Shown here: positions 1 to 33,848 of the stretch, piece by piece | How positions within the stretch are numbered: the stretch's first letter is position 1 | Layout of the letters: each line of letters opens with the position of its first letter | NCBI GenBank assembly: GCA_964532335.1 | Contig: CAZHHV010000005.1 | Span: 1-33,848, forward strand | Origin: an uncultured Nitrospiraceae bacterium | Lineage (GTDB): Bacteria; Nitrospirota; Thermodesulfovibrionia; Thermodesulfovibrionales; UBA1546 | Reading direction: 5' to 3' | DNA length: 33,848 nt | Program-made: the position numbers and the translations under genes | Notes under the pieces: model-generated | What the model was told of the DNA's origin: nothing | Database searches by the model: none | Seen by the model: only the letters and a program-made list of their open reading frames with translations

Positions 1-3000
1 GAACATCTTCTGCCCTTTAATTGCCCGTCTCCAGCCCTTGCATGCCTTTGTGCCGCCATCGCATCCGTTAAAACCAGCAGCGCTAATATTGTTTTCTATA
101 CAAGCAATCGCATCTGTATCAAGTTTATCTGTGCAGTTGTATGGAGAAGTAGTCGGCACTCCTGTGCCTGATATCTTCGCATTGTTTACCTTTAGAATTA
201 CCTTGTTATCATCACAAGTCCCGCCTGTCGGGCATTGACTGGCAAGCGAGCATGACTGGGATGTATTGTTACTGCAAACCTTATTGGCTTCGCAGCTGCC
301 TGAGCAGTCGCCGGTTGAAGTACAGGCAATTGTGCTCATAAGCTGTCCTGCGCAGAAACAGCCAGCTTCCACTGCCTTTGCGCCTGTAAATTTGATATTG
401 CTTGTATCAAGGAAATATTTAACAGGATCATCGTATGTGCAGGTGGCGCCTCCGCTCTTCCAGCAAGCATCAGGCTCCTTTACGCCATAAAGATATTCCA
501 GATAACTAATTGCCGGAGCTACCGGCTCACAAGTTCCTGAAGGACAATCCGAGTCTTCAGTGCATACAGTGGTTGTCGCAGCGCTGCAATAGGCAGTGGG
601 GGCTACATGCTCAAGGCTTAGATATACCCCTGTTCCGAAATAAAGCCATTTAGTCCCGACAGCATCCTGCGCTACCTCAGAAGCGGCAAATATGGGCCTT
701 CCGGCATTAACTACGGTTTCTATGTCCCAGTCTGAAACCGTGGTCTGATATTTTGGGATAGGTGGAGAGTCGGCAGTATCACCATCCCTTATCCTCAGCC
801 TGTAAAACTTCCCTGTCTGGGATGCGCCTGTGCCTCCGTAAGTGCCGAAGTAAAGAGCATCAACCTGATAATCGCTGTCATAGTCAACAGCCATCATATC
901 GCCGACAGCAACTCCTGAGGCTCCGATGTCAAGCCCGCTCTCTGTCCCTGTAGGCTGTGCCCCTGTTCTGAGATCAAAGACATAAATCCTCGCATTGCTG
1001 CTTTTATAACTTACTGTATTTGTTCCAACAGCTGTAGCCCCGCTGCCGAATACTAAATACCATGTGCCGTTTTTAGCTGTATCCCCGAGTCTCACAAGAG
1101 CAGGCGTGCCTGATGTGAGAGTTCCGTCAGGCAAGGGTCTTTCCCACAGAAGTTTAGGGCTTGCCGGGTCGGTAATATCAAGGACGAAAACAGAAGAGCT
1201 CCATGTGTTTGAGCCGACTGTTATCTGTTTACCTCCAATTCCCATTGCGCCTATGAGGAGCCTTCTCCATACACAGTTTGTGCCGTTAGCATTACAGGTT
1301 CTAACATCAAGTGCCTTAGCATCTGTATCCCCACTATCAACAGTCCCGCTCGCATCATAGTCTATTGAGGCGTCCACAACAGTGAACCTGGCGTCAACCA
1401 TCGGTATGTGGCAGTATGACTCATCGCAATACCACTTGAGGTACGGAACGGCATTATACGGTATATACGCCCAGAGTTCCTTGCCTATACAGCCTCCTGT
1501 GGTGCAATCAGTGTCCGGCGCTGAATCAGTATCTGGCGGATCATTACTAAACCTTGCTGTCTGATAGCCGTCTGTTACAGCGCCTTTATCATTGCATGAC
1601 GCATCCCCATAGCAATTATCCTCGGCAGGGCTTAGATCTTTAATCTTGCTTACCTGAAATGCATGAACCATGCCGTCATTGGCGCCAACAATAACTATTG
1701 GCGTTGCGTTCGTAATTGTAGCGCTTCCTTTAAAATTCTTGTATGAATCGTCGCTATATGTAACATCGTATCCGTTCACAGCAGAGTTAGGTGATATTCT
1801 CGGGGTTGAATAAACAATATCGCCGAGCTTAAGCGTAGTTGTATTGTCAGCAGTTGTTATCGTCTCATGCCTCAGCCTGAATGCATTGCCCGGAGATGTA
1901 ATTGCAGCACTCGCATTTTTGGGCCTGTCATAACCAAGGGCAAATTTAATCACCTGTGTTGCACAGTTGTCAGTATCGCACTCTGCATTGCAGGTATCGC
2001 CAGTGGTGCAGGTGTCGGTTGTGACGCATCCGCTTAGAGGGGCAGAGCCAACGTAACTGTTAATACAGTTATTGTCATCTGGTTCAGCGTTGTTGTTTAA
2101 ACACAGTTGTGTTGTATCAAGAGTGCATTTTGCCTTGCATGTTCCAGCAGTCCCGCTCACTGTACATGCATTGCCTAACCCCTCAGTAGCGCAGTCAGTT
2201 GTGCCGTCAACATCACATACGAGACTTCCGCCGGTATTACATGTCCCACTATATTCATAACAGTCACCAACGCAGACACCACTTGCATCATCACATGCAG
2301 CGCCTGCATTAATACCCGTACATCCCCCGGTCTCATCACTACAGGTTAAGGCTGTAGAACATTTTCGTGTTTTTCTTCCGTCGCAGAAATAGCAGTCGCT
2401 GGCTTCGGTTCCGGTGCATCCCCTGTCAACACTATATGTCCCCCTAAGCGTAGTGCAGTAATTGCAATCCGAGCCTTGCGCGCACCAACGGCTTGAGTAA
2501 AGATTGCAAGAACCTGTGTAGTTCCAGAAAGGCTGGAGGGTAGAGGCAAGAGAAGTTGTAAAACTACAAAAACCAGAATAAGGCGCTGAACCAGTGCAGG
2601 TTGAACTGCTAACCTTTCCTGCTTTGCCGTCTGCGGTGGAGGTGTCACCGAGTCCTATCTTTATAGTCCTGTCAGACGGAGACCTTGCCAGAAGCTTGTC
2701 CTGAGCGTTCCAGATAGCAAGGATATTGTCATTGAGTTTTGTTGTCACCTTTGATGTTTCACTCGGGTCACAGGTGTCAATCGTAAGGTATGGCGATTCA
2801 TTTTTTACCGCGAAGGTCCTGCCCTTATATGCGACAAGGTCCGGGTCATAATAAAAAGAAAGGATATTGTCTTTTTTAAGGTCCAGCCAGCCTGTATTCA
2901 GGGTGTCCTCACGGAGGTTTGCGCCGGAGTCAGACCAGAGGAGCCTGAGATAGCCAAGCCACCTGAGCGGTGTGTTTTCTCTTTTCGGATAAAAATATGC

Positions 3001-4581
3001 CTGTGTAAGCGTTGAGGATTCCCTGGTCTGGGTTGTAAGGGTTGCAACTGTTGACGCGGATGCGGATGTTGAAAGTATGTTAAGAAAAGCCTCTTCAATC
3101 TTTGATTTAAGCTTGGCCGGATTATCAACTGATATATATTCACCGCCGCCGACTGTTTTGGCTGCGTATGTGAGCTGTGTTGCATTCCCTGAACCGCTGC
3201 CATAGAAAGTTGTATGCACAACATAAGTCCTGATATTTTGTTTCTTCTCAGGGGCAACAGGGTCAACGTAGAGGTCTTTATTAAAACCATAGCAGGCAGC
3301 TTTTACGAATTCATCTGTATAAGTCAGACTGTCGCATGCGGGTGCCACTTCTGTTAAATCCAGCGCTGCACCGCCAGTCATATCTGCGCCTGTTGTCACA
3401 AAGATTGCAAAGGTCTTCCTGCATTTATATGCAGGGTCAGTGCTCCACTTATAAGGCGTCTGCGTATAGGCGCTATCTTTATCTTCATACGTAGATGAAT
3501 TGCCTTTAAAATAATTTATGATGTCCTTCATCATAGTTCCGAGGGGAGCGGTAGGAGTTGCAGGCGGGTCTATTCCAGGCTCTTTTGAAAAGGCATTTAA
3601 ATACTCTTTTAAAAGCGTTGTCTTGGTTGTAGACGAGCAGGTGGGAGGTGAAGCTTCATCACAAAGAATATCCCTGTCTCTATCGCTAGACGCTGTGCCT
3701 GTCATCCATCTCCTCAGGCCAAAGCGCGGCGCATCAGAATCATATACATAGTCTGAGTTCTTATCAGCGTACTGTTGTATAAGCCCCTTCCTGTCTTCGT
3801 CTGTGAATTTCATTGCAACCGTGCCTGAACCAAGACAGTTTGCTGCGTTTTTACATTTTGCAGGGGTATTGGGATTAGGGCATGAAGGCGCAACAAGTCC
3901 TGCCAGTCCATTAACTGTTACCGTTGCCTCAGGATTACCTTTTGACATGCAGAATCTGTATGTGTAATCATTTGTGCCATTCCCGTCTGTATCAACGCTA
4001 ACAGTTACAGTTACATCGTTGTTGCCATCCTCAAACTGCCCGTAACTAATCGGTGTAGGAGCACTTCCATTAAAATTACCTGAATAAGTATAGACATCCC
4101 CTGCGCCTTGACTCACAACAGCCTTTGGCCAGCCAAATCCAACGAGAACCTTTCTTGAAAGGTCAAGAGATGTCATCAATGCCCAGTTCAGGATATCGCC
4201 CGGGATGCATCGATACCGGGCGAGACCTGCATCTGTAGTGCATGTGGATGACTTTTCAAAATAATTTGGGCTGAAATACTTATTCGTTTCATTATCAACA
4301 GCGAATTTATAGTAAATAAGATTAAGATTGCTATCCCTTGAATCAAAAAAGCCATAGTAGGGGTTAGCCGCATCACGAGTGTATGTAGTTGAATAGGCGC
4401 GCTTTGCAATAGCAGAGCCTTTCTCATAAACAAACATTACATTAGGCGTGGTGTTCGGGTCGGTGACAAATGGAGGAAGGTAACAGTAATCAGCCATCTG
4501 AGGGGCGGCGTAAAGCGAAGTGGTCAGTGTCAGTGTCAGTATTAATGTAAGTATTATCTTTATCGCTGCGGTTTTAAACAT
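1..4581 (-). CDS. pilY1: PilY1/PilC-like type IV pilus tip adhesin (vWA-like N-terminal part plus beta-propeller), 3'-partial because it runs off the window start
   Basis: Absent from the supplied ORF track. I checked every triplet of this minus frame (codon first positions at coordinates divisible by 3). There is no stop from 4611 down to 1, giving 1527 codons from ATG 4581-4579. GGAG lies 5 nt upstream. Signal peptide MFKTAAIKIILTLILTLTLTTSLYA/AP. Hallmark PilY1/PilC motifs appear in the right order: IVIVGANDGMVHAF (about 1657-1698), GKELWAYIPYN, WRRLLIGAMGIGG...VFVLDITDPASPKLLWE, and a Ca-site-like AVDYDSDYQVDALYFG (about 850-897). The vWA-like end is YAAKTVGGGEYISVDNPAKLKSKIEEAF. Confidence 0.8.
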   Translation of the reverse strand, partial: MFKTAAIKIILTLILTLTLTTSLYAAPQMADYCYLPPFVTDPNTTPNVMFVYEKGSAIAKRAYSTTYTRDAANPYYGFFDSRDSNLNLIYYKFAVDNETNKYFSPNYFEKSSTCTTDAGLARYRCIPGDILNWALMTSLDLSRKVLVGFGWPKAVVSQGAGDVYTYSGNFNGSAPTPISYGQFEDGNNDVTVTVSVDTDGNGTNDYTYRFCMSKGNPEATVTVNGLAGLVAPSCPNPNTPAKCKNAANCLGSGTVAMKFTDEDRKGLIQQYADKNSDYVYDSDAPRFGLRRWMTGTASSDRDRDILCDEASPPTCSSTTKTTLLKEYLNAFSKEPGIDPPATPTAPLGTMMKDIINYFKGNSSTYEDKDSAYTQTPYKWSTDPAYKCRKTFAIFVTTGADMTGGAALDLTEVAPACDSLTYTDEFVKAACYGFNKDLYVDPVAPEKKQNIRTYVVHTTFYGSGSGNATQLTYAAKTVGGGEYISVDNPAKLKSKIEEAFLNILSTSASASTVATLTTQTRESSTLTQAYFYPKRENTPLRWLGYLRLLWSDSGANLREDTLNTGWLDLKKDNILSFYYDPDLVAYKGRTFAVKNESPYLTIDTCDPSETSKVTTKLNDNILAIWNAQDKLLARSPSDRTIKIGLGDTSTADGKAGKVSSSTCTGSAPYSGFCSFTTSLASTLQPFWNYTGSCNLYSSRWCAQGSDCNYCTTLRGTYSVDRGCTGTEASDCYFCDGRKTRKCSTALTCSDETGGCTGINAGAACDDASGVCVGDCYEYSGTCNTGGSLVCDVDGTTDCATEGLGNACTVSGTAGTCKAKCTLDTTQLCLNNNAEPDDNNCINSYVGSAPLSGCVTTDTCTTGDTCNAECDTDNCATQVIKFALGYDRPKNASAAITSPGNAFRLRHETITTADNTTTLKLGDIVYSTPRISPNSAVNGYDVTYSDDSYKNFKGSATITNATPIVIVGANDGMVHAFQVSKIKDLSPAEDNCYGDASCNDKGAVTDGYQTARFSNDPPDTDSAPDTDCTTGGCIGKELWAYIPYNAVPYLKWYCDESYCHIPMVDARFTVVDASIDYDASGTVDSGDTDAKALDVRTCNANGTNCVWRRLLIGAMGIGGKQITVGSNTWSSSVFVLDITDPASPKLLWERPLPDGTLTSGTPALVRLGDTAKNGTWYLVFGSGATAVGTNTVSYKSSNARIYVFDLRTGAQPTGTESGLDIGASGVAVGDMMAVDYDSDYQVDALYFGTYGGTGASQTGKFYRLRIRDGDTADSPPIPKYQTTVSDWDIETVVNAGRPIFAASEVAQDAVGTKWLYFGTGVYLSLEHVAPTAYCSAATTTVCTEDSDCPSGTCEPVAPAISYLEYLYGVKEPDACWKSGGATCTYDDPVKYFLDTSNIKFTGAKAVEAGCFCAGQLMSTIACTSTGDCSGSCEANKVCSNNTSQSCSLASQCPTGGTCDDNKVILKVNNAKISGTGVPTTSPYNCTDKLDTDAIACIENNISAAGFNGCDGGTKACKGWRRAIKGQKMF

Positions 4582-4759
4582 CGTTACTCCTTTTAAAATC
4601 CTCTTTTGCAATTAAAACCATACCACTTAATAAGAATTCTGCAACTTCCATACCAAAAAGAAATCTTTGCCAATTAAGGGGTTGCGGCGTCAATACGATA
4701 GAATTTTATGTAACAGACTTCCAGAGTGTGTAATGGATTACATAGCAGGGCGGGGTATT

Positions 4760-5164
4760 CTATTTTGATATTAAGCTCTTTGTTTTCTCTATAAACTCTC
4801 TGATATCAGGAATCCTGTCTTTAACAGTAATGATATTCTGCCAGTTGATTTTCAGGTATTGATGAACGGTCTCGTTCCTATGTTTAACCAATGGAGCGAT
4901 TTTCAGCGCTGTATCTCCGATGAATTCATAACAGGCAAGAATCGTGTCTTTATAAGTCTCTGGAATATTTCTCTTCTGTCCTTTCAGAATCTCCTCTGAT
5001 ATATCAACAATGCACAGTATTATGTCGTTTATCGTTTTATCGAGGATGTTCCTTATGTCCCTGTCTGCGAAATACCTGTCTCGGTCAATGCCATCAATCT
5101 TGCGAAGAAAATAATCCATGGTCTCTGCAAGAAATAATAATAATTTATCAAGTCTGTTGTTCAT
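4760..5164 (-). CDS. hepT: HEPN/DUF86 toxin (HepT-like) of an MNT-HEPN toxin-antitoxin pair
   Basis: 134 aa. Rx4H HEPN motif in LVKHRNETVHQYL. ATGA start/stop overlap (5161-5164) with the upstream nucleotidyltransferase gene. Confidence 0.8.
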   Translation of the reverse strand: MNNRLDKLLLFLAETMDYFLRKIDGIDRDRYFADRDIRNILDKTINDIILCIVDISEEILKGQKRNIPETYKDTILACYEFIGDTALKIAPLVKHRNETVHQYLKINWQNIITVKDRIPDIREFIEKTKSLISK

Positions 5165-5562
5165 GTTTGCCCGGCAGCAATCGCCCTCTTATATCTTATG
5201 TCTTCTGATTGGTGCAGTGCGCGATGGGCAACCCTGTAGAGTGTCTCCATGTCCGGTTCTATTAATGGAATCCCTTTGAGAGATTCCTGAATAATAAACG
5301 GCGATTCGTCTTCATCGTCAAGTCTCAGCACTTCAACCGGTCTTTCAGCAGCCATTAATATTGAATCTGTAATCACGACTGCTTCTTTTTCATCAGATGT
5401 GTTTATGTATATTGCTAAGTCAATGTCAGACCTTTGATGTTGTGTCCCTTTTACATACGAGCCATAAAGATAGGCAAGCAATATCTTGCCGCTCTTTCTA
5501 AATCTTTCCAGTGTTTCTTTTAAGGCGTTTATTTCAGGGTTTTCTTTCATCTGTGGAGACAT
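5161..5562 (-). CDS. mntA: Minimal nucleotidyltransferase antitoxin (MntA-like)
   Basis: 133 aa. Pol-beta-type NTase motif LYGSYVKGTQHQRSDIDLAIY (GS...DxD). Translationally coupled to the HEPN gene downstream. Confidence 0.85.
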   Translation of the reverse strand: MSPQMKENPEINALKETLERFRKSGKILLAYLYGSYVKGTQHQRSDIDLAIYINTSDEKEAVVITDSILMAAERPVEVLRLDDEDESPFIIQESLKGIPLIEPDMETLYRVAHRALHQSEDIRYKRAIAAGQT

Positions 5563-5577
5563 TATATCACGATTCCC

Positions 5578-6153
5578 TTAACTCCGTGGCGTCCAGACCT
5601 TTCCTTTGTCTATGATATGCTCCACCTGCCAGCCGCGCATGTGAAGCTCTCTTGAAATCCACCTCCTGTGGCACTTCCACGGGAATCGCTCGGCGCAGAT
5701 AATTACAGCATTATGCCCGACTATTGACATGTCATGCCGCACTTGCCTGCCCTCGAAGTCCTTAATCGGGGGATGCGGCATCCAGTCTTTGTTGCGCTGG
5801 ATTCCCGCTTTCGCGGGAATGACAAAAGGGGCAGGAATGACTGCCTTGCGGTCGGATTGCAAAGCAATCTGCTCCAGTTTATCAATCCCTTTTCTAAAAT
5901 CTTCCGTTTCAATATATGCCTCATAGCCTCCTTTCCTGAAACCGCCGAGTTCTTTGCCGAGAAAGATATAGCTTATGCCTTCTTTTTTCAGAAGGTTTTC
6001 AAGGTTCTCTTTCGTAAATACCGGCAGTTTGCTCTTTGGAAAGCTTCTGACATCAATAAGGGTTTTGATGTCATAGTTAAAAAGGATTTCTATGAAATCC
6101 TCCTCGCTTCTTCTGGATGTGCCGAGGGTGTAGACTTTTTTCATCTTTTTCAT
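5578..6153 (-). CDS. DUF488 family protein carrying a 37-codon in-frame repeat-element insertion
   Basis: DUF488-like N-terminus (YTLGTSRRSEEDFIEIL...LIDVRSFPKS) and C-terminal core (VIICAERFPWKCHRRWISREL...VEHI). The segment VIPAPFVIPAKAGIQRNKDWMPHPPIKDFEGRQVRHD is encoded by the repeat at 5731-5841. Confidence 0.8.
   Translation of the reverse strand: MKKMKKVYTLGTSRRSEEDFIEILFNYDIKTLIDVRSFPKSKLPVFTKENLENLLKKEGISYIFLGKELGGFRKGGYEAYIETEDFRKGIDKLEQIALQSDRKAVIPAPFVIPAKAGIQRNKDWMPHPPIKDFEGRQVRHDMSIVGHNAVIICAERFPWKCHRRWISRELHMRGWQVEHIIDKGKVWTPRS
5731..5841. repeat. 111-bp GTCAT...ATGAC structured element (MITE-like) inside the DUF488 CDS
   Basis: Minus-strand reading: gtcattcctgcccc / gtcattcccgcgaaagcgggaatcc (hairpin) / ggatgccgcatcc (hairpin) / gggcaggcaagtgcggcatgac. 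The units match those of the intergenic cluster at 8083-8192. The length is an exact multiple of 3. Confidence 0.75.
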
Positions 6154-6163
6154 CTGAGAATAT

Positions 6164-6568
6164 TTATACCCAAAATATATCCGCTAAATGTGCAATCTTT
6201 TTGAATTCAGGGTCTCCTGTAACTATCACAGCCTCCAGTTCTACGGCGGAGGCAAGAACAAAACAATCGGCATACGAGATGCTGTATTGCCCATTATACT
6301 CAGCTGCCTGAAATATCAGGCTGTTGGGCGCCGGTAAAATCGTAAAATTCAATCTTTCTATGTTTGCAAGCGCTTCTAATTTTTTCTGATCGCCGAACTC
6401 CCTTTTGGTTGAATATATTATCTCTCCAAGATTGATTGCATTGATATATTTTACGCTTTCTACCTTCTTTATATCTTCAAGAAGACGGCTTATCTTCTCA
6501 TAGCCTCTTTCTTTCTGAAAGAGCTTAAGCAGTGCATAACTATCAAATATATGAGCAGTTTTCTTCAT
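6164..6568 (-). CDS. vapC: PIN-domain toxin (VapC-like)
   Basis: 134 aa. N-terminal acidic residue in IFDSYALL and C-terminal VIVTGDPEF typical of PIN. ATGA overlap with the upstream AbrB-type gene. Confidence 0.75.
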   Translation of the reverse strand: MKKTAHIFDSYALLKLFQKERGYEKISRLLEDIKKVESVKYINAINLGEIIYSTKREFGDQKKLEALANIERLNFTILPAPNSLIFQAAEYNGQYSISYADCFVLASAVELEAVIVTGDPEFKKIAHLADIFWV

Positions 6569-6795
6569 TGTCTGAATTCACCTTTACGCTCTTTTAGAAG
6601 CCGCTCTGACAACGAAGGTTTGGGTGGCAAAATCCCGCAAGCTGCATTTACGGCGTCTTCGACAGGCGGGATGAGATAGATAATCCCTCCGTATTCCATA
6701 ATCTGGATTTTCACGCCCGGTTTTATGTGATATTTTTTTCTCATCTCAGCCGGTATAACAATCTGCCCTTTGGACAGAGTTTTAACAGTTGCCAT
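6565..6795 (-). CDS. vapB: AbrB/MazE/SpoVT-type antitoxin (VapB-like)
   Basis: 76 aa. TLSKGQIVIPAEMRKKYHIKPGVKIQI is a typical SpoVT-AbrB swapped-hairpin motif. Confidence 0.8.
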   Translation of the reverse strand: MATVKTLSKGQIVIPAEMRKKYHIKPGVKIQIMEYGGIIYLIPPVEDAVNAACGILPPKPSLSERLLKERKGEFRQ

Positions 6796-6903
6796 AATGT
6801 TTAACCTCCTAATAAAAAGTTTTACTATTTAATCTAAGTGTATAACCACATAAACCGTTTGTCAAGTATAGAAATTTTCCGTCCCTCTGTGATAAATTAG
6901 TAA

Positions 6904-6938
6904 ACCCCGTTAGAAAGGGCGGGGTTTTCTAACGGGGT
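6904..6938. repeat. Palindromic element ACCCCGTTAGAAA-N9-TTTCTAACGGGGT (intergenic copy)
   Basis: 13-bp perfect arms at 6904-6916 and 6926-6938, loop gggcggggt. The same arms recur at 8790-8820. Confidence 0.85.
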
Positions 6939-6989
6939 AAATCCAAAATAATCAACGGCCTACGGCTCGTAGAGAAAGGATTTTGATAG

Positions 6990-8012
6990 ATGGTTAAGAA
7001 GAAGGCAAAATACATTGTTGCCGTTGTCGGCGCAACAGGCGCAGTCGGAAACGAGATGATTGCAACCCTCGAGCAAAGGAACTTTCCGGTTGAAAAACTC
7101 AGGCTTTTTGCCTCAGAGCTTTCTGAGGGCAAAAAACTTGAATTTCAGGGAAATGAGATTCCGGTAAAGGCTTTGACTGAAGCTTCATTTAAGGGGATTG
7201 ACATTGCGCTTTTCTCTGCGGGCGCCGAGAGGTCCAAGATATGGGCGCCGGTTGCGGCAAAATCAGGATGTGTTGTAGTTGACAATTCAAGCCAGTGGAG
7301 GATGGACCCTGAAGTGCCGCTTGTTGTGCCCGAGGTTAACAGCCATGACCTGAAATGGCATAAGGGGATTATCGCAAACCCGAACTGCTCAACGATTCAG
7401 ATGGTTGTGGTCTTAAAGCCTATACATGATGCTGCAAAGATAAAGAGGGTTGTTGTTACGACATTTCAGTCTGTTTCAGGCACAGGCAAGAAGGCAATGG
7501 ATGAGCTCTTTCAGCAGACAGCCGACATCCTGAATTTCAAGGAAGTAAAATGCAATGTCTATCCTCATCAGATAGCATTTAACGTGCTTCCTCACATAGA
7601 CAAGTTTCTTGAGAACGGCTATACGAAAGAAGAGATGAAGATGGTGAATGAGACAAGGAAGATAATGGGGGACAATTCAATAAGGCTCACTGCGACCACA
7701 GTGCGCGTCCCTGTTTTCAGATGCCACTCTGAAAGCCTGAACATAGAGACAGAGAAAAAGATTACAGCGAACGAGGTGAGGGCTGTGCTTTCAAAAGCGC
7801 CGGGCATTGTTGTCTTTGATGCGCCTGAGAAAAATGTCTATCCTCTGCCTGTTGATGTTGCGGGGAAGGATGAGACTTATGCCGGCAGGATACGAGAGGA
7901 TGAGTCAATAGAAAACGGGATAAATATGTGGATAGTGGCTGACAATCTCAGAAAAGGCGCTGCGCTTAACGCTGTTCAGATAGCTGAAAAACTGATTGAG
8001 ATGGCGAAATGA
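6990..8012 (+). CDS. asd: Aspartate-semialdehyde dehydrogenase
   Basis: 340 aa. VAVVGATGAVG NAD(P) motif and active-site region IIANPNCSTIQMV. Full-length family-typical sequence. Confidence 0.97.
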   Translation: MVKKKAKYIVAVVGATGAVGNEMIATLEQRNFPVEKLRLFASELSEGKKLEFQGNEIPVKALTEASFKGIDIALFSAGAERSKIWAPVAAKSGCVVVDNSSQWRMDPEVPLVVPEVNSHDLKWHKGIIANPNCSTIQMVVVLKPIHDAAKIKRVVVTTFQSVSGTGKKAMDELFQQTADILNFKEVKCNVYPHQIAFNVLPHIDKFLENGYTKEEMKMVNETRKIMGDNSIRLTATTVRVPVFRCHSESLNIETEKKITANEVRAVLSKAPGIVVFDAPEKNVYPLPVDVAGKDETYAGRIREDESIENGINMWIVADNLRKGAALNAVQIAEKLIEMAK

Positions 8013-8082
8013 AGAACCCTGTAGCAAGACCGCAGGGTATCTTAAAATAGCGGCTCTATGTTTCATACACGAAACGAGTTTT

Positions 8083-8192
8083 GTCATTCCCGCTTGTCGG
8101 GAATCCTTCTCTTGTCATTCCGACTTGTTCGGAATCCTTCAGAAAGATTGCGGACAAGCCGCAATGACAAAATAGGGACAAGCCAGAATGAC
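8083..8192. repeat. 110-bp cluster of four roughly 24-bp hairpin units (two forward, two inverted), GTCAT...ATGAC element
   Basis: gtcattcccgcttgtcgggaatcc (8083-8106), gtcattccgacttgttcggaatcc (8114-8137), gattgcggacaagccgcaatgac (8146-8168, inverted), gggacaagccagaatgac (8175-8192, inverted). Lies between asd and the next gene. Confidence 0.85.
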
Positions 8193-8248
8193 AAGAATGA
8201 ATTTCATATTATTAAAACTCATAACTCTAAACCTTTAATCAATTCGCT

Positions 8249-10141
8249 ATGAACATCAAGCTTGCAACAGGAGAAAGCATACCCGCAGCAACAGGTGAAA
8301 ACATCCTCTCTGCGCTCAAAAAGAAGGGTATCTATCTTGTTTCCTCATGCGGCGGCAAAGGCACATGCGGAAAATGCCGCATAAAGATTCACGCCGGGAA
8401 ATACAGGACCTCCGCATCAGGCAAACTCTCTCAGGCTGACAAAGAGAAAGGCATTGTCCTTGCCTGCCAAACATTCCCTGAAAGTGACATCTCCGCAGAG
8501 ATACTTGAAGAGGCAAGGCTTGTTGTCGGAGACAGGATTGCCCTGTCAAAATCAAAAGACCTTTCAGAGCTTTTCAGGTCCTTTGACAAAGAGATAACAC
8601 CCATCGTAAAAAGGCTTAACATCAAACTTCCGCCTCCTACAATAGAGGATCACATAAGCGATCTTGAGCGCTTGAAAAGGGAGCTTGAGCTGAAAGGCAT
8701 CAAAGGCATGAGGTTCTCCCATACATTTGCATCATCAATGGCAGATGACCTTAGAAAACACAACTGGGAAATACATCTCGCCTATGTTGACCCCGTTAGA
8801 AAAGATTTTTCTAACGGGGTTGACGGCCCGGAGGCAATCTTTGTTACATCCGACAAGCAAACCGCAAGATACGGCATTGCAGTTGACATCGGAACAACAA
8901 CGATTGTCGTATATCTCATTGACCTTTCTGACGGAAAACTCGTTGATGTGGGTTCAACATACAATTCACAGATACGATACGGCGATGACGTCATCACAAG
9001 GATAGTCCATGCAACAGAGAGCGGCGGGCTTGAAGAATTAAGGGAAACTGTCACGGATGATATAAACAACATCACCGATACTATTATTGAAAAACATGGC
9101 ATAAATAAAGAGCACATAGAATGCGCTGTAATCTCAGGGAATACAACCATGTCTCATATCTTCTGGGGGCTTGATCCCGGGCATATCAGGGAAGAGCCGT
9201 ATATACCTACTGTAAATTCATTTCCGCTGTGGAAGGCAGGGACAGCAAGGCTTCACATAAATAAACAAGCTCCTGTTTATACTCTGCCGTGTGTTGCAAG
9301 TTATGTCGGAGGCGACATTGTCTCAGGAGTGCTTGCATCAAAGATGCACAGAAACCATGAGACAGCATTATTCATGGACATCGGCACAAACGGAGAGATT
9401 GCAATAGGCAACAATGAATGGCTTATGACAGCGGCATGTTCTGCGGGCCCCTGTTTTGAAGGAAGCGGGATAAAGCACGGAATGAGGGCCACCGAAGGCG
9501 CGATAGAGGCTGTAAAGATTGCGCCTGATACATTTGAGCCTTCCATCTCTGTTATCGGCAATACTGTGCCAATAGGCATATGCGGCTCAGGAATGATAGA
9601 CGCAATATCAGAGCTGTTTCTTTCTGGCGTCATAGACCGGAAAGGAAAATTTATCCGTGAAATAAAAACAGGCCGCATAAGAGAGGGAGATGAAGGCGCA
9701 GAATTTGTCCTCCACAAAGGGGCAAAAGATATTGTCCTTACAGAAGTTGACATTGAGAATATCATGAGGGCCAAGGCAGCGATTTATGCAGGGATATCGC
9801 TTCTTATAAAAGAAGTAGGGTTCACGCTGGACAGTATAGAGCGCATATATGTAGCAGGAGGGTTCGGCAACTATCTGAATGTTGACAGGGCTGTAATAAT
9901 CGGAATGCTCCCTGACATTCCAAAAGAAAAGTTCAGATTTTTAGGCAACACATCAGTTGCAGGGGCTTATCTGTGCCTGCTCTCAGAAAAACTCAGGAAA
10001 GAAGCAGAGGAGATTGCGCGGAAAATGACATACATGGAGCTTTCAGTCTCAAGGAATTTTATGGATGAATACATGTCGGCGCTTTTCCTGCCGCATACTG
10101 ATATAAGCCTTTTTCCGACAGTCGCAAAACTGCTTAAATAA
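8249..10141 (+). CDS. RACo-like corrinoid reductive activase ([2Fe-2S] ferredoxin domain plus ASKHA/DUF4445 ATPase)
   Basis: 630 aa. N-terminal plant-type ferredoxin motif SSCGGKGTCGKCRIKI...LACQT. ASKHA phosphate-1 motif GIAVDIGTTTIVVYL, and later FMDIGTNGEIA and CGSGMIDA. Confidence 0.75.
   Translation: MNIKLATGESIPAATGENILSALKKKGIYLVSSCGGKGTCGKCRIKIHAGKYRTSASGKLSQADKEKGIVLACQTFPESDISAEILEEARLVVGDRIALSKSKDLSELFRSFDKEITPIVKRLNIKLPPPTIEDHISDLERLKRELELKGIKGMRFSHTFASSMADDLRKHNWEIHLAYVDPVRKDFSNGVDGPEAIFVTSDKQTARYGIAVDIGTTTIVVYLIDLSDGKLVDVGSTYNSQIRYGDDVITRIVHATESGGLEELRETVTDDINNITDTIIEKHGINKEHIECAVISGNTTMSHIFWGLDPGHIREEPYIPTVNSFPLWKAGTARLHINKQAPVYTLPCVASYVGGDIVSGVLASKMHRNHETALFMDIGTNGEIAIGNNEWLMTAACSAGPCFEGSGIKHGMRATEGAIEAVKIAPDTFEPSISVIGNTVPIGICGSGMIDAISELFLSGVIDRKGKFIREIKTGRIREGDEGAEFVLHKGAKDIVLTEVDIENIMRAKAAIYAGISLLIKEVGFTLDSIERIYVAGGFGNYLNVDRAVIIGMLPDIPKEKFRFLGNTSVAGAYLCLLSEKLRKEAEEIARKMTYMELSVSRNFMDEYMSALFLPHTDISLFPTVAKLLK
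8790..8820. repeat. Perfect 14-bp-arm palindrome ACCCCGTTAGAAAA-gat-TTTTCTAACGGGGT inside the RACo-like CDS
   Basis: Arms at 8790-8803 and 8807-8820. Read in-frame as DPVRKDFSNGV. Same arm sequence as 6904-6938. Confidence 0.85.
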
Positions 10142-10154
10142 TTTATAATATACC

Positions 10155-10802
10155 ATGAAGCTTTTGATGCACATCTGCTGCGCAAACTGCAGTCTTTATC
10201 CCATCAAAACACTAACTGAAAAGGGCGTTTCCGTAACAGGACTGTGGTTTAATCCCAATATCCATCCTTATGTGGAATATAAAAATAGACTGGATGCAGT
10301 TAGAAAGCTTGAGTGCCTCTGGAAAAACGATAATAAAATCCCCCCTAACCCCCCTTTATTAAAGGGGGGCGAGGGGGGATTTTTGCAAAAGGGGGAGAGG
10401 GAAGGATTCTCGTGGGGAGGAGCAGATTTTCAAGTGCATTATATAGACTGCTACGGCATCAAGGAATTCATACAGAAGACAGGCAACGGCAGTGAGAACC
10501 GCTGCAGTGCGTGTTATGAAATGAGGCTTGACAAGACAGCCCAAACAGCCAGAGAGATCGGCGCTGACGGCTTTACAACCTCGCTCCTTATAAGCCCCTA
10601 CCAGAAATTTGATGTTATAATAGACATTGGCAGAGAAATGGAGAAAAGGCACTCTGTGCAATTTTATTTTGAAGACTTCAGACCCGGCTGGAAGCAGGGG
10701 GTTGAGCTTTCAAAGGAGCTCGGGCTTTACAGGCAGAAATATTGCGGCTGCATCTATTCCGAGATGGAGAAACACCTTAAAGTTCGGGAGGAAGTGAGAT
10801 GA
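10155..10802 (+). CDS. queH: Epoxyqueuosine reductase QueH (DUF208) with an in-frame palindromic-element insertion
   Basis: 215 aa. LMHICCANCS...GLWFNPNIHPY..EY..R and CSACYEMRLD...TTSLLISPYQ...YRQKYCGCIYSE are QueH hallmarks. IPPNPPLLKGGEGGFLQKGEREGFSWGG is encoded by the repeat. Confidence 0.9.
   Translation: MKLLMHICCANCSLYPIKTLTEKGVSVTGLWFNPNIHPYVEYKNRLDAVRKLECLWKNDNKIPPNPPLLKGGEGGFLQKGEREGFSWGGADFQVHYIDCYGIKEFIQKTGNGSENRCSACYEMRLDKTAQTAREIGADGFTTSLLISPYQKFDVIIDIGREMEKRHSVQFYFEDFRPGWKQGVELSKELGLYRQKYCGCIYSEMEKHLKVREEVR
10335..10383. repeat. Nested C6/G6 palindrome (family A), copy inside queH
   Basis: Outer arms aaaatcccccct (10335-10346) and aggggggatttt (10372-10383). Inner arms cccccctTTA (10349-10358) and TAAagggggg (10360-10369). 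Confidence 0.9.
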
Positions 10803-11824
10803 AAGCTTTCAGCAATAAGCGTTCAGCGTTCAGCTTAAAAACGTGTCTTATTTTATTTTCCCTGATAGCTATAAGCTGTCAGCTGTCAGCTGATTTATAC
10901 GCCGATGCAATAAGAGTGCTTATTTTGGATGAAGATTCTCCGCGTATCCCTGCAAAGAATGAGCCTCTGGAGAAAGTCAGTGAAAAGATAAAAGGCGACT
11001 TCCTTGTGAGCGGGGTTCATTACAGGGGCGAGATTGAGGTATGGAAAGGGAAAAACGGGCTTTATGTCGTAAATGAAATCCCCTTTGAGGAATATGTCAA
11101 GAGCGTTGTCACGGCTGAGGTCGGGACCAACTGGGAAATGGAAGCGCTCAAAGCTCAGGCAGTTATTTCAAGGACGTATGCTGTATATCAAAAAAATATG
11201 AACGGAAACCTGCATTACCATATTACATCCTCTGTTCTTCATCAGGTGTACAAGGGGAACTTCTCTGATGTCAGAGCAGCAACTGCCGTAGAAAAAACAT
11301 CAGGCGAGATACTCACATTCAACGGAAACCCAATAGAGGCGCTTTACCACTCTACATGCGGCGGCAAGACAGAGCTTCCCGAAGAGGTGTTTGAGAAAAG
11401 CTACCCCTATATTAAATCAGTGGAATCAAGCTGTGAAGCCTCGCCTTACTGGATATGGGAAAGAAAAATCCCATTGTCAGAGATAGAAAAATCTTTAAAC
11501 ATAACCGTCTTTAAAGATATGGCTGTCAGGTCTTACACCTCAACCGGAAGAGTAAAAGAGGTAACTGTAACATCTGAATCAGGAGAGCGCACAATCAAAT
11601 CCAACGACTTAAGAAAACAACTCGGATGGCAAAGACTGCCGAGCACAAATTTCACCATGACAAAACTAAACGATTCCATAATCTTCGAAGGAAAAGGCTA
11701 CGGCCATGGAGTAGGCCTCTGCCAGTGGAGCGCGCTTGAGATGGCAAAAAAGGGGAAAAACTACAGGGAAATTCTTTCTTTCTTTTATCCCGGAACAGAA
11801 ATTCAGTTATATGAAGGCCGCTGA
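10799..11824 (+). CDS. SpoIID/LytB domain protein
   Basis: 341 aa. ATGA overlap with the queH stop. Signal peptide, plus AQAVISRTYAV and LYHSTCGGKTE SpoIID motifs. Confidence 0.85.
   Translation: MKAFSNKRSAFSLKTCLILFSLIAISCQLSADLYADAIRVLILDEDSPRIPAKNEPLEKVSEKIKGDFLVSGVHYRGEIEVWKGKNGLYVVNEIPFEEYVKSVVTAEVGTNWEMEALKAQAVISRTYAVYQKNMNGNLHYHITSSVLHQVYKGNFSDVRAATAVEKTSGEILTFNGNPIEALYHSTCGGKTELPEEVFEKSYPYIKSVESSCEASPYWIWERKIPLSEIEKSLNITVFKDMAVRSYTSTGRVKEVTVTSESGERTIKSNDLRKQLGWQRLPSTNFTMTKLNDSIIFEGKGYGHGVGLCQWSALEMAKKGKNYREILSFFYPGTEIQLYEGR
10811..10894. repeat. Two heptamer tandem arrays (AGCNNTN x4 each) in the SpoIID signal-peptide coding region
   Basis: agcaata agcgttc agcgttc agcttaa (10811-10838) and agctata agctgtc agctgtc agctgat (10867-10894). 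Confidence 0.8.
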
Positions 11825-12830
11825 TTTTGATTTTCACCTGCCGGAAGGACTGATAGCAAAAAAACCTTCTGACAAAAGAGACCTCTCAAGGCTTTTAGTG
11901 CTTCACAAAAACGGCAAAATAGAACACAGAATCTTCGGTAATCTCCCCGACTATCTTAATGAAGGCGACCTGCTTTTACTTAATAGCACCAAAGTTTTTC
12001 CGGCAAGACTTACAGGGGCAAAGCCTACGGGAGGAAGATTTGAATTTCTGCTGGTAAAAGAAATCGGCGTTGACAAGTGGGAAATACTATCAAAAGGAAA
12101 ATACAGAGGGGAAATATCAATAGCAGAAGGGTTATCAGCAGACATAGAAAACCAGACTGCCCGGTTTTCGTATTCCGGCGACTTCATGGAAAATGTGTGG
12201 AGATACGGAGATATGCCTTTGCCGCCGTATATAAAGCGCAAGCCGGAGCCCGTTGATAGAGAATGGTATCAGACAGTATATGCGGAAAAAGAGGGTTCCA
12301 TCGCAGCTCCGACCGCCGGAATGCATTTTACCGGAGAACTGATAGGCAAGATAAAGGACAAAGGCGTGAATGTCAGGTGCCTGACACTTCATGTAGGGAT
12401 AGGGACCTTCAAACCGATAAAAGCAGAGAATTTGAGTGAACATTCTATGGATGCAGAATATTTTGAGATAGGGAAAGAGATTATTGAAGAGATAAAAAAA
12501 ACAAAAGCCTGCGGCAAAAGAGTCTTCTCTGTTGGAACCACAACAACGAGGGCTATAGAGGGATATATGAGCGGACAATATTCACCCATTCACCCATTCA
12601 CCCATTCACCCATTCACCGGATCTGCGGTTCTACAAACATCTTCATCTATCCCGGTTATGAGTTCAGGGTTGTTGACTCCCTTATCACCAATTTTCACCT
12701 TCCACGCTCAACACCGCTTATGCTGGCATCTGCCTTCTGCGGCGCCGAAAAACTGAGAGGCGCATACAGCATTGCTGTGAGTCAAAAATATAGATTTTTC
12801 TCCTACGGTGATGCTATGCTTATCCTGTGA
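11811..12830 (+). CDS. queA: S-adenosylmethionine:tRNA ribosyltransferase-isomerase
   Basis: I start at ATG 11811 (MKAADFDFHLPEGLIAKKP, the family-typical N-terminus) rather than the track start 11736. Also VGTTTTRAIE, IFIYPGYEFRVVDSLITNFHLPRSTPLMLASAF. Confidence 0.93.
   Translation: MKAADFDFHLPEGLIAKKPSDKRDLSRLLVLHKNGKIEHRIFGNLPDYLNEGDLLLLNSTKVFPARLTGAKPTGGRFEFLLVKEIGVDKWEILSKGKYRGEISIAEGLSADIENQTARFSYSGDFMENVWRYGDMPLPPYIKRKPEPVDREWYQTVYAEKEGSIAAPTAGMHFTGELIGKIKDKGVNVRCLTLHVGIGTFKPIKAENLSEHSMDAEYFEIGKEIIEEIKKTKACGKRVFSVGTTTTRAIEGYMSGQYSPIHPFTHSPIHRICGSTNIFIYPGYEFRVVDSLITNFHLPRSTPLMLASAFCGAEKLRGAYSIAVSQKYRFFSYGDAMLIL
12581..12618. repeat. 8-bp microsatellite (TTCACCCA) x4.75 inside queA
   Basis: Direct reading gives units at 12581, 12589, 12597 and 12605, then a partial ttcacc. 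Translated as SPIHPFTHSPIH. Confidence 0.95.
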
Positions 12831-12831
12831 A

Positions 12832-13518
12832 ATGAAACACAGCAGCCTTAAAGCAAAACGGAAAACAGCCTTGCCGGACAGGAAATTCATCATAGCTATT
12901 ATTGCAGTTACCTCTGCGCTTAGCTTCAGCCTCGGTTATTTTGTAGGCGGGGCAGGAGAAAAGGGAAAACAGCTTGAATATCAAATAATCGCAGCTCCGA
13001 AACTTGAGGCGATTCCTCAGGATCGGGAGCAGACTGCTCCTTTGGATGAATCTCAAAGTGCAAACCCGGTTAGAGATTTATCTCTAAGCAGCGCAAATTC
13101 ATCTCAACCACAAATAGCAGAGGAGAAGTCTCCCCCTGAAAAACCCCTGTTGGCACAGCCTGTTGTTCAAAAAGAGCCTGCCGAACCCAAGGTTGAAACT
13201 GATAACTCTCATCAGAATGATATAAAATATGTTGTTCAAGCCGGCGCATTCAAAAACTTGAAAGAAGCGGAAACGCTCAAACACAAACTTGAAACTAAAG
13301 GGTACAAGGCATACATAAAAAAATATGCTAAATCCAAAAATCCGAAATTATACAAAGTAAGGACAGGAGAATTTACAACCAAGGAAGAAGCGGCAGCGCT
13401 TGCGCTCAAACTGAAAAATGAAGGGCTGAAGGCTTTTGTAACTCTGAAAAACGAAGAGGCTCGCGGGGATAAAAATTCCTCACAGCCCGGCGCCGCCAAA
13501 AAGGAGAACATACGGTAA
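12832..13518 (+). CDS. SPOR domain protein (membrane-anchored, peptidoglycan-binding)
   Basis: TM segment FIIAIIAVTSALSFSLGYFVG. C-terminal SPOR repeat YVVQAGAFKNLKEAETLKHKLETKGYKAYI...YKVRTGEFTTKEEAAALALKLKNEGLKAFV. I prefer ATG 12832 over 12808 because it falls just after the queA stop. Confidence 0.8.
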   Translation: MKHSSLKAKRKTALPDRKFIIAIIAVTSALSFSLGYFVGGAGEKGKQLEYQIIAAPKLEAIPQDREQTAPLDESQSANPVRDLSLSSANSSQPQIAEEKSPPEKPLLAQPVVQKEPAEPKVETDNSHQNDIKYVVQAGAFKNLKEAETLKHKLETKGYKAYIKKYAKSKNPKLYKVRTGEFTTKEEAAALALKLKNEGLKAFVTLKNEEARGDKNSSQPGAAKKENIR

Positions 13519-13814
13519 CCATAGAGATAGAACTTGACAGCGAAAAGGAATTAACTTTCCTTTACAGCGGGTTTGACAAAAACCTCAAACTTATAGAAGA
13601 GGCTTTCAATATAACCGCAAGCTTCAGGGGGAATAAAATATTTATTCAGGGAGAACCCGGGCCTGCTGCAAAGGCTGAAAAGCTCATAAACGAGCTGCGC
13701 GCCATAAGCGAGGATGGTTATCTGCTTAAGCCTGAAGACATCAGTTACGCAATAAAATCAGCGGCAGCCGGACATGAGACATCTCTCAAAGATTTATTCC
13801 TGAACAATATACCT

Positions 13815-14477
13815 GTGTCCTCAAAAAAGAGATTTATCATACCCAAAACCGAGACCCAGAAGCAGTATATTGAAGCTATGCGTAATTATGATATTGTTAT
13901 AGGGATAGGTCCTGCAGGCACAGGCAAGACCTACCTTGCGATGGCAATGGCAATAAACGCCCTTCTGAAAAAACAGGTGAGCAGGATAGTTCTTGCGCGG
14001 CCTGCCGTGGAAGCCGGAGAAAAACTCGGCTTTCTGCCCGGCGACATGTACGAAAAGGTTAACCCTTATCTGAGACCCCTTTATGATGCCCTTTTTGATA
14101 TGATAGAGGCGGAAAAGGCAAGTAAATTTATTGAGCGCGGTATCATAGAAATTGCGCCATTAGCTTTTATGAGAGGGCGCACATTGAATGATTCCTTTAT
14201 AATTCTTGACGAGGCGCAGAATACAACATCAGAGCAGATGAAGATGTATCTTACAAGGCTGGGCTTTAACTCAAAGACCGTAATTACAGGAGACATAACA
14301 CAGATTGACCTGCCAACAGGGAAACTGTCAGGATTGATAGAGGCTGAAAAAATACTGAATGACATAGAAGGCATAAAAGTTATATATTTTTCCGAGAAGG
14401 ACGTTGTAAGGCATAAACTTGTTCAGGAAATAGTAAAGGCGTATGAAAGATATGAAAAACGGAACACAGAAAATTAG
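13815..14477 (+). CDS. phoH: PhoH/YbeZ-like ATPase (minimal call from GTG 13815; the conserved N-terminal domain continues in-frame upstream to about 13515-13521 without a canonical start)
   Basis: Walker A GIGPAGTGKTYLAMA, then RPAVEAGEKLGFLPGD, PLAFMRGRTLNDSFIILDEAQNTT, VITGDITQIDLP. See the finding on 13473-13814. Confidence 0.9.
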   Translation: MSSKKRFIIPKTETQKQYIEAMRNYDIVIGIGPAGTGKTYLAMAMAINALLKKQVSRIVLARPAVEAGEKLGFLPGDMYEKVNPYLRPLYDALFDMIEAEKASKFIERGIIEIAPLAFMRGRTLNDSFIILDEAQNTTSEQMKMYLTRLGFNSKTVITGDITQIDLPTGKLSGLIEAEKILNDIEGIKVIYFSEKDVVRHKLVQEIVKAYERYEKRNTEN

Positions 14478-15972
14478 CAGAAAGATTGACATAAAAAAAT
14501 ATTTGCTGCTGATTGTATTTGGATTCTTATCAGCCATTGCAATACAGGAGAGAGCCGGCGCTGAACGTTTTGCAGGAGGACTGCTCACCGCCTGTCTTCT
14601 TTTAGCCATCCTATACAGGGACATAACGCGGTATAAACCTGCTTATCTTAAAAACTACAACATGCTCGTCCTTCTCGGCTTTATGATTGTCAGCACGCTT
14701 CTCCTCGGAAGATTTTTTGAGTATATACTGGTAAACCTTGCGCGCGGAATCGGCCTGGCGCCTATAGAAATCACATGGTTCGGCATACCGATAGCAGCAG
14801 GCGCAATGCTCGTTATGCTTTTATTTGATTTTCACACCGCAATAGTATTTTCCTTTGTAGTAAGCCTCTTAAGCGGGCTGTGGCTCAACAGCTCAATCTT
14901 TCCGGTATATGCATTTGTAGGAAGCCTTACTGCCGCATTCAGCGTTATAAGATGTAAAAAGCGGTCAGCGCTCTTGATGGGAGGTTTTTATGTCGGAGTG
15001 ATAAGCGGCGTCACTGCAAGCATCCTACTGCTTTTTACAGGAGAGTTCTTTTCTGTTAAGGCATTCCCTGCAGTAATGTTTGCGCTGTCCTCAGGGATAA
15101 GCGTCACGGCAGTTGTCTCTGTAATGCTGCCAATCCTTGAATACACATTCAAAGTCACAACTGATATAAGTTTGCTTGAACTTCTTGATATGGAGCAGCC
15201 GCTTATGAAAAACCTCATGATAACTGCTCCCGGGACGTATCATCACAGCGTCATAGTCGGCAATCTCGTTGAAGCTGCGGCAGAGGCAGTAGGCGTTAAT
15301 CCCCTGCTTGCAAGGGTAAGCTCATATTACCACGACATCGGCAAGATCAAGATGCCGGAATATTTTGTTGAAAACCAGAGCAATTCTCTGAGCAAACATG
15401 AGAAGCTGGCTCCACACATGAGCAGCATGATAATATCTTCGCACGTAAAAGAAGGCGTAGAGCTTGCAAATCAGCATAAACTCCCGCAGCCGATTATAGA
15501 TATAATAGAACAGCATCACGGCACAAGTCTGATGACCTTTTTTTACCAGAAGGCAAAAGGCCAGAGAGACGAGAACGAGCCTTCGGAAGAAGAATATAAA
15601 TATCCGGGCCCCAAACCTCAGACGCGCGTAGCCGCGCTCGTTATGATGGCAGATGCTGTTGAGGCTGCGTCAAAGGTTTTAAACGACCCTACGCCTGCGA
15701 GGATTGCCGCTCTTGTTGACAAGATAATAAACCACATATTCCTTGAGGGACAGCTTGATGAATGCGAACTCACGTTGAAAGACATCTCAGAGATAAAAAA
15801 ACACTTCTCATACATACTCACAGGAATCCTGCACAAGAGAATAGATTATCCGGGGTTTAATTTCAACGGCGGCGCTTCAAAATCTCAGGAAGCACAAAGG
15901 CAATCCAATGAAAGTTTTAATAAGGAATCAGCAAAAACTGACAAAGATAAATCAGCAAAAGATAAAGCGTGA
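14443..15972 (+). CDS. 7TM-HD membrane phosphohydrolase (PgpH/YqfF-like), short form without the extracellular N-domain
   Basis: 509 aa. Multiple TM helices followed by HD domain motifs TYHHSVIVGNL and YYHDIGK, then EQHHGT. Sits in the classic phoH-pgpH-ybeY gene order. Confidence 0.8.
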   Translation: MKDMKNGTQKISRKIDIKKYLLLIVFGFLSAIAIQERAGAERFAGGLLTACLLLAILYRDITRYKPAYLKNYNMLVLLGFMIVSTLLLGRFFEYILVNLARGIGLAPIEITWFGIPIAAGAMLVMLLFDFHTAIVFSFVVSLLSGLWLNSSIFPVYAFVGSLTAAFSVIRCKKRSALLMGGFYVGVISGVTASILLLFTGEFFSVKAFPAVMFALSSGISVTAVVSVMLPILEYTFKVTTDISLLELLDMEQPLMKNLMITAPGTYHHSVIVGNLVEAAAEAVGVNPLLARVSSYYHDIGKIKMPEYFVENQSNSLSKHEKLAPHMSSMIISSHVKEGVELANQHKLPQPIIDIIEQHHGTSLMTFFYQKAKGQRDENEPSEEEYKYPGPKPQTRVAALVMMADAVEAASKVLNDPTPARIAALVDKIINHIFLEGQLDECELTLKDISEIKKHFSYILTGILHKRIDYPGFNFNGGASKSQEAQRQSNESFNKESAKTDKDKSAKDKA

Positions 15973-16393
15973 TTCAGCGGCATTGCTCCGGCTTCTCGGA
16001 CTGAAAGATGCAGAACTCAGCATCCTGCTTGTTGATGACAGCAGAATGAGGGGATTGAACTATAAATACCGCGGCATTGACAGGACTACGGATGTGCTCT
16101 CATTCCCGCAGATGAGTTATAGCGTTAAGCGCAAAGCGTTGAGCGTAAAATCCTATAACGCTATAAACGCACAACGCACAACGCTGCTCGGTGATGTCGT
16201 GATAAACCTTCAGGCAGTCAAGAGGCAGGCGCCTGAGCATGGGCTGTCATTTACCGGAGAATTGCAATGGCTTCTTGTTCATGGAGTTCTTCACCTCATC
16301 GGATATGACCATGAAAGGAGCAAATACGCTGAAAGGAAGATGCAGTCAAAGGAGAAAGAATTGCTTGGGTATCTGGGAAGGAGTAAGAATTAA
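15908..16393 (+). CDS. ybeY: rRNA maturation endoribonuclease YbeY with an in-frame repeat insertion
   Basis: 161 aa. TDVLSFP and zinc motif [36 protein letters not shown] is encoded by the repeat at 16121-16185. Confidence 0.92.
16121..16185. repeat. Inverted-arm element built from AGCGTTN heptamers, inside ybeY
   Basis: Left array agcgtta agcgcaa agcgttg agcgtaa (16121-16148). The right side, reverse-complemented, reads agcgttg tgcgttg tgcgttt atagcgtta (16154-16185). ttatagcgtta and taacgctataa form an 11-bp perfect inverted repeat. Confidence 0.8.
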
Positions 16394-17292
16394 TGCTTGC
16401 AAAACGCATAATACCGTGCCTTGATGTTAAGGACGGAAGGGTTGTAAAAGGCGTAAGCTTTCTTAATCTCAGGGATGCAGGAGACCCTGTTGAGAATGCA
16501 ATCTTTTATGATGAGCAGGGCGCTGATGAACTCGTATTCCTTGATATAACAGCATCGCATGAGAAGAGAAATATTATCCTTGACGTTGTTGAAAGGACTG
16601 CAGATGATGTATTTATGCCGCTTACAGTCGGTGGAGGAATCGGCGCTCTTGATGATATAAGACAGCTTCTGAAATCAGGATGCGATAAGGTTTCTGTAAA
16701 TACATCTGCTGTAAGAGACCCTTATTTTGTGAGCCGCGCAGCAGAGAAGTTTGGAAGCCAGTGCATTGTCGTTGCAATTGATGCGAAGCGTGTTACAAAA
16801 GAGATGACATTTACAGAAGAGGAGAAATGGTTTAATGAGCCGTCTTTAAAAGAAGTTCAGCTGGAACTGGATAAGAAAAATCCCCCTCAATCCCCCTTTG
16901 CCAAAGGGGGACTTAATAATATCCCCACTTTGCTAAAGGGGGGATTATGGGCGATATCTACACACGGCGGAAGAAAGATGAAAAGCATTGATGCTGTGCA
17001 ATGGGCAAAGAAGATGGAGGAATTGGGCGCAGGCGAGATTCTCCTTACGAGCATGAACAGGGACGGCACAAAGGACGGATATGACATTGAGCTTACAAAG
17101 GCAATTTCAGAGGCTGTGTCAATTCCTGTTATCGCCTCAGGCGGCGCAGGCAATTTAGAGCATCTCTATGAAGGACTTGTGCTTGGCAAGGCTGATGCTG
17201 TATTGGCTGCATCCATATTTCACTACAGGGAATATACAATCAAAGAGGCAAAGGAGTATTTGAAAGAAAAGGGAGTTATTGTAAGGCTTTAA
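16393..17292 (+). CDS. hisF: Imidazole glycerol phosphate synthase cyclase subunit HisF with an enlarged loop
   Basis: 299 aa. [64 protein letters not shown] junction with ybeY. Confidence 0.95.
16876..16946. repeat. Family A C/G palindromes (two hairpin modules) inside hisF
   Basis: tccccctttg/caaaggggga (16891-16911), and tccccacttt-gct-aaagggggga (16922-16944, one mismatch). Outer arms aaaaatccccct / aggggggatt. Read as [23 protein letters not shown]. Confidence 0.85.
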
Positions 17293-18353
17293 GCTTTCAA
17301 AAATTCTTTCTTTTTACTTTCAGGCAACTGTATTCTATATCTCTCTATCACTTCTTCTGTCGCAGGACTTACTCTTAAAATGAATTTTTCACCTCCGCCC
17401 GAGGCGGATGAATACACGCTCACATCAACAGACGGAAGATGTTTTGCATCAGAATATCTTGCGCATATGGATGCCGCAAGGCTAATGAAATCTTCAGAGC
17501 CATCGCCTGTGAGAAGTGTTACCGGGCTTCCGAAGTTTTCAACACTTAAGATGTAATCACCTTCTCCTGCAAGGGATTCTATCTTATCATTGTCTTTTTC
17601 ATCCCTGCCGACAATTATCTTGCAGGACGGAGAGATCCTGAAATGCCTTCCTGCTCTTAAGAGATGTAAATCCTTAAGCGATGGATTCGGATTATAATTC
17701 AAAAGCTCTCTAAGCCTGAAAGAATAGTTCGGCTCTGTAAGCAGGCATCCGCCGGCAGGCATTGGGTAGTCTGTAAGTCCGAACTCCTTTGCAAGCGCCA
17801 TCTGCTGTTTTCTTGAACGCCCGTGAAAGTCATGGAGCTTATCTCTGTCAACAAGGCCCTTTGTTTCTGAAATCGTAGGTTCAAGAAGCTTTGCGCTCAA
17901 AGGCCTGAGGACTATTCCTGACACGCCGGCTTTTTTATCAATCATAGCAAGCGTATTTCTCATCTGGCTCATAGGCCTTTGCCCGATGACCTCTCCAGTG
18001 ATTATAAAATCAGCTCCCGTTATGTTCATTAATTCCTTTGCCTCTTTGAGCATAAGAATCCTGCAGTCAATGCACGGGTTCATATTCCTGCCGTGGCCGT
18101 GTGCGGGATTTTTAACTATCTCAATGAATTTGTCTGAAAGATGGCAGAGCTTTACTGTAAAACCGAATTTCTCAGCGGCAGAAAACGGATCTTTTGAGCA
18201 TGATGATTTGTCAGAGATGTCACAGCCAAAATGCGTAAGGAATGTTATGGCAGTGACATCAATCCCCTGCCTAAGCATTGTAATGATGGCAAGCGTGCTG
18301 TCAAGACCTCCTGAAAAAAGAGCAATTGCCTTTGGTTTGTTTTGGGTATTCAT
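17289..18353 (-). CDS. PP-loop ATP pyrophosphatase, ThiI/MnmA-like tRNA sulfurtransferase family (no THUMP domain)
   Basis: 354 aa. PP-loop [10 protein letters not shown], then [10 protein letters not shown] and [15 protein letters not shown]...VLRPL, resembling the ThiI catalytic core. Confidence 0.7.
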
Positions 18354-18363
18354 AGGAACTATT

Positions 18364-19149
18364 TTATGCGCCTGTTACTCTTCTGCGTGGAATCATTTCC
18401 AGTTTGCTTTCAGTCCCTCCCAGTTTAGCGAGCCTTCTGGCGCTTTCTCTCGCTATAAGCGCTTTTAAAAACTTCTCAACAATCCTCACAATCTCCCTGT
18501 GAATATCAGCAATGCCCTTTGAGGCTTTTACCAATTTTATTCTCTTTGGTTCTTTAGCCGTAAGCTTTAGAAAACCTTCTCTGACTTTTTTGTGAAACCT
18601 TACATCTTCAAGCTCAAGCCTGTCCCTTTTGTTTATTCTTTTGTTTCTCATAAGGCCGGTCTCAACATCGAGGTCAAGGAGTATCGTGAGGTCAGGCCTC
18701 ATCCTTCCTGTTGCAATCCTGTCAAGAGAGTCTATTAGTTTAGGGCTTATGCCCCTGCCATAGCCCTGATACGCGACAGTGGAATCGCTGAAACGGTCTG
18801 TAATGACAACCCTCCCGCTTTCAATTGCAGGAATAATCTTTTCTTTTATGTGCTGGATCCGCGCTGCGTTATAGAGCAGAAGCTCTGCCATATAATCCAT
18901 TTTGTCATGTTTAGTTGAAAGCAGAACCCTTCTTATCTCCCTGCTTATCGCAGTCCCTCCGGGCTCTTCGGTAAGCGCTGTCTCATATCCTTTTTTTGTA
19001 AGATACTCAGAAAGCATTCTTGCCTGTGTGGATTTGCCGGTGCCCTCTATTCCTTCAAAAGATATAAAAATCCCCCTCTTGCCCCCTCTACGAGCCATGG
19101 CCTTTGACAAAGGGGGGTGGGGGGGGATTTCTAATTTTCCGCCTTTCAT
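18364..19149 (-). CDS. tmk: Thymidylate kinase (start ambiguous: 19149 with ATGA coupling, or 19098)
   Basis: FISFEGIEGTGKSTQ P-loop, then TEEPGGT, DRFSDSTVAYQG. The first 17 codons (MKGGKLEIPPHPPLSKA) are repeat-derived. There is a roughly 30-aa basic C-terminal tail. Confidence 0.9.
   Translation of the reverse strand: MKGGKLEIPPHPPLSKAMARRGGKRGIFISFEGIEGTGKSTQARMLSEYLTKKGYETALTEEPGGTAISREIRRVLLSTKHDKMDYMAELLLYNAARIQHIKEKIIPAIESGRVVITDRFSDSTVAYQGYGRGISPKLIDSLDRIATGRMRPDLTILLDLDVETGLMRNKRINKRDRLELEDVRFHKKVREGFLKLTAKEPKRIKLVKASKGIADIHREIVRIVEKFLKALIARESARRLAKLGGTESKLEMIPRRRVTGA
19066..19130. repeat. Family A C/G palindrome (degenerate centre) at the tmk 5' end
   Basis: aaatccccc (19068-19076) pairs with gggggattt (19122-19130). 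Inner gccccc / gggggg runs. The central gccatggc carries the alternative ATG at 19098. Confidence 0.75.
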
Positions 19150-20153
19150 TTTGAATACGCCTCTTTGAGCTGCATAAGCATCTGGAATATCTTTAATGCC
19201 TCCTCAATGCTCCTGGAGCCTGTGCCGCATGACGGCGTAAGGATTATCCTTGAAAGAATAAGTCCTGATGAGACTGCCTTGGACATCTTTTCCAGTTTCA
19301 TGTCAAATTGTTTTCTTATTGAATCAAAAGTTTCACGCCTTATCGCATCTGTTGTAGGCACAATCCCCCAGGCAAGGCATCCTCCTCTTTCAAAAAATCT
19401 GTCAACATCACTGCGATACATCAAGAGCGTGTCAAAATATCCGTAAGCATCAAAGTTCAGGATATCTATGCCTGTTCCCATCACAGAAGGCCAGTCGGCA
19501 TTGCCGCAGCAGTGTATGCCTGAAATGCCTCCATTGTCTTTTATGGTATCTGAAGCCTCTCTTATAAGCCTCATTGCATCATCAGAGTTTACGCCAAGAT
19601 AGGCTGTGCTGCCGAGGGCAGAGAGTATCGGCTCATCAAGAAATATAATCACATTATCTGCAAACTGCTTAAGCATGCCTATCTGCCATCTGATCTTTGC
19701 CTTAAGAAGCATAAGCGCTATTTCCCTGAGTTCCTCATCAAAATAAACCGGCCTTCCATCAGCGTCTTTGAGCCCGAGCGTAAAGGTCAGAGGCCCTGTT
19801 ACATGCCCCTTGAGAAACCCAAAAGGCGCTTTAATCATTTTGAGAAATGCATGGAGCCCTCTTCCATAATCATCAGAGATTGCAATCCTGCTGTCATCAG
19901 TGCATGACTCATAGAACCTTTCAAGCTCATCGCTCTTGTTTCTTTCAATCCAGACCAGTTCTTTTTCTGCATCTATCCTGATATAAGGCATTCCTTCTGA
20001 GTACTGAGGTACCATCCACTCCCTGAAGGACATCTTGGGAAGCTGGGGCCAGAAAGGGATGTCAAAAATTTTGAGGATGAGCCTGCACGCCTCTTCAGCA
20101 TCTTTGTGCGGAAGGCTTCCGATTCCTGTTGTTGAGAATGGTTTTGGCAGCAT
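19146..20153 (-). CDS. MetE/MtaA-like Zn-dependent methyltransferase family protein (TIM barrel), function uncertain
   Basis: 335 aa. TTGIGSLPH N-terminus. Candidate Zn ligands in GIHCCGN and LTPSCGTG, resembling cobalamin-independent methionine synthase and methylcobamide methyltransferase motifs. Confidence 0.5.
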   Translation of the reverse strand: MLPKPFSTTGIGSLPHKDAEEACRLILKIFDIPFWPQLPKMSFREWMVPQYSEGMPYIRIDAEKELVWIERNKSDELERFYESCTDDSRIAISDDYGRGLHAFLKMIKAPFGFLKGHVTGPLTFTLGLKDADGRPVYFDEELREIALMLLKAKIRWQIGMLKQFADNVIIFLDEPILSALGSTAYLGVNSDDAMRLIREASDTIKDNGGISGIHCCGNADWPSVMGTGIDILNFDAYGYFDTLLMYRSDVDRFFERGGCLAWGIVPTTDAIRRETFDSIRKQFDMKLEKMSKAVSSGLILSRIILTPSCGTGSRSIEEALKIFQMLMQLKEAYSK

Positions 20154-20203
20154 TTAAGAATGATACATTATTGGCTGCGGTTGTTTCAAATGGAGGGGTA
20201 TTC

Positions 20204-20551
20204 TTACTGCCTTAATCCCTTTAAAACATTATAAACCACCGCAAGCTCGCGTATTTCCATATCTTGCAGAGAAGAAGATATGGCGTCAATATACTCTTTC
20301 TTCTGTTTAGCCTCTTTTTTCCTGTCACGAAACAGAATTGTCCCCTTAAAATCAAAGAAATCTTTTGGATTTACACTGAGGGCTTTTGCCAGAGCTTCAA
20401 AGGTTTTAAATGACGGCTGCGACATGCCCCGCTCCAGCCTGCTTATATATTCAACGCTCAGCCCTGTCTTTTCAGCAAGCATTTCCTGCGTCAGTTTTGC
20501 GGCTTTTCTAATCTGCTTTATCCTCTTGCCCAACTGCTTGCCAAGGTCCAT
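20204..20551 (-). CDS. XRE-family helix-turn-helix transcriptional regulator
   Basis: 115 aa. LGKRIKQIRKAAKLTQEMLAEKTGLSVEYISRLERGMSQPSFKTFEALAKAL is a canonical Cro/C1 HTH. Confidence 0.85.
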   Translation of the reverse strand: MDLGKQLGKRIKQIRKAAKLTQEMLAEKTGLSVEYISRLERGMSQPSFKTFEALAKALSVNPKDFFDFKGTILFRDRKKEAKQKKEYIDAISSSLQDMEIRELAVVYNVLKGLRQ

Positions 20552-20634
20552 CGTGAGATACCTCTTTTTGATTGATAATATAGTGCATTCAGGGAGGATA
20601 ATAAGGGACTACTAATACGAATTTATATTTATTA

Positions 20635-20664
20635 TTGACATGATAGGTCTATATATGCTATAAA
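20635..20664 (+). promoter_or_regulatory. Sigma-70-like promoter for the TPR/beta-barrel gene
   Basis: TTGACA (20635-20640), an 18-nt spacer, then TATAAA (20659-20664). Downstream are a 7-bp-stem hairpin accgtta-aagaaa-taacggt (20673-20692) and a strong AGGAGG (20717-20722) 7 nt before ATG 20730. Confidence 0.4.
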
Positions 20665-20729
20665 CCAAACTGACCGTTAAAGAAATAACGGTAAATAAAG
20701 GTAGTCCCATATACACAGGAGGTCATCAT

Positions 20730-22250
20730 ATGCCCGACAAATGGCGGCTTTTCTTAATTGCATTAATCACCTGTATTTTCATTCAATCCTTTGCTTTTGC
20801 GCAGGACATTCAATACCAGCCGCTTATCTTCGGGATGGAGCATTACAAAAGCGGCAAATATAAGGAAGCACTTGAGGAATTCCAAAAAGCGATTGTTATC
20901 TTTCCGAACGACCCTGATGTGCCGTTTTATATCGGACTCGCCTATTTGCAGCTCAATGAGCCGGATAAGGCTATTGAATATTTTAAAAAGACCATAGAGA
21001 AAGATACCGGCTATACAGATGCCCATTTCCAACTCGGTATAGTTCTTATCCAGAAAAAAGAATACAAGAATGCTATTTCACACCTTGAGCAGATCCATAA
21101 AAAAGAGCCTGAAAGGGAAGATTTAGGCTACTTCCTCGGCTTTGCTCATTATCAAACAGGGGATTATAAAAAGGCGCTGCATTATCTTGAGAAGGCTAAG
21201 ACAAAGGATAAGACCATTGAGAGCCTTATCCTTTACTATACAGGACTTGCCAAGCAGCAACTCGGCAAAACCAAAGAGGCGGCGGTAGCGTATAAGAAGA
21301 TAATCATTACTGACCCGACATCTCCACTGGCAGAACCTTCACAGAGGCTTATCGCAGCAATAGAACTGGAAGAAAGGCTTAAAAAGCGGTTCAGCATAGA
21401 TTTGACCACCAAGCTTCAGTATGACGACAATATTATCCTTGTTCCGACCACCAATGTTTTCAATCTGAGAAATAAGGAGAGAAAAAGCACTATAGAACTT
21501 TTCTATCTGAGGGGCGAGTATGCCTTTATAAGAAAACCTGATTTTGACCTCGCGGCATCCTACGGCTTTTACCAGACCATTACTAACAAAATGAGAGATA
21601 TGGATGTTCAGGACCATATTCTTTCTCTTGACCTTTCAAAAAGGGGAAGCCTTGGCTCAATGCCATACGACTTTAAAATTAATTATGCATACGATTACCT
21701 GCTCTCGGATTATCATTATCTCCTTCAGAGGCATACCATAAGACCTGTGTTTATTCTGATGGAAAGCCGGATGAACCTGACTGTTTTCCAATATGCCTTT
21801 CAGGTCAAGGAATTCAGAGAAAAGCCTTTGTTCCTTGAGGATGACAGGGATGCCGTTAACCATGAAGCAGGCTTTATTCATTTCTTGAGGTTTAATGATG
21901 CAAAACACCATATAAAGGCCGGTTATTTTTACGATAGAGAGATTACCGAGGGGGCTAACTGGAAATATTCAGGGAATAAGCTTGTTACAGGTTTTCAATA
22001 CACATTCCCAAAAGACATCCGGTTGACTGCGGACTATGAATACAAAATGACCCGGTATAAGAATAACAACATTTACTTTGACAAAAAGCGTGAGGATACG
22101 GAAAGGTCACTGAATACAGTTGTCTCAAAAGATATTGGGAAAGGATGGAGTGTTTCTCTGGAATATCTACGGAGGAGAAACTCATCCAATATAGATTTGT
22201 ATGACTATAGAAAGAACCTCTACTCAATGGGATTGAGTTGGAGATGGTAA
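20730..22250 (+). CDS. Outer-membrane protein with N-terminal TPR repeats and a C-terminal beta-barrel; Slam/DUF560-like (type XI secretion) translocator candidate
   Basis: 506 aa. Signal peptide ...IQSFAFA/QD, then TPR-like repeats (YKSGKYKEALEEFQKAI, LNEPDKAIEYFKKTIE, KKEYKNAISHLEQI, TGDYKKALHYLEKA, LGKTKEAAVAYKKII). The barrel begins RFSIDLTTKLQYDDNIILVP and ends REDTERSLNTVVSKDIGKGWSVSLEYLRRRNSSNIDLYDYRKNLYSMGLSWRW with an aromatic terminus. Confidence 0.6.
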   Translation: MPDKWRLFLIALITCIFIQSFAFAQDIQYQPLIFGMEHYKSGKYKEALEEFQKAIVIFPNDPDVPFYIGLAYLQLNEPDKAIEYFKKTIEKDTGYTDAHFQLGIVLIQKKEYKNAISHLEQIHKKEPEREDLGYFLGFAHYQTGDYKKALHYLEKAKTKDKTIESLILYYTGLAKQQLGKTKEAAVAYKKIIITDPTSPLAEPSQRLIAAIELEERLKKRFSIDLTTKLQYDDNIILVPTTNVFNLRNKERKSTIELFYLRGEYAFIRKPDFDLAASYGFYQTITNKMRDMDVQDHILSLDLSKRGSLGSMPYDFKINYAYDYLLSDYHYLLQRHTIRPVFILMESRMNLTVFQYAFQVKEFREKPLFLEDDRDAVNHEAGFIHFLRFNDAKHHIKAGYFYDREITEGANWKYSGNKLVTGFQYTFPKDIRLTADYEYKMTRYKNNNIYFDKKREDTERSLNTVVSKDIGKGWSVSLEYLRRRNSSNIDLYDYRKNLYSMGLSWRW

Positions 22251-22264
22251 AGGAGGAAAGGAAA

Positions 22265-23431
22265 ATGATAGTAGCAATGTATCTTGCGTTCTCAGTTTTT
22301 AACCTACATGCAGAGTCATTGCCGCAGGTTCCTACAGACTTTATATTGCCGCTTCAAAGTAATGACAAAATATATTTAGTTACAGAGGCTGGAGGAAAAT
22401 CGCCAATCTATACTAAAGAGGAAGGATATTATGATTCTTTTCATGCTTCCGACAAAGCTTATTATTCATTAGATTTTGATGTGGGAAAAGGGGGCAAGGC
22501 AAATGTAGTTGCAGTTGACAGCGGGAAGGTTGTTGCTGTTGTCTATGAAGGGAAATACCAGCATATTACGGTAGACCATGGCAATGGATATCTTACAGAA
22601 TATGCTGAATTTGATATTGACAAAAAGTTTAAAGTGGGTGATAAGGTCGGGAAAGGTGATAAACTTGGAATTTTATCAGGTAAGCCAGTGGAACATCTAC
22701 ATTTTCAGGTTAAATATTCTGAGACAGGCGAACATGGAACAGGACTAAGCAAAAGAGATAACAGGGGACTTGAGGGTGTTAAAATAGCTGGAGTCCCTTT
22801 AACAGATTACAAACTAAAGGATAAAAATGGAGTTCCCCAAAGCACGGATGTTGTAGATGTATTAAAGTCAGCTAATATGTCATCAGCCGCCAAGCAAATA
22901 TCCTCTCAACAGATTAATTCGTCTGCTCAGATTGCGCTTCAGGATTTTGAAAAGATTACCAAGACTGCCCATACCACGCCTATGCAAGTTGTTAATCTCC
23001 TTCCCGACAAGGACAAAGTCGCTCAGCAGACACCTGATAAACTGACCAAGCAACTCCCAGACAATTATACAGTCCCTTTGAAAGGCACATTATTATGGAC
23101 ATCTTCCAATTCATCAAGTAAGCCAGTTGGACAAATCGACGATGCTGGTGGTGGTGGAACAATAACAAAAAATGGCAATAATATTACATTTTTCATTCCT
23201 AATACAGACCCTTCTAATAGAAAAGGCGATACTCTAACAGGTACTATTTCTGGGACTTCATTTTCCGTTACAGGCGGATTCCAATCAGATCCTTTAGATG
23301 GTTGCCCAACCTGTGCGGCTACCATCACTATGAATGGAAATATCTATATTAATGGAAAAATTATGAGTGGAACATACAAGAAAGTTGGGACGGGAGGGGA
23401 AGAGTCTTATACTGGAATTTTCATCAAATAA
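22265..23431 (+). CDS. Secreted M23/LytM-family metallopeptidase with a low-complexity linker and a Gly/Thr-rich C-terminal beta domain (candidate Slam cargo)
   Basis: ATG 22265 has AGGAGG 8 nt upstream. Alternatives are ATG 22244 and TTG 22238, which overlap the upstream stop. Signal peptide MIVAMYLAFSVFNLHA/ES. M23 core: VVAVDSGKVVAV, ITVDHGNGYLTEYAEF, VKVGDKVGKGDKLGIL, EHLHFQV. C-terminus: TLTGTISGTSFSVTGG...GKIMSGTYKKVGTGGEESYTGIFIK. Confidence 0.8.
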   Translation: MIVAMYLAFSVFNLHAESLPQVPTDFILPLQSNDKIYLVTEAGGKSPIYTKEEGYYDSFHASDKAYYSLDFDVGKGGKANVVAVDSGKVVAVVYEGKYQHITVDHGNGYLTEYAEFDIDKKFKVGDKVGKGDKLGILSGKPVEHLHFQVKYSETGEHGTGLSKRDNRGLEGVKIAGVPLTDYKLKDKNGVPQSTDVVDVLKSANMSSAAKQISSQQINSSAQIALQDFEKITKTAHTTPMQVVNLLPDKDKVAQQTPDKLTKQLPDNYTVPLKGTLLWTSSNSSSKPVGQIDDAGGGGTITKNGNNITFFIPNTDPSNRKGDTLTGTISGTSFSVTGGFQSDPLDGCPTCAATITMNGNIYINGKIMSGTYKKVGTGGEESYTGIFIK

Positions 23432-23671
23432 AAGAGGGGCAGATTTTCGGGGAAATAGAGATTATTAAGTAATGTGATGTAACAGGAATCTAACAGTAAT
23501 TCGGAGACTCAAGACGCCAATGCATGTTATCGGTCTCTTGCAGTCGTCCGAAAACTTTTTCTTCTCCTCTTGTGAATCAAATATCATATGCAATTTTAAG
23601 GGGACAGGTACATTTTATCCTGCGGACATGCGGTATCCAGCCTGGGATTTTTTAGGAGTCGGCGACAGGAT

Positions 23672-24082
23672 TTATGTTTTCCAGTTGTCTAACAGCAACC
23701 CCTCAATGCGGGAAAAGTGATTGGTGTTATTCGTAATGAGGACAAGGTTGTTTACGACTGCTATTGCAGCAACAAGGATATCGGCATCGGATATGATGTT
23801 CCCCTTCTCTTTAAGAGATGCATATATGTCGGCAGCTTTCACTATGGCATCATCAGTAATTGGAAGAACATTGTTGATAGCACAGAACCTGTTAAAAAGC
23901 TCAATCTGCTTTTCAGCCTTTTTTGCCTTCAATCCTTTAAGAATTTCATATTTCGTTATATGGGAGATGTTAAGGCAACTGTGGATGCTGATATATTCGG
24001 AAGCCTTTGCCAATACCTTGGAATTTTTCTTGAAAAGCTCTGAAAGAATATCCGTGTCAATAAGTGAAGGGGGATAAGCCAT
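23672..24082 (-). CDS. vapC: PIN-domain toxin (VapC-like)
   Basis: 136 aa. LIDTDILSEL, HITKYEIL, ISDADILVAAIAV, LITNNTNHF are the four PIN acidic-residue regions. Confidence 0.8.
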   Translation of the reverse strand: MAYPPSLIDTDILSELFKKNSKVLAKASEYISIHSCLNISHITKYEILKGLKAKKAEKQIELFNRFCAINNVLPITDDAIVKAADIYASLKEKGNIISDADILVAAIAVVNNLVLITNNTNHFSRIEGLLLDNWKT

Positions 24083-24085
24083 GTC

Positions 24086-24310
24086 TCAATGCCTTGAGAA
24101 GCCGCTTCTATCTAATGCCAGTTTTTCTATATCTTCTATGTCTTCAGGAGAAAGTCCGTTGTACACCATGGACAAGAGCGAAAGAATATCGGCAGATTTT
24201 ACCGGTTCATCTTCGATGGTGAGGGTTACCTTCTTATGTTCTGAGATATTGAGCGGAGAGACCGGTATCAAAACTCCCCTCTCAAATACTGCTTCTATTG
24301 TTTTAGGCAT
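24086..24310 (-). CDS. Small antitoxin, AF2212/DUF104-like (VapB-type partner)
   Basis: MPKTIEAVFERGVLIPVSPLNISEHKKVTLTIE is the typical N-terminal motif of this antitoxin family. ATG 24310 is preferred over 24331 because AAGGGGG lies about 10 nt upstream. Confidence 0.6.
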   Translation of the reverse strand: MPKTIEAVFERGVLIPVSPLNISEHKKVTLTIEDEPVKSADILSLLSMVYNGLSPEDIEDIEKLALDRSGFSRH

Positions 24311-24355
24311 TTTGATATTACCCCCTTTCAAATCGGGATGGCTAACCCATGACTA

Positions 24356-24384
24356 AATTTATCACACGCGCGGCTTTCTGTCAA
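24356..24384 (-). promoter_or_regulatory. Sigma-70-like promoter for the second vapBC operon
   Basis: On the minus strand: TTGACA (24384-24379), a 17-nt spacer, then TAAATT (24361-24356). Confidence 0.4.
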
Positions 24385-24448
24385 ATTTTAACACGCACAG
24401 GCCAAAGGAACTCCTGAATTTACTGTTGAGATGGAAGGCATAAATCTT

Positions 24449-25123
24449 TTATGGACTAAATTTTATGTAGTTCTCCCAGTAACCAAGCAGTTCCTTTGTC
24501 GCCTTAATATCTCCGAGGCAGTACCTTGCAATATCAAGATACCTTTTATCGGCAAAAAGGTTTTTAATATCATATCCTGTTATGCCGTCTTCTTTCGGGC
24601 TCTTTATGCCGAATGTCTTGCACCACATATCAAGGCTGAACCTGCGCCTTGATGCGCCGTAAAAAGTAAGCTGGTCAAGGAGGTCTATATGAGCGCCGTT
24701 ATACCTGTTGGGCATAAGGTCTTTTGTAGGCTTTATCTTATGAACAGCAGAGCGGATAAGAATGAACGGGCAGTCAAAGCCCCTTCCGTTGAATGTGATT
24801 ATCTCTCTATAGCTTTTAACCGTATTCCAGAATTTTTCAAGAATTTCTTTTTCTGTGCCTGTTTCAAATTTTATCCCGTTCTCTTCAAAAGGAGCGATTT
24901 GTGTTTCAGGCGACTGGAAATATACCGTCCCTTTGTCTGTATCAGGGTTAAGAATGCCTATGGTGATGACTTCGCCTGTTAAGGGATAGAATGAAAGGCT
25001 TTCCTTGACATCCTTGATATCATCGTCTGTCTCTGCCCAGCGAAGCAGGTATTCCTGCGTGCTCTTGTCAAGGGAATCAAAGTCTTTGCCGCTTGTCTCT
25101 ATGTCAAAAATGATTCTACTCAT
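24449..25123 (-). CDS. DEDD 3'-5' exonuclease, RNase H-like fold (PolB-exonuclease-related)
   Basis: 224 aa. Exo I IFDIETSG, Exo II ITFNGRGFDCPFI, Exo III HIDLLD...YCLGDIKAT. Confidence 0.75.
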   Translation of the reverse strand: MSRIIFDIETSGKDFDSLDKSTQEYLLRWAETDDDIKDVKESLSFYPLTGEVITIGILNPDTDKGTVYFQSPETQIAPFEENGIKFETGTEKEILEKFWNTVKSYREIITFNGRGFDCPFILIRSAVHKIKPTKDLMPNRYNGAHIDLLDQLTFYGASRRRFSLDMWCKTFGIKSPKEDGITGYDIKNLFADKRYLDIARYCLGDIKATKELLGYWENYIKFSP

Positions 25124-25133
25124 ACAGATATAG

Positions 25134-25228
25134 AACAGTAGAGCAACAGAACAGTAGAGCAGCAGGCTAATAAGGAAATATATAAATCCTTATTTCGAAG
25201 CTACTGGTCTACTGCGCTACTGCTCTAT
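25134..25228. repeat. Intergenic structured element: inverted octamer arrays flanking a central hairpin
   Basis: Left array aacagtag agcaacag aacagtag agcagcag (25134-25165). Centre aataagga-N10-tccttatt (25169-25194). Right array ctactggt ctactgcg ctactgct ctat (25201-25228), which is roughly the reverse complement of the left array. Confidence 0.8.
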
Positions 25229-25231
25229 TTT

Positions 25232-26560
25232 TTATGCTGCTTTGGGTAGTTCCTTAAAAACCTTCCATGTCTTAAGAAGGTCTATTGCCCTCTGGAGCTG
25301 AATATCTTCTTTTTCGCTGACCTCTATTGGCACTGTTTCCTCGGGTGTCTTTTGCTTTTCCTCAAGCTGGTCGTTTTTGAGATGCCTTTCAAGGTCCTTC
25401 TCTCTTACCACAGGATGTTCTTTTGTGCCATTTTTCTGTTCCAATTTCACAATAATATCCGGCGTAATTCCTGTTGATTGTATAGATATGCCTTTTGGCG
25501 TATAGTAGCGCGCTGTTGTAAGTCTTAACCCTGAGCCATCGCTTAGAGGCACAACGCTCTGAACAGAGCCTTTTCCAAAAGTCTGCACTCCGAGTATAAC
25601 AGCCCTGTTCCAGTCTTTAAGCGCTCCTGCGACAATCTCAGAGGCGCTTGCGCTTCCCTGATTTACAAGGACAATCATCGGTATAGCGCTGAACATCTTT
25701 GCTTTTTCCCCTTTCTGTTCAGAAACCTTGCTGTCTTCTGTCCGATACTCTCCTTTTTCACCGCTCCTGCCCTTTATGGATACAACAACCTTGCCTGCCG
25801 GCAGAAACTGGCTTGAAACATCAACAGCGCTGTTCAAAAGTCCGCCCGGATTGTTCCTGAGGTCCAGGATAAGTGAAGTTATATTCTGCTTCTCCAGTTT
25901 AGAAAGGGCGGCTTCAAGGTCATCCGCAGTGCGTTCCTGAAACTGGCTTACCTTCACATAGCCGATATTGCCTTCTATGACCCTGGATTTCACGCTTTTC
26001 ACTTTTATTACATCTCTCACAATCGTGAAGTCTTTTGTATCTTTCCAGCCCTCACGCATAATCGTAATTGCTACGGAAGTGCCTTTTAGCCCGCGCATTT
26101 TGCTGACAGCGTCCTGCAGGCCCATATCCCTTGTTGACTCTCCGTTAATCTTTATTATCTTATCGCCTGACTTTATCCCTGCATTATAAGCCGGCGTATC
26201 TTCAATAGGAGCTATTACAGTCAGAATCCCATCCTTCAGCCCTATCTGTATCCCTATTCCGCCGAACTCGCCTTTTGTGTCAAGCTGCATATCCTTATAT
26301 GCCTCCGGCGGCATAAAAGCTGAGTGCGGGTCCAGAGAATTAAGCATTCCCTTTATCGCGCCATATACCAAATCCTTTGTCGTTACTTCTTCAACATAAT
26401 TCTTCTTCACAAGAGAAAGCACCTCTGTGAATACCTTAAGATATTCATAACCTTCGCCCTCAGCGCGCATGCTCCCGATTGACAGCCTGCCTATGAAGAC
26501 GCCACTCAAGGCAATTGCAAGAATAATCACCCAAGTTAAAATAAGTCTTTTATTTTTCAT
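25232..26560 (-). CDS. ctpA: Carboxy-terminal processing protease (S41, Ctp/Prc family)
   Basis: 442 aa. N-terminal TM. PDZ region GGIGIQIG...PAYNAGIKSGDKIIKING. Catalytic region VLVNQGSASASEIVAGAL and TFGKGSVQ. Confidence 0.9.
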   Translation of the reverse strand: MKNKRLILTWVIILAIALSGVFIGRLSIGSMRAEGEGYEYLKVFTEVLSLVKKNYVEEVTTKDLVYGAIKGMLNSLDPHSAFMPPEAYKDMQLDTKGEFGGIGIQIGLKDGILTVIAPIEDTPAYNAGIKSGDKIIKINGESTRDMGLQDAVSKMRGLKGTSVAITIMREGWKDTKDFTIVRDVIKVKSVKSRVIEGNIGYVKVSQFQERTADDLEAALSKLEKQNITSLILDLRNNPGGLLNSAVDVSSQFLPAGKVVVSIKGRSGEKGEYRTEDSKVSEQKGEKAKMFSAIPMIVLVNQGSASASEIVAGALKDWNRAVILGVQTFGKGSVQSVVPLSDGSGLRLTTARYYTPKGISIQSTGITPDIIVKLEQKNGTKEHPVVREKDLERHLKNDQLEEKQKTPEETVPIEVSEKEDIQLQRAIDLLKTWKVFKELPKAA

Positions 26561-26614
26561 TGTCTCTTAAAACCTCTCCTTAAATCCTGCCTTCCCATTA
26601 CAGCCGCCAAAAAA

Positions 26615-27754
26615 CTATCTCTTCATTTTTAACCACTGCATGGGGTCCAGCGGTTTCCCTTTATATCTTACCTCAAAATACAGGCCCGGCGCATTCAGGG
26701 TTCCTGATTCCCCGACCTTGCCTATGGCCTGCCATTCTTTTATTATATCTCCAACTTTATAAAAAATCTCGGCTAAATTTGCGTATAGGGTATGATAGCC
26801 TTCCCCATGACTTATTATAACAAGCTTGCCGTAACCTTTGAACCAGTCGGCAAATACAACCTTGCCCCCGTGCACTACCTTTGCCAATGCATCGTCATCC
26901 GCTTTGATATGTATGCCGTTTCTGAATACCGGCGTGTTGAACTGAGGGTCTTTCTGCGCCCCGTACGGGATTACAACCTTCCCGTTGACAGGCCAGTCCA
27001 GCTTCCCCTTCAGATTGTGAAAGCCCTTTGCGGCATATGCCTCGGCTTCCTCAGAACGCCTTATTATCTCCATAAGCCTGTTGGAAGCCTCTTTTAATTC
27101 CTTCAACATATTCTCGTAAGAAGATTTTTCCTTTCTTACAGAGGACAGAAGCATTTCTTTGCCTTTTTTCTTTTCTGCGATTGCCTTCTCGTTTGCCTGT
27201 ATCTTTTCCTCGCTTTTTTTTAGTTCGGCGTGCAGCGTCTTTAAGCGGCTTTCCTGCTCTGCAAGATTTTTTATGGTCTCTTTATAGCTGTTCAGCATCT
27301 TATGGTCGTACCCTGCCATCTCTTTAATATACCTCCACCTTCTCATCAACTGAGCTATGTCCTCCGAAGTTGAAAGCAGAATCACAACATCGCCTGAATA
27401 CCCATATTTCTGCATAACGCGAAGTTTCCTCTTAAGCCACTCCGCCTGCCTTTCGAGTTTTGCCCTGTTTACCGATATGTCTGCCTCAACCTTGCGTATC
27501 TCATTTTCCGTAACCTTTCGCTTTCCAATGTATTTTCTTAACTCCGCCTGAGTCTGGCTGAGGTCCTTATTCGTCCTGTCAAGTTCTTCAAGTACCGAAT
27601 GCTCCATCTTCTTGGCTTTCTCAAGTTTTTCCTTGTGGGTATCTATTTCTTTTTGAAGCTTCTTGTATTCTTCCTTGGGATCTTTGGCAGCAAAAGCAAT
27701 ATCGGTAAATAGTGAACAGTGAATTGTGAATAGTAAGATTAATACAAGACGCAT
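26615..27754 (-). CDS. envC: EnvC-like murein hydrolase activator (coiled coil plus degenerate LytM domain)
   Basis: I prefer ATG 27754 (MRLVLILLFTIHCSLFTDIAFA/AKDP signal peptide). The track start 27856 would add 34 repeat-encoded residues. Long coiled coil. The LytM domain lacks the zinc ligands (GIHIKA, GLYFEVRY replace HxxxD and HLHFE). Sits in ftsEX context. Confidence 0.75.
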   Translation of the reverse strand: MRLVLILLFTIHCSLFTDIAFAAKDPKEEYKKLQKEIDTHKEKLEKAKKMEHSVLEELDRTNKDLSQTQAELRKYIGKRKVTENEIRKVEADISVNRAKLERQAEWLKRKLRVMQKYGYSGDVVILLSTSEDIAQLMRRWRYIKEMAGYDHKMLNSYKETIKNLAEQESRLKTLHAELKKSEEKIQANEKAIAEKKKGKEMLLSSVRKEKSSYENMLKELKEASNRLMEIIRRSEEAEAYAAKGFHNLKGKLDWPVNGKVVIPYGAQKDPQFNTPVFRNGIHIKADDDALAKVVHGGKVVFADWFKGYGKLVIISHGEGYHTLYANLAEIFYKVGDIIKEWQAIGKVGESGTLNAPGLYFEVRYKGKPLDPMQWLKMKR

Positions 27755-27857
27755 GATGTACGATGCATGATGCCTGATACCCCCCTTTAATTCCCCCCTT
27801 GCTAAGGGGGGATAGAGGGGGGGTATATCCTGTATCTTGTATCCTGTATCCTGCATC
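27751..27857. repeat. Composite element: family A nested C6/G6 palindrome flanked by inverted heptamer arrays (ftsX-envC junction)
   Basis: gcatgat gtacgat gcatgat gcctgat (27751-27778). Outer arms atacccccc (27777-27785) and ggggggtat (27818-27826). Inner arms tcccccctt-gct-aagggggga (27792-27812). atcctgt atcttgt atcctgt atcctgc (27827-27854). A further array agtgaac agtgaat tgtgaat lies at 27711-27731. Confidence 0.85.
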
Positions 27858-27862
27858 TTTTT

Positions 27863-28741
27863 TCAGGAGAATCTTATTCTTCCCAGCGCAATTACAGCGC
27901 CTCCTATGCCTAACAGCAATCCGGCAATAGGAAGGGCAGGGAAAGTTTCAAGGGGGAATACAAGGATTTTCAGTATTGGGATGGTAGCGGTAACCTTATA
28001 AAACAGCACATAGTAAAATGCGAACGCGGCTGCCATGCTTGCAATCCCGCCGAACATCCCGAGCACGCTCCCCTCTATAACAAAAGGCGCCCGTATGAAT
28101 CCCCTTGTTGCGCCAAGAAGTTTAAATGTTTCTATCTCTTCTTTTCTCCTGTAAAACGCAATCTTTATGGTGCTGTAACATACAAAAATCACTCCTGCCG
28201 ACATTATGATAATAAGAGATAAGCTGCCTGCCTTTGCCATTCCTTTGATAGAGTGGATGGAATTAAGGAATTGTTCGCCGTACTCCACCTCTGCAATGCC
28301 TTTTACTTTTTTAATCTCTGCGGCGAATTTCTTAACGCTTGCGATATTGACAGATTCTTTCTTAAGCTTAATCTCAATTGATGCGGGGAGAGGGTTTTCG
28401 TCAATGCCCTCAAGAATATAATCTGCATTCTTTAAAACGCCCTTTAATTCCTCCAGCGCCTTATCCTTTGCTATATATCTTGCCTGTTCAACGGCATTAT
28501 TCTTTTTCAGTTGTGCAATTATGCTTCGTGTTTCCTGCTCTGACAGCCCGTCAGCCAGGTAAAGCATTACTGAGAATCTTGCCGGAAGTCTTTTTGTTGC
28601 AAGGTCTATGTTATAAACAACAAAAAATGTGAGTGTGATCATAAACAGCCCTGCCGCGATTGTCAGCACTGAGAGGAGATTTATCCACTTTTCACGCCAT
28701 AAGCTTTGGAGGGCAAGTCTGAACGAATATAAAAGATACAT
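27863..28741 (-). CDS. ftsX: Cell division permease-like protein FtsX
   Basis: 292 aa, four TM segments with a large periplasmic loop. LGATRGFIRAPFVIEG motif. 1-nt overlap with the ftsE stop. Confidence 0.85.
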   Translation of the reverse strand: MYLLYSFRLALQSLWREKWINLLSVLTIAAGLFMITLTFFVVYNIDLATKRLPARFSVMLYLADGLSEQETRSIIAQLKKNNAVEQARYIAKDKALEELKGVLKNADYILEGIDENPLPASIEIKLKKESVNIASVKKFAAEIKKVKGIAEVEYGEQFLNSIHSIKGMAKAGSLSLIIIMSAGVIFVCYSTIKIAFYRRKEEIETFKLLGATRGFIRAPFVIEGSVLGMFGGIASMAAAFAFYYVLFYKVTATIPILKILVFPLETFPALPIAGLLLGIGGAVIALGRIRFS

Positions 28742-29403
28742 TATCCTATCTCCTCTCCGACCATATTGCCGTTGTCAATCCTGAACACTCTCCGCCCTGT
28801 ATTCCTGTAAAGTTCCCTGTTATGTGTAGCGATAACAACTGTAGTTCCCCTTGCGTTAATATCTTTAAACAAGCGCGTAATTCCTGCCGCAGTGTCAGGG
28901 TCAACGTTGCCTGTCGGCTCATCGGCAAGAAGGATTGTCGGCTCTCCGACTATTGCGCGCGCAATAACTACTCTCTGCTGTTCACCGCCTGAAAGCGCCC
29001 GCGGAAAACTGTCCGCCTTATGCCTTAAATTCACCATCTTCAGTATTTCCATCACCCAATCCTGTATCTCGCTGTCCAGCATGCCTCGTATGCGCAAGGC
29101 TATGGCAACATTGTCAAAGACATCCCTGTTGTCAAGAAGCCGGAAGTCCTGAAAGACAACACCTATATTCCGTCTTAAAAACGGGATGCTTGATTCCTTA
29201 AGCTTGCTCAGATCCCATTCTGCTACGGTTACGCTGCCCTCATCAGGTTTTTCTGAAAGGTATATAATCTTAAGGAGTGTGGATTTCCCGGCGCCGCTCG
29301 GCCCTGTCATAAAAACCATTTCGCCTTTTTCTATGGAGAAGGTTATGTTCTTAAGAGCCGCCTGCTTTTCATAAAACTTAGTGACATTGGAAAAATGTAT
29401 CAT
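28741..29403 (-). CDS. ftsE: Cell division ATP-binding protein FtsE
   Basis: 220 aa. Walker A GPSGAGKST, signature LSGGEQQRV, Walker B ILLADEPTGNVD. Confidence 0.93.
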   Translation of the reverse strand: MIHFSNVTKFYEKQAALKNITFSIEKGEMVFMTGPSGAGKSTLLKIIYLSEKPDEGSVTVAEWDLSKLKESSIPFLRRNIGVVFQDFRLLDNRDVFDNVAIALRIRGMLDSEIQDWVMEILKMVNLRHKADSFPRALSGGEQQRVVIARAIVGEPTILLADEPTGNVDPDTAAGITRLFKDINARGTTVVIATHNRELYRNTGRRVFRIDNGNMVGEEIG

Positions 29404-29406
29404 AAT

Positions 29407-30393
29407 TTATCTCTTCAATCCTTCTTTCACGGTCCTGACTATATCTTCTGCTGTCAACCCGTATAATTTCATCAGTTCATCAGAAGGCCCTGAACAGCCA
29501 AAGGTGTCCTTAATCCCGATTCTTTTTACAGGCACCGGATAATTCTCAGCGAGGAATTCACACACCGCTCCGCCGAGCCCACCTATAACAGAATGCTCCT
29601 CTGCCGTTATAATGAGTTTTGAATTTTTGGCAGCCCTTAAAAGGGTCTCACCATCGAGAGGTTTTATTGTAGACATATTGATTACTCCGGCATCAATTCC
29701 CTCTTTTTTCAGCATCTCCATTGCATCAAGCGAAGCAGAAACCATTATGCCTGCTGCGATTATATTTGCATCTTTTCCTACATGGAATTTATACGCCTTG
29801 CCTATTGTGAATTTATAGTCATCAGGCATAACCACAGGCACCTTGGACCTCCCAAGCCTGACATAAACAGGCCCGTAAAAATCAGCTATTGCCTCAATGA
29901 CCTGTTTTGTCTCTATGCCGTCTGCAGGCACAATCACGGTCATGTTAGGAAGGACCCTCATGAGTGTGATGTCTTCTATGGCCTGATGCGATGCGCCGTC
30001 CTCGGCAACGGTAATCCCGCTGTGAGTTGCAACGAGTTTCACATTCAGGCTTGAATAAGAGATTGTCTGCCTTATCTGCTCCCACGCCCTGCCTGTCTCA
30101 AAAACAGCGAATGTAGAAGCAAAAGGCAGCTTGCCTGTAAGCGAAAGGCCGCCCGCTGTGCCGATCAAATCCTGCTCTGAAATTCCAATATTAAAAAATC
30201 TCTCGGGGAAACCCTTTGCAAATTTTGCTGTCTTTGTGGAACCTGAGAGGTCTGCGTCAAGAACGACAACCTCTTTCCTTTTTTTGCCAAGTTCAAGAAG
30301 CGCATCTCCGTATGCATCCCTTGTAGCTATATTTTGAGTTTTAATTGGTGACTGCTGATCGCTGATTGCTGATTGCTGTTCCCTACTTCCCAT
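29407..30393 (-). CDS. Transketolase, C-terminal (pyrimidine-binding) subunit
   Basis: ATRDAYGDALLELG, VLDADLSGSTKT, FNIGISEQDLIG. Start taken at ATG 30393 (11-nt overlap with the N-terminal subunit) instead of the track start 30471. Confidence 0.9.
   Translation of the reverse strand: MGSREQQSAISDQQSPIKTQNIATRDAYGDALLELGKKRKEVVVLDADLSGSTKTAKFAKGFPERFFNIGISEQDLIGTAGGLSLTGKLPFASTFAVFETGRAWEQIRQTISYSSLNVKLVATHSGITVAEDGASHQAIEDITLMRVLPNMTVIVPADGIETKQVIEAIADFYGPVYVRLGRSKVPVVMPDDYKFTIGKAYKFHVGKDANIIAAGIMVSASLDAMEMLKKEGIDAGVINMSTIKPLDGETLLRAAKNSKLIITAEEHSVIGGLGGAVCEFLAENYPVPVKRIGIKDTFGCSGPSDELMKLYGLTAEDIVRTVKEGLKR
30347..30381. repeat. Heptamer tandem array (GCTGATY-like x5) at the tktN/tktC junction
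   Basis: ggtgact gctgatc gctgatt gctgatt gctgttc. Translated on the minus strand as EQQSAISDQQSP in the first codons of the C-terminal subunit. Confidence 0.85.
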
Positions 30394-31240
30394 TTTCTCT
30401 GAGTTCCTCCAATGCCTTTTTAAGTTCTTCCTGTGTTGGAGCCATGCCATGATACTGAACCTTTCCTTCAAAAAAGGAGACTCCTTTTCCCTTTACCGTC
30501 CTTGCAACTATCATAGTCGGCTTCCCGTTTATTCCCTCAGCCTCGTTGAGGGCGCCAAGAATAGCCTTCATATCATGCCCGTCTATGTCAATCACATGCC
30601 ATCCGAATGCATCCCATTTCTCTGTAATAGGCTCAAGCGCCATTACATCGCAGCAAGGCCCGTCTATCTGAAGACCGTTGTTATCAATAATTGCGCACAC
30701 GTTATCAAGCCGGTAATGCGATGCTGTCATCGCAGCCTCCCACACCTGACCTTCCTGTGTTTCGCCGTCTCCTAAAATACAGTAAACGCGTGAGTTCAGC
30801 CCGTCCATTTTCAGCCCCATTGCCATTCCATTTGCAATGGACAATCCCTGCCCTAACGAACCAGTTGATATTTCTACTCCCGGAAGCAGTTTTGAACATG
30901 GATGCCCCTGAAGCGGGCTTCCGATCTTGCGCAATGTCTTTAGTAGTGACTTATCAAAATACCCTGAAAGAGCAAGAACTGTATATAACAGAGGCGCAGC
31001 ATGTCCTTTTGAGAGTATAAATCTGTCCCTTTCTTCCCACGCAGGGTCTTTGGGATTGTGCCTCATCTTGGAAAAATACAGCGCTGTTGCCACATCAGCT
31101 GCTGACAGAGAGCCGCCTGTATGGCCTGAGCCTGCCTCTGCAAGCATTTTCAGGATTTCAATCCTTACTGCCTTTGCCTGTTCTTCCAGAAATGCGATAT
31201 CTTTTGCCGATGGCTCGTAGAGAGGAGGAACCTGACTCAT
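30383..31240 (-). CDS. Transketolase, N-terminal (TPP-binding) subunit
   Basis: 285 aa. GSGHTGGSLSAADV, LSKGHAAP, GSLGQGLS, GDGETQEGQVWEA. Confidence 0.92.
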   Translation of the reverse strand: MSQVPPLYEPSAKDIAFLEEQAKAVRIEILKMLAEAGSGHTGGSLSAADVATALYFSKMRHNPKDPAWEERDRFILSKGHAAPLLYTVLALSGYFDKSLLKTLRKIGSPLQGHPCSKLLPGVEISTGSLGQGLSIANGMAMGLKMDGLNSRVYCILGDGETQEGQVWEAAMTASHYRLDNVCAIIDNNGLQIDGPCCDVMALEPITEKWDAFGWHVIDIDGHDMKAILGALNEAEGINGKPTMIVARTVKGKGVSFFEGKVQYHGMAPTQEELKKALEELRENGK

Positions 31241-31623
31241 TTTTTCTTCTCCCTTTGCATTATGTAATCCAGAAGAATATCATCCAGAGTTTTGTCTTTG
31301 GTTTTTTTCATTTCAGGTTTCCCGAGCTGCTCGGGGCTTGCCATTTCTTCCTTTTTCTCCTCTTCTGCCTCATCGCCGGTATATTTTCCCGCAATCAATT
31401 CTTTGAGTATTGCCTTGTGCTGTTCCTTCATCAGCTCCCTGACGCTTTTTTTGATGTCTTTGTTTCCGATGAGGTGAGAATAACTTGTTTTTTTTGAGGC
31501 AAGGATTGTGCCTTTAAAATACAGAAGCGTAACTATGATAGGGTTGTTCAATCCGCTGTCCTCTGTCTGGACATGATAAACCTTTCCCTTGTAGGTTACG
31601 TTATTATTATAACCGACAAGCAT
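31237..31623 (-). CDS. Hypothetical protein (N-terminal beta-rich YHVQTED module, Lys/Glu-rich tail)
   Basis: 128 aa ORF. 4-nt overlap with the transketolase gene suggests it is translated. I can assign no family with confidence. Confidence 0.5.
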   Translation of the reverse strand: MLVGYNNNVTYKGKVYHVQTEDSGLNNPIIVTLLYFKGTILASKKTSYSHLIGNKDIKKSVRELMKEQHKAILKELIAGKYTGDEAEEEKKEEMASPEQLGKPEMKKTKDKTLDDILLDYIMQREKKK

Positions 31624-31744
31624 TTGTATGAATATTCTCTCTGAGATTTATTAGAAGCAACTTTAAATTATTATATTACAGCAGCAGAGGAAAATGGAAG
31701 AGGAGAGGGGATTATGCTAAAGTTGAAAACACAGAACAAGGCAT

Positions 31745-33019
31745 TTAAAACTCATATCTTACTTGTAAATAAACATTGTCGTTCTTTGCCAGCTGTCCGA
31801 ACTGGCTCCATTTCTCGCCGCCTCCGAATACATTCGCTCCAATTGCAGCCCATACATGGTCTGAAAAATTGTATTTGATTTCCGGATTCAGCATGTAATC
31901 TCCATCTGATGGGCTGTAAAAAGAAAAGAAGGATAGTCTTAAGGTCTGGTGTACCAGGAACTGGGTCAGTCTCATTGCAGCAAGCTGATGTAGTTTTTTC
32001 TCTTTCGGAAAACCAGCAGGCAGATTATTTTCGTATTCTGAATAATCATTCATATATTCACCATAATATTGAAGCCCTATTGTGAAGTCTTCCCATATCT
32101 GCCTTTGATATCCTATCAGAAATCTTGTCTGAGAATTTGGGAGCATAGGGTCTGTGCCATTTCTGTCCTGTCTTGAATCATAGTAACCTGCCTCAAGACT
32201 TAGAATACCGTCCAATGCCCTTCCCTGAAGGCTCGCTCCGTAAACAGAGAGTTTCGGATAAAAAAGCGTAAGCTTTGTTGGCATCATTGGATTGTTAGGC
32301 ATCATCCACGGCTGTCTGAAGAACCCTTTATAGAAATAAAGAGATGTATCAAAGCCTGCTATATCACGATAAGCTCGAATTGCAATCTCTGCATTTTTAA
32401 GATTTGAAGTTGGTTCTTCCTCTTCCCTGTCTGTAATTGTTGGCATTGGGTCGTACATCCAGAACCTATTTGAATCGGGGAAATTGTTCGGTTCAAAAAA
32501 TGGTATTGCAACAAACTCAAATGATGCAAATTCCGTATAGACCCCGATCTTTACTCCGTCAACGCCTTTTTTCATATATTCCAATGGCCTCCCTGAAAAG
32601 AACGCTTCATAGTCTTTCGGGAAAACATCGTTTATAAATATGAGGTCACCGACTCCCCATGTTATAACCTGCCTGCCGGCCCTGATATCCCATTTCGAGG
32701 CAGTGGAATCAATATAACCTTCTCTTAATTCCATGTCGGCTTTCCTATCAATGTGATCATAGAAGGCATCAGTCTTTAGAAAGAGGCGGAACGGCTCTTT
32801 ATTAGCATCAAGTTTTAACTGCACCCTCTCCTCTGCCCACTTAAAGTCCCCGCCGTCAGGATTGGATGAGGCAGTATCAAGGGAATAGTTTCCCTGGAGA
32901 AAGCCGTGAACAGAGATATCTGATGCATAAGTAACACTTGACCACGATAATTGAATCAGCAATATCATTCTTAATATTCGAAAATATTTTCCTTTTAAAA
33001 TATTTTTGCCAGAATACAT
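31745..33019 (-). CDS. Putative outer-membrane beta-barrel protein (porin/alginate-export-like)
   Basis: 424 aa. Signal peptide ...SWSSVTYA/SD. Alternating amphipathic strands rich in Y/G/D. C-terminus NVYLQVRYEF (terminal Phe). Confidence 0.6.
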   Translation of the reverse strand: MYSGKNILKGKYFRILRMILLIQLSWSSVTYASDISVHGFLQGNYSLDTASSNPDGGDFKWAEERVQLKLDANKEPFRLFLKTDAFYDHIDRKADMELREGYIDSTASKWDIRAGRQVITWGVGDLIFINDVFPKDYEAFFSGRPLEYMKKGVDGVKIGVYTEFASFEFVAIPFFEPNNFPDSNRFWMYDPMPTITDREEEEPTSNLKNAEIAIRAYRDIAGFDTSLYFYKGFFRQPWMMPNNPMMPTKLTLFYPKLSVYGASLQGRALDGILSLEAGYYDSRQDRNGTDPMLPNSQTRFLIGYQRQIWEDFTIGLQYYGEYMNDYSEYENNLPAGFPKEKKLHQLAAMRLTQFLVHQTLRLSFFSFYSPSDGDYMLNPEIKYNFSDHVWAAIGANVFGGGEKWSQFGQLAKNDNVYLQVRYEF

Positions 33020-33648
33020 ATAAATCCTGCCTCCTCTATCAATTTGTTATGTGCATCTTCTTTATTAGGTTTATCAGATGGCGGCTGACAGAGTGTTGAT
33101 GAATATGCCTCAACAGACATATCAGCCATTTCTAACATTTTAACCACTTCATTAACACTGTAAAATTTTGCATATTTATAACTTGGATGTCCTTCTGCTC
33201 GTTTTTCCATGTAAGACGCACCCCATGAACTTTCCCTGTTAATTATCCCGACAATCAATCCTCCGGCTGTCTTCAGGACTCTTTTGGCTTCGGAGATTAC
33301 CTTTTGAGGCTCTTTCACAAAGCAGAGTGTGAAGAGTATAAATACGCCGCCAAAGGATTTATCTTCAAAAGGCAGTTTCTCACCAGTGGCAAACTTTACC
33401 TTTATTCCGCGCTTTTCAGCTATCTTCAAAGCCGCCTGAGCAGGGTCAATGCCGTACTCAATTCCCAATGCATTTGCAAAGCGACCTGTTCCTGCGCCGA
33501 TCTCGAGAAAGGGATGCTCCAGACCTTTCATCAAAAGCCTTACCGCATCAGCCTCCAACTCGAAAAGCACTTTGCCTTCCGGGCTATCAAACCATTTGTC
33601 GTACTCCTCTGCATATTTATCAAATGCAGAAACAGCATTACTTTCCAT
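32995..33648 (-). CDS. Class I SAM-dependent methyltransferase
   Basis: 217 aa. Motif I FLEIGAGTGRF, then LPFEDKSFGGVF and LKTAGGLIV. Confidence 0.85.
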   Translation of the reverse strand: MESNAVSAFDKYAEEYDKWFDSPEGKVLFELEADAVRLLMKGLEHPFLEIGAGTGRFANALGIEYGIDPAQAALKIAEKRGIKVKFATGEKLPFEDKSFGGVFILFTLCFVKEPQKVISEAKRVLKTAGGLIVGIINRESSWGASYMEKRAEGHPSYKYAKFYSVNEVVKMLEMADMSVEAYSSTLCQPPSDKPNKEDAHNKLIEEAGFICILAKIF

Positions 33649-33832
33649 CTTTTACGCCAAAGAGACGCAGGATCACCATCAAAGGGCACCAGTTAGTGAA
33701 TCCTGATTGAAAAAGACTGAATGAAAAAATTCCAGCGGCTATGAGCCACTTTGGAGAATGTAGTTGTGAGAGAAAGATACTAATTAAAATTAAAGCGCCT
33801 GCTAAAAGTCTTAACCATCTTTCCATAGTCAT
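33638..33832 (-). CDS. DUF2892 (YgaP-like) small membrane protein
   Basis: Two TM helices and a ...GFTNWCPLMVILRLFG motif. ATG 33832 is preferred (G-rich SD-like run upstream). GTG 33841 and ATG 33826 are alternatives. Confidence 0.6.
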   Translation of the reverse strand: MTMERWLRLLAGALILISIFLSQLHSPKWLIAAGIFSFSLFQSGFTNWCPLMVILRLFGVKDGK

Positions 33833-33848
33833 TTGAATCACCCCCCTT

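Follow-up and report, generated by a model that had tools for sequence, protein, structure and literature searches.

Four distinct classes of miniature repeats within and between the genes of a Thermodesulfovibrionia genome segment

The repeats in a 33,848-nt stretch of Thermodesulfovibrionia DNA (the window, meaning the whole stretch analysed) belong to four separate classes, each with its own signature, rather than to one system. Repeat density in this stretch is unusually high and the phenomenon is real: the repeats lie far above chance, they are also present beyond the window, and in six syntenic relatives (L003–L008, 83–96% nucleotide identity) the alignment breaks coincide exactly with the repeat sites. 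All four classes were found across the 80 Thermodesulfovibrionia species compared, a set of 80 related loci that are all Nitrospirota/Thermodesulfovibrionia MAGs. We consider it likely that several co-resident families of miniature hairpin and tandem repeats, seen through a selection filter, account for these sites in Thermodesulfovibrionia (Nitrospirota). Each kind of repeat resembles ones already known in other bacteria. Many are translated in the host frame, as flexible loops of essential enzymes. A preliminary description had listed 13 repeats and tentatively assigned them to a single uncharacterised system; all 13 exist at the positions given, and the single system gives way to four classes with differing signatures. 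The window is 93% coding, with one large surface-protein ORF filling positions 1–4611. The elements are listed below, with strand where assigned.

5728–5852, minus strand: NTS/CGTC-REP-like inverted doublet inside the DUF488 gene (5578–6153, minus); z −3.8
5797–5824, minus strand: canonical unit TGTCATTCCCGCGAAAGCGGGAATCCAG within the DUF488 doublet
6901–6941 (element 6905–6937): MITE copy 1, CCCCGTTAGAAA-GGGCGGGGT-TTTCTAACGGGG, with TAAA duplication; z −5.6
8079–8204: NTS-like cluster of four GTCATTCC...GGAATGAC hairpin units, intergenic between asd and the RACo-like gene; z −5.7
8787–8823 (element 8791–8819): MITE copy 2, 29 nt, with TTGA target duplication; z −7.1
10329–10436 (palindrome 10335–10384): C6/G6 nested palindrome with two degenerate G-arm remnants; z −5.4
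10811–10892, plus strand: AGCGTTC and AGCTGTC heptamer arrays around a T-rich core, in the SpoIID signal peptide, aa 5–32
12580–12618, plus strand: ATTCACCC x4.9 octamer array in the variable loop of QueA (11736–12830), in frame, 13 aa
16117–16188, plus strand: heptamer-arm hairpin (AGCGTTR... / AACGCAC...) in YbeY (15908–16393), in frame, aa 72–93
16872–16945: C5/G5–6 palindrome module with two inner hairpins in HisF (16393–17292), in frame, aa 160–184; z −3.2
19062–19134: C5/G6–8 nested palindrome with enlarged loop in the N-terminal extension of Tmk (18364–19149, minus), in frame, aa 7–28
25128–25230: 8-mer-arm hairpin (AGAACAGT/AGAGCAAC ... CTACTGCT), intergenic between the exonuclease and CtpA genes; z −5.7
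27708–27734: AATAGTG x3.9 array, signal-peptide core of an M23 peptidase
27745–27862: composite hairpin with GCATGAT and TATCCTG heptamer arms and a C6/G6–7 palindrome in its apical loop; z −5.0
30344–30378, minus strand: ATTGCTG x5 array in the transketolase C-terminal subunit, aa 6–17 (QQSAISDQQSPI)

Folding as DNA revealed z scores of −3.2 to −7.1 at eight sites (5731, 6904, 8083, 8790, 10335, 16876, 25134 and 27751). Significant structure is lacking at site 12581, a pure array with a dG of 0, and at 10811 (z −1.5) and 19066 (z −1.4). Site 16121 gave a z of −2.55, and site 30347 a z of −3.1 yet just −3.4 kcal/mol. Exact tandem arrays in the window plus the 80 loci (1.19 Mb) had a period of 7 (n = 38), 8 (n = 10) or 6 (n = 9), with 0–1 at other periods and none in shuffled sequence at periods of at least 6.

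The second class, CCCCGTTAGAAA...TTTCTAACGGGG, is a MITE of 27–54 nt with a 12-bp terminal inverted repeat. At least 127 copies occur in metagenomes, and an exact 4-bp target duplication surrounds 82 of the 127 among the matches listed, with T or C at its first position and A or G at its fourth; sub-families of 40 nt and 53 nt recur. For each of the two window copies, relatives with an empty site exist. The site of the first, located between the PIN and asd genes, is empty in L003, L004 and L006 and holds a degenerate copy in L008. The second is a net insertion of 33 nt, adding 11 codons (PVRKDFSNGVD) to the inter-domain linker of the RACo-like protein (8249–10141), and its site is cleanly empty in five of five relatives. 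The MITE would insert at YWWR sites, most often TAAA, by way of a staggered 4-bp cut. Such a cut would imply a DDE-type transposase acting in trans; direct observation covers the duplication and the empty sites.

The GTCAT hairpins match, as judged by sequence, the published consensus of Neisseria NTS, or CGTC-tagged REP, elements; this class, previously suggested to be part of an uncharacterised system, has already been characterised. The unit at 5797–5824 fits the NTS consensus with a single mismatch and also matches the published SRM pattern; its 8-bp stem is AT-first, its loop is 4 nt long and its tail is CCAG. Rickettsia RPE-4 and RPE-6 have been assigned to the same NTS/CGTC-REP superfamily, which in other bacteria is linked to the Ssn GIY-YIG ssDNA nucleases (PMC11893778; PMC3733652). 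The insert in DUF488 encodes ...VIPAKAGIQ... and accounts for 47 additional aa compared with L008, in which the gene is 141 nt shorter by BLAST coordinates. The intergenic cluster at 8079–8204 contains two forward and two reverse units, nested, and its counterpart in relatives consists of heptamer arrays or different hairpins. These hairpins, mostly inverted doublets, may be mobilised or processed in trans by an Ssn-type enzyme. The window encodes no transposase, as had been observed before, and our search of the window and 1.9 Mb of loci turned up neither Ssn nor RAYT, nor any transposase whose inverted repeats match.

The third class comprises C-run/G-run nested palindromes of ~50 nt with the form AAAATC6-N3-C6TTT-N3-AAAG6-N3-G6ATTTT, of which we found no description in the literature. 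They encode PPxPPLxKGGxGG whatever the frame: the in-ORF cores are read 8, 7 and 6 times in the three frames, each time as a PP..KGG-type peptide, and the choice of loci through HisF inflates these counts. In QueH (10155–10802) the insert adds 102 nt, or 34 aa (...IPPNPPLLKGGEGGF...), and splits the Pfam match; the site spans 121 nt in the window versus 19 nt in five relatives. AF2 models the HisF insert as a disordered loop, with residues 162–182 as coil at a pLDDT below 50. The length of this loop is divisible by 3 in 80 of 80 species, its basal state is 24–27 nt, and its occupants vary by species among C/G palindromes, heptamer arrays and NTS doublets. The C/G peptide is found in most of the 60 nearest HisF homologue clusters, and much of this distribution may reflect vertical inheritance rather than repeated insertion; selection on DNA, RNA or peptide could underlie the persistence of intact palindromes. 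At the Tmk site, L007 and L008 are 45 nt shorter and L005 and L006 carry NTS-like doublets.

The fourth class consists of tandem 7- and 8-mer arrays, dominated by period 7 and often built as complementary arms: paired arms were complementary at five or more of seven positions in 18 of 28 pairs, versus 16% in a re-paired control. They are similar to the cyanobacterial STRR repeats, and the comparison made earlier with these and with Rickettsia RPE is apt. At SpoIID the heptamer arms are different in each relative. The QueA loop in relatives holds heptamer-arm elements of 126–159 nt that differ by multiples of 3, and the YbeY site has 12 nt in L020 and 48–99 nt of differing elements in ten loci (nine relatives and the window), all multiples of 3, with the window's own element recurring in L011. 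Other heptamer-arm hairpins replace the element at 25128–25230 in relatives, with length differences that are not multiples of 3. The composite at 27745–27862 is probably 5'-untranslated, lying between ftsX and the M23 gene. The transketolase C-terminal subunit likely starts at the ATG at 30393, with GGAGG ahead of it, and its ATTGCTG array is absent in L007 and L008.

Pfam matches bear out DUF488, RACo-like, QueH, YbeY and HisF as internal hosts and add QueA (12580–12618) as a sixth, giving six elements inside conserved genes. Four others lie at N-termini, those of SpoIID, Tmk, the M23 peptidase and the transketolase C-terminal subunit, while sites 6904, 8083 and 25134 are intergenic. The proposed placement in loops is upheld for HisF by the AF2 coil, and YbeY, QueA and QueH fit it in that the insert is where their alignments to solved structures show a gap or a break. 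The signal peptides of the large ORF, SpoIID and the M23 peptidase coincide with arrays. Every in-gene element keeps the host frame open, and in-gene lengths differ only by multiples of three; most intergenic length differences, in contrast to those of YbeY and QueA, are not multiples of three. Among the matches listed, element length plus duplication was divisible by 3 in 26 of 28 in-ORF MITE copies versus 39 of 90 outside.

A strong tendency to sit in genes, as first suggested, was not found. Under crude open-frame criteria for coding and non-coding assignment, 24% of MITE copies (among the matches listed) lay in open frames versus 74% of random positions, 7/8-mer arrays did so in 54% versus 82.5%, and NTS-like units in 22%. 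All measured classes are rarer in coding sequence than at random positions. The apparent in-gene tendency is tolerance combined with a frame filter, and in-frame status is a survivorship filter. The proposal that the repeats generate spurious hypothetical proteins gained no support, as five antisense ORFs over repeats are absent from a collection of 15 billion proteins, itself a weak test.

The dispersed nature of the repeats, non-autonomous within the window, was borne out by filled/empty polymorphism at the RACo, QueH, 6904 and DUF488 sites and the M23-site core, and the copies are not confined to the window. Target duplications and clean insertion boundaries are absent at C/G palindromes and heptamer-arm hairpins, and the QueH and HisF sites resemble replacements more than simple insertions; mobility of these two classes is therefore supported by dispersal and polymorphism only. 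They might instead be immobile, arising in place through slippage, hairpin-templated duplication at fragile sequences, and convergence or gene conversion, as the missing duplications would allow. Array copy number varies among orthologous copies, a single 9-nt G-arm separates L003 from the window, the units are highly diverse in sequence, and heptanucleotides are reported, in a work cited in PMC4679880, to be the most frequent of the long simple repeats found in prokaryotes. We regard this explanation as unlikely for both classes, however, since the two-arm GATRCAR...A7...ATCRTGC family, with the same A-rich loop, is present across species, at four unrelated sites in L004, four in L007 and two or three in L008 and L011. 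One unit family at many sites within a genome suggests copying or gene conversion between sites. The 50-nt C/G consensus likewise recurs across genes and across species whose HisF is ~73–80% identical to that of the window, and the otherwise orthologous hairpin at 27745–27862 lacks its C/G core in L008.

Retention for function, as mRNA hairpins (stabilisers, terminators or translational coupling) or as linker and signal peptides, appears improbable to us as the general explanation. The hairpins are highly stable, many elements lie at cistron junctions, namely asd/RACo, exonuclease/ctpA, ftsX/M23, tktN/tktC and holB-like/tmk, arrays overlap the three signal peptides, and the PPxPPLxKGG loop of HisF is kept in most near relatives. 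Nevertheless, both the sequence and the class at a site are wholly different between relatives whose flanks are 85–93% identical, some relatives have empty sites, translation occurs in any of the three frames, the HisF insert is predicted to be disordered, and no Rfam family matches the elements. Function and selfish spread are compatible rather than mutually exclusive.

A single lineage-specific hairpin enzyme, for example one that is RAYT-like, is a decidedly improbable source of all four classes. The classes share genomes and MITE-bearing metagenome contigs, occupy the same sites in different relatives and nest in one another's loops (window 27745–27862, window 8079–8204 and L036), but the limited number of permissive positions accounts for the shared sites. 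A 4-bp target duplication was seen only at the MITE, the termini and architectures are unrelated (CCCCGTTAGAAA, (T/C)GTCATTCC, AAAATCCCCCC and arbitrary heptamers), and NTS repeats of the same sequence occur in distant phyla, from which the other classes are not known (PMC11893778; PMC3733652). Chimeric joins created at repeats, as an artefact of assembly or binning, have a negligible probability: the comparison sequences are mostly MAG contigs and repeats are classic assembler breakpoints, but two sequencing runs yielded independent contigs that encode the exact YbeY protein with its insert, more than 120 metagenome contigs and 80 species assembled independently show the same architecture, and every in-gene insert preserves the reading frame.

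Under the preferred reading of several co-resident families, elements would insert or expand at any position, and purifying selection would remove the copies that break genes. What remained would be copies free of stop codons and of lengths divisible by three, located in spacers between genes, at N-termini, in signal peptides and in disordered loops at the protein surface. Copy number in 7-/8-mer arrays would shift by slippage, and C/G palindromes would nest in the apical loops of their own and other hairpins, with arms gained or lost; tolerance of these palindromes may be particularly high, since Pro/Gly-rich linkers result from every frame and from both orientations. Permissive positions would be re-occupied and overwritten by differing families across related species, and this reuse would create hypervariable loops in otherwise conserved enzymes.

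The original observation is confirmed and strengthened here, in that all 13 repeat sites reported between positions 5731 and 30347 are present as described. They lie in a window with a coding share of 93%, the genes of which include the following.

1-4611, large Cys-rich surface protein ORF
Housekeeping genes: asd, RACo-like activase, queH, spoIID, queA, phoH, ybeY and hisF
Further housekeeping genes: tmk, ftsEX, envC-like M23 peptidase, ctpA and a split transketolase
Several toxin-antitoxin genes

Scans of the window for tRNAs and Rfam families returned no match, and no transposase is encoded in it, as the preliminary description had stated. When folded as DNA, eight of the sites were far more stable than shuffled sequences (z -3.2 to -7.1). 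Site 16121 reached a z of -2.55 and site 30347 a z of -3.1 but only -3.4 kcal/mol, while 12581 is a pure tandem array and 10811 and 19066 are weakly structured. Six elements lie inside conserved genes (DUF488, RACo, QueH, QueA, YbeY and HisF), four at N-termini (SpoIID, Tmk, the transketolase C-terminal subunit and the M23 peptidase) and three are intergenic. The frames of DUF488, RACo, QueH, YbeY and HisF are open through their inserts, as had been proposed for these five, and QueA is a sixth case; three elements had been placed at gene starts, and we count four, although the large composite hairpin at the M23 peptidase gene is probably located upstream of the true start, MRLVLILLF. The exact YbeY protein with its insert is also encoded on contigs of two independent sequencing runs, which excludes faulty assembly as the origin of the inserts. 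The elements belong to four classes and not to one system: GTCAT/NTS hairpins (GTCATTCC), a MITE, C-run/G-run (C/G) nested palindromes and tandem arrays of heptamers or octamers.

A HisF scan of species-representative genomes yielded 80 loci, all from Nitrospirota / Thermodesulfovibrionia MAGs. Nitrospirae bacterium CG1_02_44_142 (L003) is the closest of them, GWF2_44_13 (L004) comes second, and four further loci rank next. BLAST alignments to these six closest syntenic loci (L003-L008, 83-96% identity) end precisely where the repeats sit, and the filled and empty alleles expected of mobile elements were found among them. A clean insertion of 33 nt in RACo is missing from five relatives, the hairpin at 6904 is missing in three relatives, the QueH site measures 121 nt in the window and 19 nt in five relatives, and the window copy of DUF488 is 141 nt longer than that of L008. 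At the M23 site, the hairpin is present in L008 but without the C/G core. In YbeY, QueA, the SpoIID N-terminus and two intergenic spacers, the position is mostly filled by other repeats in the relatives, with an element in common at QueA in L004, L007 and L008, at SpoIID in L003 and L007, and at YbeY in the window and the further locus L011. Length differences from orthologues are all multiples of three in genes, whereas all but two of those in the two intergenic spacers are not. The HisF loop, with a basal state of 24-27 nt, has a length divisible by three in 80 of 80 species, and its occupants vary by species between C/G palindromes (~15), heptamer arrays (~9) and GTCAT doublets (2). Far from being confined to the window, the repeats are lineage-wide and occur on metagenome contigs.

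The nearest relative shifts gene by gene when window 5578-31240 is compared with L003-L008, PIN being 99% identical to L004, FtsX 98% to L007 and the 5' part of QueA just 80% to L003; as judged from these alignments, the pattern indicates a recombination mosaic. Some identity switches fall at repeat sites (YbeY, QueA), which recalls the proposed link between NTS and recombination, and a tie between repeat sites and breakpoints is only hinted at. A 4.3-kb low-GC island (20196-24458) containing an XRE-type HTH gene, a TPR protein, an M23-like protein, a PIN toxin and a small ORF occupies a variable slot between holB-like and exonuclease genes. The slot holds 42-74 nt in L005 and L007, with a heptamer array in L005, and ~500 nt that include another small gene in L008. 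The repeat-bearing DUF488 gene is flanked by a HepT-like toxin gene and adjoining small ORF (4760-5562), a probable HepT/MNT pair, and by a PIN toxin gene (6164-6568); together, these genes make up a small accessory cluster adjoining the conserved block.

One of the four classes is a true miniature MITE with the following ends.

CCCCGTTAGAAA and TTTCTAACGGGG, perfect 12-bp inverted repeats in both window copies and in 127 metagenomic copies

At least 127 copies were found in the metagenome scan, and 82 of the 127 listed carry an exact 4-bp target duplication, the signature of a staggered cut, for which the chance expectation is ~0.4% per copy. The duplications in the listed copies are biased towards YWWR, mostly TAAA or TTTA, a pattern that presumably resembles IS5-type targets. 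The window copies are flanked by duplications of TAAA and TTGA, and the corresponding empty sites, seen in 3-5 relatives, hold the single 4-mer. Scanned copies measure 27-54 nt, the smallest approximating the inverted repeats plus a 3-5 nt loop, and longer variants with the same ends reach ~140 nt. With its 12-bp TIR, exact duplication, lack of coding capacity, many dispersed copies, sub-families, and filled and empty sites, the CCCCGTTAGAAA family resembles bacterial MITEs with TIR and target-site duplication such as Correia/NEMIS, Nezha, RUP and others (PMC10969869, PMC2229807), but it is extremely small compared with the typical 70-300 nt. No pair of these inverted repeats encloses a transposase-sized ORF in the 1.9 Mb examined; apparent pairs of ends spaced 0.9-2.2 kb apart, considered as a full IS, are separate short copies. 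A literature search with the inverted-repeat sequence returned nothing relevant, the papers containing it being unrelated eukaryotic and probiotic work. The MITE-bearing metagenome contigs (L083-L202) have a GC content of 43.5% and are likewise rich in exact period-7 arrays (26 in 0.7 Mb) and in NTS-like units (21), showing that the repeat classes travel together in the environment.

The GTCAT hairpins, by contrast with what a single uncharacterised system would imply, appear from their sequence and layout to be a class already known, the phylum alone being new. Units were assigned to NTS by their fit to the consensus CGTCATTCCCGCGMAVGCGGGAATCYRG, with the one mismatch allowed by its authors, or to the Ssn-related motif (SRM) pattern HGTCWYN(0-2)YYVSBRHN(0-5)WNVSBRGN(0-2)RNCYNB (Chenal 2025, PMC11893778). 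The unit at 5797-5824 on the minus strand reads TGTCATTCCCGCGAAAGCGGGAATCCAG, which differs from the consensus in the first base alone and also fits the published SRM pattern (PMC11893778); close variants of it lie at 8083 and 8114. Direct reading of the unit gives a ATTCCCGC stem, a GAAA loop, a GCGGGAAT stem and a CCAG tail; its 8-bp stem begins with AT, its loop has 4 nt and its tail is of the CCA type. The layout defined for CGTC-tagged REPs (Di Nocera 2013, PMC3733652) is a stem of 8-9 bp starting with AT, a loop of 4-5 nt, a short CCA-like tail, and head-to-head dimers or clusters. NTS-like doublets occur at 5728-5852 and, nested, at 8079-8204, and the same doublets are found in HisF of two further loci, L021 and L023. 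The 1.19 Mb sampled, which represent 81 genomes, contain 63 GTCATTSS...SSAAT units, ~6 of them in the window, and the degenerate SRM pattern is weakly enriched over all loci (15 matches versus 2-7 in shuffles).

CGTC-tagged REPs include Neisseria dRS3 and Rickettsia RPE-4 and RPE-6, and have been reported inside ORFs (PMC3733652). The window units share with them, and with NTS and SRM, the consensus and the stem-loop-tail layout, the arrangement as inverted dimers or clusters, and the in-frame position in ORFs with a peptide containing IPAKAGIQ; the DUF488 insert encodes VIPAKAGIQ. They differ in their host phylum, since Nitrospirota was not among the five phyla listed in 2013 (PMC3733652), and in sharing insertion sites with three unrelated repeat classes. 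Unlike in NTS/SRM systems, no ssnA-like GIY-YIG gene was found in the sampled Thermodesulfovibrionia sequence, the ssnA type (cd10448) being absent from the window and from the Thermodesulfovibrionia loci by motif search and tblastn at ~20 kb per genome. A GIY-YIG ORF in the metagenome locus L164 is located between tRNA-like sequences and is unrelated.

Exact tandem arrays number 38 with period 7 and 10 with period 8 in the 1.19 Mb comprising the window and relatives, against 0 in shuffles, and TRF agrees, assigning period 7 to 138 of 571 arrays. Many are built from two arms, and 18 of 28 arm pairs are complementary at 5/7 positions or more, compared with 16% in the control. Copy number varies between orthologous copies of an array. 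The GATRCAR-A7-ATCRTGC family occupies four sites each in L004 and L007 and two or three in L008 and L011, and the presence of one array family at several sites per genome argues for copying between sites and not for independent slippage. The units found here are GATRCAR, ATCRTGC, CAGTGAA, CGTGAAA, CACCCAT, AGCGTTC and others. In three exported proteins, short tandem arrays encode or surround the core of the signal peptide.

4523-4540, signal peptide of the Cys-rich ORF, GTCAGT x3
10811-10892, signal peptide of SpoIID, heptamer arms; relatives have other arrays at the SpoIID N-terminus
27708-27734, signal peptide of the M23 peptidase, AATAGTG x3.9

Tandem heptanucleotide repeats of cyanobacteria, the STRR, were reportedly described by Mazel in 1990, and their units are CCCCAGT, TTGGTCA and CAACAGT. 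Assignment of the present arrays to the STRR family was rejected because the units differ, but the behaviour is STRR-like. Further precedents for heptanucleotide arrays are known from Beggiatoaceae and Geobacter as well as cyanobacteria, in the form of TAACTGA repeats (PMC4679880) and the heptanucleotide elements of Geobacter metallireducens (PMC2700814). As in these three systems, period 7 is dominant, arrays consist of 2-9 units, lie both between and within genes, at times form hairpin arrangements, and vary in copy number. The arrays here differ in their units, in the frequent two-arm, partly complementary architecture, in being routinely in frame in essential enzymes and signal peptides, and in that unit families swap at the same codon position in close relatives.

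No description of the C-run/G-run nested palindromes was found in the literature. They have a ~50-nt consensus in common across species and genes, nest both inside one another and inside the loops of hairpins (window 27745-27862; L036, a further locus), and show no target duplication. Within ORFs, the cores use the three frames 8, 7 and 6 times, and the peptides always read PP..L/F.KGG..GG. A word-indexed protein search with the 45-aa peptide of the QueH insert returned no candidates; an exhaustive search of representatives, which has low power, returned seven hits, two of them genuine (P0126 and the ComEC-like P0123). P0123, a metagenomic protein of 699 aa and homologue of a competence protein, contains three C/G-coded peptides (SPHSPLVKGGKGGL, IPPHPPLSKGGSGGI and SFSKGGMGGF), showing that the class invades other conserved membrane proteins too. 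The last positions of the window (33838-33848) read ...CACCCCCCTT and may represent the left arm of a further C-run palindrome truncated by the edge. The cyanobacterial SDR (Elhai 2008, as cited in PMC3116915) are dispersed hairpin-like repeats of ~21-27 nt with no known enzyme in that account. They are likewise very small and nest in each other and in other repeats, but by their description alone, the C/G palindromes differ in being ~50 nt long, built of C- and G-runs and often coding, and the sequences are apparently unrelated.

The tendency to sit in genes that the preliminary description attributed to the repeats is not borne out, since only 24% of MITE copies lie in long open frames compared with 74% of random positions, and only 54% of the heptamer and octamer arrays compared with 82.5%. 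The share is 22% for NTS-like units (14/63) and ~50%, by hand count, for C/G cores outside HisF. The sum of MITE length and duplication is divisible by three in 26 of 28 copies in ORFs versus 39 of 90 outside, a contrast that is the signature of a selective filter. What is unusual is the number of copies tolerated in genes.

The suggested placement of the inserts in loops agrees with the structural comparisons. Alignments of HisF with its solved counterparts are interrupted precisely where the insert lies, query residues 135-182 having their place between positions 134 and 135 of 4evz, and in the AlphaFold model (pLDDT 79.7, pTM 0.82), residues 162-182 are predicted to form an unstructured coil (pLDDT <50) on an otherwise confident barrel. 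The YbeY, QueA and QueH inserts likewise correspond to gaps or breaks in alignments to solved structures, which would place them in loops, and the RACo insert is located in the inter-domain linker. The nearest 60 HisF clusters range from 276 to 334 aa, and most have IPPxPPLxKGGxGGLW at the loop with nested or duplicated elaborations, suggesting that the insert is old and largely vertically inherited. Directly upstream of the repeat-coded loop, HisF residues 135-160 (16795-16870) constitute a conserved clade-specific insert of ~26-28 aa that is absent in solved HisF structures and is modelled as two short helices. Matches of ~1,200 nt to HisF in six loci, considered as a second large insert, represent the upstream hisA paralogue joined by tblastn. 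Antisense ORFs over the repeats are absent from the protein collection, so that the anticipated spurious hypothetical proteins find no support.

The in-frame palindromes of Rickettsia, RPE, are said to have been presented by Ogata in 2000 as 'selfish DNA in protein-coding genes'. The elements described here resemble RPE (reviewed in PMC10969869) in that they are palindromic, interrupt unrelated housekeeping enzymes without loss of frame and at positions that suit the fold, and are polymorphic between relatives. They differ in length (29-125 nt versus ~100-150 nt), in comprising several classes, including tandem heptamers, and in their host, a free-living anaerobe as opposed to an obligate intracellular bacterium; the window has six internal and about four N-terminal elements in 34 kb, compared with 44 RPE in the R. 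conorii genome. As in REPIN/RAYT systems (PMC3116915), hairpins occur as inverted doublets, with mobilisation in trans by a single-copy enzyme presumed, but on direct reading, they lack the GTAG tag, and no RAYT gene (IS200/IS605 Y1 transposase) is encoded in the window. The view of the repeats as mobile or hypervariable, non-autonomous within the window, lineage-wide and RPE- or STRR-like is therefore retained, whereas that of one uncharacterised system with a preference for genes is not. Literature searches returned nothing about such repeats for Nitrospirota or Thermodesulfovibrionia; what is new is the lineage, the density, the occurrence of unrelated classes at identical codon positions, a MITE of extremely small size and C/G palindromes not described so far.

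The cognate transposase or RAYT that had been envisaged was found neither in the window nor in the 1.9 Mb examined, and the lack of any mobilising gene there is, at ~20 kb per genome, weak evidence. The MITE would be mobilised in trans by a DDE transposase, the NTS class may be a substrate of an Ssn-like ssDNA nuclease or a relative of that enzyme, and the heptamer hairpins could arise by slippage together with ectopic copying or conversion. A more far-reaching reading, which we consider rather improbable, is a hairpin-targeted 'overwrite' in Thermodesulfovibrionia, in which unrelated mini-repeats, including the frame-proof C/G palindromes, would preferentially insert into the apical loops of hairpins already in place, or gene-convert them, and turn identical codon positions in the essential enzymes HisF, YbeY, QueA, QueH and Tmk and in signal peptides into hypervariable cassettes that outpace the divergence of their flanks. 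If true, it would represent a new mobilisation mechanism and would provide free-living bacteria with a natural source of N-terminal peptides and disordered loops.

Until now, in-frame 'selfish' palindromes have mostly been regarded as an oddity found in Rickettsia and few other bacteria; the lineage studied here, which is free-living, anaerobic and known almost exclusively through metagenomes, has them at higher local density and in several classes together. Annotation of these genomes can be expected to meet domain hits that are split, proteins that appear too long, start codons in the wrong place and assemblies that break at the repeat sites. The GTCAT hairpins link the lineage to the NTS/Ssn ssDNA-nuclease system, a recent discovery, and thus provide a testable candidate for repeat processing. 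Across the many related MAGs, one and the same codon position occurs naturally in filled, empty and replaced form, which is well suited to measuring how rapidly mini-repeats turn over and how loops and signal peptides coded by repeats are tolerated or recruited by proteins.

Follow-up and report, generated by a model that had tools for sequence, protein, structure and literature searches.

The window, by which we mean the whole 33,848-nt stretch of DNA analysed here, carries an intact gene for the epoxyqueuosine reductase QueH, the reading frame of which runs through a nested palindrome built of C6 and G6 runs. The features of this gene are as follows:

10155..10802, plus strand: queH (epoxyqueuosine reductase), intact, 215 aa compared with ~175 aa in insert-less orthologues
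10275..10334, plus strand: mosaic 60-nt stretch immediately upstream of the palindrome, delimited by identity comparison with relatives
10335..10383, no strand assigned: nested C6/G6 palindrome of family A, with an ATC..GAT core of 43 nt, read in the queH frame as K-IPPNPPLLKGGEGGF
10384..10418, plus strand: G-rich tail, LQKGEREGFSWGG, possibly a second unit in degenerate form, reduced to loop, 3′ arm, spacer and tag (TTTGCAAAAGGGGG-AGA-GGGAAGGATT)

The ORF at 10155-10802 was identified as QueH by a match to Pfam PF02677 (E 9e-55), which falls into two stretches parted by the insert, and residues 3-52 and 107-210 of its product can be aligned with the T. maritima QueH structure 7lc5. All columns that are invariant in a 50-sequence alignment, Cys and His included, are retained, in agreement with an earlier note on this DNA, which had placed the palindrome in frame between conserved QueH segments. 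Its estimate of about 27 added residues was too low, as alignment with insert-less orthologues yields 102 nt, or 34 residues (NDNK...GGAD), while its remark that a neighbouring phase contains TAA applies to both other coding-strand phases, each of which is closed by TAA. C and G runs are absent from this site in the insert-less orthologues. Judging from the reading frame, the palindrome would be translated as a flexible Pro/Gly-rich loop, PP-x-PP-L-x-KGG-x-GG. A search for RNA runs containing this DNA returned none. Proline codons in the QueH inserts are CCC in 27/35 cases (77%), as opposed to 15.5% CCC in the other genes of the window, which argues for a nucleotide rather than a peptide origin of the insert. 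A Pfam search with the insert peptides matched no family.

In an AlphaFold model of the window QueH, built with 50 input sequences (mean pLDDT 80), a helix spanning residues 39-57 and a strand spanning residues 93-96 are separated by residues 62-86 with pLDDT <50, and the insert therefore corresponds to a helix-to-strand connection. The model superposes on T. maritima QueH 7lc7 with a TM score of 0.83 (normalised to the target) and an rmsd of 2.6 Å, and the insert is predicted to occupy a disordered surface loop joining helix 2 to strand 3, the kind of location that the earlier note had anticipated. In a Rossmann-like fold, helix-to-strand connections lie at the N-terminal edge of the sheet, and the CCxxC motif follows strand 1; on these topological grounds, the loop would be situated at the N-terminal edge of the sheet, away from the strand C-termini with the Fe-S/active-site cysteines.

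The palindrome at 10335-10383 comprises 49 bases, is GC-rich, and reads AAAATCCCCCCT-AA-CCCCCCTTTA-T-TAAAGGGGGG-CG-AGGGGGGATTTT. Its 12-nt outer and 10-nt inner arms pair perfectly, and mismatches are confined to the 2-nt AA/CG spacers, so that its initial description as a perfect two-level palindrome is accurate for the arms and not for the spacers; a repeat finder reports two 24-nt arms that are separated by 1 nt and 92% complementary to each other. The predicted folding energy is -44.5 kcal/mol as RNA (shuffles -31.7 +/- 3.3, z -3.9) and -23 kcal/mol as DNA (shuffles -10.7 +/- 2.2, z -5.5), and 0/200 shuffles matched the energy of either fold. The motif C5-N(1-6)-C5TT-N(1-9)-AAG5 is found at three places in the window, compared with 0.00 expected from shuffled sequences. 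The G-rich tail at 10384-10418 looks like a degenerate half-unit, since the repeat finder shows positions 10382-10408 to be 74% complementary to the left-hand half of the copy in hisF described below; Tandem Repeats Finder (TRF) detected no tandem array in it. Rfam yielded 0 matches at the gathering threshold over the whole window, and with an E-value threshold it yielded only generic hairpin (miRNA-type) matches at the palindrome, far below the gathering score.

Altogether, the window contains four to five copies in 34 kb, of which four, including that in queH, lie within coding sequence. The remaining copies and their host genes are:

16393..17292, plus strand: hisF, 299 aa compared with 276-279 aa in element-less relatives
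16877..16947, plus strand: family A dimer in frame in hisF, consisting of tag and hairpin, a 9-nt spacer (CTTAATAAT), and a second hairpin with its tag lost
18364..19149, minus strand: tmk (thymidylate kinase), its start codon, like that of relatives, being the ATG within the ATGA shared with the upstream gene
19067..19132, minus strand: degenerate family A copy in frame near the N-terminus of tmk, EIPPHPPLSKAMARRGGKRGI, a 16-codon insert after MKGGK
26615..27856, minus strand: M23 peptidase gene (envC), with its ATG just after the ftsX stop codon
27776..27826, minus strand: in-frame copy of family B within the variable N-terminal part of the EnvC-like M23 peptidase, IPPLYPPLARGELKGGI
33839..33848, no strand assigned: CACCCCCCTT, possibly a fifth copy cut off by the window edge

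The closest relative (L128, HisF 95% identical) carries the same hisF insert with an intact right tag, while the window hisF has undergone an in-frame loss of 9 nt (GGGGGGCGA), retained in L128, between two G6 runs; the element is absent from hisF of five other relatives. The hisF and tmk sites, filled in the window, are empty in relatives with ~90% identical flanks. We considered whether the tmk and envC copies might be located upstream of the true start codons, and comparison with relatives overturned this possibility. Relatives of tmk begin at the same ATGA overlap, with MKG(R/I)KQKL(K/G)(K/R)G(M/I/V)FIS, and the window copy therefore represents a 16-codon insert within tmk. For the M23 peptidase, in 10/10 relatives examined the ATG immediately follows the ftsX stop and the frame stays open through a variable, repeat-rich stretch up to a hydrophobic segment, and 2/10 of these relatives have no internal Met, placing the envC copy within coding sequence as well. 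This copy belongs to subfamily B (ACCCCCCTTTAATTCCCCCCTTnnTAAGGGGGGATACAGAGGGGGT), and not to family A, to which all four copies had originally been assigned. Nor do the copies share a single reading phase, as had been proposed: the codon positions at which the C runs begin are 3/3 for both queH and tmk, 1/2 for hisF and 1/1 for envC, so that three nucleotide phases are used within the window. The similar appearance of the peptides is due to the fact that a C6 run encodes Pro-Pro in two of the three phases.

Searches of related loci, which we designate by L numbers where they need to be told apart, placed these copies in a wider family. The nearest QueH loci come from metagenome-assembled genomes of Thermodesulfovibrionales/Nitrospirota, mostly from groundwater, with gene order preserved and a DNA identity of ~85-92%. 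When 20 copies from relatives are oriented alike, they fit one asymmetric 42-nt master, with a mean column identity of 92%. In Thermodesulfovibrionales, this master corresponds to 14 codons and reads ATCCCCCC-TYR-CCCCCCTTT-NNN-AAAGGGGGG-RK-GGGGGGAT, with variable positions T(C/T/A)(A/G) before CCCCCCTTT and (A/G)(T/G/A) after AAAGGGGGG; in other words, the unit is a hairpin, CCCCCCTTT-loop-AAAGGGGGG, with its arm repeated on either side as a “tag” (ATCCCCCC / GGGGGGAT). In the same 20 copies, 98.8% of stem cells are paired, with a single compensatory change from C:G to T:A; since the stems hardly vary and only one pair is compensatory, this demonstrates sequence conservation rather than structural constraint. 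We counted 34 core hairpins in 1.38 Mb of related loci, and an identical 42-mer was found in three unrelated genes from three assemblies, namely ybeY at L159, queH at L203 and a GH3 gene at L221. The L159 locus contains four nested copies, which differ from each other in spacers and loops.

In four groundwater metagenomes, read depth was 467-1762 over positions 10344-10380, as opposed to roughly 0-20 in bins beyond the element, dozens of metagenome contigs match the element only, and contigs end within it. An assembly artefact could be ruled out by the presence of the element in many independent assemblies and in four metagenome runs. An intein, intron or translational bypass was likewise ruled out, as the frame is open, the length is a multiple of three and no such signatures are present, and the copies are too sparse and insufficiently lineage-specific for a DNA uptake sequence. 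A literature search on the motif strings ATCCCCCT/AGGGGGAT and CCCCCCTTT/AAAGGGGGG returned unrelated papers only, and one combining Thermodesulfovibrio with palindromic repeats returned nothing specific.

Among genome orthologues of queH, the insert is present in 4/81 and absent from 77/81, and further QueH proteins in the databases carry it invariably at the same site. At least 12 orthologues with an insert at this site, for 12 of which the DNA was compared, contain it in intact, decayed or expanded form: intact 42-mers are found in L202, L203, L204 and L129, decaying copies in L208 and L205, copies devoid of the inner hairpin in L206 and L207, and expanded copies in L201 and in the window. 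The loop triplet varies freely between these copies (TTA, GCT, ACT, GTA, GAA, CCA). In pairwise comparisons of L203, L135 and L204, the element is 93% identical, versus 62-75% for its flanks (p 5e-4), and in another QueH pair the values are 95% versus 73%; in L121/L208, the element is less conserved than the flanks (86% versus 92%). The asymmetric master is found in opposite orientations in different QueH groups, which implies that the element either was inserted independently or was flipped in place between its inverted arms. An allele shorter by 102 nt occurs in the same aquifer alongside the insert-bearing queH.

The 60-nt stretch at 10275-10334 is only 46-61% identical to the nearest relatives L122-L128, which are ~90% identical in the rest of queH, and 82% identical to the distant insert-bearing L129. 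From this mosaic pattern we infer that the patch was exchanged by recombination, and the window queH allele was probably imported together with its upstream flank. Moreover, L121, a near relative with ~90-94% identity outside the patch, has another version of the element at this queH site.

We sought to determine how freely the element resides within genes, scoring a hairpin as deep in an ORF if it was located at least 25 codons from either end in an open frame of at least 150 codons. In Thermodesulfovibrionales/Nitrospirota loci, which either surround queH or were picked by pattern match, and in which orthologous copies are counted more than once, 22/31 hairpins are deep in ORFs, which does not differ from the 76% obtained for random positions (p 0.52). 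Exactly 42 nt separate ATC from GAT, inclusive, in 18/27 nested copies from all loci, and 14/18 of these are deep in long ORFs, as opposed to 3/9 of the copies measuring 40, 41, 43 or 44 nt (Fisher p 0.04). Of the six orientation-by-phase readings of the master, three contain no stop codon (NPPSPPF.KGGMGGF, IPPHPPL.KGGWGD and NPPIPPLLKGGEGGF), and all three are found in genes, while the closed readings are not found there; the common loops AGT/ACT supply TAG or TAA to the closed phase. These data support the view that open, frame-preserving copies alone survive within genes. The suggestion that only copies landing in the open phase survive is thus retained in the form of a length filter combined with open readings, and the idea of one privileged phase has to be abandoned.

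Hosts confirmed by Pfam include ValS, HypF and Nnr, with two inserts each, as well as QueA and HisF, and further a radical SAM protein, CbiG, RecJ, GH3, LeuS, YfiH and TonB; YbeY serves as a host in several genomes. In about 60 orthologues, the loops of YbeY (between SFPQ and LGDIVIN) and QueA and the N-terminus of EnvC are hypervariable and hold peptides from several repeat families, and we therefore regard them as permissive sites at which repeats pile up.

Related units were also found outside Nitrospirota, by two pattern scans covering one genome per species, the patterns themselves fixing much of the similarity found. Among the matches listed, the tagged hairpin occurs in Cyanobacteria, Desulfobacterota, Beta- and Gammaproteobacteria, Methylomirabilota, Dehalococcoidia, Omnitrophota, Patescibacteria, Nitrospinota and others, and 94 viral contigs, phage contigs included, match the same pattern. 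The usual form in these taxa is a single-tag unit, consisting of the hairpin, a 2-3-nt spacer, GGGGGGAT and TT (132/157 among the matches listed). Neighbouring units within 150 nt of each other in other phyla form, among the matches listed, 23 inverted and 15 nested pairs versus 5 direct ones. Most of these hairpins are intergenic: among the matches listed from other phyla, 34/144 lie in long ORFs, compared with 70% of random positions (p 6e-31). All-against-all clustering of ORFs from the cross-phylum genome and viral loci revealed no recurrent transposase or neighbour family, yielding only common families and one Mu-like phage group.

It is tempting, if on balance doubtful, to unite the C6/G6 hairpin with the repeated-arm tag into one cross-phylum superfamily of mobile miniature DNA, borne by phages and moved by a widespread enzyme. 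The Nitrospirota/Nitrospinota lineage would then be the one adapted to coding: with its 14 codons, half of its readings stop-free and its Pro/Gly loop peptide, it would colonise housekeeping genes as freely as random DNA, be kept at the nucleotide level and repeatedly build surface loops.

For the queH palindrome itself, the interpretation that we favour, with a probability of roughly 0.8, is that a small, dispersed, non-coding repeat contributed it as one of its copies, and that it is read through within a permissive loop. One copy would have been inserted into queH at the loop that joins helix 2 to strand 3, to be transcribed and translated along with the gene as a Pro/Gly-rich loop, and a degenerate half-unit would have been added later as the G-rich tail. 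The copy would persist because it presumably does little harm, being 14 codons in length with half of its readings stop-free, and encoding a hydrophilic, structure-breaking peptide in a disordered loop. That several QueH pairs show higher conservation in the element than in its flanks is not what purely neutral hitch-hiking predicts.

As to mobility, the hairpin might be moved in trans as single-stranded DNA, without target duplication, by an enzyme of the REP/RAYT type (HUH Y1 transposase) that recognises hairpin and tag, a scheme to which we would give somewhat less than an even chance. No clean insertion junction can be read from the hisF, tmk or queH sites, whether filled or empty, and the AT...AT ends of the palindrome are self-complementary and inseparable from any target duplication. 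The empty hisF and tmk sites already hold AAAT..GGATT-like sequence, and this, together with the unclean junctions, would also be compatible with growth through template switching at microhomology.

Several other explanations may be weighed against a dispersed repeat. The hairpin could be a selected nucleic-acid signal within the gene, acting as a pause site for ribosome or polymerase, in message stability or termination, or as a DNA site for a host protein, with the peptide as a by-product. Preservation of the stems, synonymous third positions included, while the loop triplet varies, the excess of element over flank identity in L203/L135/L204 (93% versus 62-75%, p 5e-4), the 98.8% stem pairing with one compensatory change over 20 copies, and the recurrence of the same tagged hairpin in many phyla all speak in its favour, as does the arrangement of an A-run, a GC stem and a T-run, which resembles a two-way intrinsic terminator and is flagged on the minus strand by a consensus scan. 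The terminator version failed when examined: the stem and flanking T5 are present but lie mid-gene, where a terminator would be harmful, the scan flags an alternative minus-strand pairing and nothing on the plus strand, and terminator-like sites in the region number 13 versus 11.4 in shuffles. More generally, a signal of this kind is dispensed with by 77/81 QueH orthologues, has decayed or lost its inner hairpin in L208, L205, L206 and L207, is found in genes and at positions that are unrelated and share no context, displays almost no covariation and matches no Rfam family; we consider it unlikely. Far less credible still is selection for PP-x-PP-L-x-KGG-x-GG as a protein module, such as a linker or an interaction motif, to which the DNA palindrome would be secondary. 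Similar peptides do occur in many proteins, always in loops or tails, but 77% of the Pro codons in the QueH inserts are CCC versus 15.5% in the other genes of the window, the same DNA is found outside genes too, and mostly so in other phyla, three peptide readings of one DNA master all occur, no Pfam family matches, and the hosts share no function.

The spread and young appearance of the element may instead be due mainly to homologous recombination, through patches swapped between orthologues or through gene conversion, and not to fresh transposition; this would explain repeated occupation of the same QueH site. The 60-nt upstream patch, with its 82% identity to L129 versus 46-61% to L122-L128, points in this direction, as do the different element version at the same queH site in L121, the opposite master orientations in different groups, and the identity in L203/L204, which peaks beside the element and then falls off. 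Still, recombination leaves the first arrival in unrelated genes unexplained, the four nested L159 copies, which differ in spacers and loops, show no sign of homogenisation, and the orientation difference also fits independent insertions or an in-place flip. We doubt that recombination is the main route, treat its contribution to the spread of the element between orthologous sites as a tentative proposition, and view it as complementing the dispersed repeat rather than replacing it. Birth of the insert within queH, by slippage or duplication of C/G runs, with convergent likeness to other copies, can draw on the 9-nt loss between G6 runs in hisF, the inner-hairpin deletion in L206/L207 and the expansions in L201 and in the window tail. 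It is nevertheless highly improbable in view of asymmetric 42-mers that are the same, or nearly so, in unrelated genes and genomes, a chance expectation of 0.00 for the motif in the window, a metagenome depth that exceeds that of the flanks hundreds-fold, and the lack of C or G runs at this site in insert-less orthologues.

A dispersed repeat read through in genes has several practical consequences. Gene callers and alignments should expect unexplained Pro/Gly inserts of 14-16 residues in these genomes, and assemblies break at the element. The YbeY, QueA and EnvC loops act as repeat sinks, marking permissive sites that could be used in protein engineering. If the cross-phylum tagged hairpin does constitute one family, it would offer a handle on the mobilising enzyme through co-occurrence, and a natural system for estimating the share of protein loop diversity that is due to mobile DNA.

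Comparison with known systems brings out both similarities and differences. REP/REPIN sequences are short GC-rich hairpins with a GTAG or CGTC tag, which are mobilised by RAYT and mostly extragenic (PMC3116915, PMC3733652); intragenic REPs are on record (PMC3733652), and REP families are usually species- or genus-specific (PMC3116915, PMC3733652). Like them, the element is a short imperfect palindrome with many dispersed copies and a conserved asymmetric tag at one foot, and, as in REPIN doublets, its units are inverted or nested (38 versus 5 direct, among the matches listed from other phyla), the hisF dimer being a case in point. Unlike REPs, it uses as its tag the repeated hairpin arm plus AT (GGGGGGAT), with ends ATCCCCCC / GGGGGGAT and no GTAG or CGTC; it is genic as often as random positions in Thermodesulfovibrionales, with extragenic bias in other phyla only; and its sequence is nearly the same across phyla. 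No RAYT gene linked to the element was found among the element-bearing loci searched.

Bacterial MITEs, such as ERIC, Correia and QMITE1, are usually 50-500 bp in length, derive from a recognisable IS, generate target duplications and form intragenic ORF fusions (PMC10969869). The element resembles them in being non-autonomous, in its in-frame fusions and, trivially, in its terminal inverted repeats, as the whole element is palindromic; its 42-nt core is smaller, and neither a parent IS nor a target duplication could be made out at the loci examined. Nostocaceae harbour small dispersed repeats (SDR; Elhai et al. 2008), which are 21-27 nt long, nested and mobile-looking, and which PMC5861425 describes as restricted to this family. 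Compared by description, both are very small and nested, whereas the motif of the element is cross-phylum; the cyanobacterial matches (GATCCCCCTAAATCCCCCTTAAAAAGGGGGACTTTGA...) may belong to the SDR set or overlap it. In mitochondrial genes of Nematomorpha, perfect coding inverted repeats of up to 284 bp have both arms translated (PMC6649704). The element differs from these in being short and bacterial, and bears no relation to them in sequence or host.

Among palindromic repeats that lie in frame, the most familiar are those of Rickettsia, which is obligately intracellular and has a degrading genome. The RPEs (Ogata et al. 2000) are dispersed palindromes of ~100-150 bp, confined to Rickettsia and inserted in frame in housekeeping genes, which comprise the families RPE-1 to RPE-10 and are thought to sit at structurally permissive positions, as outlined in PMC10969869. 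The element shares with RPEs its nature as a dispersed palindrome, its in-frame residence in unrelated housekeeping genes, its being read through, and its permissive positions, and is set apart by size, composition and host, with a core of 42 nt of C6/G6 runs in free-living Nitrospirota, and by the occurrence of relatives with its motif in many phyla. It works like RPEs and intragenic REPs and is a member of neither family, because it has no GTAG/CGTC tag, is not extragenic in Thermodesulfovibrionales, has no RAYT linked to it, and is unlike RPEs in size and host. RPE-like behaviour is thereby extended to free-living groundwater Nitrospirota, in an element three times smaller and in essential genes (aminoacyl-tRNA synthetases, RecJ, HisF, Tmk), and the element thus adds a bacterial group, with a case of very small size, to those in which mobile palindromes survive within genes.

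The closest relative for hisF (locus L128) carries the same hisF insert with its right tag intact, and comparison of window positions 16930-16947 with L128 positions 16820-16850 shows that 9 nt (GGGGGGCGA) are gone from the window copy, shortening the encoded KGGEGGL to KGGL. The loss is a slippage deletion between the two G6 runs and keeps the reading frame. Where the ends of the window copies lie, hisF and tmk alleles that lack the insert already contain end-like sequence: the empty hisF site of L127 (about 12080-12120) reads AAAT..GAAGGATT, and the empty tmk site of L122 (about 18830-18860) reads AAAAAGGGAAT. Such sequences could be the footprints of an older copy, or could represent microhomology used at insertion. 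The start codon of tmk and the stop codon of the gene before it share the ATGA at 19146-19149; this overlap is kept in relatives, which suggests that the two genes are translationally coupled. A fifth copy of the element possibly begins in the final bases of the window (33839-33848, CACCCCCCTT), where the window edge would cut it off.

In some orthologues, several units are piled into a single loop. YbeY of L204 (15221-15973) reaches 250 aa, compared with the usual length of about 150 aa, YbeY of L155 (about 16100-16250) carries a double insert, NTPTPPFGKDTPLPPFSKGGRGGIIAKGKGG, and the first hairpin in QueH of L201 (2764-3429) holds an additional nested hairpin. This stacking suggests a preference of new units for landing in or beside old ones.

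Heptamer-type short tandem repeats are also read as protein within genes, both in the window and in loci L121-L208 and L398-L406. CAGGATA-like repeats encode QDTGYKIQD at the EnvC N-terminus, a SpoIID-like N-terminus contains AGCGTTC/AGCTGTC repeats, and a loop of QueA contains the translated repeat SPIHPFTHSPIH. Comparison of about 60 orthologues shows hypervariable, repeat-filled loops at the same places in YbeY, QueA and EnvC. The translated repeats in the window are as follows:

27826-27856, translated short tandem repeats
10810-10890, translated short tandem repeats
about 12575-12610, translated short tandem repeats

The intergenic gap at 8016-8247, where the alignment of the window with its relatives is also interrupted, is occupied by a repeat family distinct from the C6/G6 palindrome, each copy of which has a small hairpin of its own. 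A repeat search of the window yielded:

8081-8109 and 8112-8140, direct copies of a 29-nt repeat, TTGTCATTCCCGCTTGTCGGGAATCCTTC
8141-8172, inverted copy of the same repeat
8079-8172, whole cluster (two direct copies and one inverted)

Among the 94 viral contigs bearing the hairpin with its repeated-arm tag (L304-L397), about 37 form one group of Mu-like phages, held together by common terminase, portal and MuB-like ATPase clusters; in 23 of these one small protein (GNPPRPPFHKGGS) has the motif in frame within its gene.

Follow-up and report, generated by a model that had tools for sequence, protein, structure and literature searches.

A candidate T11SS-like exporter with exchangeable envelope-degrading cargo in a Nitrospirae-type metagenome-assembled genome

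Introduction

In the 33,848-nucleotide stretch of DNA analysed here (the window; contig CAZHHV010000005.1 of an uncultured Nitrospiraceae bacterium), a gene encoding a TPR-containing protein with a C-terminal barrel is followed by a gene encoding an M23 peptidase. This arrangement raises the question of whether the first protein exports the second. Slam proteins combine an N-terminal TPR domain with a 14-stranded DUF560 barrel (PMC5449769), and the type XI secretion system (T11SS) to which they belong is listed in reviews as Proteobacteria-specific (PMC13162877). Soluble, non-lipidated cargo is known in the form of hemophilin/HphA, and cluster 1 has been noted with mobile islands (PMC5449769, PMC8406197, PMC12282271). 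The original prediction, made from the sequence, described the pair as a Slam-like translocator with its cargo. All the ORFs that it named are present where it had placed them, and its observation on gene content is confirmed, while its reading of the locus is partly supported.

Results

The barrel gene (20730..22250, forward strand, with an AGGAGG ribosome-binding site at 20717-20722) encodes an outer-membrane protein of 506 aa ending in LSWRW, as assigned with Pfam, AlphaFold2 and Foldseek. An N-terminal signal-like segment (signal peptide about residues 1-24) precedes five TPRs (residues ~30-218, nt 20817-21383; TPR_2, 101 bits). The AlphaFold2 model, with a mean pLDDT of 90.4, has 11 helices (30-218) followed by precisely 14 strands (221-505; nt 21390-22244), in agreement with the predicted order of signal peptide, about five TPRs and C-terminal barrel.

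Family assignment was less straightforward. For comparison we used the T11SS outer-membrane proteins Slam1/Slam2, NilB and HrpB/HsmA and the profiles PF04575 (SlipAM/DUF560) and PF24575 (TPR_Slam). The original prediction had expected a PF04575 match and had itself put the absence of one first among the results that would speak against a Slam protein; the profile search of the window barrel gave no match even at E<=10. TPR_Slam reached 31.1 bits, below its cutoff of 35.2. The sole barrel family above cutoff was DUF2860 (PF11059; 29.9-32.3 bits, cutoff 22.9), matched by residues 373-504 at profile positions 160-293 of 294, a stretch spanning only the last ~six strands. In the literature DUF2860 is uncharacterised, being mentioned only in catalogues of outer-membrane proteins and in vaccine screens. 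The barrel protein has 56 homologues. PF04575 was above threshold in 8 of 18 homologue barrel domains (23.7-34.3 bits, cutoff 22, best 2.5e-8), all from relatives at 56-67% identity and covering only profile positions 161-287 of 288, the last ~45%, and 11 of the 18 matched DUF2860 over the same stretch. Because the two sets of hits overlap in the relatives, the DUF2860 match adds no functional information; that PF04575 overlaps a family of unknown function also counts against a T11SS-like reading. Searched alone with Foldseek, the barrel was closest to the 14-strand proteins OmpG and CymA (TM 0.55-0.65, normalised to target) and not to 16-18-strand exporters.

The original prediction had the barrel stop overlapping the cargo start, which proved to be an ORF artefact. 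The barrel stop codon TAA (22248-22250) is followed by a perfect AGGAGG (22251-22256) and by the most likely cargo start, ATG 22265, 14 nt past the stop; the database gene call P0057 likewise begins there. The cargo gene (22265..23431, forward strand) thus encodes 388 aa, the ORF from TTG 22238 (22238-23431) being 397 aa long; residue numbers below follow the longer ORF. The product is a Sec-type protein, and its identity as an M23 peptidase was borne out by PF01551, a PDB profile and AlphaFold2. The signal peptide is short (MIVAMYLAFSVFNLHA, followed by ES) and, read from ATG 22265, holds no basic residue, a point against the T11SS-like reading. Peptidase_M23 (PF01551) matched residues 78-161 with 43.3 bits (cutoff 28.7), within a metallopeptidase domain that Pfam, profile and model place at residues ~26-205 (nt 22313-22852). 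With E-values of 1e-14 to 1e-8 the profile of this region matched M23 enzymes of solved structure, and the modelled core (pLDDT 80-92) matched LasA, lysostaphin, DipM and Csd3 in Foldseek; by fold and profile, the solved-structure relatives include LasA, lysostaphin and zoocin A. H44, D54, H89 and H130 (A8 alignment numbering, M23 region) are invariant in the family, and an HLH motif can be made out. In HxxxD, Tyr takes the place of the canonical histidine, and an invariant His lies ten residues upstream of the Asp.

Beyond the enzyme, a low-complexity linker (residues ~206-272) shares 84% DNA identity with that of locus L029, so that the window cassette is a mosaic: an M23 domain like those of L031/L038, a linker like that of L029 and an orphan C-terminal domain. 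This last domain (23054..23428, forward strand), the final 125 aa, is beta-rich by sequence and AlphaFold2 and contains CPTC; it is a candidate export or targeting domain. It had been likened to the C-terminal barrel of Slam cargo. No match to PF01298 or any other Pfam family was found, and none to PDB sequences; its single remote relative among 1.84e9 representatives is P0061 (E 1.4e-4). No homology could be detected between it and the C-terminal domains found on other cargo, the common class-A domain included, which again argues against T11SS-like export. In a low-confidence AlphaFold2 model (pLDDT 33-55) eight strands are drawn, and the same model gave weak Foldseek matches to NHBA-C3/TbpB (E 0.011-0.027); both are suggestive only.

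The gene neighborhoods of related loci were then explored. The comparison set comprised ~20 loci from MAGs of Nitrospirae, Omnitrophota and Brocadiaceae, all on metagenome contigs, and pairing was counted at loci of >=42% identity with enough downstream DNA. As the original prediction proposed, pairing is conserved: a co-directional secreted protein is nearly always encoded 3' of the barrel gene, either directly or past a small inserted TA/PIN cassette (window, L001, L002, L003, L007, L009, L024, L026, L027/31, L028, L029, L033, L034, L038, L042, L043, L044, L045, L075 and L077, each with a signal peptide). Only L063 clearly departs from this, and L011 keeps a decayed CHAP remnant. TA cassettes have been inserted repeatedly between barrel and cargo. 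The N-terminal part of the cargo varies between M23, CHAP, a DUF676-type esterase and unknown helical domains. At least six related loci carry M23 cargo (window, L024, L027/L031, L029, L038). Pfam assigned CHAP to L001, L009 and L042, M23 to the window, L024, L029 and L031, and a DUF676/Tle3-like esterase to L033; by similarity, the L028 N-terminus is of the CHAP type (to L001) and that of L077 of the esterase type (to L033). In L028 two cargo genes follow one another. A ~155-aa C-terminal domain is common to most cargo (at least 12 loci). Neither PF01298 nor lipoprotein-C was matched by any cargo examined, also a point against T11SS, and barrels 78-89% identical are paired with at least three unrelated cargo C-terminal domains, which is awkward for a C-terminus acting as a sequence-specific signal.

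Regarding genomic context, CRISPR-Cas RAMP genes adjoin L001; L003, L033 and L010 have integrase, TraG/VirD4-like and resolvase genes as neighbours, and an SLT transglycosylase is encoded upstream in L002. Recurring neighbours are lipoproteins (DUF2242 and others), found now on one side of the barrel and now on the other, in company with cargo of different types; the window has none of them.

A comparison of close relatives located the variable part of the locus. Window and L024 DNA are homologous (89%) up to 22249 and again (94%) from 23670, leaving a hypervariable cargo slot (22250..23670) between the conserved barrel and VapC genes. L024 has 4.5 kb in its place: a DUF2283/DUF4258 cassette, a different M23 cargo with a class-A domain, and four lipoprotein genes. 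The junction (22236..22271, forward strand), containing the last barrel codons, TAA, AGGAGG and the cargo ATG, was defined by sequence and by comparison with L024 and L038; these 36 nt are repeated at 97% identity before the cargo genes of both, past an inserted TA cassette. A duplicated barrel 3' end stands before displaced cargo genes, and where many downstream ORFs begin with MEMVKEERKM, they are reading the junction in another frame. Up to the stop/Shine-Dalgarno junction L038 and L024 share 99.7% identity, but the cargo that begins at the start codon is unrelated in the two; the cargo position is therefore a cassette slot. These locus comparisons show cargo exchange exactly at the conserved stop/Shine-Dalgarno/ATG junction, which forms the limit of recombination on the upstream (5') side of the cassette. 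The original prediction of an acquired islet is narrowed accordingly: close relatives have the XRE and barrel genes at the same chromosomal position, and the cargo slot is what varies. The pair was also said to be richer in A/T than its neighbours. Its G+C is indeed ~0.38-0.42 (20501 to 25500) against ~0.43-0.46 in the flanks, but the dip is modest, has similar counterparts elsewhere in the window and leaves out the XRE gene itself.

The expected XRE regulator was found divergent from the barrel gene (20204..20551, reverse strand; HTH_3, PF01381, 65.9 bits). An HTH_3-type gene stands directly upstream of the barrel throughout the >=62%-identity subclade (window, L001, L002, L005, L006/L028, L008, L024, L026, L027, L037, L038), with orientation and sequence type differing between loci. 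Reading the intergenic DNA, we noted a candidate sigma-70 promoter (20635..20664, forward strand) that may drive the barrel-cargo operon: a -35 TTGACA at 20635-20640, an 18-nt spacer and an extended -10, TGcTATAAA, at 20656-20664. A consensus scan passed over it, since its sixth -10 base is not the T that the scan demands. The -10 is closely followed by a perfect 7-bp inverted repeat, ACCGTTA-N6-TAACGGT (20673..20692), a candidate XRE operator or 5'-UTR hairpin. The promoter is identical in L024 and L038 and the repeat is kept in both, conservation that carries little weight for the repeat since both are close relatives. At this promoter the XRE protein probably acts as repressor of the operon, via the adjacent repeat.

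On the right, the predicted VapBC module is present, with a VapC (PIN) toxin gene (23672..24082, reverse strand; PF01850 44.6 bits, NCBIfam VapC 83.6 bits) and an AF2212-like antitoxin gene (24086..24331, reverse strand; PF01954 44.6 bits). A VapC ORF at the L024 contig end aligns with it at 94% DNA identity, and the pair (23672..24331) is the right-hand conserved flank of the cargo slot, outside the export module. The core-gene flanks were correctly described as tmk on the left and a PolB-type exonuclease and S41 Ctp peptidase on the right; the "MetE-like" label is without support, ORF 19146-20153 having no Pfam or NCBIfam match. An EnvC-like M23 gene with ftsE-ftsX-ctpA forms a separate set at 25232-29403, and the window cargo is for that reason not the housekeeping LytM.

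Discussion

We consider a T11SS-like (Slam/TXISS) exporter, under XRE control and with polymorphic envelope-degrading cargo, the best explanation of this locus in a Nitrospirae-type MAG, and give it, on computation only, a probability of about 0.55. In this model, Sec would carry the 506-aa protein over the inner membrane, its 14-strand barrel in the outer membrane and its five TPRs in the periplasm. The cargo, translated from its own strong Shine-Dalgarno sequence and exported by Sec, would be captured by the TPRs and handed through the barrel to the cell surface or the medium. The reading draws on the match of five TPRs and 14 strands to the published Slam description (PMC5449769), on the PF04575 matches of relatives and the near-threshold TPR_Slam score of the window, on the tight coupling of barrel and cargo behind a strong candidate promoter, and on pairing, modular cargo and cassette exchange across loci.

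The locus shares with T11SS a single outer-membrane component with periplasmic N-terminal TPRs, a barrel gene adjoining that of a Sec-dependent cargo, and cargo that joins a variable N-terminal "effector" region to a conserved C-terminal one. It differs in that the window protein falls under the PF04575 and TPR_Slam thresholds and the matches of its relatives are confined to the C-terminal half of the profile; in its hosts, which are Nitrospirae/Omnitrophota/Planctomycetota-type MAGs; in C-terminal domains free of TbpBBD or lipoprotein-C signatures; in cargo swapped as cassettes at a conserved junction; and in an XRE regulator in place of a Fur/TonB-receptor context. Here the N-domains of the cargo are hydrolases (M23, CHAP, esterase), while those of T11SS are hemophores, metal- or host-factor-binding proteins and adhesins.

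Lysostaphin, LasA/staphylolysin, zoocin A and beta-lytic protease also join a secreted M23 catalytic domain to a separate non-catalytic C-terminal domain. Enzymes of the lysostaphin/LasA type are exported by T2SS or Gram-positive Sec and carry SH3b or other wall-targeting modules at the C-terminus. The window enzyme departs from them in its proposed export via a dedicated adjacent barrel, its orphan C-terminal domain and the Tyr at the HxxxD position. Another parallel is offered by polymorphic toxins (CDI CdiA-CT, Rhs and T6SS cassettes), where close strains likewise have one whole cassette exchanged for another at a short conserved sequence; the junction remnants duplicated ahead of displaced cassettes and the serial cargo genes of L028 fit the same pattern, and the amidase/peptidase and lipase repertoire recalls T6SS Tae/Tle effectors. 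Polarity is however reversed, the enzyme being variable and N-terminal and the conserved domain C-terminal, and the cargo is a separate Sec-exported protein and not the tip of a large delivery protein. Nor is an effector-specific immunity gene apparent; the recurring lipoproteins are not tied to one cargo type, and no immunity-like gene was found beside the window cargo, which counts against the T11SS-like reading.

The absence of an immunity gene is what one would expect of a hydrolase acting on self, and an unlikely alternative is that the TPR-barrel protein serves in the outer membrane as anchor or regulator (a DUF2860-type protein) for periplasmic hydrolases working on the cell's own wall, much as hydrolases and Ctp proteases have the TPR lipoproteins NlpI or LbcA as partners. 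In that case the M23 enzyme would stay periplasmic. TPR domains are general protein-binding scaffolds, DUF2860 is the sole above-threshold barrel family, and ctpA and cell-division genes lie within 3 kb; a dedicated EnvC-FtsEX-CtpA set, however, is already next door. A partner gene hypervariable between 99.7%-identical strains, and including esterase/lipase and unknown helical domains, is unlike housekeeping remodelling genes. The common C-terminal domain on unrelated enzymes points to trafficking or targeting, and several loci stand in integrase/TraG/resolvase or CRISPR/TA contexts.

Those contexts, with the SLT transglycosylase of L002, the TA cassettes between barrel and cargo, and XRE regulators and TA modules on both sides of the pair, would suit a mobile-element or defence-island module serving regulated lysis, abortive infection, or mating or entry of an integrative element. 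An XRE switch would free a wall hydrolase to damage the host envelope or open the wall for DNA transfer, with the barrel as release pore or membrane partner. We find this improbable: the window locus occupies a fixed chromosomal site common to relatives at 89% DNA identity and is free of integrase or transfer genes, TA genes commonly gather in any variable region, and Sec signal peptides with a conserved non-enzymatic C-terminal domain fit export cargo, not a suicide effector. Least credible is a BcsC/PgaA/PelB-type exopolysaccharide porin with an unrelated peptidase neighbour, since, even if BcsC is the top Foldseek match by E-value (2.7e-12, because it too has TPRs then a barrel) and some PgaA homologues are assigned PF04575 (Grossman et al.), BcsC superposes poorly on the model (TM-score only 0.35-0.38, rmsd 13-14 A), which has 14 strands and not 16, glycosyltransferase or synthase genes are missing from the window and related loci, and the conserved neighbour is a secreted protein.

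Returning to the T11SS-like exporter, its cargo repertoire does not look like housekeeping wall remodelling. Polymorphic cell-wall and lipid hydrolases, often near TA and mobile-element genes, suggest that envelope-degrading enzymes may be secreted or displayed on the surface for use against other cells, in antagonism or nutrient-yielding lysis. The original prediction held that a peptidoglycan hydrolase had not been described as T11SS cargo, and none turned up in the searchable literature. If the system is T11SS-like, a class of channel so far described from Proteobacteria alone, with binding proteins as its sole cargo, would here occur in a Nitrospirae-type organism with an M23 peptidase.

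Gene content of the locus

Every gene named in the original prediction was present in our six-frame ORF list of the window, and the XRE gene, the TPR-barrel ORF, the M23 ORF and the PIN/antitoxin-like pair were all found as named. The XRE regulator (20204-20551, -; HTH_3, 65.9 bits in Pfam) precedes the 506-aa TPR and barrel gene (20730-22250, +), in which Pfam recognized five TPR stretches (TPR_2, 101 bits). The putative cargo, an M23 peptidase, is encoded by a 397-aa ORF when read from TTG (22238-23431, +; Peptidase_M23, 43.3 bits against a cutoff of 28.7 in Pfam), followed by a PIN gene (23672-24082, -; Pfam) and a small antitoxin-like gene (24086-24331, -; AF2212-like in Pfam). A "MetE-like" label had been attached to the 335-aa ORF at 19146-20153 (-); neither Pfam nor NCBIfam matched this ORF at the thresholds applied, and it is kept at about 89% DNA identity in two related loci (L024 and L038). 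Rfam and tRNA scans of the whole window gave no match.

NCBIfam placed tmk on the left flank and, on the right flank, a complete ftsE-ftsX-envC-ctpA cell-division cluster (25232-29403, -) made up of ftsE (28741-29403, -), ftsX (27863-28741, -), an envC-like M23 gene (26615-27856, -) and the gene of an S41 ctp peptidase (25232-26560, -). As the envC-like gene belongs to the cell-division cluster, the housekeeping LytM factor of this genome lies 3 kb from the accessory M23 gene. The barrel-cargo pair had been described as A/T-rich: G+C does fall to 0.38-0.42 over 20501-25500 against 0.43-0.46 in the flanks, but the dip is a modest one with others like it in the window, and the XRE gene lies outside it.

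A G/C-rich palindromic element (AAAATCCCCCCTAACCCCCCTTTA / TAAAGGGGGGCGAGGGGGGATTTT) was also seen at 10335-10384, with partial copies at 16876-16910, 19066-19090 and 27770-27797. All three partial copies lie inside genes, in hisF and at the 5' ends of tmk and of the envC-like gene, and translate to PPL..KGG-type insertions; the window HisF (299 aa) carries an extra segment.

The barrel protein has the predicted architecture of a Slam translocator

A 14-strand barrel had been expected after the TPRs, and this is what the AlphaFold2 model, run on an alignment of 28 homologues, displays: with a mean pLDDT of 90.4, 11 helices (residues 30-218) are followed by exactly 14 strands (221-505). Published Slam proteins combine an N-terminal TPR domain with a predicted 14-stranded DUF560 barrel (PMC5449769), so the architecture and modeled fold of the window protein are those published for Slam. 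When the model was compared with the PDB by Foldseek, BcsC came first by E-value because it too has TPRs followed by a barrel, yet the superposition was poor (TM 0.35-0.38, rmsd 13-14 Å). The best PDB matches of the barrel alone were the 14-strand CymA and OmpG (TM 0.52-0.65, normalised to the target). No Slam structure appeared among the PDB matches, either by fold (Foldseek) or by sequence, and a search of all PDB sequences with the barrel profile returned nothing usable.

Sequence comparison suggests that the barrel family sits at the edge of SlipAM, with a membership that is marginal for the family and fails for the window protein. The original prediction had associated this protein with PF04575 (DUF560/SlipAM) and had named a missing PF04575 match as an outcome that would refute it; the window barrel (residues 205-506) had no PF04575 match at E ≤ 10, which is formally that outcome. 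At permissive Pfam thresholds, DUF2860 (PF11059) was the sole match of the window barrel alone (29.9-32.3 bits against a cutoff of 22.9, residues 373-504), a match that spans just profile positions 160-293 of 294. TPR_Slam (PF24575) reached 31.1 bits on the window protein, under its cutoff of 35.2, and the five generic TPRs were clear in Pfam. Among 18 barrel-only homologues, PF04575 was matched by 8 (best E 2.5e-8; 23.7-34.3 bits, above the cutoff of 22) and DUF2860 by 11; the PF04575 matches are confined to profile positions 161-287 of 288, a stretch also matched by DUF2860.

The barrel-cargo junction and the promoter region

The DNA at the junction of the two genes reads ...TGG AGA TGG TAA AGGAGG AAAGGAAA ATG, and the ATG at 22265 stands eight bases 3' of a perfect AGGAGG and 14 nt 3' of the barrel stop. 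Because of this spacing and distance, ATG 22265 is most likely the cargo start, and the gene as called in the database (P0057, 388 aa) begins there too. The overlap of barrel stop and cargo start that had been proposed is only apparent, the stretch read from TTG 22238 being the stop and Shine-Dalgarno (SD) region in another frame. For the same reason "MEMVKEERKM" was ruled out as a conserved cargo N-terminus.

Upstream of the barrel gene, the intergenic sequence holds a candidate -35 TTGACA (20635-20640) followed by an 18-nt spacer, TGcTATAAA (20656-20664) and a perfect inverted repeat, ACCGTTA-N6-TAACGGT (20673-20692); an AGGAGG (20717-20722) stands ahead of the barrel gene. An HTH_3 gene lies directly upstream of the barrel in all loci of the subclade with at least 62% identity, where these genes are of three sequence types and occur in both orientations. 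We infer that the XRE protein may repress the operon at the inverted repeat.

The window cargo joins an M23 domain to an orphan C-terminal domain

The identification as an M23 peptidase was confirmed, the PF01551 score being joined by profile matches to solved M23 enzymes in the PDB (E 1e-14) and by an AlphaFold2 model whose M23 core has a pLDDT of 80-92 and whose top Foldseek matches are M23 structures (Csd3, EnvC, LasA, lysostaphin and DipM). In an alignment of the M23 regions of five family members, whose numbering is used here, the invariant residues include H44, D54, H89 and H130; D54, H89, H128 and H130 are present and conserved, and an HLH motif is present. The position of the canonical HxxxD histidine is occupied by an invariant Tyr, and an invariant His precedes the Asp by ten residues (FH...YYSLD). 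The domain is probably an active enzyme with an unusual arrangement of the first ligand.

A TbpB-like barrel (PF01298) had been proposed for the C-terminus. A permissive Pfam search of the C-terminal 187 aa, PF01298 included, gave nothing meaningful, and the last 125 residues had no Pfam match and no PDB sequence match. HMMER, run exhaustively over 1.84e9 representatives, retrieved a sole remote relative, the database protein P0061 (E 1.4e-4), which has a CPTC motif in common with the window domain; its contigs are 1.2 kb long and have no gene context. P0061 itself (354 aa; L073, 1-1161) has a signal peptide, then an N-terminal region without annotation and a dockerin-like GDINSNGKIDLTEAIYALQ segment that precedes the CPTC-containing domain.

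AlphaFold2 gave the window C-terminus eight strands at a pLDDT of 33-55. The first non-M23 Foldseek matches of this low-confidence model were to NHBA-C3 (5o1r; E 0.011, TM 0.58 to target), followed by TbpB (E 0.016-0.027). The eight-strand barrel that marks T11SS cargo is the fold of TbpB and also of the NHBA C-terminal domain. These matches are a lead for a T11SS-type cargo barrel, as far as the model can be trusted.

A secreted protein gene follows the barrel gene in related loci

The barrel domain had 56 homologues in a collection of 5.8 billion proteins, from MAGs of Nitrospirae, Nitrospinae and Omnitrophica. As only three homologues of the window M23 protein were found there, we inspected the neighborhoods of 70+ loci with our own ORF scans. 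In the clade with at least 42% identity, a co-directional signal-peptide protein is encoded 3' of the barrel at nearly all loci with enough downstream DNA. The pairing is conserved: a Sec-type protein gene follows the barrel in the same direction in about 20 related loci, with a gap of 14 nt in the window. L063 was the only clear exception, and L011 holds a decayed CHAP remnant.

The variable part of these downstream proteins is the N-terminal one. It is an M23 domain in the window, L024, L027/L031, L029 and L038, a CHAP domain in L001, L009/L034, L028 and L042, and a DUF676-type esterase/lipase with weak Tle3 similarity in L033/L041, L044 and L077. Two unannotated helical domains (one in L007, L043 and L075, the other in L045 and the middle of L031) and other unannotated N-termini (L002, L003 and L026) complete the repertoire. 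At least 12 cargo proteins have in common a C-terminal domain of ~155 aa, here called class A (VTPVKVEFTQTFDGLFTQ...KVGTMSGSWSQ), with no Pfam match and no PDB sequence match; a profile search of the 5.8e9 database returned seven fragments only, which do not suffice for a deep alignment. Another C-terminus, with the ending ...IP, is common to L029, L007 and the second L028 cargo; those of L003, L042 and the window differ from these and from one another. When the window C-terminus (with P0061), class A and the C-termini of L003 and of L029/L007 were compared by hhalign, all probabilities were below 2%; a "MSGTY" domain common to the window and L003 was dropped, hhalign giving no detectable homology.

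In L028, two cargo-like genes occur in series (7269-8792 and 9569-10741): the first encodes a CHAP protein with a class-A C-terminus and the second a helical one with a "...SGSFVIP" class-C C-terminus, and a lipoprotein gene lies between them. This series resembles an effector array.

The distant clade (~30% identity; Nitrospirales, NC10 and Binatia) had no co-directional cargo neighbor at the barrel gene. Its barrel gene adjoins that of a YdjM-family membrane protein. In the Nitrospirales members the YdjM-family gene is downstream and convergent, and upstream lies the gene of a small protein ending ...CGHELHHAALGHFHP with an HExxH motif and no Pfam match (context genes of L018 at 632-1054 and 3602-4153; similar in L020, L022 and L023).

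A cassette slot for the cargo gene

Variable cargo cassettes are exchanged at a conserved junction. The window and L024 are 89% identical in DNA over 19001-22249 and 94% identical from 23670 on; between 22249 and 23670 they are similar only at a 36-nt junction (22236-22271, 97%) and in a 70-nt M23 fragment. The counterpart of the slot in L024 is 4.5 kb long and holds an opposite-strand DUF2283/DUF4258 pair, an M23 + class-A cargo gene and four lipoprotein genes. L038 matches L024 at 99.7% identity over the 3,960 nt that lead to the junction, and the cargo N-termini of the two are unrelated from the start codon on (MKKNSLIFF... vs MKGLSKILS...). The window cargo has a mosaic make-up of its own, with an M23 domain at 61% protein identity to that of L031, a linker at 84% DNA identity to that of L029 and a unique C-terminus. 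Where a TA/PIN cassette stands after the barrel (L005, L024, L026, L028, L030, L038 and L077), the last barrel codons and SD are found copied in front of the displaced cargo.

Small TA-type cassettes on the opposite strand are repeatedly placed exactly between barrel stop and cargo gene (L024, 3342-3810; L077, 1858-2615; L028, 6523-6987; L063, 1569-2064; also L005, L026, L030 and L038). They are of the kinds DUF2283 + DUF4258, DUF3368 + UPF0175 and PIN-like.

Lipoprotein neighbors

In relatives, the genes that come after the cargo gene encode lipoproteins, among them DUF2242, BamE-like proteins and a 244-aa family. Two families stand beside the barrel-cargo pair: DUF2242 (L026, 5232-5798; L043, 8554-9060; L039, 87-623; L074, 1686-2216; L077, 4926-5420) and a ~244-aa family that has no annotation and whose C-terminal segment is hydrophobic and rich in Gly/Ala (L010, 5124-5858; L035, 1020-1760; L075, 7905-8621; L074, 1094-1570). 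A role as cargo-specific immunity proteins was considered and downgraded, because the same families recur with different cargo types, and upstream of the pair as well as downstream of it; they look more like accessory components. The window has no immunity candidate downstream of its cargo and no homologue of these lipoproteins anywhere, so a cognate immunity gene beside each effector is found neither here nor, in cargo-specific form, in relatives.

A candidate exporter of envelope-degrading enzymes

Of the Gram-negative secretion routes, type 11 has been explored least and, to our knowledge, its verified cargo are all hemophores, metal- or host-factor-binding lipoproteins or adhesins from animal-associated Proteobacteria. 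The T11SS surveys cover Proteobacteria and report as cargo hemophores, TbpB/LbpB/fHbp-like lipoproteins, NilC, Pls-like proteins and DUF1194 proteins, with variable N-terminal effector regions to which cluster 1 adds a C-terminal eight-strand barrel (PMC12282271; PMC8406197). A 2026 review describes T11SS as Proteobacteria-specific, with heme-binding cargo (PMC13162877). Our literature searches gave no T11SS paper with a peptidoglycan-hydrolase or lipase cargo, in keeping with the original prediction that a peptidoglycan-hydrolase cargo was undescribed. The window locus is like T11SS in architecture and gene logic (generic TPRs, 14 modeled strands and an adjoining gene for a putative Sec-dependent cargo) and differs from it in having no demonstrable sequence membership. 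It is like polymorphic effector-immunity loci in the exchange of cassettes at a junction, and unlike them in that the window has no cognate immunity gene.

The comparative evidence for a polymorphic module of predicted enzyme cargo is strong, and the module was unexpected. In the best-supported reading, the barrel would be a one-component, T11SS-like outer-membrane exporter, tightly coupled to an exchangeable cargo gene, whose export is predicted. The full proposal is that of an unrecognised T11SS-like branch outside Proteobacteria (Nitrospirota, Omnitrophota and Planctomycetota-type MAGs), with polymorphic envelope-degrading cargo (M23, CHAP, esterase/lipase and unknown domains), novel targeting C-termini and cassette swapping at the barrel-stop/Shine-Dalgarno junction; we hold it tentatively, at a probability of roughly 0.4. 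The cargo would be wall and lipid hydrolases targeted at other cells. The repertoire of such hydrolases varies between strains that are nearly identical and is often encoded next to TA, CRISPR or integrative-element genes, which points to enzymes of this kind. Several observations weigh against the exporter reading: the window protein fails the PF04575 test, barrels 78-89% identical are paired with unrelated C-terminal domains, the cargo signal peptide is short and uncharged, the window has no immunity candidate, and a T11SS-type fold is conjectural for all of the cargo C-termini.

In a rival reading, the barrel would serve only as a periplasmic scaffold for self-directed hydrolases, in which case the locus would be an ordinary accessory wall-hydrolase gene of little general interest. 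We consider this unlikely. A housekeeping role is disfavored because the EnvC-FtsEX-CtpA set is separate. The TA, CRISPR and integrative-element neighbors also bear on a lysis module of a mobile element or of defence, a reading that seems to us improbable beside that of an exporter. An exopolysaccharide porin of the BcsC/PgaA/PelB type is very improbable: despite the Foldseek ranking, the AlphaFold2 model has 14 strands, not 16, its TM to BcsC is low, and no polysaccharide synthase genes occur in the window or relatives. Strand number and gene context thus led us to reject a BcsC/PgaA-type identity.

If the exporter reading is true, the locus would provide a very small two-gene system for asking what a T11SS-type barrel recognises, given that C-terminal domains of at least three unrelated kinds are found with near-identical barrels, and a source of new bacteriolytic enzymes together with a new unannotated cargo domain of ~155 aa. 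A related family with interchangeable hydrolases in subsurface Nitrospirae-type bacteria and Omnitrophota would widen the taxonomic and functional range of T11SS to enzymatic, probably antagonistic, effectors. The one-component outer-membrane exporter would then serve interbacterial killing or lysis-based feeding, and the window M23 protein, orphan C-terminal domain included, would be one of its cargo alleles.
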